Shown here: piece after piece, positions 1-59,206 of the stretch
Layout of the letters: each line of letters begins with the position of its first letter
Numbering within the stretch: position 1 is the first letter of the stretch
Assembly (NCBI RefSeq): GCF_004010195.1
Contig: NC_057719.1
Span: 49,054,723-49,113,928, forward strand
DNA: 59,206 nt
DNA from: Chiloscyllium plagiosum
Lineage: Eukaryota
Reading direction: 5' to 3'
Translations under genes and position numbers: made by a program
Notes under the pieces: model-generated
Database searches by the model: none
Seen by the model: only the letters and a program-made list of their open reading frames with translations
Told to the model about the DNA's origin: nothing

Positions 1-57
1 CACTTCAAGGTCTCTTTGTTCAGCAACACTTCCCAGGACCTTACCATTAAGTGTATA
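1..57 (-). mobile_element. CR1 LINE RT-region fragment, cut by window edge
   Basis: Closely similar to 6005-6083 of the minus-strand CR1 (ctctttgttcagcaacact...ttaccattaagtgtata). Confidence 0.75.
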
Positions 58-86
58 TCGGAATCCAATATCCGATCTCTGATATC

Positions 87-1220
87 CGATATCAGGGTTC
101 TTAGCAGAGGCAGTAATGCAGAGACTTGAACAAACAGCTCTGCCAATTATCTAACCCAAACTTTGGGTCCACTACATGGATGACACCTTTGTCATCACTA
201 AACGAAACAAATTAGAGGAAATCTTCAAGACCATCAATAATATCCTTATTGGCATAAAATTCACTAATGAGGAGGAAAACAACAACAAACTGCCATTCCT
301 AGATGTCACAGTAGAGCGAACAGCCAATGGGGAACTTCAAACTAGTGTCTTCAGGAATATGGATTAAATATTGAACTACAGAAGCAATCATCCCAACCCC
401 CACAAATGAAGCTGCATTAGAAAGTTACATCAATGAGCCACCACGCACTGCAGCACAGAGGAAGTACGCAAAGCAGAGGAAAATCACCTATACAGCGTAT
501 TCAAAAAGAATGGGTACCCAATGAACACAGTCCACCAATTTGTCAGCAACAAACCCAAACTAGCAGACAAAACCTGTCCAGAAACCGTAGCCATTCTCCC
601 CTACATCAAAGACATCTCGGAAATGACTGGCAGACTACTGAGACATCTTCGTATCATGGTAGCCCACAAACCCACCAACACTAAAACAGCAGCTAATGAA
701 CTTGAAAGACCCCATACAGACAACAAGCAAAATTAATGCCATTTACAAAACACCTTGCAAGAACTATAACAAACACTCCATTGGAAAAACAGGCAGAAAA
801 CTAGCCACCAGGAGACATGAACATCAACTAGCCACAAAATGACATGACCCACTCTCACTAGTTTCCTTACATACAGATGAGGAAGGATACCATTTTGACT
901 GTGAGAACACATCCATCCTACCGCAAGCTAAACAGTGATACGCACGAGAATTCCTAGAAGCATGGCATTCTAACCGGAACTCTATCAACAAACACATCGA
1001 CTTTTACCACCCGCTGGATCCCATTTACCACCCGCTGAGAAAAAGAACAGGAAATGACATCACCACATGAAATATCATCACAAACCCAAGGAAACATAAA
1101 CACATAAAGAGAAAGCGGGTCACTGGAGTGCTTCACTGGAGGCTCACTGATGACGTTACTTAGTGTGGTGACGAAATGTCTGAAAATGAACATTCCAGCT
1201 CAGCGAGCAAACTTACATAC
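87..1220 (+). mobile_element. Penelope-like retroelement, 5'-truncated: RT C-terminus, GIY-YIG endonuclease and 3' pLTR (decayed)
   Basis: Translation gives ISGFLAEAVMQRLEQ...LWVHYMDDTFVI (YxDD) and EEENNNKLPFLDV, then GIY-YIG-like AIYKTPCKNYNKHSIGKTGRKLATRRHEH and REFLEAWHS. Stops and frameshifts are present. It ends in a hammerhead-containing terminal repeat. Confidence 0.9.
1144..1183 (+). ncRNA. Minimal type I hammerhead ribozyme motif in PLE 3' pLTR
   Basis: TCA-CTGATGA(1147-1153)-C-GTTAC/loop/GTGAC-GAAA(1173-1176)-TG-TC(1179-1180)-TGA. Stem I is TCA/TGA; stem II has one G-U pair. Confidence 0.75.
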
Positions 1221-1221
1221 A

Positions 1222-1330
1222 CAGATGCAAAATACTCATTTAGTATCTCCCCCACCCCCTATGGTTTCACACATTGGTGGCCTTGCTGATCACTAAGGGG
1301 CCCTATTCTGTCCCTAGTTACCCTTCTGTA
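1222..1330 (-). mobile_element. CR1 LINE fragment
   Basis: Matches 7115-7215 (gatgcaaaatactc...gggccctattct...ccctagttaccc). Confidence 0.7.
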
Positions 1331-1531
1331 CTTAATTTGGAAGAGAATTTAGAGGTTGTGGTGTTCTCACATCTTTGCATCCTTTTAGATTGTAGTTATC
1401 ATGGGTTTAGAAGATGCTATCTAATGTGCTCAATGAATTTCTGCACTGGGTCTTACAGAGAGTACCCATTTAGCAATTATTTTGATCTTGAATAATTTGC
1501 TCTTACTCTGAGGCCAGTTTTCTCCTTTACA

Positions 1532-1657
1532 TGTTCATGGGATGTGGACATTGTTGGCATATCTCTAATTGCCATTCAATTAAACAGCTTGCTGTGCTAT
1601 TGCAGGGATTAGTTCCTAGTCAAGCACATTGTTATATGTTGAGAGTCGCAAGCAGAC
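1532..1657 (-). mobile_element. tRNA-derived SINE, 3' part (split by the LTR element; continues at 11291-11570)
   Basis: ttcatgggatgtggaca is the reverse of the LINE-like tail also seen at 36835-36860. The sequence joins across the CAGAC duplication to 11291 onward and resembles the reverse of 54900-54990. Confidence 0.55.
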
Positions 1658-1970
1658 TGTAGTGACTGTAATGAGGTCAGCCAGGTGGATTTCCTTGAAA
1701 GCTTCTCCATCTGTTCTGGAACATGTGTCCTCTCCCTCTCATCAAGCAGTGAAGATACCTCAGAGTCTGAGATGGACACAGCAGATGTCACTGTCTTGAT
1801 ACCTTTGTCACCCGAAGAAGAGAATGAGTTTTTACCAAGATGCTCCAGATGCAAGAGGTGAGCTAATATGCATTATACACCACCCATGTTGGAGACAGAG
1901 TTGGAGTAATCTGATCCAGTGCTAAAACACCTCAGTGGAAGCCACAAAAACAAAGAACAGATCTCTGTAT

Positions 1971-3850
1971 GTAAAGATAAGGCTGGAAGGCTCAGTTAGG
2001 GCACTTGGGAGTTACAAGTTAGCCAGGAAAGACTTAAAAAGAGAGAACTAAGAAGAGCCAGGAGGGGAGATGAGAAGTCTTTGGCAGATAGGATCAAGGA
2101 AAACCTTAAAGATTTCCATAGGTATATCAGGAATAAAAGAATGATTAGAGTAAGATTAGGGCCAGTCAAGGACAGTAGTGGAAAGATAGGAGAGGTGTGA
2201 TATGAACATTTTGCATCAGTATTCACACAGGAAAAAGACAATATTGTTGAGGAGCATGTTGAGATAGGCTATTAGACTAGATGGGATTGAGGTTCAGAAG
2301 GAAGAGGTGGTAGCAATTCTGTAAAGTGTGAAAATAGATAAGTCCCCTGGGCTGGATGGGATTTATCCTAGCATTCTCTGGGAAGCTAGGGAGGAGATTG
2401 CAGAGTCTTTGGCTTTGAGCTTTATGTTGTCATTGTCTACAGGAATAGTGCCAGAAGACTGGAGGATAGCAAATGTTGTCCCCTTGTTCAAGAAGGTGAG
2501 TAGAGACAACCCTGGTAATTATGAACCACTGAGCCTTACTTCGGTTGTGGGTAAAGTGTTGGAATGGATTATAGGAGATCAGATTTATAATCATCTAGAA
2601 AGGAATAATTTGATTAGGGATAGTCAACATGGTTTTGTGAAGGGTAGGTCATGCCTCACAACCTTACTGAGTTCTTTGGCAAGGTGACCAAACAGGTGGA
2701 TGAGTGTAAAGCAGTTGATGTGGTGTATATGGATTCAGTAAAGTGATTGATAAGGTTCCCCACGGTAGGCTATTGCAGAAAATATGAAGGCACGGGATTG
2801 AGGGTGATTTAGCAATTTGGATCAGAAATTGGCTAGTTGTTAGAAGACGGAGAATGGTGGTTGATGGGAAATGTTCATCCTGGAATTCAATTACTAGTGG
2901 TGTACTGCAAGGATCTTTTTTGAGGCCATTGCTGTTTGTCATTTTTATAACTGACCTGGATGAGGGCATACAAGGATGAGTTAGTAAATTTGCGATGACA
3001 CAAAGGTCGGTGGAGTTGTAGACAGTGCAGGTTACAGAGGGACATCGATAAGCTGCAGAGCTGGGGCTGAGAGGTGGCAAATGGAATTTAATGTGGAAAA
3101 GTGTGAGGTGATTCACTTTGGAAGGAGTAACAGGAATACAGAGTACTGGGCTAATGGTAAGATTCTTGGTAGTGTGGATGAGCAGAGAGATCGTGGTGTC
3201 CCTGTAAATAGATCCATGTAAGTGTATAGGGTTGTTAAAAAGGCGTACGGTGTGTTAGCTTTTATTGATAGAGGGATTGAATTTTGGAGCCACGAGGTCA
3301 AGTTGCAGCTGTATAAAACTCTGGTGCGGCTGCACTTGGAGTATTGCTTACAGTTCTGGTCGCCATATTATAGGAAGGATGTGGAAGCATTGAAAAGGGT
3401 GCAGAGGATATTTACCAGCATATTGCTTGGTATGAAGGGAAGATCTTATGAGAAAAGGCTGAGGGACTTGAAACTGTTTTCATTGGAAAAAAGAAGGTTG
3501 AGAGATGGCTTAATAGAGACATACATGATAATCAGAGGATTAAATAGGGTGGACAGTGAGAGTCTTTTTCCTTTGATGGTGATGGCTTGCACGAGGGGGC
3601 ATAGCTTTAAATTGTGGAGTGATAGATATAGGACAGATGTCAGAGGTAGTTTCTTTACTCAGAGAGTAGTAAGGGCATGGAATGCCCTGCCTGCAACTCA
3701 CCAACTTTAAGGGAATTTAAGTGGTCATTTGATGGACATATGGATGATAACGGAATAGTGTAGATTAGATGGACTTCAGATTGTTTCACAGGTCGATGCA
3801 ACATCGAGGGTCGTAGGACCTGTACTGCGCTGTAATGTTCTATGTTCTAC
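1971..3850 (+). mobile_element. CR1 LINE, 5'-truncated ORF2 (RT) and 3' UTR, nested in the Gypsy element
   Basis: KSPGLDGIYP, VPEDWRIANVVPLFKK, QHGFVKGRSCLT, LQLYKTLVRLHLEYCLQFWSP and FFTQRVVRAWNALP motifs; tail ctgtaatgttctatgttcta. Confidence 0.95.
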
Positions 3851-3914
3851 GTCCTTGAATAAAGAGAGCGGGGATGTAGTGATTGTAATGATCTCAGCCA
3901 GACTGACCCCATAG

Positions 3915-5325
3915 CCTTGGCTGGACTGAAACCCTATATCGGGGATTAAGCGTACAACATTGGCTCTGGCTTCTTATGAGAAACAGCTGGTTCAGTTCCC
4001 ACTGATTGTAGTAAAAAGCTCAGGCCCAAGCATGATGGGGCGAAATTGGTTGAGAAAGATTCAAATGTTGAGATTGGCAACATTTTTTGATTAGAAAATG
4101 GCTGCCTGAGTGAAGTCCTAATTAATACCCTGACGGTTTTCAGGAAGATCTATGGACTATCAAAGTAGACAAGGCCACTTTACATGTTGACCAGGAAACA
4201 ATTCCATGATACTGCAAGTTTTGCCCAGTGTCATTTGCCTTACAGGCAAAAGTAGAGACAGAAATCAGGAGATTGGAAAGCAAAGGAATCATCAAATTTG
4301 TACAATTTGCAGAAAAGGCAGCAGCACCGATCATAGCGATCGTGAGCCCAACAGGTCAGTTCGTTTTTGTAGGGATTTTAAACAAATGGTAAACTGCTTT
4401 TCACAGCTTGATAAATACTCAATCCCTTGCACAGAGGATTTATACGCAAAGCTGGCAGGGGGTCTGTCCTTTACGAAGCTGAACATGAATCATGCGTCTT
4501 TGCACTCGTGGTTAAATGAGGTTTCCCAGAAGTATGCTATAACTAACACCCACAAGGGACTGCCGTTTGGGGTGTCATCAGCCTGTGCAATTTTTCAGCA
4601 ATGAAGGGGAACACTTCACAAAATCTACTCCAGGTCACTATTCACCTAGATGACATGGGAAGGAAGATTTTTCGGTCAGTAAGTAAGTTCCACGAGTACC
4701 TTTATGGATGTACATTTGTAACAATAATAAACCACAAATCCTTGCTACATCCACTTAAAGCAAACAAGACAGTGCTGCCCATAGATTCAGGCCACATTCA
4801 GCAGTGGGCTTTAATATTAAATGCATTTAATTTCAAGTTGGAACACCATCCGGGAGACCAAGTAGCAGATGCGGACATATTGAGCTGTCTCCCACTGGCA
4901 GATAGACCACCAGTGGTGCTTCCCCTGGAAGAGTCAGCCATAGTTTTAAATTTTCGAGACACACTTCCAGTCACATCTGACAATATCAGACTTTGGAAGC
5001 AGAAAGATCCAGTTCTGGCAAAACTGAAATAGCTGGTGCTGATGGGAGAAACCAAAGGGCTATCTCAAACAGAATTGAAGTCTTTTTGGACTCGGAGAGA
5101 CCAGATCACAATAGAGGACAGCATATTATTATGGGGAGCAAGAGTGATTGTCCCGAGTAAAGATAACCGCCAGATACTGGCTGAACTCCACCACGGCCTT
5201 TCAGTGGTTTCCAAAATGGCAAGAAATTATATCTGGGGGCCAGGATTGGATGCAGACATAGCCACATTGGTGGGGCAGTGTCCAGAGTGCCAACAAAAAT
5301 AAAAATTTCCGCCAGCAGCTCACCA
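3915..5325 (+). pseudogene. Gypsy pol remnant: protease tail, RT, RNase H end and integrase HHCC zinc finger
   Basis: GPSMMGRNWL; DKYSIPCTEDLYAKLAGG..FTKL; LPFGVSSACAIFQ; IHLDD; FHEYLYGCTF; LAELHHG...ARNYIWGPGLDADI...CPECQ. Frameshifts and internal deletions are present. Confidence 0.9.
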
Positions 5326-7652
5326 TATAGAGACATAGAGTCATAGAGATGTACAGCTCAGAAACAGACCCCTCAGTCCAACTCATCCATGCCCAACGAG
5401 ATATCCCAACCCAATCTAGCCCATCTGCCAGCATCTGGCCCATATCCCTCCAAACCCTTCCTATTCATATACCCATCCAGATGCCTTTTAAATGTTGCAA
5501 TTGTACCAGCCTCCACCACTTCCTCCGGCAGCTCATTCCATAAAAGTACCAGCCTCTGCATGAAAGGTTGCCCCTCAGGTCTCCTTTATGTCTTTCTCCT
5601 CTCACCCTAAACCTATGCCTTCTAGTTCTAGACTTCCCCACCCCAGGGAAAAGATTTTGTCTATTTATCCTATCCATGCCCCTCCTGATTATATAAACCT
5701 CAAAAGGTCAAGCCTCAGCCTCCGACACTCCAGGGAAAACAGCCCCAGCCTGTTCAACCTCTCCCCAGAGCTCAAATCCTCCAACCCTGGCAACATCCTT
5801 GTAAATCTTTTCTGAACCCTTTCAAGTTTCACAACATTTTTCTGATAGGAAGGAGACCAGAATTGCATGCAATATTCCAACAGTGGCCTAATCAATGTCC
5901 TGTACTGCCGCAACATAACCTCCCAACACTTGCACACAATATTCTGACCAATAAAGGAAAGAATACCAAATGCCTTCTTCACTATCCTATCTACCTGCGA
6001 CTCCACTTTCAAGAAGCTATGAACCTGCACTCCAAGTTCTCTTTGTTCAGCAACACTCCCAGGACTTTACCATTAAGTGTATAAGTCCTGCTAAGATTTG
6101 CTTTCCCAAAATGCAGTACCTCGTATTTATCTACATCAAACTCCATCTGCCACTTCACAGCCCATTGGCCCATCTGATTTAAGATCCCATTGTTATCTGA
6201 GGTAACCCACATCGCTGTCCACTACACCTCCAATTTTGATGTCATCTGCAAACTTACTAACTATACCTCTTATGCTCGCATCCAAATCATTTATATAAAT
6301 GATGAAAAGTAGTAGACCCAGCACTGATCCTTGTGGCACTCCACTGGTCACAGGCCTCCAGTCTGAAAAACAACCCTTCACCACCATCCTCTGTCTTCTA
6401 CCTTTGAGCCAGTTCTGTATCCAAATGGCTAGTTCTCCCTGTATCCCATGAGATCTAGCCTTGTTAATCAGTCTTCCTTGGGGAATCTTGTCGAAACCTT
6501 ACTGAAGTCCATATAGATCACATCTACTTCTCTGCCCTCATCAATCCTCTTTGTTACTTCTTCAAAAAACTCAATCAAGTTTGTGAGACATGATTTCCTG
6601 CGCACAAAGCCATCTTGTCTATCTCTAATCAGTCCTTGCCTTTCCAAATACATGTACATTCTGTCCCTCAGAATTCCCTCCAACAACTTGCCCACCACCA
6701 AAGTCAGGCTCACTGATCTGTAGTTCCCTGGCTTTTCCTTATTACCTTTCTTAAACAGTGGCACCACGTTAGCCAACCTCCAGTCTTCCGGCACCTCACC
6801 TGTGGCTATCGATGATATAAATACCTCTTTGTACACCTACCAGCCTTTCCTTTCACCCTAACTGGAATATATTGTCTCTGGATTCTCGGTTTCTCATTTC
6901 TGAAGGCTTCCCATCTTCCCGCCATCCCAGCAATCACTTCTCTAGCTTCCCACAGAATTCTAGGATACACTTAATCAGGTCCTGGGGATCTATCCACTTT
7001 TATGCGTTTCAAGACATCCAGCACTTCCTCATCTGCAATATGGACTGTTTTTAAGATGTCACCATGTATTTCCCGACATTCTTTATCTGCCATGTCCTTT
7101 TCCACAGTAAATACTGATGCAAAATACTCGTTTTGTATCCCCCCCATCTCCTGCGGCTCCACACAAAGGCCTCCTTGCTGATCTTTGAGGGGCCCTATTC
7201 TCTCCCTAGTTACCCTTTTTTCCTAATGTATTTGTTGAAGCATTTGGATTCTCCTTAACTCTATTTGCCAAAGCTATCTCATATCCCCTTTTTGCTCTCT
7301 TGATTTCCCTCTTAAGTATGCTCCTACTGCATTTGTCTTCTAAGGATTCACTCGATCTAGCCTGCCAATACTTGAAATATGCTTCCTTCTTTTTCTTAAC
7401 CAAACCCTCAATTTGTCTAGTCATCCAGCTTTCCCTACACCTACCAGCCTTTCCTTTCACCCTAACTGGAATATATTGTCTCTGGATTCTCGGTTTCTCA
7501 TTTCTGAAGGCTTCCCATCTTCCCGCCATCCCTTAACCTGCAAACAACTGCCCCCAATCAGCTTTTGAAAGTTCTTGCCTAATACTGTCAAAATTGGCCT
7601 TTCTCCAGTTTAGAACTTCAACTTTTAGATCTGGTCTATCCTTTTCCATCAC

Positions 7653-7995
7653 NNNNNNNNNNNNNNNNNNNNNNNNNNNNNNNNNNNNNNNNNNNNNNNN
7701 NNNNNNNNNNNNNNNNNNNNNNNNNNNNNNNNNNNNNNNNNNNNNNNNNNNNNNNNNNNNNNNNNNNNNNNNNNNNNNNNNNNNNNNNNNNNNNNNNNNN
7801 NNNNNNNNNNNNNNNNNNNNNNNNNNNNNNNNNNNNNNNNNNNNNNNNNNNNNNNNNNNNNNNNNNNNNNNNNNNNNNNNNNNNNNNNNNNNNNNNNNNN
7901 NNNNNNNNNNNNNNNNNNNNNNNNNNNNNNNNNNNNNNNNNNNNNNNNNNNNNNNNNNNNNNNNNNNNNNNNNNNNNNNNNNNNNNNNNNNNNNN
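7653..7995. other. Assembly gap (343 N)
   Basis: Run of N within the CR1 endonuclease region. Confidence 1.
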
Positions 7996-8324
7996 CACTC
8001 CCCCTCCTCTCTTGCCTCCCTTTCTATCCTTCCTGTAGCATTTCTGTCGTAGAACATTAAGCTGCCAGTCCTGTCTATCCCTGAGCCATGTTTCTGTAAT
8101 TGCTATGATATCCCAGTCCCATGTTCCTAACTATGCCCTGAATTCATCTGCCTTCCCTGTTAGGCCCCTTGCATTGAAATAAATGCAGTTTAATTTATGA
8201 GTCTTACCTTGTTCTCTGATTTGTCCCTGCCTGCCCTCACTATTTCACTCGCTTCTGTTCTCAACTGTACCAGTCTCAGATTGATCTCTTTCCTCACTAT
8301 CTCACTGGGTCCCCCCCCACCTTA

Positions 8325-9243
8325 CTAGTTTATATCCTCCTGAGCAGCTCTAGCAAATCTTCCTGGCAGTACAGTGGTCCCCTTCCAATTTAGGTGCAAG
8401 CCGTCCTTCTTGTACAGCTCACTTCTACCCCAAAAGAGATTCCAATGATCCAAAAATGTAAATCCTTCTCCTGTACACCAGCTCCTCAGCCATTCATTCA
8501 TCTGCTTTATTCTCCTATTCCTGCCCTCATTAGCCTGTAGCACCAGGAGTAATCCAGATATTACTACTCTCGAGGGCTTCCTTTTTAAATTCCTGCTGAA
8601 CTCTTTGTAATCTCCCTTCAGAATCTCAACATTTTTCCTTCCTATGTCATTGGTTCTAATGTGAACAATGACCTCCTGCTGGTCCCTCTCCCCGTTAAGA
8701 ACACTCTCTAAGACATCCTTGATCCTGGCACCAGGGAAGCAACACATCATTCATGATTTTTCGCTACTGACCACAGAAACATCTGTCTGTACCTCAGACT
8801 AGAGAATCCCTGAACATAAACGTTCTCTTGGAATCCAACGTACCCCTCATTGCATTAGAGCCAGTCTCAATACCAGAAACTTGGCTGTTCGTGCTATGTT
8901 CCCTGAGATTTCGTCACCGCCTATGTTTTCCAAAACAACATACTTGTTAAAATGAGGGTAACCACAGAAGACTCTTGCGCTACCTGCCTACCTTTCTTAC
9001 CTTTCCTGGAGTTCCTATGTGACCATATCTGTGACTTTCCTCCTTCTTATAACTGCCATCCATCACATACCCTTGCACTTGTAAATTCCTCATTGCCTCT
9101 AACTATCTCACCAACCGATCCGTTCGATATGATAGGATTTGCAACCAAAGACATTTATTGCAGATATAATCTGCAGTAACACGTAAACTCTCCCTAAACT
9201 CTCACATCCGGAAAGAAGAGCATATCACTCTACTAAAGGCCAT
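8325..9243 (-). pseudogene. CR1 ORF1 remnant: Cys-rich N-terminus and SGNH/GDSL esterase-like domain
   Basis: Starts MAFSRVIC...DYICNKC; esterase blocks CFPGARIKDV, VIVHIRTNDIG and KKDGLHLN. Confidence 0.8.
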
Positions 9244-9879
9244 TTTTGCTTCTTTCAATCTACACACTCAGAAAATAACACTAGCACATTCCTCTAGAAA
9301 ACACTGCTCCAGGTTAAACTCATGCTTATGGTTTATGTTTTTAAGTTTAATCAAGAGACATATCTCAATATAACATATAATCAAGAAAGAACCCACTGTA
9401 CTCACTACTGCAGCCTTACTGTAAGGCCACACTTAAAATATTTACTGTTTCTATGCTGTGACCTCTCCCAAACATGTTCTTCCAAGATTAGTTGTGAATT
9501 TCACTATTTGTTAATTTTCCCAGATGTACTCTGATGTCCAGCGATACATTAATTCAAACAGCAAAGGCAGTAACTCTGCAGGTTCACTGCTGTGTCAGTT
9601 AGCAATGTGGTTTCTCTCTCTCTCTCCCCCTATCTCTCTCTCTCTTTCTCTCTCCAGCACTGACCTCACCATGTGCTTCCTTTGTCTGTTCCTCTCCCTT
9701 TTAAAAGTGCTGCTGTTTTGATGTTTTTTTTCTCCAAAGTTCCAAAACAATGCAACAGCATATAAAACAGGAATAGCTACTTCTGCAATTTGGGGAAATC
9801 ACCTCCAACACCTAAAATACCTCAAAAAAAGGAGTAGCCAGAAATATTCCCCATCTTCCATCTTGGATTACCCAGAATT

Positions 9880-10600
9880 TATGGGAACAGCTGGGTAAAC
9901 TCTGGACTCTATTACACGTTGACTATGCAAGGTCCTTTCATGGGCTCAATGTCCTTAGTCATTATGGATGCTCACTCAAAGTGGCTGGACGTGCAAAGAG
10001 TTTGTTCATCAGACACGGGGACGACGATAGAAAAGCTGCATGTATCTTTGGCAACACAGGCACTCCTGGAAATATTGGTCACAGATAACAGGCCATCATT
10101 TACCAGCAGGGAATGGAGTGTTTCCTAAAGTTAAATGCTATTTGACATACAGTAACAGCTCCATGCTTTCCATCATCCAATGGTCTGGCAGAAAGAGAAG
10201 TCCAAACTTTAAAGGCAGGCTTAAAGAAACAGCCTATAGCTTAACTAGATACCAAACTGCCCTAGTTGCTATTTGATTAGAGGACCACCCTCAGGTAACT
10301 ACAAGGATAGCTCCAGCAGAGTTGCTAATGGGGAGAAGATTCCGTACCAAGTTAACTATGACCTGGGGGGGTGTTGGACAGATTAAAGCATTAGTAATGC
10401 TAATGCCAGGCACAGGACCCTGTTAAGCAAGAGAGAGAGGTTTCTTCAGGAGACAGAATTTGCTGTAGGAACCAGGGGAATGGCCCAGCATGGGTAAGAG
10501 GTATGGTTGACGTAAGGTCAGGTCCAGTGATGTATAAGATTTAGGTAGGTGTGACAGTCCTGTACAAGCACGTATACCATATGAAAGCTGCAAATTCACA
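9880..10600 (+). pseudogene. Gypsy integrase core remnant
   Basis: LHVDYA.GPFMG...MDAHSKWLDV, LVTDNRPSFTS, PSSNGLAER and APAELLMGR motifs, with frameshifts. Confidence 0.88.
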
Positions 10601-10865
10601 AAAGGTGCGGGAGAAAAATGCGTCTGGCTCTTTAACAGCCTCTACAACTGTTCCAGAACCTGTGGATTCGCCCTGTCCATCAAGCTGTGAAGATACCTTG
10701 AAATCAGAGTTGGACCCGGCCGATGTCATCGCCTCAATGCCTTTGCCACCTGATGGGAATGAATTTCTTCCAAGAAGCTTCAAGTGCAAGAGGTGAGCAT
10801 CTGTGCATTACATGCCACCTCTATCTGAGGCAGAGGTGGAGGAACTTGACCAGGTACAAAAATGC

Positions 10866-10983
10866 TAGGAGAAAGTGAGGACTGCAGATGCTGGGGATCA
10901 GAGCTTAAAAATGTGTTGCTGGAAAAGCGCTTTTAAAAATGTGTTGCTGGAAAAGTGCTTTTCCAGCAACACATTTTTAAGCG
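10866..10983. mobile_element. Short hairpin insert derived from a PLE pLTR tail, with 13-bp TSD
   Basis: GGTACAAAAATGC at 10853-10865 and 10984-10996; perfect 23-bp inverted repeat at 10933-10955/10958-10980; the arm matches 43199-43219. Confidence 0.85.
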
Positions 10984-11053
10984 GGTACAAAAATGCCCCA
11001 GGAAGAGCTACAACAAAAAAACAGCTTATGTCCTTGGACTCAGAATGGAGGGA

Positions 11054-11290
11054 TATAGTGATTGTAATGAGGTCACCCAGGTGCAGCTCACAGAATATGA
11101 GTTCCCTGATTGGAACAGATTGACAGTTCCAACCGGGGGAACCCTGGCTGACAGATAAGAACAGGAGTGTCAGGCATCCTGTTCACTCTGAGAGCTGGCT
11201 CTGAAGGAGATGGATCAGTGTCAAGGACTCTCGATGTGTAAATAAAGCATGCTTTGGTGATGGGATACCAGCCTCTGTGGAGTTATTTCA
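11054..11290 (+). repeat. 3' LTR of the Gypsy element
   Basis: Follows the PPT ggaggga, contains AATAAA at about 11241, ends in CA, and is homologous to the LTR starts at 1658 and 3875 and to the solo LTR at 46391. Confidence 0.88.
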
Positions 11291-11570
11291 CAGACCAGAC
11301 CAGATAAAGATGGCAGGTTTCCTTTCCTGTATCGCATGAGGGCCAGACCAGTAAATGATGGCCTGTTTCTCTCACTGTGTCTTTACAATAATGATGATAA
11401 TTTCAGCATCACATTACTGACACTACCTTTCAATTCTAGATTTTATAAGTTGAACTTAAATTTTGCTGGCAGATGTGATGGTACTTGAGCCCATGCTCCT
11501 AGTGCATTAACCTGGACCTCTGGATAAAAAATCCAGCAACATTGCCAATGAGCAACCAACTTCACCTTTT
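11291..11570 (-). mobile_element. tRNA-derived SINE, body and 5' head
   Basis: The reverse of 11450-11550 resembles the tRNA-like head at 58163-58255 (ctgga...tccagag..caggttaatg...ggctcaagt). Confidence 0.55.
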
Positions 11571-13129
11571 CCATCCTGACAGGAATATTGTTGTTTCTTC
11601 GAACAATTATTTGGAGTCTATAGATAGAACTAAAAGCTTTATGGATATTGTATTAAACTATAGGCTACAGTTTTCTAAATGCTTGTAACCAACATTGAAC
11701 TTGACTATAATTTTGTTTTCCAGGCCAATTAATTGCTAATATATGAGTTGTTTGTGAATAGTTTATGGTTTTTACAATTATTTAAAACAATTTTTAAAAA
11801 GTATTCTCATAAGTTAAAATACAAACAATATGTGGAAAGCAGATGGATAATAATTCACAATAGTGTCTTCATCTTCTTTCGTTCTTAAAGTTATCAACAC
11901 AACTTCATAGAATGATTTTCAAACGCAATCCACAATTTTATGCTTTGCTTTCATGTAAATAATGCTACAGCTGAACATTATCAGTAAAGAACCATGTTTC
12001 CTATTACTCAAAGAGACACCTTTGTTGATCAACAGCAGTGTTTAATTGCAAGTTGAATAAGCAGAAAGATCATGGTTAATAAGTAATAAATAAGCTCATT
12101 ATTATGCAGCTTTATTCTTCTTGGTTTTAAGCTTATTTCATAACTGGCAAAACATTTTTTTATTAACTTCAAATGAAGATATACTGACATTGATGATAAT
12201 TGGCCAACGTTTTTAAAAAACTTTTTAAATGAAGTTTATGTAAACAGTGAAACAGAGTATCAATTTGAAAGCCATTTAAAATTTCATAACATTGCAACAT
12301 ATATATGCCGTTGTGCTGAATTTTGCCAAAATTAACACCTAGTCAATTTCTGCTAAGTTTCATGGATGGTTTCCCTCTGTGAGCATTAGCACATTTTTTT
12401 CCCACTACCTTCCCAAACCAGTCTCATTTCCATGCGCTGTGTATCTGATGTGCCCTTTTCATTGTATTTTCCCACTTGTCACGGGCAGAAATAGTGATGA
12501 ATGCAAGGACTTTCACAATTTCTAGTGCCATGCCATCATTATAGCCTAGCTGTGCACCCAGTCAAGCACTGACAGTCTACAACTGCCCTTCATCGTTCCT
12601 GTCATTTGCACCAGACGTGCCAGACATAGGGAAATTGGCATCCTGATTTGCTTATGAGGACTCAGACATCCTGGTGGATGAGCAATATGCGAGGTTGCTG
12701 CCCATGAAGCATGCTCTGAGGTGTTGGCACCTGGTGTCCACGCGGAGGGATGACCTGGAGTCGCCAGGTTACTGCTCTGACTTTCATGTCAGGAAATGTT
12801 CCATCTAGTTTCCATCCAGTGAGTGAGAGAAGGGGAACTGCATATCAAAGAAGTGAAATTATGTAAAAATGAGGATCTTACTGCCTGCTAATGCATGCAG
12901 ATAGGCCTCTCAATACTCACTAGTGAGAAGCTCTTTCCATGTTTCAACACTTAGCTGGAAAATAGGACATGTTATCAACAAAGTTGGGAGCTCCCTCGCT
13001 GACTTATTTCTCTCAGCATTCTTGCCAATGCTCATGCCATTCTGTGCCTGGAAAGATTCCTCCCATTGATAATGTTTGAATGTTCATATTGTACATGAAT
13101 GGTTGACATTTAAAACGAGAATGGCGAAT

Positions 13130-13820
13130 TTAGTCCTAAATCTGATCCTCCTAATTTTGAGGCTAGGCCCTCTTGCCCTAGTTTCACCTCCCAGTGGAAA
13201 CATTCTCTCGGCTTTTATCTATTCCCTTCAGAATCTTATATGTTTCTATAAATCCCCCTCATTCTTCTAAATTCCAACAAATATAATCCCAGTCTACTCA
13301 GTCTCTCCACATAAGCCAACCCCCTCAACTCCATTATCAACCTTGTGAACCTCCTCTGCATCCCCCCCCCCCCCCCGCCTCCGTCCCCCAGTGCTATTGC
13401 ATCCTTTTCCAAGCAAGGAGACCAAAACTGCACGCAGTACACCAGGTGTGGTCTCACCAGCACCCTATACAGACGCAACATAGCGTCTCTGCTTTTAAGC
13501 TCAACCCCTTTAGCAATGAAGGACAAAATTCCATTTGCCTTCCTAATTACCTGTCGTACCTGCAGACCAACCTTCTGTGATTCATGCACAAGGACACCCA
13601 GGTCCCCTGCACAGCAGCATGCTGTAATTTTTTTTATTCACGTAATAGTGCTTTTTACTGTTCTTGCTACCAAAATGAATAACTTCACTTTTAAGATTGT
13701 ACTCCATCTGCCAGACCTTTGCCCACTCACTTAAACTATGTTCCTCTGCAAAGTTTCACAGTCCTCTACACACTTTGCTCTATCACTCATCTTAGTGTCA
13801 TCTGCAAAATTTGATACATG
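13130..13820 (-). mobile_element. CR1 LINE RT C-terminal fragment
   Basis: KANGILSFIAKG...LYRVLVRPHLVYCVQFWSP...RLSRLGLY; a poly-C tract interrupts it at about 13363-13389. Confidence 0.9.
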
Positions 13821-14924
13821 TTGGAGCTCTGTATCTTGTCCTTCCTTATGAGTTGTCACTTTGTGTTGTAGTATTTCATGTTTGAAACCATCACAAAAAT
13901 AAAGATAATGATGAAATCAACTAAATTTTAAAACTCCATTAAATATTTGCTGTACAAATCAGGAGATCAGTTCTGTTTATAATTGTTCATATCCTATGAA
14001 TTTTAGTACATTGACATCACAAAATATTTACTTTAGCAGAACAATATACAGTTCTGCACAGTGGAAATAATGTTTAAATGTTTTCAAATAAAACTCAGCT
14101 TATTTTATTTCCTTCTCCCATATTAGCTCTAATGAATTGATTCAGCTTCCCCAAATAAACTAACTGTAACAATATACTCTTTAATAACAGGCTTCTGATT
14201 TCTATTTTGGGTTTGCTCATTGGAAACTGCAGAAAGAAGCCTACTCTACCAGGTAACTGAACTTTTATCGACAAATTTGTGAAAACACATGTTTCTCATT
14301 TTTGCCTAGAAAGATTGCACCCTGTTATGATCCCAGCCAATGTCATTACCAGTCAGATCAGATCCCAGATAGATATCTGGTTTGATAGGTCATAGAAACT
14401 AAACAAACACATGGTTTTTTCAAGCAATGGGTGTTTTCCTTACTCGAAAGTAAAAGAATTTAATGTCTGGACTTCTGAACTGGAGCCTAGTGCATTACTG
14501 TTTACTTGTTCACTCAAAGTTTTCCCAGAGTAAACAGAAACCCAGTACTGTCCAGGAGGTCCTTCTCTCACACTATGCTTTAATAGACATCATTATTGGT
14601 ACAAAAATACTTTCAAGTTAATCATTAAACCACTTCAGATGCACGGAAACCCCACATGCAACTTCTTCAAATTCAAAATTTCAAACAATAATAAACAACA
14701 TATGATACAGCCTGTGAACATCATTCCAATTGGCTGGTAATGAATATTCAAGTTTTGGTCATGAATATAAAGGAGTCCACAACCAAAACCTGATAACCTC
14801 TGAGAACATAACATCAAAATTTGAGCTGGACTTTTGCTTCCTACCAAACGAAGTTCCCCTCACCTTCTCTTTGAAAAATTCAGGAGATTCAATCTAAGGA
14901 CTAGTCAACTTACAATGCTTTTTG

Positions 14925-16392
14925 ATTTGATTTGATTTATTGTAGTCATTTGTTCCTAAGTACAGTGAAATGTTTTGTTTTGCAAGCACTACCGGCACAT
15001 CATAACAAACAAGCACATACAGATGCTTAGGGCGAGGCATACAAGGTTACACTGCACAGGAGGTGTGCAATACAAGATCAACATTAGCAAGATCAACATT
15101 ATTTGTGCTTAGAGAGGTCCATTCAGTAGCATAATAACAACAGAAAAGAAAATGTTGTTGAATCTGTTGGTGCGTGTGTTCAAGTTTCTGTATCTTCTAC
15201 CTGATGGAAGAGGTTTAAAAAGAGCATTACTGGAGTGGGAGGGGTCTTTGGTGATGTTTGCAGCAATTCCACAGTAACAAGAACTGTAATGGTGTCCATG
15301 GTTGGGGCGGGGGGGCTTGGCCTCCACAATGTTCTGGGCTGAACACACAATTTTCTGTAGTTTCCTACGGTCCTAGGCAGAGCAATTGCCGTACCAGGCC
15401 GTTATGCACCTGGATAGAATGCTTTCTGTGATGCATCTGCAAAAGTTAATGAGATTCTTTATGGACATGCCGAATTTTCTAAGCTGCCTGAGAAAGAAGA
15501 AATCACACAACACCAGGTTATAGGCCAACAGGTTTATTTGGAAGTACTAGCTTTCAGACTGCTGCTCCTTTATCAGTTGCCTGGATTAGAAGTAGCACTT
15601 TGCAAGCTAGTGCTTCCAATTACACCCGTTGACTATAACCTGGTTTTGTGTGATTTTTAACTTTGTCCACCCTAGTCCAACACCAGCACCTCCACATCAT
15701 GACAAAGAGGAGTTATTGTTGTGCCTCCTTGACCGTCACATGTACGTGGGAAGTCCAGGGCAGATTGTTGGTTATTGCCACTCCTTGGAACTTGACGCTT
15801 TCAACCCTCTCCACCTCAGCTCCATTGATGTGGCTGGGACCATATCCTCCTCCTTTCTTCCTGAAGACAATGATCAGTTCTTTTGTTTTGCCAACATTGA
15901 GAGTTGTTCTCACTGCACCATTACACCAAGTATGCTATCTCCTTCCTGTATTCTGACTCATCATTGTTTGATATCCATCCAACCATGTGGTGTCGTCAAC
16001 AAACTTGTAGATGGCATTTGTATGGGATTTGGCTATACAGTCATGGATGTACAGGAAGTACAGCAGGGGGCTGAGAACGTATCCTTGTTGAGTATTATTG
16101 TGCAGAAGGTGCTGTTGTCTATCTTCACCAATTGTGGTCTGTGGGTCAGGAAGCTGAAGATCCAGTTGCAGTTTTGATATTAGTCTGGTAGGTTTTGAAG
16201 GTGGAGATGTAGTCGATGAATTGGAGGCTGACGTTGGTGTCCTTGTTGTCCAGATGTTCTAGGGATGAGAGTAGAGCTCAGGAAATGGCATCTGCTGTGG
16301 ACCTGTTATGTTGATAAGCAAATTGCAGGGGATTGAGGCAGGCTGGCAGGCTTGAGCTGATTTGGGCCATGACCAGCCTCTCAAAGTACTTT
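14925..16392 (-). mobile_element. Rex1/Babar-type LINE, RT 3' part
   Basis: LNVGKTKELIIVFRK...HINGAEVERVESVKF.GV and KDPSHS..LFKPLPSGRRYR...RTNRF; reversed (ATCAA)n-like tail at 14925-14940. Confidence 0.85.
15501..15703. mobile_element. Palindromic PLE-derived insert with head-to-head degenerate hammerheads
   Basis: Inverted arms aaatcacacaacaccaggttatag / ctataacctggttttgtgtgattt; imperfect TSD AAAGA(A/G)GA at 15493-15500 and 15704-15711. The minus strand of 15547-15579 reads CTGATAA-AGGAGCAGCAGTCT-GAAA-GC-TA. Confidence 0.75.
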
Positions 16393-17804
16393 GTGATTAT
16401 TTTGTATTATGTATGAACAATTAACCTATCTTCTGACAGATTCCTTTAGGACCACAGAAAGGAGAATGATGACTCTCAATCTAATGACCTTACTGAAGGT
16501 GAGTCGATGTCGAACAATATTGCTCGGCGTGCAGATGCATTCACTTTCGGTTTCTCCAGCTGCTACAACACATGGGCCTCTGAGGCCTGCAGGCAACTGG
16601 AGAAATTAGGGAAGGTAGATATGGAGTTTCCAACTTCAACTTCCTTAATGGAACATGACTATTAAATTAATGTTAGAACCTTTCTGTTTTGCATATTCAA
16701 GTTACCAATGTTATAATCAATGACCATTGCGGCTTCACAGAAAAATGGATAGAATTGCCAAAGACTGGGAAAAACATTCCGAGAATTCTGTTGTCTTTTG
16801 TAATAAAATAGAATTTGACTTAATTTGTCATTATAAACAGGGGCACAAACAAAATGTGACCCTACATGACTGGTAAAAATCTCAGAATCTTATTTAAAGT
16901 TTGACTTTTGTCAATTATTGAATTGTTTGTCATGCAATTACTGGAGTACACTGTTTTTTCAAAACACCATATAGAACTTCAAAACACCAAGTAGGTGGTT
17001 TCTCTAAGGTCCGAGTAAGTAATCATCTACTGAACTGTACTGTTCATAAGCATCTCAGATTCAATTCTGGTTCTATGCTTAACTGTGAAGTTCTGATTAA
17101 ACTACAGAGGAGGAAATTACTAAGACTCCCTCCTCTAATAAGTATGTACGGAACTTAGATGTGAAAAAGACAATTCTCCTTGGCTGTATTTCTTTCTTCT
17201 TACCAGCTCTCCTCCATGGTTGAGTGACTGATTGACATTCGATGTGTAGGATCCCGTATAGAACTAGCACATGGTCAAGGATCAAAGGACTGTTATGAAA
17301 ATGTCATAGCTTAAGTCCCTACTGTCAGGAAAGCAGCAGTAAGGAGGGAATATCATGTAGGAAAACTGGATAGAAGAAACAAAAGCTATCTATATCCTAA
17401 CACTCTCTAAATGCCAGAAACCCACTATACCCCCTGCTCAGTGATTTGTACGAACATTTGGTTTGCCATTGCTTCAAAATTAAAATTCCCAGCCCTATGT
17501 TCAAATCCCTCTATTGCATTGCCCTGTCATATCTCTGCACTTTTTTCCTGACCTAAACTATCCAAGAACTCTACATTTCTCTAATTTTGACCTCTCATGC
17601 AACCCTGACATCCTTCAACTCATGTCCATGGCTGTTTTTCAGCTTCGTCTGGAGGTTCATTCTTACTTTCAGTAGAATTAAAGTCTAGAATTGGAGTGCT
17701 GTCTGTTCTATTTGTTAACACCCAAGTGACAAAGAGGAAAATGATCCTCCAAGTATTTTTTTAATGTAGAACTAAATGTGGAAAAATTAGAGAGAAATAT
17801 GATT

Positions 17805-18796
17805 TGTTATGACCAGACCCCAAAGTGAGGTTCTCCAAGTTACTATGCTTCCAGACAGGATACCCCAGGTTAAGTTCCCAGGTGAGAAGGAATGAACTGG
17901 CTCCTTTCTTTTCACCTACACCATCACTGGTTGCAACAAGATTAATTTGAAAAGGATCTGTCCCTTGGGGATACCTTTCTCCTAGTCTAAATGATGTTAA
18001 GTTTTAAGAGAGGCTGATTTAACTAGGCTTTCTTGACTTAACAGAAGATTGAATTTGTTAGTTACTAATGCGGAAAGAAATGCAACGTACGCAGATTAAG
18101 AATACAAAGTGAGTCTGAAAAAATACAGCTAGAAGATACATTGATCAGTCTCCCTGGGTAATTCATGAAGAATAGAGAGTGGAATGTTTATACATGAACT
18201 GTTGATTTTGAGATTCCTGGCTTTGAAGTTAGTTGAAATCCTTTTGTCCTGGTTCCCTTTTTATGGAGGTTGGTTGGCAGCATTCAGATCGAGACCATCC
18301 TTCCATTGCTTTGTTTCCTTTTAATTGTAGCTAAATAATTTCTCTCATTCAGGAAGCGATATTGTCCCTGCAATGCAAGGGTGACTAGTAAATAGTTCTT
18401 CAACTATGACATTGAATACCTAGAACATGATTGGAGGCTAAAATGCAAACCTTCATCCTCTCACGCACCTTCTTCCATTGACACCTCCATTGACATAGAT
18501 CTGACTTGCAGTGAGTTTTTAACCCTTTGTATATTCCTGTAAGGGAAAAACTTTAAAAAATGTCTATATTGGCTTTTTGTTCATGGAAGGATGGTCAACC
18601 CCCTTATTATCTGTTTGATCTGTCTCTCTCTTTGAAGGTTCCCTAGTATTCCACAGGTGTGACATTCCATATATCCCATAGAGAACTTTGCCAGAGAGCA
18701 TTGAATTTACTGCCACAGTCCTCTTTTAAAAAATACCTTTGGAATCAAAAGTTAAAAAGCGTTCATAGCACTTTAGGATCATCTGTCATGCTAACA
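17805..18796. mobile_element. Solo LTR (992 bp) with 4-bp TSD
   Basis: TGTTA...TAACA termini flanked by GATT at 17801-17804 and 18797-18800; no coding remnant seen inside. Confidence 0.7.
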
Positions 18797-19864
18797 GATT
18801 TTCAGGGTTTAGAATATCACTGAATTTTATCCCCCTCAGTTCATAATACAGAGGCTTTTTTTGCTGCTAATAATCTTGATTTTGAATGTTAAATGTAAAC
18901 CTTTCCAATTTTCTTTGTCATCTTTATTCAGCACAATTCTATATCATTGGAAGAATTTTCATCTGTAACTCAAGGTTGTCTGTTCAAGCACAGTCTACAA
19001 CTTGAATACATAATATGTTTGATACTGGTGCAATACCAAGGGACTGTTACATTATTAGAAGTCCTGAATACCAATTTCACTGGTCTACATAGAAATTTCA
19101 ATCAACGACACAGCAAATTCATTAACTTATGGTTCACCATTAGCTTTCTGTGGCATATTGCTGTACGCAAAACAGCTGCTGAATTGACTACACTGCAAAC
19201 AGTTGTGTGTGGAATGTTGCTGAGACATATATTATAAGGCACTACATAAATACAAGCCTGTCTTATTTTGTCCATTAGACAATTCAAATAAGTATGTTTA
19301 ATGCAAAGTATTAGAAAATACTGTCAAAGAAGCATTGTTTCTAATAATAAAGTCCATTTGCCTTCATTCTGAAAAGAACCTGTTAAGCATGTCGACAGAA
19401 GGCAAGTATCAATTTGGTTTACATGTGAGGTGAAGCATTCTAAAGGGGTTACTGTTTAGTTTTCATCAAGGATTCTTCTAGCGACTACAACAGACTTACC
19501 TAGCATTATAATAAAATCCACATATAATCTTCTTGTAAACATCGGGTTGTGAGGGGAATTTTAAAAAGTCAGGATAGCTTGATTAACACCTCAGCAAATT
19601 TAAAAAGAAGAATAGCACAAATTATTGAACCGTTATCCTTTGCATAATTATGTTCATCAGGATGAGAAATGTTAGCCATTGGAGAAAGAACATTTTCACT
19701 TTCAAGTTTTCAGGGTAAAGCATTTTCAAGTCAGGTTTTTTCTACTCCATTCTAACAATATGCCTGACACCAGCCTCTCAAAAAATGCACCAGCATTTTA
19801 CCTTTTCTGATTTTCTGTACGAATGATCCTGTATTCTGTGAGAAAAAAAATTTCATGTCAGGTT

Positions 19865-21677
19865 TGGGTAGTATATAAATACGTTAAGGACAAATGGGTA
19901 AGTAGGGAGAGAATAGGACCTCTCAAAGATCAGCAAGGCAGTCTATGTGTGGAACCACAGGAGATGCAGGCATACTAAACAAGTATTTTGCATCAGTGTT
20001 TACTATGGAGAAGGACATGGAAGGTATAAAATGTGGGGAAATAAATAGTGACATCTTGATAATGCCCAAATTATAGGGAAGGAGGTGCTGGATGTCTTAA
20101 AATGCATGAAGGTAGATAAATCCCCAAGATCTGATTGGGTGTACCCTGGACCTCTGTGGGAGGTGGTAGTGATTGCTGGGCCCTTTGCTGACATACTTTT
20201 ATCATCGATAGTCAGAGGTGAGGTACCGGAAACCTGGAGGTTGGCTAACATGATGCCACTATTTAAGAAAGATAATAAGGAAAAGCCAGGGAACTAAAGA
20301 CCGGTGAACTTGATGTTGGTGGTGGGCAAGTTGTTGGAGGGAATTCTGAGGGACAGGATTTACAAGTATTTGGAAAGGCAAGGACTGATTAGGGAGGGAC
20401 AGGATTTACAAGTATTTGGAAAGGCAAGGACTGATTAGGGATAGTCAACATGGTTTTGTGAGCGGGAAATCATGTCTCACTAACTTGATTGAGTTTTTGA
20501 AGAAGTAACAAAGAGGATTGATGAGGGCAGAGCAGTAGATGTGATCTATACGGACTTCAGTAAGGCGTTCGACAAGGTTCCTCATGGGAGACTGGTTAGC
20601 AAAATTAGATCTCATGGAATACAGGTAGAACTAGCCATTTGGATACAGAACTGGCTGAAAGGTAGAAGACAGAGGGTGGTAGTGGAGGGTTGTTTTTCAG
20701 ACGAGAGGCCTGTGACCAGTGTAGTGCCACAAGGATCGTTGCTGGGTCCACTAATTTTCATCATTTATATAAATGATTTGGATGTGAGCATAAGAGATAT
20801 AGTTAGTAAGTTTGCAGATGACACCAGAATTGGAGGTGTATTGGACAGCAAAGAAGTTTATCTCAGATTACAATGGGATCTTGATCAGATGGGCCAATGG
20901 GCTGAAAAGTGGCAGATGGAGTTTAATTCAGATAAATGTGAGGTGCTGCATTTTGGGAAAGCAAATCTTAGCAGGACTTATACACCTTAATGGTAAGGTC
21001 CCAGGGAGTGATACTGAACAAAGAGATCTTGGAGTGCAGATTCATAGCTTCTTGAAAGTGGAGTCACAGGTAGATAGGATAGTGAAGAAAGCATTTGGTA
21101 TTCTTTCTTTTCTTGGTTGGAGTACTGAGTACAGGAGTTGGGAGGTCATGTTGCAGCTGTACCAGACATTGGTTAGGCCACTGTTGGAATATTGCATGCA
21201 ATTCTGGATGTTGCCAGGGTTGGACGATTTGAGCTATAGGAAGAGGCTGAAAAGGCTAAGGCTGTTTTTCCTGAAGCATCAGAGGCTGAGGGGTGACCTT
21301 ATAGAGGTTTACAAAATTATGAGGGGCACGGATAGGATAAATAGACAAAGTCTTTTCTCTGGGGTGGGGGAGTCCAGAACTAGACGGCATAGATTAGGGT
21401 GAGAGGGGAAAGATATAAAAGAGACCTAAGGGGCAACTTTTTCACGCAGAGGGTGGTACGTGTATGGAATGAGCTTCCAGAGGAAGTGGTGGAGGCTGGT
21501 ACAATTGCAACATTTAAGAGGCATCTGGATGGGTATATGAATAGGAAGGGCTTGGAGGGATGTGGGCCAGGTGCTGGCAGGTGGGACTCGATTGGGTTGG
21601 GATATCTCATCAGCATGGACGAGTTGGACCGAAGGGTCTGTTTCCATGCTGTATGTCTCTGTGACTCTGTAACTCTA
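19865..21677 (+). mobile_element. CR1 LINE, 5'-truncated, same family as 5329-9878
   Basis: YTDFSKAFDKVPHGRL, VPQGSLLGP, SKFADDT and FFTQRVVRVWNELP; tail ctctgtgactctgtaactcta. Confidence 0.95.
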
Positions 21678-21749
21678 GTCCCACTGTCTAGAACTTGGCA
21701 CACAGTCTTGAATGTTATGACATTTTCCAAGCATTTTTCAATTGCTTTC

Positions 21750-24050
21750 CATTCACCCTGCATTCCCTGATAATCTTGTTTACCTCAATCAAACTGCTCC
21801 ATCCTAGCCAACATCTGGTGAATCTCCTCTGCATCCCTTCAAGAACAATCATATCCTTTCTATAGTGCAATGACCAGATCGGCACACAAAACTCTAGCTG
21901 TGGCCTTGCAGCACCAACATAACCTTCCTGCTCGTATGATCTATACCTCGACTGATAAAGGCATATGTCCCATATGACTTCTTAACTATCATACTAACCT
22001 GTCCTGCTGCCTTCAGGGATCTGTGCACAGGCACCCCAAGGTCCCTCTGCTCCTCTGAGAATCCTGGTATCCAACTATTCATTGGATACTCCCTTGTCTT
22101 GTTACTTCTTCCAGAATGCATCACCTCACATTTATCAAGGTTAAATTTCATCTGCTACTGATCTGCTCATCTGACCAATCCGTTCATATTTTCCTATATC
22201 CGAAGACCTTCTTCCTCACTGTCATCATCAAGTCAACCTTCCCATCATCTGTGCAACTTACTTTTCATTCCCCCCCACCAGTCTCACACATTTTCCTATT
22301 TACCGTTCACATACATCACACAAAATAAGGAATCTGTCACTAATCCCTGTGGCACGCCTCTGGACACCAGCCTTCAGCCACACAAACAACCTTCTATCAC
22401 TGCCCTCTGTCTCCTGCCATGAAGACAATTTTGGATCCAACTTACCACATTACACTTTTGTCCTCTTTATCAGTCTTCCATGTGGGACCTGGTCAACGGT
22501 TTTGCTGAAATCCACAGAAACCATATCAAAGTCACTGCCTCATCTGCACACTTGATCACCACTTCTGAATTCAATCAGGTTTATTAGGTATAACCTCCCT
22601 CTGATAAAGCTATGCTGACTATCACTGATTAAACTTTGCCTCAAGTGGAGATTCACTCCTTCAGAACTTTCTCCAATAGATTCCGTCCCACTGATATCAA
22701 ACTCGCTATATTTCCCTGGTCTAACCCTAACACCCTTCTTTAAAGTGGAACGACTTTAGCTGTCCCCCAGTCCTCTGGCATCCCCTGCTGTGACTAGAGA
22801 AGAATTAAAAAATTATAGGCCCAGTAATTTCTTCCCTCATCTCTCATAGCAGCCTGGGATACAACACTTTTGGAACTGGAGATTTGTTCACTTTTAAGCC
22901 CGTCCAATCCACCTATCCTTCCTCATTCCCTTTCAAACTACTCAGGATCATCACAGTGACTCTTCCTGAATTCTGTATCTATACCCTCCTCCTTCTCCAT
23001 GAAAAGACTGTACTTTTGTAACCCCTACCAATGCCCTCCAGCTCTATGTATAGATTGCCCCCATGGCCCTACACTTTCCCTGGTTATTCTCTTTCCCTTG
23101 ATAGGTTATTTTGAGATTGTCCCTAATCTTACCAGCTAGAGTTTTTCCATGCCCTTTGTTCTCCTAATTGCTTTCTTAAGTTTCCCCCTGCAATTTTTAT
23201 ACTCTTCTGATTTGCTCCCTCTCTATCTGTCAAAAGCCTCTCTTTACGTTCTTACCCAGTCCTGAATAATTCTCAACATTCAGCGTTCTCTGGGCTTGGT
23301 GCTCCTACATTTCAACTGAAACAGGACATTTTGGTCAGTACTCTCACCAGTTCTATTTTGAAACAACGCACCCCCATCCCACCCCCACTGTTCTGCCACA
23401 TATTTACCCAGAAGTAGCCATTCCCAGGCTTCTTTGGTCAGACCCTGCCTTATTTTAATAAAGTCCACCTCTCTCTAATCCAAAAGTTTTGCTGACCATC
23501 TTTGTTTTTCCACAACAAATATAAAATGTATGATGCTGTGGTCACGGTCACTAAAATGGGCTCCCATTGCTACCTCAAACCTGTTCAGTTGGAATTAAGT
23601 TCAGCACTGTACCATTTTTTATTGGACCTTCTCCATGTTCATATAAAAAATCTCCTGAATGCATTTCAAGAAATCTATCCCATCTAAACTCTTTACACTA
23701 TAACTATTCCATTTATTGTTGGGAAAATTGAAATTCTCTAATATAATTATCCTATTATTGTTTTTACACATCTCAGTTAATTGTCTACATATCTATTCTC
23801 TATTGCATACCGACTGTTTGGGGGTCTATAATACACTCCCAGTGTGACTGACCCCTTTTTATTTCTAGCTCCACCCAAAAGTCTGATTTGAAGATCCTTC
23901 CAAAATACTGAAGTAACTGATACCTTAATAATGTGAAATCATCTTCTCACTTACACCGTCCCTTGTCCTGCCTGAAGATCCTATACCCCAAAATGAGGAG
24001 TTGCCAGTCCTGCCGCATCTCATCTCCATGGTCACAACAATATCACAATT
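21750..24050 (-). mobile_element. Old, diverged CR1 LINE ORF2
   Basis: MKFNLDKCEVMHSGR..EEQRDLGVPVHRSLK; colinear, degenerate similarity to other CR1s continues toward the endonuclease region. Confidence 0.75.
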
Positions 24051-24102
24051 CTAAAGATTCAAAAGAAGATATTTTTCATTATTATTTCTGAAAAAAACCC
24101 TG

Positions 24103-24138
24103 CTGTCAAAGCTTTTCACCTTGCACTTATCAGGACAG
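24103..24138 (-). ncRNA. Degenerate minimal hammerhead motif at the end of an unclassified repeat (about 24100-24460)
   Basis: Reverse complement reads CTGTC-CTGATAA-GTGCAAGGT-GAAA-AGCT-TT-GACAG: perfect 5-bp stem I, palindromic AAGCTT stem III, one core mismatch. Confidence 0.6.
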
Positions 24139-27100
24139 AATTGCAAGAATACCAAACCTCAAAGGAAACAACCCTTTTAATTATGAGAAAAGTGCATTGA
24201 TTGGTTGGAAAATGTATGAGGGAACAACTAACTGCCAAGAATTTCTTAAAAAATTAAACTTGGCATGCCAAGTCCTATTGTTTAAGACATCGTAGGGGAA
24301 AACCCCAGCAGATGGCTGCCCCTCAAGATTTTATTTGGTTGAAAAAGGCTCAATGCATGGACTTATTTACAAAAGACAGATGTCTGTGTGTGATTATATG
24401 TAGCTTCTAGAATGCTTAAGCGAGCCCCAGTTAGTATGACTGATCATCTATATTTCAGTAATTTAACATTTAAAATGTCATGTGAGCCTTGGTGAGAAAA
24501 CTAGAATGAAGAAAAATAAAGTTCTGCAACATTAAAAAAAAATTAAAGTTTGTGAGTGCAAAGAAGGGAGAGAAATAATTATGCTGTGGGTTCTGAACTG
24601 ACACTGAAGTTCCTTGTTAAGTTCCAATGATGTACCATTCACTAACACTGAGTATGCTGAACTGTGTCACAAGAGGCCACAGTGAAAAAAACGTTCCCTT
24701 TTTCTGCCTTATGACTCTCATTCTAGCAAAGTGACATTTCTGATTATGCAACATTTTTCTAATCCTAGCCAAAAAAATAAAAGCCCTCTGTCTCTGCTTA
24801 ATGAAGTTTTTTTTTGTACAATCTGGAGAACTGAAATCACGCTAATCTTTCTTGCTCCAGTGTGCGGTTGTTGAAATTCTCAGCTCTGATAAATTAAGCT
24901 ACTTATTAATCTAATTACCGTATATTCATCCCAGAAACTTTCATGTGACTTGAAAAGGCTATTCCACCTTTTTCCCTCTCCAACAGAAAGGGCTAAACCT
25001 TGCACCAATTAAGATAATTTTGATGTAATGTTTTAACTACCAGCTCTCTTTAATCACCCAATGGAACAAGGATTGATGGTCAACCAACTGAAAGCAGAAA
25101 TGTCGTGCCTTTTCTTTGATTGTTAAAATCAGTCGATTATTATGGAACTGAACTGGCTGTAAATTTTAAACTGGTAAAAATAACTTCAAAATTAAGAGAA
25201 TTGTAAAGTATATAACTATAATATTATACTTCTTTAAAAATTCCTTAATAAAAATTAATCATACAGAAGTTATGTAATCAAAAGAATGCTTGAATAGAAA
25301 GTGAGAATGTTGGTAATGAAAGAAACACTTCAAAGGAGTTTCCTGAAATATCTCTGTGAATACCTCTCTACATCATTTAACTCTCATCTGGAAAGGTTCT
25401 GAAATTGAGTGATTAATTGAAGGCTGCTGACATCTGTGGAACTATATTCCTGTATGATTCAACAACTTTACAACAGGTGAAAGAATAAGAACAGAGAAAA
25501 GTTCTTCAAAAGGGTACTTCCTAAGCATTGTGAATGAGCATTTACATTTGAATAAAAGCATGTAAAAATTAGCTAGTTTTGCTAAATCTTTATCCCCCAC
25601 GTAGGGTTCATATGCAATCTTTCTGTCTAAAAGTTCAGAAGTCAAACAATGCCTGCTTCCATATTCTTCCAGACCTAACATTGAATGAACCCAGCCATAA
25701 CTCTGTACGTGTATGGGTTTTGAGTGAGTTAAGATTAGGCTACCAACAAGTCACCAACCATGAGTTGATACACATCGGAATGGTTGACTCTGTACTACAG
25801 CTGTTCCATCCTCCATGAAAGGGAATTATTCAGCTCCGATGCTTGCTTGCACCACTCCAGATTCTTCTGGGAACTAGTGAGCAAACTTGATGAAATTGAA
25901 GTCAGCTGATGTGGAAGACAGCCCTTTAATACATCAGCTTCTTCTGTGTGGAATGTGTGGCAAAAATTGTAAATACGTTTAAGATTTTGACAGTGCACAG
26001 ACCAAATCTTTTTCACATCATAGCTAACATTCCTAGGTTAGTACTGAGCTTAACTCAAGGAAGTCTGCATGTGCATTGGATTCTTACACCATTGTGGAAA
26101 ACTATTCTGTGATTTTGAAGAAAGCATAGTCATTGATTACAATATAAATCAATCGTAATAGTGTACAAGCAGAATTGCTTCACTGAATGAATCCAAAGAC
26201 CAAGAAACTCTGAAATATTACAATTATTTGCATGTTTCATACCAGAAAATATTTTCAGAGGATATGCTATACATTTAAACTGGTTGATTTTATAAGCAAT
26301 CGGATTGTGAGAATATGCTGCATTAATCTTCACAAAAGTTGGTTAATAATACATTATATGTATTGTGACCTTGTTACACAACAGTTTATATTTGTGAAAA
26401 ATATATATGCAGTCAAGCGGAAATATCACCCATTTTTGTGTTCCCTTCCAAATCACACACTATCCTGGCTTGAAAGTATATTGTCAATCCTTTATTGTTG
26501 CTGAGCCAGTGAACAGTGAACAATTTCAGTGAACATTATCTTAAATTGATTTTGAACAGTATTTCAGAAATTTTGATATTAACAAAACAAACTAAATATT
26601 ACTGGGAGCTGGCTTGCCCAAATTGCTCGTCATCTAATGTCATTTCACCACACTGTGGAATAACTTCAAAGCTGGTGACAGCCATGCATCATCTTGACCA
26701 AATTGTTGTTATTAATGTAAGAGTATTGTCAGATGTATTTCAACCTTCTAAAATGGAAATTAGCAGAATATGAACTGCCTCCAAAATGGTCCCAGGGACT
26801 TACTACCTCATAACAGTCACTGATCGTTGGCGCTTTCTAAGGGGTGGCTAAAGCAGCTTCTATTTAAAGACAGTAGACCCCTTTCAGTATGTAAATTACA
26901 GTTTTCTGAGTTCATAGAATTAATTTAGGAGTGTTTGGCTCTGTGCTGCGTTCCCTCCAACAAGTTCCACACGTGAGGGAGTAAGTTTAGTGCAAAGACA
27001 GTGCCCCCAAAAATCATGAGCCATCATACCCTGGCCTTAACTTTTCTTACTGCCTGCCCAAAACCAATATTGGACTGGATTGAATCCAATGAAATGGTTT

Positions 27101-29809
27101 CATGTTTGGTATCTACAAAAGGCAGCAAGACCTTAAAGTGGCTCAGGCCTCTTTCCCCCCCTGCAATGGGAAGACTCTCAACACTTTGTCAGTTAGCTAC
27201 AATCTGTGTTGCATATGAATAACAATGTAAGTATTAGAAGGTAGAAGCCATTTGAGCCATGAAATATGCTCTGCTATTTAACTATATCATGGCTAAGCTT
27301 GCACCTCAACACCCCATAGCTTTTAATTCCCTTTGTACCCAAAATTTTATTAACCTCTATTTTGACTATTCCTAATGACTGAGAAACCAATGTTTTTCGG
27401 ATCATAAAGATTCACAACTATTTGCATAAGAAAACAAAAGGCATCCAGGTGAAATCCAATCTGTTTCCAACCAATGTCTCGGCATTTTTTAGCAAGGGTT
27501 GTAGGAATAATGGTGGATCCTTCCTGTCCTAAATTGGCAGTGTACTTGTGGTTTTCACATCTGATTGAAATTAGTCAATTCATTATTAATCCATGGTTGA
27601 AATTTGAGGCATTCCTATTTAATGGCTCAGTATTGTCAACCTAAATAATCAAGTAGTGCTGCTTAGTTTTTAAATGTTCCTGGAACTTACTTTGATGGTG
27701 AGACATGTTGCAGCCATTATGGAGGTTTTGCAGTAATATTTGATACAATGAAGTTGTAAATTACAAATCAGGGCAAATATTGCAGAGTGAACATTTATAA
27801 TTTAGTCAGAGGTGTCACTTATTGCAAGATGAAAGTTGAAACTCCCTATTAGAATCAATCTTAAATCTCTGCCTTGGCGGTTTTGTAAAAAAAGCGCGAA
27901 TACTGTAGTAATTATTAAACCTGTGTGGATTGCTATCTCGATGTCCGTCTTTTTAAATGGTAATGTGGTATCAGCAGCTGGAGACGCCGTTGATTTCCCT
28001 ATTAGTAAACAAGTGCTTTGGAGACCTGTGTGAGACACTTTAAGCCCACTACTCCCCGAAGTGCTGTCAAGCTTAACTACTAATCCATGGTATTTTAGAG
28101 CACTGGAAATTCATCTTTATAAAACCCTAACAAAAAAGAAAGAAGCCTGGAGGGCATGAGCTCCCTCTGGTGAGACAAATGACATGTTCATTTATTAATG
28201 AAACAATAACCCTGGAAGGAGGATCAAAGCATGTTCCGTCCTCACTTTACAATCCCCAATTTTCTGAGGCCAAACCATTTAATTGAGTCATGACAATGAA
28301 ATATTTAATTGTTAACATTAAACAAACTTTCAGGTAAGGAGCAGGGAACGAAAAAAGGCCTTTCATTGCAAATGAACAGCATCTTAGTGGCTATTCCACA
28401 CAAAACACGTGACCTGAGGACAAAACTGTTTTAATTATGTCAATGAATACATAATTATTGCATTTATTAGGAAAATCTCATAAGATAGTAGTTTTGATTT
28501 TGCTGTCCTATTTACTGCATCTTAATTACTTTTCAATTATTTTGCATATAAAAGCATGTTGCAAATTGGCACAAACCCCATTTTAAATATTCAGACAAAA
28601 ATTTGTTACTTTGCTTTGTGTGATCAAAATGCATGTAACTACTTGCATTGAGGCACAATCATTTCTGTTTTAAGAATTTTTTTCTCTTCACTGTGAATTG
28701 GCTCTGACCAGTTGACTTTATTGTTGAAAAACATTTTTGGTTTCAGAAATACTGATACAATGGTTGCATTTAATATCTTTGTATATATGAAAACATTGTT
28801 TTCTTCACAATGTTTGTCTACGGATTATTTGCTACCAATCTCACCATGTTATGGAAATACCTATAAAATTTTCACATTGAACCAATTGAATCAAATAACT
28901 GGACAGTTTGATAACTGGATAAGGCTTTCCAGTACTCACTATGTATGGCATATCTGTGCAGATTGGATAAACAACAGTGCTAATTCTAAAGTTACCAGGA
29001 AATCGCATTAGTCACTCTGTCAAGTACAAGCATAAAACAAACCATTTTATAATCAAAATTAACTTCCACTCAACTAATTCAAATACAGAGCAATGCAATG
29101 TGTACCTGACTCTTCTATGGGGAATGCTGTGATATAAAATTTGATCTTTTATCACAATGTTTACCTACCTTGTAACACAGTGAAATCTAGTTTGTCTAGA
29201 CCTTTAGTTCACCATAGATATATTTGATTGGAGAGTGCATAGCATTTCAAATCCTGGTGGTTTACCAATTACAATACTGTGAGTCAGAAATATGATTCAG
29301 TTTAGTCCTGGTGCTGTTTGTCTGCATTAATCTGGATAGGCATCTTTGTAGAATTCTGTAAATGCATTCTATCGATGCATGTCACACTTCTATTCTTTCA
29401 TCCCAAACAGTTAATTTAGCATCCAGTCATGCTGGTAATCCTATGTCATGACACTCTCTATTCACCTCTGATTCAGTGCTGACAACAGCTTCTTATGAAG
29501 ATAAAAACAGGTAAAGGGTATTAGAGGAGAGGAAAAATCCAACAATGTTCTGAGGCTCTAATGCTATGTTTTGGGCCTTCATGTTTCTCTGTAATAACTT
29601 CTGTAACTTGTGAAGTCAAATCATGTATCAATTGCCAATGTTATTACTTAACATTTGTTTCAAATGGGATCCTGTCCTAGTGTTTCTAACGTGTTATGTG
29701 TGAGCAGGAATTTTAACTTCTGGTGGGCCATGTATGCTGCTGTCCCTGGATTCTTCATGAAGCCTCAGCCTCATTTATAGTGGCCAACCAGCTGCCAGTC
29801 TGAAATTGG

Positions 29810-30093
29810 CATAGAGTCATAGAGTCATAGAAATGTACAGCATGGAAACAGACACTTCGGTCCAACCCATCCATGCCGATCAGATATCTCAACCCAATCT
29901 AGTCCCACCTGCCAGCACCCGGCCCATATCTCTCCAAACCCTTCCTATTCATATACCCATCAAATGCCTCTTAAATGTTGCAATTGTGCCAGGCTCCACC
30001 ACATCCTCTGGCAGCTCATTCCATACCCGTACCACCCTCTGTGTGAAAACATTGCCCCTTAGGTCTCTTTTATATCTTTCTCCTCTCACCCTC
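29810..30093 (-). mobile_element. CR1 3' end
   Basis: (catagagt)n tail; homologous to 5335-5610 and 41205-41480. Confidence 0.92.
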
Positions 30094-30099
30094 CTAAAG

Positions 30100-30270
30100 T
30101 GTTTTATAGGCAATGAAGTAATTTTGAGGTATAGTTACAAACTTAATTCAGAAACATGGCAACCAATCCCCACACAGAAACCACCCACAAATAAAATGTA
30201 TAATGGCTAAATAATCTGTTTTCAGTGATGTTGATTGAAAGTTAAAATGTAAATATTGGCCATATGAGCA
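30100..30270 (-). mobile_element. Deu-domain SINE (SacSINE1/AmnSINE1-like), 3' part
   Basis: gcaaccaat..cacacag..cccacaaa..ataatggctaaataatctgttttcagtgatgttgattga resembles the Deu domain as I recall it. Confidence 0.6.
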
Positions 30271-30949
30271 TATGGAGATGACTTAAATAAAATCAAACTA
30301 CAGTGGAAGCTGGATATCTGAAATAAAAAGAGAAACTCAACAGGTGTAGCAGCAACTGTGGGGAGAAGGAGAATTTCTGAGCTGAATCTTTTTTTTTTGG
30401 CTAAATGTCAATTTTGTTGTTTCTTTCCATGAATGCCAGCAAATTTCCATGTGCTATATTAATAACATTGCCTCATTAGCCACTTACCATGGCCATATGA
30501 TGCCCATCTTGTCCAATGCTAGCCATAGTCTATTAATCGTCGTAGTGGTAAGAACCCGTCACTGCCTGGATGTCCCAGAATGGACCATCCCTGTCACTGT
30601 GGCCATCTCTAAAAGGCTGTTGTGTACCTTGACAAGTACTGGCTATCTGGAGCTGCCCTGGACCTAGCAGGTAAAGAGAATTTGCCACTCCGTCTTTTGG
30701 GGGGAACCTGGAGACCCTGGTGGATGCACTGGGGCAGACAAGACATCTCCTCTTCCCCATGGACAGAGGAGGCCATGACACCACATTATGGCACCCTAGT
30801 ATGATGTTGCCACCTGGGTCAGTGCAGTCTCAACCACCTGGAGGACGGCCCAGTTAAAAAGAAAGTCAATGTCCTTCCCAGCTCTACTAGGATACGTGCT
30901 GCCACCTTCTCTCTGCTATATCACAGTCCCTCAATCTCTGCTACTGTAC

Positions 30950-31706
30950 CGTACATCACAGCTTGTGCTTGACCACTGTCATTGTTGTCAGCAGCATCTT
31001 CCCTCACTGACTCTCATCCACCCATTCCCCCATCCTAATTCTACATGGCCTTTGCACCGCCAACTTACTCCACAAGAACATAGGCCCACTTCCCTCCACC
31101 TGATCTGATGCTGTTGAACCCAGTATTGGTCCTGAAGGTTGTAAAATGCCCAAGCCGAAAGTGAGATGCTGTTCCTACGGGTTGTGTTGTGTTTCACTGG
31201 AGCACTGCAACAGACCTGGGACAGAAATGTTGGCATAACAGCAAGATAGTGTATCAAAATGACAACCAATGGGTAATTCAAGACCATTCTTACAGACAGA
31301 GTGCAGCTGTTGTGTAAAGTGGTCACCTAGTCTGCATTTGCTCTTGTCACTGTAGAGGAGGTGCATTACAATAGGCTAATTTGAAACAAGTACAGGTAAA
31401 CTTAATACACTTGGAATATTGGATAATGAAGAGGGGGGAAATGAATGTGCAGTGTTACACTTTCTGTGATTTCATGGGAAGGTGCCATGTAGATCCCAAC
31501 CCCTCGCTCCAGAATAATAGAGAGTTCCCCTTGCCCTCACTTTCCATCCAACAAGACTCTGCATTCAAAGGATCATGCTCTGCCATTTCCATCACCTCCA
31601 GCAGGATGTCAGAACAAATACATCTTCCTGCCTGTCCACTCTCAGCATTTCATAGGGACCATTTCCTCTGTAACATCCTGGCCCACTCCTTTGTCACTTC
31701 TAACAC
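30950..31706. mobile_element. Penelope-like element remnant with internal inversion
   Basis: Minus strand 31100-31480 gives GIY-YIG-like LLYSDKSKCRLGDHFTQQLHSV...EQHLTFGLG. Plus strand 31490-31706 gives RVPLALTFHPT..IQRI and SAFHRDHFLCNILAHS. Confidence 0.75.
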
Positions 31707-31819
31707 CTAACAGAAATAGTGTCAAGATAGGAAGAAATAAGTTCAGTGTGGCACGAACAGTGTGGAAAGATGGGACTACCAGGCAACTCAATTTGTGGAT
31801 TTTTGGAAGAGGTAAAATG

Positions 31820-31985
31820 GGAAATAGTTTGCTCTTCATTGCAACAGTGCCATGGGATCTTTTGTATCCACATGAGATAATATGAGTATTTGCTCAGTAT
31901 TGTCATCCTAGATTATTGTGTTCATACTCTGAAGAACCACTTGACACACACACTCCAAGGCAACAGCACTGCCAACTGAGTCTCA
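31820..31985 (-). mobile_element. Deu-domain SINE, 5' part
   Basis: tgctcttc..agtgccatgggatcttttgtatccac..gtcatcctagatta..cacttga..gccaactgag resembles the Deu core and tRNA head; probably the other half of 30100-30270. Confidence 0.55.
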
Positions 31986-34184
31986 GCTATATCATGTGCA
32001 CCATGGCAGCATTTTAATTGTGCAAAATAGATTTTATATCTAAAAATATGACCAGTTACTATTGAATTTACAACCATTTCTGCCTGCAAAAGAATCCTGC
32101 TACATGAATCCTCTGGATTGTAATCTCTCTCACAGATTGGTGGTATGTAAATTAATGAGGTGACAATTTCCATAACTGGAAGGAAAGACACAGATTCTTT
32201 TGAAACAGAATACCTGCACAAACTATTTCCAAGATGAGATGGAATTATTTTGAAAACTGAACCACAGAAAAGATGGATCTCCACTGAAATATTCAGAGAT
32301 GTGTTCTAGCTGCATGCCTTAACACTTCAAAGTTAGTGTCCCTAAATCAGAAACTTCTTTTGTTCTCTGCCCCACTCCTGGCCCCAGATATCCAATTTTC
32401 AAGGTCAATAATTGGTAATTAATCTTTCAGCCACATAAGCTCTTACCTTATAGAATCCCTTCCCTAAACTCTATTCCTTGTTAATTTCTCCTCATGTTTA
32501 AAAACATTACGTAATTCTATCTTTCCAACCACATGTTGGGACACCTCCCTGACTTGATTCATTCTCCACTATGTGAAGCACTGAGAAATGGTTTATTATA
32601 TTAAATATGCTATACAAATTCAAGTGGCAGATTAACATGGCTTCTAGATAAGAGAGGAAAACAGACAAATAAAAAAAACTAAAGAGAAGATTTTAAGGAA
32701 TGCATTGCCAAACATTACACAGATTTTGAAGTAACGATATAAATATTGGTTTTAATTTGTAGGTCTTTACTGACATTATTTAGGAGTCAAAACATCAATT
32801 TACTTCACACTTATAGAATGGTGTTCAACATTCTAGCTTTTCCTTCATTGAAAGTAATGGTATTGCAGAGACTTGGATGAAAATTATGTCTGGTAAGAGC
32901 CGATGCCTTGCACTAGAGGAGAATATTGTGCTATTAGGTTAAATCAACAATTTATACTAATCCTTTTTTACACGGTTCCAAGTTTAACATGCTTACCTGC
33001 ATGAAGCATTGACCATCACAGGCATTGATTTACACTGTAATCATAATGTGTTTAATTTAGAAGGCAAATCCTTAAATAGATCAATAATCCATTACAGGTT
33101 AATTTGAAAATATGTATGGGCTACAATATGACTTTTCAACAATCATGCTTAAAGAGGTATACACGTATTTGTGTGCCCCACTCAGTGAAACTTGGCAGAC
33201 TTTTAGATAAATCAAATGCCTCACGGCAGGATGTTGAATTTGGTTAAACGTCAGAATAGTAATTTAACTTTTCAGAATTAAAGTTTGTTTCATTTAAATT
33301 CAGATGAAGATCCTTGGCCTGCTCTCCTGATTGATGTGAAGTTCACATCAAAGCCATTTAGAATGACTTTAAGACCAATATGAGAATTATCCGATATAGA
33401 TAATGGTGACACCTGGTTGTAGCCTATTAATAGGGACACAGAGAAACTAGAGCACAGAATGAGGACATTCATCTCAATGTGCCAGTTGAGGAAAAGAAAT
33501 TGCCCATTTTAGTCCCATCTTCCAGCACCTAGACCATAGCCTTGCAGATTAAACCATTTAAGGTGCAGGTACCTTTCAAGTGAGTTAGGGTTTCTGCTCC
33601 TCCACCAAACCAAATTCCATCACCCTCTTAGTGAAAAAGATTTTTCTTCTAATCTTTCTCCCAATCACCTTAAATTTGAGCCCCCGGTAACTGACCTCTC
33701 TGATGGGGAAGTAAATCTTTTATGTCTACCCTATTCAAGTTCCCTATAGTTTTATGCACCTCAGCTAAGCCACCCCTCAGTCTCCCCTATTCTGAGGAAA
33801 ACAATCCCAGCCTGAAACCAATGTTTTCTGATAGCTACAATTTTCAAGATCACAAGACAATAACATGAGCAGAAGTAGGCCATCCAACCCATCGAGGCTG
33901 CTCCACCATTCAGTGCGGGATCATGGCTGATCTGACATTCCTGTCATTTCCCAAATAACCCTCAATTCCTTTACTGATCATAAGAATCTCTCTCAGCTTT
34001 GAATATACTTAATGAGCCATCCCCGACAGTCATCTGCAGTAAAGAATTCCACATATTCAATACCATTTGTGAAAAGGAATTCCTCCTCATCCCTTTTAAG
34101 TGTGTGACCCCTATTCGGAGACTAAGCCTTCTGCTCCGAGACTGTCCCACACGGGAAATAATAAATGCACTCCTAACCCGTCAA

Positions 34185-34282
34185 TATTCCTGACGAAGAG
34201 CTTAATGCTCGAAAGGTCAGCTGTCCTGCTCCTCAGATGCTGCCTGACCAGTTGTGCTTTTCCCGCACCACACTTTTTATCT
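34185..34282 (+). mobile_element. 98-bp PLE-derived insert with intact hammerhead core and 6-bp TSD
   Basis: CGTCAA at 34179-34184 and 34283-34288; CTGACGA(34190-34196)-A-GAGC-TTAAT-GCTC-GAAA(34211-34214)-GG-TC. Confidence 0.8.
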
Positions 34283-36184
34283 CGTCAAGTCCCCTATGAA
34301 TCCTGCATGTTTCAATAAGATCACCTCTCATTCTTCTAAGTTCCAAGTACAGGCCTAACTTACATAACTTTACTTCCTACAACAGTTCCTTCACAAGTAG
34401 TAGCAGCCTAGTGAGCTTTCTATGGCTTCCAATTCCAGTATAACTGTCCTTTGATAAGGGGGCCCAAAACTGTTCACAGCATTCCAACTGTGAGTCTGAC
34501 TCATGCATTGTATAGTTTTAGCAAAACCTCTACTTTTATACTCCAATCCTTTTGAAATAAAGGCCGATATTCCATTTGCCTTCCCTATTACCCACTGAAC
34601 TTGGATTCTGGCAAGTTTCTTGTAAATCTTTATACATGCTCCACAGAAATTATGTCCATCCTGTAATGTGATGATTATAACTGTGCACAAAATTCCAGCT
34701 GTGACTTATCAACTGTTTTAGACACTTTCAACATTATATCCCTGCTTTTGTATTCTATACCTTATCCAATAAAGGATTACCTACCTGTCCCATTACCTTT
34801 AGAGACCTGTGTACATGCACTCCAAAATTCTCTTCCTCTATGGCTTTCAATATCCTCCTGCTAATTGTGTATTTCCTCGATTTGTTTGCCCTCCCCAAAT
34901 GCACTTCCTCACACTTCTCCTGGTTAAGTTCCATTTGCCCTTCTCCACCTGAACCAAATATAATTGAGTAGACAGCAATCTTCCTTACTAATAACCATCC
35001 CACAATTTGTATGCTATCTACAATTTCCCAATCCTGCCTCTCACATTTATGTCCAAATCATTAATATATAGAATAATCAACAAGTGACCCAACACTGAGC
35101 CTTGAGGAACACCACTGGGAACCACTTTTTGTTTACAAAAGCATCCGTTACCTTTAGTTTTCTGTTGCTGTGCCAGTTTTGGATTCAAATTATCCATTCC
35201 ATAGGCTTTTACTTTAGTGATCAGTCTGCATGTGGGATCTTGTCAAGTGCCTTAGTAAAATCTATGTAGAGACAACATCCTTTGAACTACACCTCGAAGT
35301 GTTCCAATAAGCTAATAAAACATAACTTTGTCGAATAAAACTCTGTTGATTTTAATTGATTAATACTTGCCTTTCTAAATAATGATTTATTCTGTTTCTC
35401 AGAATTGATTCCAGTAGTTTGCTATCTGGCCTATAATTAATTGACCTAGGTCTTGCACCAACTTTAAACCAAATGTTCAAAGACTTCCAATCCTCTGATG
35501 TCTCACCTTAAACTAGTGAGGATTGGCAATGATCCCCAGGGCATCTGTTATTTTTTTCCTTGATTTCCTCTAACAAGGAAAGGTAACCAGGGATACAAAT
35601 CATCTGGTCCTGGCAATTTATCCACTTCAACTGGTCCTCATTATCAGTCTTAAACATGTGACCCTTTACTCCGAGATTATGCCCTCTGGTCAAGAAGAAA
35701 CAACCTCTCCACACCTACACTGTCAATGCTCCTAATAATTTTATATGTTTCAAAAAAGTCACCTTTCATTCTTCTAAACTCTAATGAGTACAAGTCCAAG
35801 CCACTTAATCTTTCCTCATAAGAAAATCTCTCCATTCCAAGAATCAATCGAGTGAACTTTCTCTAGACTGATTCTTTCAGCACTTCTATCCTTCAATAAG
35901 GGGACAAAAACTGTCCCCAGGATTCCAGCTGTAGTCTGAGCAGTGCTTTGTATAGTTTTAGCTGTACTCCTTACTTTTATACCCTATTTCTTTGGAAATG
36001 AAAACCATCCAACAGTCTATTTGCCTTTCTTATTATCTGCTAAACTTGTATGTTCGTTTCTTGTGATTTATACACAAATACCTCTCAGATTCTTCCATTC
36101 TACAGCTTTCTGCGGTCTTGCAGGAAATGTTCAGCTCTTCTATTGTTCCTGTCAAAATGTATGTCCTCACATTTTCTCACATTA

Positions 36185-36865
36185 CTGACAATATTCTGGC
36201 AATAGTACTGAAGACTTGTACTCCAGAATTTGGTTGACCCCAAGCCAAGCTGCTCTAGTACAGTTCCAACACTGGCATCTACCCAACAATGTGGAAAATG
36301 GCCCAGATATGTCCTGTACATGAAAAGCAGGACAAATCCAACCCAGCCTATTGCTGCCCCATCTGTATACACTTCATCCTCAATAAAGTGATGGAACATG
36401 TCATCAACAGTGCTAAAAAGAAGCACTTGCTCAGCAAAAACCTGTTCGTTGACTCCTTAGTTATCCACAAGCATCCACTCCCTCCACCATTGATGTTCAG
36501 TGGCAGTAGTGTGTACTATCTATAAGATGCACTGCAGAAATTCACCAAAGATCCTTAGAAAGCACCTTCCAGACCCATGCCCATATCCATCTAGAAGGAT
36601 GACAAGGGCAGCAGATGTATGAGAACATCATCAGCTGCAAGTTTCCCTCCAAGCCACTCACCATTCTGACTTGGAAATATATTGCCATTCCTTCACTGTC
36701 ACTGAGTCAAACATTTGGCCTAAGGACATTGTGGGTCAACCCACAATGACTGCAGCAGTTCAAGTAGGTAACTCACCACTAGCTTCTCAAGGGCAACTAG
36801 GGACAGGCAATAAAAAAGATACTGGCCAGCCAGTGATGTCCACATTCCATGAGTGAATAAAGAAA
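36185..36865 (+). mobile_element. CR1/L2-group LINE fragment, internally deleted, with 3' end
   Basis: MWKMAQICPVHEKQDKSNPAYC.PI...KVMEHVINSA; 3' end ctcaagggcaactaggga..caataaa..cacattccatgagtgaataa. Confidence 0.75.
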
Positions 36866-37669
36866 ACATCATATTTCATACACAAGCTTTTGTCCACTCA
36901 CTTAACATGTCCATATCGCTCTGCAGACTCATTGTATCATTCTTATTCTTGGCCATAATACACTGACTTTGCTCATCCAAAATATTATTATTGATTGTAA
37001 ATAATTGTGGCCACAGCTGATCTCTGTAAAACTCTACTTCTTGCAGTTTGCCAGCCTGAAATTACCCCCTTCATTACAACTCTCTGACTTCTATTAGTCA
37101 TCCATTCTAATAAGTTATCTCAACATCGTGGGCTCTTAATTACCCTAACATGTGGTACCTTTCCAAATACTTTTGTTGAACTCCAATTATATCACATCTA
37201 CTGATTTGTCTTTATCTTCTCTGTTTGTTACCTCTTCAAAATACTCTAATAAATCTTTCAGGCCTGATTTAGCCTTTATGAGCCAGGCTGACTCTACTTA
37301 ATTTTACTATGCATTTTCAAATGCTGCTTCAGAATAGACTCTAACAATTTCCCAATGTAACTAACACATTGTTATATTTTTTTGGTTTCCCACCCTTTTT
37401 GGAATAAGGGGATACATTGGTTGTTTTCCAGTCTTCTCAGGTTCCTCCTGAATCTAAGGATTCTTGGAAAATTACTACAATTCACTATCTCTGCAACTTC
37501 TTTTAAATCCTGGGATGCAACTCATCAATCCAGGTACTTATCAGCCTTTAGCCCCATTAGTTTCCAGATATATTTTCTCTAGTGATAGTTATTGCATATA
37601 TTTCATCCAACTACCCCCTCCCCCACCCCCCACCCTCCTTGGGCCCCTTGAGTATTTATTATGCTTATG

Positions 37670-40570
37670 AAAACGATTGGGGAGGTTTAAACTAATGTGC
37701 CAGGGGAACGGGAATCGAATGAGGAGGTTAGTAGACAGTAAGAAGGTAATAACTAATGCCTGAAAGGAATTAGATAATGAAGTCAGTGTGACTAAGGAGA
37801 GGAGGAGGCAGGGAGCAGATGATGAATGCAAAGGGACATTTGGTCTGAGGTGCATTTGTTTTAATGCGAGAAGTGTAGAAGGGAAGGCAGATGAACTTAG
37901 GGCTTGGATTAGTATCTGGGAGTGTGCTGTTATTGCTAGCACTGAGACTTGATTGAAGGAAGGGCATGATTGGCAACTAAATATCCCAGGACATAGATGC
38001 TTCAGGTGGGATAGAGAGGGAGGAAAAGGGATGGAGGAGTTGCATTACTGGTCAGAGAGGATATCACAGTGTGCTGAAGGAGGGCAGTATGGAGGACTCA
38101 AGCAGTGAGGCAATATGGGCAGCTAAGAAATAGAAAGAGTGTGGTAACAATGTTGGGATTGTACTACAGGTCTCCCAACAGCAAGTGTGAGATAGAGGTA
38201 CAAATATGTAAACAGATTATGAAAAGATGTAGGAACAATAGGGTGGTGGTGATAGGAGGTTTTAATTTTCCCAACATTGACTGGGATTTGCTTAGTATTA
38301 GGGGTTTAAATGGAGCTGAATTTGTAAGGCAACTAAATAAGTTTTAGAATACTCGTGGACAAAGACGAGAGTGGTTCTAAAGGAAGAGTGCTAAATTGGG
38401 GAAAGGCCAACAATAACAAAATTCAGCAGGAGCTGGGGAATGTGCTTTGGGGGCAGCTGTTTGAAGATAAAGCATAATAAATACTCAAGGGGCCCAAGGA
38501 GATGGTGGGGGTGGGGGAGGGGGTAGTTGGATGAAATATATGCAATAACTATCACTAGAGAAGGCGTTTAAAGAGAGGTTGATTAGAGTGCAGGATAGAC
38601 ATGTCCCTGTGAAAATGAGGGATAGGAATGGCAAGATTACGAAACATGGATGACAGGTAATATTGTGAGACTCGCTAAGAAGAAAAAAGAAGCATATCGA
38701 AAGTCTAGGCAACTGAAAACGGACAAAGCTTTGAAAGAATATTGGGAAAATAGGACCAATCTGAAATGAGTAATTAAGAGGGCTAAAAGGGGTCATGAAA
38801 TATCTTTAGCAAACAGGGTTAAGTAAAGTCCCAAAGCCTTTCATTCATATATAAGGAGCAAGAGGGTAACAAGCAAAAGGGTTGCTCCCCTCAAGGATAG
38901 AGGAGGAAAGTTATGTGTGGAGTCAGAGAAAATGGGTGAGATTCTTAATGAGTACTTTGCATCGGTATTCACCGAGGAGAGGGACATGAAGGATGTTCAG
39001 GTTAGGATTGGATGTTTGATTACTCTAGGTCAAGTCGGCAAAAGGAAGGAGGAAGAGTTAGGTATTCTAAAAGGCATTAAGTTGGACAAGTCTATTTCAG
39101 GTTACTGAGGGAAGTGAGAGACAAAATAGCTGAGGAATTAACAGACATCTTTGCAGCATCCTTGAACACAGGTGAGTTCCTGGAGGACTGGAGAATTGCT
39201 AATGATGTCCCCTTACTTAAGAAGGGTAGTAGGGGTAATCCATGTAATTGTAGACCGGTGAGTCTGATGTCAGTGGTAGGGAAGCTGCTGGATCTACTTA
39301 TATTTGGAAAAAAATGGGCTTATAAGTGATAGGCAATATGTTTTTTGGAGGGAAGATCAGTGTTACCAACTTAATAGAATTCATTGAGAAAGTAACAAAA
39401 TTGATTGATGAGGGCTGTAGATGTCATTTACATGGACTTCAGTAAGGCATTTGATAAGGTTCCCCAAGGTAGGCTGATGGAGAAAGTGAAATCACAGGGG
39501 TCCAGGATATACTAGCTACATGGATAGGTGACTGGCTGGGCAATAGGAGGCAGAGAGTAGTAGTGGAAAGGAGTTTCTCAAAATGGAGAACTGTGACCAG
39601 TGGTTCCACAGGGATCCATGTTGGGACCACTATTGTTTGTGATATACATAAATGATCTGCAGGAAGATATAGGTGGTCTGATTAGCAAGTTTGCAGATGG
39701 CACTAAGATTAGTGGAGTAGCAGATAGTGAAGGGGACTGTCAGAATGCAGCAGAATATAGGTAGATGGGAGAGTTGGGCAGAGAGATCCAATTCAAGAGC
39801 GAATTATACAGTAAATGAAAAAGCCCTGAGGAAAATTGATGTACACAGAGGTCTGGGTGTTCAGGTCTATTGTACCTTGAAGGTGGTAATGCACGTCGAT
39901 AGAGTTGTCAAGAAGACGTAAGGCATGCTTTCCTTCATCAGCCGGGGTATTGAGTACAAGAGCTGGCAGGTCATGTGACAGTTGTGTAGGACTTTGGTTC
40001 AGCCACATTTGGAATACTGCATACAGTCTAGTTGCCACATTACCAAAAGGATCTGGATGCTTTGGAGAGGGTGCAGAGGAGGTTAACCAGGATGTTGCCT
40101 GGTATGGAGGACAGTAGCTACGAAGAGAGGCTCAGTAGATTAGAATTATTATCATTAGAAAGACAAAAGTTGAGGGGGGACCTGATTGAGGTCTACAAAA
40201 TCGTGAGAGCTTTGGACAGGGTGGATAGAAAGAAGCTTTTTCCCAAAGTGGGGGACTCAATTACTAGGGGTCATGAGTCCAAGATGAGAGGGGAAAATTT
40301 TAATGGAGATATGCATGGAAAGTTCTTTACACAGAGGGTGGTGGGTGCCTGGAACACCTTGCCAGCTGAGGTGGTAGAAGCGGGCACGAAAGTGTCATTT
40401 AAGATGTATATATGTATATACAGATACATGAAAGGGCAGGGAGCAGAGGGATACAGATCCTTAGAAAATAGGTGACAGGTTTAGGTAGAGGATCTGGTTT
40501 GGCGCAGGCATGGAGGGGCAAAGGGCCTGTTCCTGTGCTGTAATTTTGTTTGTTCTTTTCTTTGTTCCTT
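37670..40570 (+). mobile_element. CR1 LINE with APE endonuclease and RT remnants
   Basis: CICFNARSV..KADELRAWI...TET, GLYYRSPN, VIGGFNFPNIDW, EDWRIAN and FFTQRVVGAWNTLP; (TTTGTTC)-like tail. Confidence 0.92.
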
Positions 40571-43133
40571 GATTAATGTCCTCTATCATGAACTGACACA
40601 AAAAATTGATTCAATTCCTTTGCCATTTCCAAGGTCTCATTCTGTAAGTAGCCTAAGAAGCTTTTGTATCTGTTTTTATATTACTTGCTAATTTACCTTC
40701 ATACTTTATTTCCTTCCCCTCATTTTTTTTTTGTTATCTTTTGTTGAGTTTTCAAACCTTTCCAAAGCTCTCATTTGCCACTACTTTTTGCCACATTGTA
40801 TGTTTTTCCTTTGAAGTTGATACAATCCTTAACTTTGTTCATTAACCACGGTTAGTTTATCGCCAACCTAGAATCATTTTTCCTCATTGGGATATATCTT
40901 TGCACTGAGTCATGAACCAGTTACTTAAATGTCTACCATTGTTTGTCAACTGCCTTTCGATTAAACACTTTTCACAATGCACCGCAGCCAACTCAGCCCT
41001 CATCCCTACATAATTACCCTTATTTTGTCTTGAATCATCCATCTCCTTTTTGAAGACAGAGACAAAGTTCACAGTAAGAACCTTGTCCACATTTTCACTA
41101 CTCACACACATTACCATGTACATCTCTGATAGGCCTTACCCTTTCCTTAGTTATACTCTTGCTCTCAACGCACTGTTAAAATATTTCTGCGTTTTCATTT
41201 ACTTTAGAGTCATAGAGATGTACAGCACAGAAACAGACCTTCCGGTCCAACCCGTCCATGCCGACCAGATATCCCAACCCAATCTAGTCTCACCTGCCAG
41301 CACCCGGCCCATATCCCTTCAAATCCTTCCTATTCAAATAACCATCCAGATGCCTTTTAAATATTGCAATTGTACGAGCCTCCACCACTTCCTCTGGCAG
41401 CTCATTTCATACATGTACCACCTTCTGCGTGAAAAAAAGTTGGCCCTCAGGTCTCTTTTATTTCTTTCCCCTCTCACCCTAAACCTATGCCCTCTAGTTC
41501 TGGACTCCCCAACCCCAGGGAAGAGACTTTGTCTATTTATCCTAACCATGACCCTCATGATTTTAAAAATCTCTATAAGGAGACCCCTCAGCCTTCGACA
41601 CTCCAGGGAAAATAGCCCCAGCCTGTTCTGCCTCTCCCTGTAGCTCAGATCCTCCAACCCTGGCAACATTCTTGTAAATCTTTTCTAAACCCTTCCTAAT
41701 TTCAAAACATCCTAGAAAGGAGACCAGAATTGCATACGATTTTCCAAAATTGGCCTAACCGATATCCTGTACAGCCACAACATGGCCTTCCAACTCCTGT
41801 ACTCAATACTCTGACTAATAAAGAAAAGCATACCAAATGCCTTCTTCATTATCCTATCTACCTGCGACTCCACTTTCAATGAGCTATGAACCTGCACTCC
41901 AAGTTTGTTTGCTTTGTTCAGTGACACTCCCTTGGACCTTGCCATTAAGTGTGTAAATCCTGCTAAGATTTGCTTTCCCAAAATGCAGCACCTCACACTT
42001 ATTTAAATTAAACTCCATCTGCCACTTCTCAGCCCACTGGCCCATCTGATCAAGATCCCTTTGTAATCGCTGTCCACTACACCTCCAATTTCAGTGTCAT
42101 CTGCAAACTTACTAACTATCTTCTTATGCTCACATCCAAATCATTTACATAAATGATGAAAATTAGTGGACCTAGCACTGATCCTTATGGCACTCCAATG
42201 GTCACAGGCCTCCAGTCAGAAAAACAACCTTTCACTACCCTCTGTCTTCTACCTTTGAGCCAGTTCTGTATCCAAATGACAAGTTTTACTTGTATTCCAT
42301 GATATCTAACCTTGCTAACCGGTCTCCCATGGGGAACCTTGTCGAACATCTTACAGAAGTCCATATATCTCATGTCCACCGCTCTGCCCTCATCAATCCT
42401 CTTTGTTACTTCTTCAAAAAACTCAATCAAGTTTGTGAGACATGATTTCCCAATACATGTACACCCTGTCCCTCAGGATTCCCTCCAACAACTTGCCCAC
42501 CGCCGACCTCAGGAACACTGGTCTATAGTTCCCTGGCTTGACTTTACCGCCCTTCTTAAACAGTGGCACCACGTTTGCCAACCTCTAGTCTTCCGGCACC
42601 TCACCTGTCACTATCGATGATACAAATATCTCAGCAAGAGGCTCAGCAATCACTTCTCTAGCTTCCCACAGAGTTCTAGGGTACACCTGATCAGGCCCTG
42701 GGGATTTATCCACTTTTTCAAGACATCCAGCACTTCCTCCTCTGTAATATGGACATTTTTCAAAATGTCACCATCTATTTTCCTACATTCTATATCTTCC
42801 ATGTCCTTTTCCACAGTAAACACTGATGCAAAATGCTCATTCAGTATCTCCCCCATCTCCTGCGGTTCCACACAAAGGTAGCCTTGCTGATCTTTGAGGG
42901 GCTCTATTCTCTCACTACTTATCCTTTTGTCCTTAATGTATTTCTAAAAATCCTTTGGATTCTCCTTAACTCTATCTGCCAAAGCTGTCTTATGTCCCCT
43001 TTTTGCCCTCCTGATTTCCCTCTTAAGTATACTCTTACTTCCTTTATACTCTTCTAAGGATTCATTTGATCTATCCTGTCTATGCCTGACATATGCTTCC
43101 TTCTTTTTCTTAACCAAACCCTTAATTTCTTTC

Positions 43134-43222
43134 CTGAGGAAGAGCTTATGCCCGCAACGTTGATTCTCCCATTCCCTGGATGCTGCCTGACCTGCTGCGC
43201 TTTTCCAGCAACACATTTTCAG
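43134..43222 (+). mobile_element. 89-bp PLE-derived insert beginning at a hammerhead core, 14-bp TSD
   Basis: CCTTAATTTCTTTC at 43120-43133 and 43223-43236; CTGAGGA-A-GAGC-TTAT-GCCC-GCAA-CG-TT-GATT (GAAA mutated to GCAA). Confidence 0.85.
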
Positions 43223-43307
43223 CCTTAATTTCTTTCATCACCCAGCGTCCCTAGCCTACCAGCCTTTCCTTTCACCCTAACATGAATATACTGTTTCTGG
43301 ACTTTCA

Positions 43308-43637
43308 TTGTGTACAAGATGATTAGGGGGTTAGATAGGGTTGACAGTGTGAACCTTTTCCCGCGTATGGAGTCGGGTATTACAAGGGGGCATAGCTTTA
43401 AATTAAGGAGGGGTAGATCTCGGACTGAAGTTAGGGGTAGGTTCTTCACTCAGCGAGTCGTAAGTTCATGGAATGCCCTGCCAGTAGCAGTGGTGGACTC
43501 TCCCTCTTTATGGGCATTTAAGCGGGCATTGGATAGGTATATGGAGGATAGTGGGTTAGTATAGGTTAGGTGGGCTTGGATCGGCGCAACATCGAGGGCC
43601 AAAGGGCCTGTACTGCGCTGTATTCTTCTATGTTCTA
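43308..43637 (+). mobile_element. CR1 3' end nested antisense in a CR1
   Basis: YKMIRGLDRVD...FFTQRVVSSWNALP; tail tattcttctatgttcta; same family as 1971-3850. Confidence 0.92.
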
Positions 43638-44519
43638 TTATGTCATGTCTGAAGGCTTCCCATTTTCCAGCCGTCCCTTTACCTCCAAACATCTGCCCTC
43701 AGTCAGCTTTTGAAAGTTCTTGCCTAATACCGTCAAAATTGGCCTTTCTCCAATTTAGAACTTCAACTTTTAGACCTGGTCTATCCTTTTCCATCACTAT
43801 TTCAAAACTAATAGAATTATGGTCGCTTACCCCAAAGTGGTCCCCCACTGACATCTCACTCACCTGCCCTGCCTTATTTCCCAAGAGTAGGTCAGGTTTT
43901 GCTTCTTCTCTAGTAGGTACATCCACATAAAGAATCAGAAAATTTTCTTGTACGCACTTAACAAATTCTTCTCCATCTAAACCCTTAACACTATGGCAGT
44001 CCCAGTCTACGTTTAGAAAGTTAAAATCCCTTACATGGAAAATTTTTTCATGTCCTCCGTTTGTTTTCTTAATTTCCTTCTTAATTTCATTCCTGCACTT
44101 CCTATTTTCCTCCATGTTTTTGTGACAACCGTAGATTTTCTTTCTCTACTTCTTCTTACCCTGTATGCTTCTGGATAACTAGAGGTTTCTCAATTTGGCT
44201 GAATCAGATTTTTTCTCTGTGGGAGCATGTTGTTTGTAGAATCTCACCTTTGAACGCCATGATTTTCTTCCAAATAATACAGCTAGTCCAACTTCATCAG
44301 ATTATCTCTCAACTTCGTAAAATCTATCTTCCGCCAATTTAGAATTTTTAATCATTTGACCTTTTTCCTTTTTCATAATGATGTATACCTATATAGGTAA
44401 TGATCAGTATTACCAAAATGGTCACGCAATGTTACTTTATTTCCAAGTACTGAATCTGGAACTGCATCCCTGTTGAAGGGGACAGAGGGATAAAGAGAGG
44501 GATCAGGATTAGAACGCAG

Positions 44520-45650
44520 TAGCTTCCATAGTTTAATAAAGTGTGAATGTTTGGAATGAGTGTATATATACTTAGTTAAATGATGCCACTTGGTCTGCTA
44601 GCCGATAATCTGAGATACAGAGTTAGGTGATCTTTTCCCAGAGTAGGCAAAGGATTTCCAACTGAACTCTTTGTGGCCTGAGGTCTTCACCATTGTCTTC
44701 ATGATATCATAAGTGGTGATTAAGGGCAGATCTTTGCACAACCTGTTAAGTTGATGATCACTGGATCAATGTGGTCAAAATAAGGCTATCTGGAGTAATG
44801 AGGTGAATCTTTTGTCATGACTCTGAAAGTAATGGATCCAAGGAATGGAATCTCCTAGTCATAGTGCAGTCATCGTTTACCACATCCATGGATACATACA
44901 GTGTGTTAAATGAAAGGATATTTGTAGCTATACTTGTATTCAGTTTTGCATATAGGTTACACAAATTCTTCTTCGGTGGGCGTATAATCCATATAACCAA
45001 TATGCTCTATGCTAAACATCTACACATTTTGTGCATCAATGCCCTGGACATTCTTACCAACTGATTGAGTAGCATGGTTCGATATTTTGAGGATTTTGTC
45101 TTGATTGTCTTGTTTGGTATATGCTCTTGATTGGAATGCTGTACTTATCTGGTCTCTGGCAGTAGTTAGCATGACATCAAATCACTTATTTTGACCTCTG
45201 ATGTTTGCATTTGCTCTCCTCTACTGAAGTCCTCTGAAACTACATACCTTGCATACAGCATTAAAAGCCTAGCAATTTCTGGGCACATGTATGAGACCAC
45301 ACCATCCGCCTTGATCATCAGGCTTGTCTGTATTGACTATCATTTCAGGATGGATGCATTATGCATAGCTTGTAGACTCTGTCTATCAACTTGTATGGCT
45401 TTGGATTTGGCCCATTTTGCAATAGTAATCTTTGAAATGGCCCAAGATATCTTCAGGAACACTTCCACTGAGGTACATACTATCACAACCTCAATTATTT
45501 TGTTTACCAGCTCTGCCATGAAGTCACATTTGTTTCTGTATGAATTGATCAATGATGTCCAAGAGTTGATACCTAAAGGATATAAATTCCAAATAGTGTA
45601 TTCTGATGGTAAATATAATCTATAATGTATCTGTGAATATAACCATATTT
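44520..45650 (-). mobile_element. Decayed LTR retrotransposon gag-protease remnant (Gypsy-like)
   Basis: Minus strand: KCDF..ELVNKIIEVVI (gag-like), HVPRNC*AFNAVCKVC (zinc knuckle-like) and LYAKLNTSIATNIL (degenerate KLDTGA protease site), in the expected order. Confidence 0.5.
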
Positions 45651-45959
45651 TATCTGGATTTTAAAATGGCCTTTGAACAGGTCTGACATGTTCAGTCTGT
45701 AGAGACCATCACTGTCATGACAATTTTAAATTTGATGCTTTGTTTATCAGGTTCAGAAATATTGAGGACCAGAAAACACAGCTTGATACATTGTCAGAAC
45801 AAAGTAAATCCAGGGAGAAGATCTGCAATTAAGTCTTGCAAATATGTGTTAGAAAACTTGTGATCACCTTTTACCTTTTTGCAGGGTTTTAAATGTTATC
45901 TGGTACTTTTGACAGTTATTCAATGTTTTAATTGTATTGACCACCACTATGATTTGTTA

Positions 45960-46322
45960 GGGGCCCTGAATGGCACACTTGGTTGAATGCTGACTTGATG
46001 TCAACAGCTATTACTCTCTCCTCTGGAATTCAGCTCTTTTGTCCATGTTTGGATGAAGGTTGTGATGAGGTCAGGAGCTGAGTGGCCCTGGCAGAACCCA
46101 GTCTGGGCGTCAGTGAGCAGGTCACAGCTGAGCAGATGCTGCTTGATGGCACTGTTGATGACACCTTCCATCACTTTACTGATGATGGGGAGCATGTCAG
46201 TCACCCTACAGCACATGGACTGCAACAGTTTAAGAAGACAGCTCACCACCATCTTCTCAACAGTAACTAGGGATGGGCAATAAATACTGACCTGCCAGCG
46301 ATATTCCACAAGTGAGTTGAAA
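45960..46322. mobile_element. CR1/L2-group LINE fragments in inverted arrangement
   Basis: Minus strand gives SKVMEGVINSAIKQHL...QTGFCQGHSAPDLIT; 46205-46322 is a plus-strand 3' end like 36740-36860. Confidence 0.75.
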
Positions 46323-46390
46323 AACAACATAATTTATTCAAGCTAAATATATGTCTCCAGTTCTATGAGGCTAAGTTTTGTTAACCCGTC

Positions 46391-46703
46391 TGCAATGACT
46401 CTAACAAGTGCAGTCAGGTGGACATCATAGAATAGGAGTTTCCTGACTGGACCAGATTAACAGCCCCAAACAGGGAGCCCTGGCTGACAGATATAAACAA
46501 GAGTGTTCCTCCGTCCAGGGACTGACTTTGAGCTAGCTGGTCACAGTCCATGTACAGGGCTCAAAAAAAAACAACAGGGATCTCAGACATCCTGTTCACT
46601 CTGAGAGCTGTCTCGAAGGAAGCCAGACCTTTATCAAGGACTCTCCATGTGTAAATAAAGAGTGACTTGGCAACAGAATACTGGGCTCTGTGCAGTTATT
46701 TAA
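46391..46703 (+). repeat. Solo LTR related to 11054-11290
   Basis: Shares caggtg..ca.agaat..gagtt.cctga.tgga, ccctggctgacagata, catcctgttcactctgagagctg, tcaaggactctc.atgtgtaaataaag and agttattt; has about 75 bp extra in the middle; TSD not evident. Confidence 0.85.
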
Positions 46704-46799
46704 TGATGTGATACTTTGTCAAGATTCATATTGATAACTTCCATTGCAGTAGCTTTAATCTTGAGTTCATCGAAATATTTCATTAGATTAGTCAAACCA

Positions 46800-47017
46800 A
46801 ATAAAACCAAAAGAACTGTGTAAGCTATAAATCAGAAACAAAACAGAAATTGCCTGAAAAGCTGAGCAGGTCTTGCAGTATCTGTGAGGAGAAATCAGAG
46901 TTAATGTTTCTGGTCCATTTCTGAGGAAGGGTCACCAGACCCGAAACATCAACTCATATTTCTCTTCACAGATGCTGCCAGACCTGCTCAGCTTTTCCAT
47001 CAATTTTGGTTTTGTTC
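46800..47017. mobile_element. Palindromic PLE-derived insert with intact hammerhead core and 9-bp TSD
   Basis: GTCAAACCA at 46791-46799 and 47018-47026; inverted arms at about 46835-46916 and 46938-47017; CTGAGGA(46921-46927)-A-GGGTC-ACCA-GACCC-GAAA(46943-46946)-CA-TC. Confidence 0.85.
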
Positions 47018-47309
47018 GTCAAACCACATGTTGTGTTTCAAGAAGGGCAACAAGCCAATGTGTTTAACAACAGCAGGAAGTTTCTTTAAGGAGATATTCT
47101 CTCTGCAAGGCAGCAAGCTAAACTGAACTGTTTCAGCCAATGACAGCTTCGCTATGTCACATGATCAGACACAATTTGACAGTCCAACTTACTTAAATAA
47201 ATATACACTGCAAGATCAGCCTTTACAAAACTGTTTCCCTCCTTTACTCATTTTGCGACTGCTCATAACACGTTCCTGTGCTTTTTTTGTATTGTTTTGT
47301 TTTTACTTG

Positions 47310-49600
47310 TTAATGAGATGTGGGCATCACCTGCAAGTACAGCATTCATTGCCTATCCCTAATGATCCTGCAGAAGATGGTTACTGGCTTCCTTCCTAAG
47401 CCAGTACAGTCTTTGAGGTGGTCATACACCCACAGTGCCGACCGGGAGGGAATTCCAGCATTTTGACCCAGTGTTCCTGAAAGAGCAGTGATACAATTCC
47501 AAGTGAGAATGGTGTGTGGCGTGGAGGGACGCTTGTATCTGCAGACCTTGTAATTTTAAGTGGTAGAGGTCACAGGTACGAAAGGAACTGAGGAAGTCCA
47601 GGTGAGTTTCTCCACTTCGTCCTATAGACAGTACACACAGTTAGTATTGTGTGTCAGTGGTGGAAGGAGTTTAAATTGGCAAATGGATTGTAAATCCTGC
47701 TTTGTCCAGGATGGTGTTGATATTCTTGAGTGTTGCCAGAGATGCAATCATTTTGATGAGCAGACAATATTCCATCACACTTTGATTTGCCCTTTGTAGA
47801 TGGTGGACAGGTTTTTGGGTGTCAAGAGGTGGGTTGCTTATTACTCCTGACCTGTTCTACAGCCTTAGTATTAATCTGGCTGGTCTAGTTCAGTTTTTCA
47901 TCAATGGAGGTCCCATAATTTGCTGGTGAAGGATACAGCAATGCTAATGTCATTAGTTTGACACACTGCCTGGCACCTGTGAGGTGCAAATGTTATTTTC
48001 TATCTATCAGACTGAGACTGAACCTTGGATATGGAACATTTCAGTCTCTGAGGATTTTACTCTTCAGTGAACATCCCCACTTTTGAACTTATGATAAAGG
48101 CAAGATGAAACAGTTGAAGATTATAAGTCTTCAGATACTACCCTAAGGAAATCCAAGGAAATCCTGCAGAGATGTATTAACACTGAAATGACTGGCCTCC
48201 AACAACCACAATCATCTTGTCTTGTGCTGATATGACACCAAGCTGTGGAGAGTTTTCCTTCTGATTCCCATTGACTGTAGTTTTGCTAGGGCTTCTTGAT
48301 ACCATACTGGCTGTCTTGATGTTAAGGGAAGTCAATTGGTTTGGTGGTGAACATCTTGGGTTCAGCTCTTCTGTCCATGTTTGGATCAAGGCTGTCAAAA
48401 GATCAGAAGCTGAGTGGCTCTGGTGGTTCACAATCTGAACATAAGTGAGCAAATTATTACTGAGTAAGTGGTATTTGATAGCATTGTTGAGGGTCTTGAA
48501 AAGCTAACTTTTTCTCTCTTCAATGATGCTCCAAGACCTGTTGATTTCTCCAGCATTTTCTGTTTTTATTTCAGATCTCCAGCATTCATAATACATTGCT
48601 ATTATTAGGTAAATCTATGGCTACTTCTGGAGAACAAGTCTTCAATACCATTGCCAAAATGCTCCCTGTGACTCTAGGCTTTGCAGTATCTAGAGTCTTC
48701 CGCTGTGTCTTGGTATTATAGAGTGAATTGAAGATTGCCATCATGTGGTGCTGAGACTCAGAGGTTTGATCATCCAGTCAGCACTTCTGACAGTAGATGG
48801 TTGCAAATTCTTTGGCCTTTTCTTTTAAACTATCCTCTAAGCTCACCCATCATTGAGGATAGGGATGTTTGTGGAGCCGTCCCCATCTCTGGTTAGTTCA
48901 TGACATGATATGGCAGAACTGCAAGGGTAGGATCTGATCTATTGGTTTGGGGATCAGCTAGCTCTTTCTGTTTCATGCTGCCTCTGCCATTTGCAGCAGT
49001 TCTGTCTTGTAGCTTTCCAGGTGGACTCCACATTTTTAGGTATAGCTGGTGCTCCTTTTGATATGCCTTCCTGTAAACTCCATTTAATCAGTGTTGGTCT
49101 CCTGGCTTGATGGCAATGATAGAGTGATGGATATACTGGGTCAGGAGATTGCATATTGTAGTTGAATACCACTTTTGCTGCTACTGAAGGCCCACAATGC
49201 CAAATGGATGCCCCAGTTTGAGTCTTTAGATCTGTTTGAAATCTATCCCATTCAGAATGAAGAATCTGCTCAAAGTGAAGATGTGACTGTTGCCACAAGA
49301 ATTGTGTGATGGTCACTCCTCCTGAAAAAGTCTTTATAGATGTATTAGCAAGAGCTAGATTATTGAGGATGAGCTGCAGACCCAGTGTAGCAGTTATCTC
49401 TTTTAGCACTTGGCCAGTGAATGTGCTGAGAACCACTCTTCATGATGGACATCAAATTTCCTCAGAGTACATTCTGTGCTCTTGTTAGCTTCAAAGCTTC
49501 TTCCAATTGGTGTTTGATGTGAAGGAGTTCATCAGCTGAAGGCTGAGGGGTTGTGAGGGATGATAATCAGCAGGAGGTTTTCAAACCTTGGCCTGCCACT
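47310..49600 (-). mobile_element. Old CR1/L2-group LINE, same group as 36185-36865
   Basis: Reversed 3' end at 47310-47400; HSASDLLTALIQTWTEELN and VVVGGQS motifs; heavily decayed. Confidence 0.7.
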
Positions 49601-52600
49601 TCCTTGCTCAACTAAAGCAAATTGCTTTGTTTAGATAAATTTCTCTACTGGGGTTAGGAAATTCAAAAATATTTCATTTGGATTTACTCTGTACATTCTT
49701 TATGATACCAATATTTACATAAAATCATTATTTTGATTTACTGGCATAATTCTTTACACTTTCATTTGAAAACAAACATTTACAAATAGCTTCTTTTACA
49801 ACTATTCCATTAATTTGATTCGGTTACTATTCTTTCATAGCTTCTACTATCTTGTATCTTTTTTTTAGCTATTTTAGTTTTCACTCTGATCTACATTAGC
49901 TTTTCCTTATTTGAGTTTCTATGTTATTCCTTCTTACAAACTTCTATTTGTTCTTTTGCTTCATTGTTTAACTGTGATTATGCTAAGTCTTTTAACAGCA
50001 TATTGACTGGTAAACAAATTGTTATATATTCCAATTGTCAGCAGCATAAACATAATGTTAGATTATACTCATATTGACACATGCATAGTGTAAGTGAACA
50101 GGTAAACTAAGCCGTCAGAAAATGCTGTTCGTGACACTGTATCCATGTGAATTGCTAAACGAAAGAACTACGACAACCAATAGTATGATCTCTCTCAAAA
50201 CATCTGCATCCATCTGACCCTGGCCTTAACCTTTAAATCTATCTTTTCATATTCATCTCAAAAGACCTTGTCAATGGCCAAGGAGACTCATAAAGAAGGA
50301 TCCTTCAACAAACAAAAAGGTACAGAGGAAATTCAACCCAAATTAGGTGGCAGGAGATAATACAATTTGCTCATTTTTATTCTGCTGCTCAACCTGGGGT
50401 TGAATTCATTTCACTTTATCTTTATTCATGTTATTTAAACATTAGATTCATTAGGATTTTGAACTGCAACAGATATGGAGAACAAACTAGTTGCCAAATT
50501 TATCCAACATCTGTTCCCAGAAGGGACAGACATTTGCCAACTTCACATCATGATATATTTTCTGAATTACCTTCAAAGACAACCCATCAGGTTATGAACT
50601 GTTTGATCAAACTGCTCATTAATCAAATGAAACATTATATTGGAAGTATCAATATTTAGACAAAAAACTTCAAATGTTCATTCAATGACTCATTTGCACA
50701 CAGTAAAAGAACGGGCAGAGAAAAGCATATTTTTGTCCGATTGTTTATTAAAAGTAGAAGACAAATCTTGGTTTGCTCAGCTTTTTTAATTGTGTACAGA
50801 AGTTCAATAAACATAACGCTATTGAGCTCATGTTCCATTTTCTGTGATGAATAATGTGATTCGTCCACAGTGAGTAAATGAAATTGTTGTGCTGAGGAAT
50901 TATGCTTATGTTTCTTTATTTAAAAAAAAATACATGAATGGGGAGAAAAAAAATGGAAGTGGCAGAAAGGAATAAGTTACCTGTTGAAATTGAAGGTTGA
51001 AGAGGAGCCTGTGCAGAGCAAGCAGGGGCCTTTTGTTTGTCCATCTGGTGATTTGGTTACTGTCTCAAATTGGTTAGGAATCTGTGTTGGGAAGGGAGGA
51101 AATGAAATGCCAGGTCAACTGGAATGAAAATCCCCTGGCACTGATTTATTAATTTTTCAAAGACAACTGTCCAAAAAAATACACGTGCCCAAATCTTCAC
51201 TATGACAATCCATTCTGAAAGTGATGTGTTTTTTTTTCACCTCATCTGATTCTTATCTGATAATGTAATTTCTATGTTGCCAATAATTTAAATACCTTGT
51301 ATTTGTGATTTTGCTTTAATTAAAATACATTCTGTATTCTGCATGGCATTTTAAACATACCATTTCAAACAGGTGGGATGTTAAACTACCATTTTGAATG
51401 GAATTATGTACTGTCTAAAAGGTTCTGATTTCAACATTTTCTATTGAATAATTTGGATTTGATTCTTACTTAACAATCAGTGAAAACCTGAATTTTAAAA
51501 GAAAGTCACAAAAATATTAATGTAAAAATATACTTTTCTAGTTACCATTAAATATGTTGCAAAGTGCCTTACTGACCTGGTTTGAAATAACTGCTGAAAG
51601 TGCCACTGAGTCAATCAGTACTGGCCAGAAATCACTTGTTCACAGATATAATTCTGGTAGGTTTAATCAAATGAATTCTAGAAACATTTTTTTAAAAAAT
51701 CAAATGTTTAAAAATTCCTTCCTCTAAACTACAAACTATTTTGGAATACTCTATGAACAGATTGTGAGTCAATGCTCTCAGCCTTAATGATACATTACAT
51801 ATTTAAGTATTGAAGCATAGTCTCCAATGTACCTGCTTTTTCAACAAACTGGGTGAACAACTGCAGCTGTCTTCCGTGTACAATGGTGTGTCTAATAAAA
51901 AGCGGAACAGTTTGCAAACATTCAGCTGTCCTGCGCAACTGCTCACTATGACCTTCTTTGGCAATCATCTGCAAGGCAGTCACAAATCACTAATGAGCTG
52001 TTTTTGTCTTTAATTGCTTACTTAATTATAGCGAATTAACATAAGAACATTTCCAATTATTAACATAATTGTATTCAGAGATGAAATGTTGGTATCTGTC
52101 AATCTGCTCATCTATAATAAGGAACTTGTTTACAGAAAGCAGTTTTGTTTTAAACACACTTTCCAATCTGCAACCAAAGCCTGCAAGGCCTCGCTCTGGC
52201 ATGTGCCATCAAGTCTTTCAGGTCATGTTGAAAAATGAACTTGATGAACAACAAAGACATGTGTTTTAATCCAATGACTACAGTAGCCAGTAAAACCCAA
52301 TTTGTTTGCTAACTGAAGAAATTATCAACAATGGGAATCCAAACCATATAATTTAGATCCTCATTATATTTTTCTTATAATGATCACATATAATTATGAC
52401 ATATGCACTGTTAAACAAGCATAAATCAAATTATGCACTTAAATAAAATGAGAGGAAATACAGAGTTTATAAGTCTTGCCATGGTGAAATCTAAAAATAT
52501 TTTTCATCTCTGCTATTTTGTTCAAACAAGAGAAGCTTAAAAGAGATGAAACTGATCTTTGTCAGTTTCATGAGTGATGACAGAGTGACAGTCTGCTTCA

Positions 52601-54879
52601 CATCAACATCTGATTTTTTTCCAATGGTGTCACTCATTTCAGTTCTACTGGCATTGATAAACATCACTCTGAGAATGGTAGAAATATTATAAATATATCA
52701 GCTGATAAATATACCAGTTCTGGTTCATAACAGTATCAAATGCTGATTGTAGAAAGCATTCCTCATAGAAAGAACACCAATGGAAGACTGAACTACATCG
52801 TGAATAGTACGTCTTTGACCAGCCACATAAGGCTGTGCCAGTAAATACTGGATTACCACCAAATAGCACATCTTACTAACTCCCTAACCTAGAATGATGC
52901 AGCTGCATATAAAATGTCTATGTAACCCGTAAGTAGCGTTATTGGATAAAGTGAAGCCTTTGTTTTTTTAAGCATCCAAATCATTTCCTTTCAGGCATGC
53001 AAGGTATTAGGTCCTAAACCTTATGTTTCCTCAGTTAACTGAGCCTCAAATAGTAAACTCAGCCCAACTCTGTAAAACCAGATTTGTTTGACAACACGAT
53101 TTAGGGGCTATCTATTCATGTACCTTGTACAACTAACTCCACTGTTAAAGCTAGAATCATGAAAGAGTCATTTCATGTAGCTGTTAAATTCTTCTCAAAT
53201 CTCCTTGCAAGTAACGAGTAAAAAAGCTCAGTGTGTAATGCCAGCTAATGTGGTTTATGGAAGAAAATAGTATCAGCCTATCTTTGTAGCTATCTAAGCC
53301 AGGATAATGCTTTTAGCCTTTATACTTCAACCAACTCGATTTTCCCAACCCTCAGCCATGTATCTCCTAAAATCCTTTTCCAAAGAGTTAAATTGGATGT
53401 GAAATCTGTGCTCAGCTATGAGTTGTCTTTGTTCTTGGTCTTGCAGGCAAAGCTTTGCCACTGCATCACTTTCATCGACGTCTGATTGAGCTTGACAGTG
53501 TGACAGCGAGGCACAGACGAGCAATTCTGCACTGAATGAGAGTCTTTTTCAGCCAGGCAGCAGCCTACTCAGTGTCTGAGAAAAGGCCACAACAGATGTA
53601 GAAAGAAAACCTTCTCAAGGAAGAAAAAGCGAAACTTTGACGCAATTAAATTTGAAACAGAGCTCCTTCACTCTAGGTGATCTTGACCAGCTCACAATGG
53701 AAGAAAAGCTGATTGATAAACTGTGTATCTTAAAGTTAAATAGTGGGAAATTGATAGAAGAAAAGGAAACTGGAATCCTACAGCCAATACTTTCGCAGAT
53801 TAATGTCATCAAGAAATGACAAATCATGTGCAGAGGTTTCTTCCTTATTGGAAATGTTTAATGCAATATAAATAATTTGCATTTCCATTGGGGAAGATAA
53901 CTGATATTTCTTACAACCCAGGTTAGGTGCGAGTTTGAATTTTGTTTTGTTTAAATGGAGTAGTGTTTTAGATCTGTTCAGTTACCATTCTAGGATTAGA
54001 ACAAACAAGAAAATATAGCAAAAATGCAGATATAAAGGTGAGTGTGCCATTCTACATTTAAATAGTTTTTGAAGTAACCTTTTGTAGATACTAAAATATA
54101 ATGTGTTGCTTCACTGCTACTTTACACCACAACAACTGTTTTTAAAAAATATGTACACTGTTTTTACATGGGAATAAAATCTTCTGAGCTACAGTTAGAG
54201 AAGAATTATTTTACAGTTAATGAATGGGACATTGCTTTGTGGGATGTATATGCCATCAACTTGCTGCACTTCTGTCCAGCAGACTCTCTGTACATCCATG
54301 ATGCTAAACTGCTAATGGCTGGACAGACGGGAACTGAAAGTATCTCAAAGTAGCTCTTTGTGTCCCTAACAGGATTAAAAGTTAGCCCTGTTGGTACAAA
54401 CAAAACTTTTGTATTTTTGTGCCAAGGTGAAAAGTTTCCCATGTGCGTGTGTTAAGGTCCTCTTCCAAATACAATTTTGTTGATGTTCTGAAATATATGG
54501 TTATAAAAGTTTATTGTATTTTTGTATAACTTCACTGTATTTAGTAATAAATGATAACATTAATGGTTTACTTGTAAATTAGTTCATTTTCATACAGTGA
54601 ATTATTTAAGTGTAGCATGCTTAGTATTGGAAAAAGCATTTCAGAATTGTCTCAAATTAATCCATTTGACATTTCAGTAAGATCTGTTTTGATCATAAAC
54701 CTCTGATGAGGCAAAAGTTTTAGAAAGAATTCTGTGGATGAAAATACTGGAATATTTCTTATACCAATGCTATGTATATGTTATACTTGCTGTGTTAAGG
54801 ACAATCAAAGCTTACAACAAAGCAAAGCTGGAATAAAAAAACCTACTGTTAGTAATAATGGCAACAGAACTAATAGATC

Positions 54880-55240
54880 ATCACTAAAAAAAACACTTGG
54901 TTCACTGATATTGAAGAGAACCAGCTACTCTTACCTGGTCTGGCCTACATGTGACTCCAGAAACACAGCAATGTAGTTGACTCTTAATTGCACTTTTAAG
55001 TGACCTGTCAAGATACTTGATTATTCAAACCCACTATGTAAAGGAATAATAAAATTACAATTGGGAGTATCAACATCACACAAAGAATTTATCTGGTCAT
55101 TACCACCTTACTGTATGTTGCAGTTTGCTGAGCACAAATTAGTTATCGCATTTCTTACATTGACTAAAAAAAAGTACTACGTTGACTATAAAATGCTTTG
55201 AGATATCAGCTGGCTAAGGGAAAATGTAAGTCTTTTTATT
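54880..55240 (+). mobile_element. SINE fragments (tRNA-SINE body, then Deu-domain 3' part)
   Basis: ttacctggtctggcctacatgtgactccaga..cacagcaatgt, followed by atctggtcatta..ca..t.ctgt.tg..g.agtttgctg.gcacaaatt. Confidence 0.55.
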
Positions 55241-57439
55241 TCTTTAATTGCTAGCTTTGACATAGGCATTGAATTTGGATATAATAAATGCACACTCAGC
55301 CCAATCAAACAAGCAAAGTCTTCCCTACCAAGGAATTTTTATACAAAAATTGAGAGAATGATCCTGCATACAATCGCTTGACACAGTTGTACTTCCAAAA
55401 TTGCACTTTTCAGCCAATGTACCAGATTCCTGCATTACAGCCCTTGGAAACATCCTGAACTACTGGTAGAACAAATCCACCACAAGCATTGGCACAGTGG
55501 CACAGCCGGGACAAAATTATCCTGAACGTTGACTCCAGATCCCACAAAGTCTCATAATGTCAGGGTAAAGACAGGCAAGGAAATACTCTGTTGATTATCA
55601 TTCATCACACTTCCTTCGTCTCCAACACTGTACACCACTTGGCACATAAAGGCATGAAATGTACTGTGAGTGGTGAATTCAATGTCCATTAAGGGGAGTG
55701 GCTTGGTTGCACCACTACTTACCAAGTTGGCAGAAACTTGATGAATATAACTGGCACACCGGGCCTGGGGTTGGGGCAAACTCCAAGAGAACCAATATAA
55801 AGGGGAAAACATACTCAACCTCATTGCCACCTGTCTTTCATCTGACCATAGTGATATTGGTTGTAGTGGTCACAACATAGTGCTTGTGGAGATAACATCC
55901 TGCCTTCACACACAGGAACCCTCCAATACAGTACCACTGTGCCAAATGCAATGCCTCAGAACAGATTTAGCAATTCTGAACTTTGTATCCACGAGGCACT
56001 GTGGGCCACAGTAACAGGAGAATAGACCTTGACATCTATTGATTTTAGCATCACTTCGATCTATATGCATACAGATATAGGTATAGATATGTATATAGAC
56101 ATAGCTTCTGCTGTTTGGCAAGCATGTACTCCTATACATAGATTCACCCAGCTGGCACCTAATTTTGTGGCACAATTTGTAACTTGTCATGCCTGTCTCT
56201 CTACCAGGAAAACATTCTTAAGAATGAAGTGCTAATCTGATGCAATTTATGATAAAATCTATTCTTGTATCCATTTTTGAACTGGCAGCCTGTTAAGTCT
56301 GTAATATTTAAGCCCACAGCGTTCCATTGCTAGCTACATTTGGTTCTGTTTAGTAATGAGGATGGGGGTGTATTCATAGTTCACCTAGAAAAATTCAACA
56401 GTCAATGAACAGCAGTTTAAATATCAGTTCACTTTGGTCAGTGGCCAAAGGCATTCAAAGCAGAAGATTGCTACTTTTGGGTTGCAGGTCAGTCAGAAGG
56501 GAGTCTTTGCACAGCAGAGATGTTATGGTGAGCAGTCTCCAGAGAGTCAGGACTTGGCAAAAGTCCTGAGGAACTGAGAAATGACAGAAGCTCCAACTTG
56601 CATGTTGGAGAGATTTAGGACTCTATGGCTGGGAGCCATAGACAGCTCAGTGCAGCTGAGAGTGAAATGAAGGAAGTCCATGACCAGTTATTGGTTGGTG
56701 CAGATGAGAATAACTCAAATTCAGCAAAGACCAGGTGCAGTGCTAGCTTAGCGAAGTTAACTGTCTGCAAAAGAACTGGAATTGGAACATGACTAGATGC
56801 TGGAGTTCAGCTTTGAAAATCTAGGGAGGTGCATTCCCAGGAAAAGAGATTGAACCACAAGATGATGAGCAGTGTGTGAAGCAGTCCAAATGGAGCAGGG
56901 TTTGAGGAAAATCAAATGTTTGATCTTCAAAAATGAAAGCTCGATATTCCTTGTGAAGATAGCAATGTTTCAAAGACTGGGAAGATTACTGAGTAATGTA
57001 TAAGATCTGTCTTGACAGCATTTGCTATTTGATGTGCTCAATGCTGTGGTTTGACCACAGTTTGTCTGTTAGCTCATTTTGATTTCATGATAATTCTGGA
57101 TGTTGGGAGTTTAAATTGTATATAATCAAAGTTTTGTTTTGTTTCTTCAAAATCATCGAATCATAAGGCTTTATTTGCTTTTTAAGTAACTGTGATTTCA
57201 AACTTTGTCTATTAAACAAAAAAAAGTTGCATGTTCCTAACCAGATTGTAACATAAATTTGGCACTTTTCTGGGATCACAACATAAATTGAGGGCTTGTC
57301 CGGGAATACATATCCACAGTCAAAGCAAATGCTGGGACTTGCTGAGGTTAAAGTTGATAAAAAATCTTCATGTTGAATATAACTATGCTGACTCAAAAGC
57401 AGAATAGATTTGTTTATTGCTCTGATTTTTCTGGAGGTG

Positions 57440-58140
57440 GAGGATTTATCCCTAAGTTAATTGAAAAAAAATCAAAGGATAGGTTAATTGCATGAGAAAA
57501 ATTGCAATTAAAAACAGGGGCTAAGTAAGATGTCATAACTGAGGCGATATCATTTGAAAGTGAAAAATGAAAAGTTAATTCAGAAAGCAATGTTAGTTTC
57601 ATCTACAAATGAAATAACTTGAAATGGATAAAGAAATTAAGCAAAATAAAAATGGAAGGAATTGTGAATGCTGTAAATCAGAAACAAAAATAGAAGTTGC
57701 TGGTAAAGCTCAGCAGATCTGGCAGCATCTGTGAAGAGAAATCAGAGTTAATGTTTTGCGTCCAGTGACCCTCCCCCAGAAGGGCATTTCTTCACAGGTG
57801 CTGCCAGACCTGCTGAGCTTTTCCAGCAACTTCTCTTTTTGTTTGTGTAAAAAATGAAACCTCTTGAATTAAAAAAAGAAATTAAAAACTAAAATACAAA
57901 AGAGAAATGCAAGAGCTTGAACTTGAGATCCGAGAGAGAAGTCAGCAAGGGAAAAAAAGGGATAAACATGGGGAGTTTCAAAAGGAAAGATAAATTAAAC
58001 AGCATGATCTGATTAAATGAGAAGTTAGGTTATATGGTTGTTCCAATCCATAGTATAGAGAATAAACATGATGTTAAGAAACTAGTATGCTTTCATTGTC
58101 ATACAACAGGTATATAAAAGCAAGTTATTGGACATGGAAG
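57440..58140 (+). mobile_element. Decayed Gypsy-like gag fragment
   Basis: Glu/Lys-rich coiled-coil-like REMQELELEIRER followed by the knuckle-like CFHCHTTG at about 58088. Confidence 0.45.
57660..57847. mobile_element. Palindromic PLE-derived insert (family of 46800-47017), hammerhead degenerate
   Basis: gaagttgctggtaaagctcagcagatctggcagcatctgtgaaga is inverted against tcttcacaggtgctgccagacctgctgagcttttccagcaacttc. The minus strand reads CTGGGGG-AGGGTC-ACTG-GACGC-AAAA. Confidence 0.8.
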
Positions 58141-58162
58141 GTGGCAGGGTGAAGGGAAAGGT

Positions 58163-58288
58163 TGGTGTAATGGTAATATCACTGGACTAGTAATCTAGAA
58201 TCAGGCTAATGACCTGCGAATTAAGGTTCAAGTCCTACCAGGGTGGATGGTGAAATAAAAGCTTGCCTAACAGTTATCATATAACTGC
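58163..58288 (+). mobile_element. tRNA-derived SINE 5' head, truncated by PLE insertion
   Basis: A-box-like tggtgtaatgg and B-box-like ggttcaagtcc. Confidence 0.65.
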
Positions 58289-59206
58289 TGGATTCTGGAT
58301 TAGTGGTGCTGGAAGAGCACAGCAGTTCAGGCAGCATCCAAGGAGCAGTAAAATCGACGTTTCGGGCAAACGCCCTTCATCAGGAATAAAGGCAGAGAGC
58401 CTGAAGGGTGGAGAGATAAGCTAGAGGAGGGTGGGGGTGGGGAGAAAGTAGCATAGAGTACAATAGGTGAGTGGGGGAGGGGATGAAGGTGATAGGTCAA
58501 TCGCCTCCGCCTCCAAGCTTACTTTCACAATCAGGACTCCCACCCATCTTCCGAGGACCCCTTCGCCCACCTCCAACACACTGCGTCCACCTAAACACCA
58601 CCGCGCTGGCCTATTACCTGCCCTCGACCTCTTCAGTTCCAACTGCTGCCGGGACATTAACCGCCACAACCTGTCTACCCCCCTCCCCCACTCCAACCTC
58701 TCACCCTCACAACACGCAGCCCTCCAATCCCTCTGCTCCATTCCCAACCTCACCATCAAGCCAGCAGATAAAGGGGGGTGCAGTGGTAGTCTGGCGCACT
58801 GACCTCTACACCGCTGAAGCCAAACGACAACTCGAGGACACCTCTTCCTACTGCCCCCTCGACCATGACCCCACCCCCCATCCCCAAACCATCTTTTCTC
58901 AGGATATCTCCCACCCACAGCTTCCAACCTCATAGTCCGGGAACCCCGCACTGCCCGGTTCTACCTCCTTCCCAAGATCCACAAGTCTGACCACCCTGGC
59001 CGACCCATTGTCTCAGCATGCTCCTGCCCCACTGAACTCATCTCTACCTACCTCGACACGGTCCTATCCCCCCTAGTCCAGGAACTCCCCACATACGTTC
59101 GAGACACCACCCACGCCCTCCACCTCCTCCAAGACTTCAGTTTGCCCGGTCCCCAACGCCTCATCTTCACCATGGATATCCAATCCCTCTACACCACCAT
59201 CCGCCA
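58289..59206 (+). mobile_element. Young Penelope-like element: inverted 5' pLTR (58289-58498) then RT N-terminal half, running off the window
   Basis: NLTIKPADKGG.VVV (PLE DKG motif), PRTARFYLLPKIHK..HPGRPIVS and IFTMDIQSLYT; CpG-rich with a few frameshifts. Confidence 0.92.
58352..58387 (-). ncRNA. Minimal type I hammerhead ribozyme with intact core
   Basis: Reverse complement reads ATTC-CTGATGA-A-GGGC-GTTT-GCCC-GAAA-CG-TC-GATT; predicted cleavage between 58356 and 58355; palindromic ACGT stem III. Confidence 0.85.

Follow-up and report, generated by a model that had tools for sequence, protein, structure and literature searches.

The window analysed here, a stretch of 59,206 nucleotides from Chiloscyllium plagiosum, holds minimal hammerhead ribozyme motifs close to or within fragments of Penelope elements (PLEs), raising the question of whether these motifs mark a system of short elements that propagate on their own, by way of working ribozymes, or the remains of longer elements. 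We consider it probable, at about 70%, that they are pieces of the ends of five or more PLE types, truncated, dead-on-arrival products of the RT and endonuclease of their parents, with the hammerhead decaying.

Hammerhead motifs, their cores and their relatives

Each of the eight motifs listed in the preliminary description is present in the sequence, with cores starting (position C3) at 1147(+), 15576(-), 24133(-), 34190(+), 43134(+), 46921(+), 57779(-) and 58383(-), while the positions first given for the minus-strand motifs turn out to be motif 3' ends, not cores. This amounts to one site per 7.4 kb of the window, decayed copies counted, and the motifs separate into five sequence types (A to E), as had been estimated, types A (34190, 43134, 58383) and B (46921, 57779) having a downstream segment of about 33 bp in common. 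The CUGANGA and GAAA boxes ascribed to all eight are found at 1147, 34190, 46921 and 58383, for which both the intact cores and the stem II pairings that had been claimed are confirmed, and not at the other four, which carry one to three core changes each (G8>A at 15576 and at 24133; A13>C at 43134; A6>G, A9>G and G12>A at 57779). An extra base follows A9 in seven of the motifs, 24133 being the exception. Helix III is self-complementary in five, one of them by wobble (AUGU, at 1147), and has lost this property at 34190 (AGGU, the first helix I pair being lost as well), 46921 (ACAU) and 57779.

Boxes this short may match by chance, and the evidence for such a reading of all eight motifs is that some are weak. 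A strict descriptor is passed only by 58383(-), and nearly by 1147 (one observed versus a mean of 0.06 in 200 block-wise dinucleotide shuffles). With a relaxed score, four sites reach at least 7, versus 0.025 per shuffle (40 shuffles, maximum 1), nine reach at least 5, versus 1.6, and eleven reach at least 4, versus 6.8, counts close enough to the shuffles that the score by itself does not lift 15576, 24133 and 43134 above chance; 57779 exceeds the mismatch limit of the scorer, and an Rfam scan that allowed E values of up to 10 returned no hammerhead family among its eight matches. Chance as the source of all eight is nevertheless hardly credible, as four sites score far above shuffles, the weak motifs are homologous to strong ones or sited in PLE-type inserts, and relatives keep the position, strand and pairing of the motif; for types A, B and E a chance origin is already excluded. 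Judged from sequence, the case for the motifs at 43134 and 57779 is their homology to stronger copies, and for that at 15576 it is the inverted arm, tail and TSD of its insert. The least supported site is 24133, with a helix I of 5 bp, a palindrome of 6 nt and a single copy in the window. Four other relaxed-score matches (37282, 18931, 14638 and 46463) were rejected, being within shuffle range and with PLE context not found.

The relatives in question come from marine metagenomes, where the same motif is placed after the ORF, in sense. Of 25 loci with the ORF C-terminus present and at least 375 nt beyond it, 14 match the core in sense versus four in antisense. Thirteen of the 14 sense loci, picked on the core only (an identical locus was dropped and two probable chance matches were kept), have 43 of 52 helix I cells paired versus a shuffle mean of 27.4, and 42 of 52 stem II cells versus 31.3; none of 10,000 column shuffles matched the observed pairing of helix I, and none that of stem II, a count that is not to be read as a probability, since the sequences are related. 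In 11 of the 13, CG or TG occupies positions 15.2-16.2. Given the covarying stems and the placement of the motif behind the ORF in these relatives, the hammerhead structure is, by all signs, under selection in active elements.

Parental elements and the anatomy of short inserts

PLE coding remnants occur at each end of the window. One is the broken 3' part of an ORF (86..1055, + strand) encoding the RT C-terminus, thumb and GIY-YIG endonuclease, with stops and a frameshift and with the linker zinc finger absent, sharing 80% identity with Stegostoma protein P0113 along 202 aa and 42% with the C-terminus of the full-length P0117 along 114 aa. The C-terminal GIY-YIG and the lack of a CX2-5CxxC linker identify the predicted product as Penelope/Poseidon-type. 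About 90 bp downstream, in the 3' pLTR, is the type E motif (1144..1183, +; C3 1147, H17 1180), with an intact core, a 6-pair stem II and a 3-pair helix I. The other remnant is a 5'-truncated, frameshifted Neptune-like ORF (58500..59206, +; N-terminal and RT part), at whose 5' junction an inverted type A pLTR arm (58285..58500, -; C3 58383, H17 58356), antisense to the ORF, carries the only fully intact motif of the window (4-pair stem II, ACGU palindrome, helix I with three of four pairs). The best protein match of this ORF (P0001) is 96% identical, Chiloscyllium punctatum P0002, and its full-length relatives P0015 and P0019 have RT and GIY-YIG domains with a CX4CxxC linker. The ORF itself stops short of the linker region, and relatives at 61-65% identity carry CX2-5CxxC, a linker common to Nematis as well as to Neptune. 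A Pfam scan of 26 long frames detected retroelement domains only and no host gene. Core anatomy and ORF neighbours thus support the earlier assignment of the motifs to minimal type I hammerheads of PLE pLTRs, the location next to an RT and GIY-YIG element being direct for types E and A, and indirect for type B (through the 3' segment common with A) and type C (through its tail and inverted arm), with no such link seen for type D. Identity between the short type A copies and the ORF-linked one is only 76-81%, so that the parents of the former are not seen.

The proposed insert size of 90-220 bp holds for five of the eight motifs (89-218 bp); two others adjoin the ORF remnants, and one, the type D variant hammerhead (24103..24138, -; C3 24133, H17 24108), with a 5-pair helix I, a 2-pair stem II and the palindrome AAGCUU, belongs to an element without definable ends. 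TSDs are well defined in four of the five short inserts, and head-to-head arms with a one-sided tail in three. The two type A inserts are simple: 34185..34282 (+; C3 34190, H17 34218) starts 5 bases before the core and has a 6-bp TSD (34179-34184 and 34283-34288), and 43134..43222 (+) starts at the core (0 to -3, its TSD overlapping helix I), with a 14-bp TSD (43120-43133 and 43223-43236). One head-to-head insert, of type C (15498..15699), has a one-sided tail and a 9-bp TSD with one mismatch (15489-15497 and 15700-15708), and contains, along with its minus-strand motif (C3 15576, H17 15548), a ninth, plus-strand motif in a more decayed state (about 15580-15612); where two motifs occur in one insert, they are on opposite strands. 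Another, of type B (46800..47017; C3 46921, H17 46950; 9-bp TSD, 46791-46799 and 47018-47026), has an inverted arm, with the tail, ending inside stem II and a direct arm beginning 2-5 bases upstream of the core, the arms being 85% complementary over 79 nt. In the third, also of type B (57645..57849; C3 57779, H17 57750), the long arm, on the minus strand, starts 2 bases before the decayed core with its three changes, the short arm begins past the cut site, the arms are 92% complementary over 59 nt, and the TSD is weak (A-rich). Two elements were absent from the preliminary description, a hammerhead-less fold-back insert with a type A 3' end and tail (10866..10983; 13-bp TSD, 10853-10865 and 10984-10996) and a type B-like 3' end with tail but without hammerhead core (48505..48610, +). 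In total, TSDs measure 6-14 bp and are clear at 10866, 34185, 43134 and 46800.

This anatomy is the pattern published for EN+ PLE insertions, namely 5' truncation, an inverted pLTR arm, a one-sided tail of 30-40 bp and a TSD (Arkhipova, 2013, PMC3846280; Craig, 2021, PMC8557442), and insertion by PLE machinery, as proposed earlier, is the most likely explanation of the TSDs, head-to-head arms and one-sided tails. In sequencing-run contigs, pLTR ends are about 30-fold deeper than the ORF. Pattern scans for the 3' segment common to types A and B gave no matches in viral contigs and none in metagenome contigs, and 67 matches in prokaryote genomes were dismissed as chance, with no extension past 44 bp.

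The copies in the window look like decaying stubs. Arms that were identical when inserted now differ by 8-23%, a divergence predicting 0.2-0.6 intact 12-nt cores, versus four observed among eight sites, and several breaks coincide with CpG sites in the ACGUCG stretch; a hammerhead conserved in the parents appears to decay by drift after insertion. In MFE folds of whole inserts, which do not model dimers, stem II survives in 1147 and 46921, the cut-site side pairs with the inverted arm in 46921 and 57779, and the inverted arm of 15576 pairs with the entire motif. Minimal hammerhead monomers are published as non-cleaving (for dimers see Lunse et al., RNA Biology, through the review PMC6765202), and single genomic copies would not be working ribozymes, the parental motif presumably cleaving only as a dimer or with protein. 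The early suggestion of very many such ribozymes in this genome therefore stands as to motif abundance and not as to working ribozymes, at most two of the eight copies having all the needed features.

The 5' edge and the origin of the short copies

Among nine motif-bearing arms, five clear ones (34185, 43134, 46917, 57781, 15579) and one decayed (15580) start at most 5 bases upstream of C3, two extend further (by about 117 and over 1000 bases) and that of 24133 is undefined; the arms of short copies thus mostly begin ahead of the core and not at the cut site. Summed contig depth drops across this edge by 67% and 69% (two runs, two species labels), a drop that is confounded by subfamilies with different upstream sequence. 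Loose contig ends pile at 58387, 4 bases before C3, where their consensus is near-random (agreement 0.32-0.33), RNA loose ends at the same position show a partial consensus (0.47), and type B contigs extend 7 or more bases upstream of the core. This shared edge could bear on the role of the PLE hammerhead and on the origin of inverted pLTRs, and stubs with a fixed end would help to locate the start of the template RNA and to learn if the cut site is put to use at all.

The RT of the Anolis Poseidon uses uncleaved RNA and initiates internally, at the tail, which lies downstream of the hammerhead (PMC11167929). Were the shark elements copied in the same manner, and were their transcripts to start in the upstream pLTR just before helix I, the priming site would be only 90-130 nt from the RNA 5' end, so that many reactions would run off this end and insert a hammerhead-headed stub, and end-to-end joining of two run-off cDNAs, each belonging to a different nicked target strand, would produce the fold-back inserts. 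We give this route even odds. An initiator-like YYANWYY at -6..0 is present in two of eight window copies and fits the type A edge, but it is found in none of 13 relatives and remains a lead only. Since the start site of Drosophila virilis Penelope is 46 + 75 nt upstream, its intron 3' end meeting helix I (PMC2377424; PMC4209133), a start at helix I is not general; among the relatives, alignable inverted arms overrun the edge, by about 46 nt in L073 and about 490 nt in L105, and in L068 a direct 5' pLTR extends 118 nt beyond it. A bolder version, in which the uncleaved hammerhead would serve as a 5' module of the template RNA, with transcripts that start at helix I, pair as dimers through ACGU and are copied by a dimeric RT at both nicked target strands, from tail to 5' end, giving head-to-head stubs, is speculative and distinctly improbable. 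If true, the shark stubs, in their hundreds of thousands, would amount to a natural archive of PLE reverse transcription, and the PLE hammerhead, long unexplained, would gain a non-cutting role.

The edge may instead be a point of processing or stalling, either a helix I splice acceptor or a template switch made by the RT as it leaves the folded or dimeric hammerhead. An AG two bases before the core is seen in type B loose contig ends, with one window arm starting directly after it, in D. virilis helix I is where the intron ends (PMC4209133), and the 46921 junction is compatible with 4-nt microhomology. For type A, however, the nearest upstream AG is about 17 bases before the core, off the edge, most type B contigs contain the AG and continue past it, and an RT would be expected to stall as it meets a structure and not once it is through, making this account rather unlikely. 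The short units may also be self-propagating, SINE- or MITE-like families with an internal Pol II promoter at the front edge of the hammerhead, re-copied in trans by PLE proteins, an unlikely alternative despite the 5' edge common to types A, B and C, the TSDs, the depth of the ends, the difference between short and ORF-linked A copies, the internal promoter known in Penelope (PMC2377424) and the sufficiency of pLTRs for mobilisation in trans (PMC3846280). Fold-back junctions differ from copy to copy (46921 versus 57779), hammerhead-less stubs with the same ends exist (10866, 48505), and RNA reads on both strands without end pile-up are what passive read-through of dispersed copies would give, the library being ill-suited to the question. 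The label of non-autonomous families, in the sense of self-propagating ones, is not borne out, as 5' ends that vary, together with tails and inverted arms, resemble truncated products of full-length PLEs. In the two single-cell RNA runs under the same species label, 3398 reads matched in one (mostly from other copies) and none in the other; none fell on the unique flank 57933-58154, the strands were represented by 979 versus 700 reads in the bin 58303-58339, and no end pile-ups were seen in one poly(A) run, of a library type that cannot show 5'-OH ends.

A retrozyme-like system, as originally envisaged, in which tandem hammerhead repeats self-cleave, circularise and re-insert, we regard as very improbable. 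Non-LTR retrozymes, proposed to derive from pLTRs, are reported from one chondrichthyan (bioRxiv 10.64898/2026.07.22.740005), and dispersed monomers of such families are known in Xenopus. In the window, however, the hammerhead unit appears in none of 15 TRF rows, and with no motif in a tandem repeat the label lacks its defining feature. Self-BLAST of the window revealed only dispersed or inverted copies, and the closest motifs of the same type and strand are at least 8.9 kb apart. The motifs are minimal, not canonical, the inserts begin before the core where cleaved monomers would begin after H17, and one-sided tails and inverted arms are features of PLEs. Among the joints listed for the RNA run (a single-cell poly(A) library), none was a back-joint.

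Relation to published PLE hammerheads

The class is already described, from fishes, coelacanth and frog, and from one chondrichthyan in a 2026 preprint (Li, Clavereau and Pollet, bioRxiv 10.64898/2026.07.22.740005); our literature search found no paper on PLE hammerheads of sharks, and the supplement file of PMC4209133 that was searched contains no shark names. The non-LTR retrozymes of that preprint and of Cervera (2020, PMC7229834) are alike in being non-coding, in their type I hammerhead and in their proposed PLE dependence, but by definition they are tandem repeats, two or more consecutive units of which each contain a complete hammerhead, and they make circular RNA, none of which is seen here. 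In Poseidon PAc of Anolis carolinensis (Frangieh, 2024, PMC11167929), similarly, the pLTR hammerhead is slightly upstream of the tail and no RNA reads end at the cut site; the case for PAc, unlike ours, is backed by biochemistry, its ORF starts within the hammerhead, and the portion of that report used here mentions no fixed 5' end of short copies. EN+ PLE insertions (PMC3846280; PMC8557442) have in common with ours the head-to-head arms, the one-sided tail and the inverted arm at the ORF 5' junction, as at 58285-58500. Their TSDs are about 8-10 bp, and they differ in that whole insertions here are 89-218 bp without an ORF and, by contig depth, roughly 30-fold more frequent than ORF-bearing parts.

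The closest match is with the minimal hammerheads of metazoan PLE pLTRs (Cervera and de la Peña, 2014, PMC4209133), which have the same core boxes, the extra base between positions 9 and 10.1, G10.1-C11.1, a palindromic 15.2-16.2 and a short helix I, and which occur as several families per genome, mostly as single motifs tied to truncated PLEs, with close pairs on opposite strands; the pile-up of 5' ends at helix I seen here is not mentioned in the part of that paper drawn on. The window adds shark examples to this class, on record since 2014, and their density (one per 7.4 kb) is far above the published descriptor counts of other vertebrates, about 4,000 hits per genome in coelacanth and about 9,000 in Xenopus, counts that are not like for like. 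One lamprey row in the supplement of the same paper is identical in layout to the 1147 motif.

Hammerhead motifs and their carriers

All eight hammerhead sites claimed in the preliminary description are present in the window, with cores starting, in standard numbering, at 1147(+), 15576(-), 24133(-), 34190(+), 43134(+), 46921(+), 57779(-) and 58383(-); the four intact cores are also borne out, while the other four carry one to three catalytic-box changes. The observation as a whole is partly confirmed. By sequence the motifs fall into types A (34190, 43134, 58383), B (46921, 57779), C (15576), D (24133) and E (1147). With a strict descriptor, 58383 is the only match in the window (0.06 per shuffle, 200 shuffles). 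Under a relaxed score, four sites reached 7 or above where shuffles averaged 0.025, nine reached 5 or above (shuffle mean 1.6) and 11 reached 4 or above (shuffle mean 6.8; 40 shuffles); the top four sites are therefore real by statistics, and the remaining motifs rest on homology or context. Type D (24103-24138, minus strand) is the weakest, being present in one copy with a two-pair stem II, yet it has a five-pair helix I and a six-nucleotide palindrome; its layout, in which the extra base after A9 is absent, is unusual. An Rfam search of the window returned no matching model for the hammerhead motifs. In the decayed type B core, two A>G changes lie three bases apart (57773-57776, minus strand), the arms of this insert being otherwise 92% complementary, and could reflect either chance or template editing.

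The 1147 motif lies on the sense strand, about 90 bp 3' of a broken RT-GIY-YIG ORF without the linker zinc finger, and its carrier is classed, by the criterion in PMC8557442, as a 3' end of the Penelope/Poseidon type of Penelope-like elements (PLEs). The arm that holds the 58383 motif (58285-58500) is inverted and abuts an ORF of opposite strand that is truncated at its 5' end and which we class as Neptune-like judging from the domains of its full-length relatives (RT, CX4CxxC linker and GIY-YIG) rather than from a tree. Short inserts hold five of the motifs: 34185-34282 and 43134-43222, with target-site duplications (TSDs) of 6 and 14 bp, and three head-to-head fold-backs, each tailed on one arm only, at 46800-47017 (TSD of 9 bp), 15498-15699 (9 bp, one mismatch) and about 57645-57849 (weak TSD). 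Stubs that have the same ends as these carriers but no hammerhead lie at 10866-10983, 48505-48610 and about 30270-30345. The first is a fold-back built from the type A end, with three arms of 25-30 bp, a tail and a 13-bp TSD. The 10866-10983 fold-back also attracts spurious Rfam microRNA-precursor matches, under gathering scores. Inverted pseudo-LTR (pLTR), tail and TSD form the published PLE pattern (PMC3846280 and PMC8557442).

Types A and B share, despite their different hammerheads, a downstream segment of about 33 bp at 79-94% identity (43179-43212, 46969-47003, 57795-57830, 58307-58338), a candidate protein-binding or priming element. Their tails (10866-10905, minus strand, and 48570-48610, plus strand) end in a pyrimidine run with AG after it or close by, resembling a 3' splice site, with a possible bearing on intron retention in PLEs; the type C tail, unlike these, ends in CATCATG.

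For contigs from two runs of DNA type, which carry two species labels, the summed depth on the type A end was 6.5-8.5 million, with about 8-14 for the unique flank and about 0.2-0.3 million for the ORF; this is contig depth and not a copy number, and it suggests only an order of magnitude, 10^5 to 10^6 ends, with about 30 per ORF piece. The window density, one site per 7.4 kb, is consistent with that order.

Pairing in relatives and decay of inserted copies

From metagenome contigs, 80 loci of the Neptune-like clade were retrieved, and the relaxed score found a motif in 23 of them (26 matches). Circularity was avoided by searching core letters alone in the 25 loci where the ORF C-terminus is present and followed by 375 nt or more; after the C-terminus, a core was found in sense in 14 of these and in antisense in four. 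Pairing was counted in 13 of the 14 sense loci, L081 being left out as identical to L073 and two probable chance matches being retained. Helix I was paired in 43 of 52 cells (shuffle mean 27.4) and stem II in 42 of 52 (shuffle mean 31.3), with several pair types at each position. This pairing, which is a count over loci some of which are close kin and not a probability, supports a selected structure. Two of the relatives, L084 (1-340 and 3783-3954) and L092 (1-330 and 3481-4122), have tandem repeats of roughly 120 and 245 bp in pLTR regions near the hammerhead.

The window's copies differ from these relatives in their behaviour. The arms of the inserts, identical at insertion, have now diverged by 8-23%, from which 0.2-0.6 intact cores are expected; four of eight are observed. 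Nothing points to selection on the inserted copies, though a set of eight offers little power.

The shared 5' edge and its possible origin

Most short copies share a start just upstream of C3, the core start, in front of helix I. Five of the nine core-bearing arms (34185, 43134, 46917, 57781, 15579) begin at most five bases upstream of C3, and a sixth, a decayed inverted type C arm whose alignment is certain only from stem II on, probably starts at the same edge; two others extend far upstream and one is undefined. If stops are assumed to fall uniformly, at 0.006-0.03 per base, the chance of six in nine is 2e-7 to 1e-3 and that of five in eight 3e-6 to 5e-3, for a six-base window picked after seeing the data and for arms that are not independent within one insert. 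Contig depth drops 67-69% across the edge, subfamilies with other upstream sequence contributing, and loose contig ends with near-random consensus accumulate at 58387. No arm begins exactly after H17, the cut-site position, and the 5' end is therefore not determined by cleavage.

In Anolis Poseidon, according to PMC11167929, the RT initiates internally, at the tail of the RNA, favours RNA that is uncleaved and is predicted to be a dimer, both target strands are nicked and extended, and the hammerhead cleaves only with the protein. Given such initiation, the 5' end of a transcript that begins in the upstream pLTR lies close to a priming site; the shark stubs would be run-off copies from this site, and the fold-backs may be two such cDNAs joined. 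Counting against run-off, Penelope of D. virilis has its start 121 nt upstream and an intron ending at helix I (PMC2377424 and PMC4209133), none of 13 relatives has an initiator-like sequence at the 5' edge, and none of the three paired arms alignable in relatives stops there. The one RNA run that gave reads, a kind of data unsuited to testing the edge, had them on both strands and without any piling up of ends. A more novel reading, to which we give about one chance in eight, makes the hammerhead itself the part of the template RNA that forms its 5' end and mediates pairing.

About 155 RNA reads (run X21) that come from a single other locus enter the antisense type B tail (57645-57690) and continue into poly(A) beyond 57690, roughly 40 bases past an AATAAA in that tail, reflecting either a stub-donated poly(A) site or internal priming where the sequence is A-rich.

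Known systems and genomic setting

PLE hammerhead motifs of this kind have been known since Cervera and de la Pena (2014; PMC4209133), and the window adds a new member. That study describes these motifs and their families, mostly single and tied to truncated PLEs, reports motif pairs on opposite strands, and found monomers inactive and dimers weak. Retrozymes, as described in PMC7229834 and a 2026 preprint (bioRxiv 10.64898/2026.07.22.740005), have complete hammerheads in tandemly repeated units and give rise to circles; the preprint includes one chondrichthyan and reports cleavage in one of nine dimers tested. The window differs in lacking this tandem arrangement, none of its 15 TRF rows containing a hammerhead unit, and the proposed retrozyme-like system is not supported on that point. 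The earlier interpretation as a whole is partly supported. Our literature search, whose reach excluded most subscription papers and repeat databases, did not find a paper on shark PLE hammerheads or on a 5' pile-up; closed supplements may cover the topic.

The window has a G+C content of 40% and is full of decayed retroelements. The frame at 58932-59204, of 91 residues, has its best match in a Chiloscyllium punctatum protein (96% identity), followed by Mobula, Stegostoma and Heterodontus matches, and the one at 155-364 shares 83% identity with a protein of Stegostoma. These matches make the source a shark, probably of the bamboo sharks or closely related to them. An old Neptune-like ORF relic at 31719-31817 (minus strand), with no hammerhead found nearby, is 72% identical to 58959-59059. 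Other remnants are an RT RNase H-like domain of LTR-retrotransposon type at 4191-5032 (plus strand) and a GDSL/SGNH esterase frame at 8325-8750 (minus strand), of a type known from CR1 ORF1.
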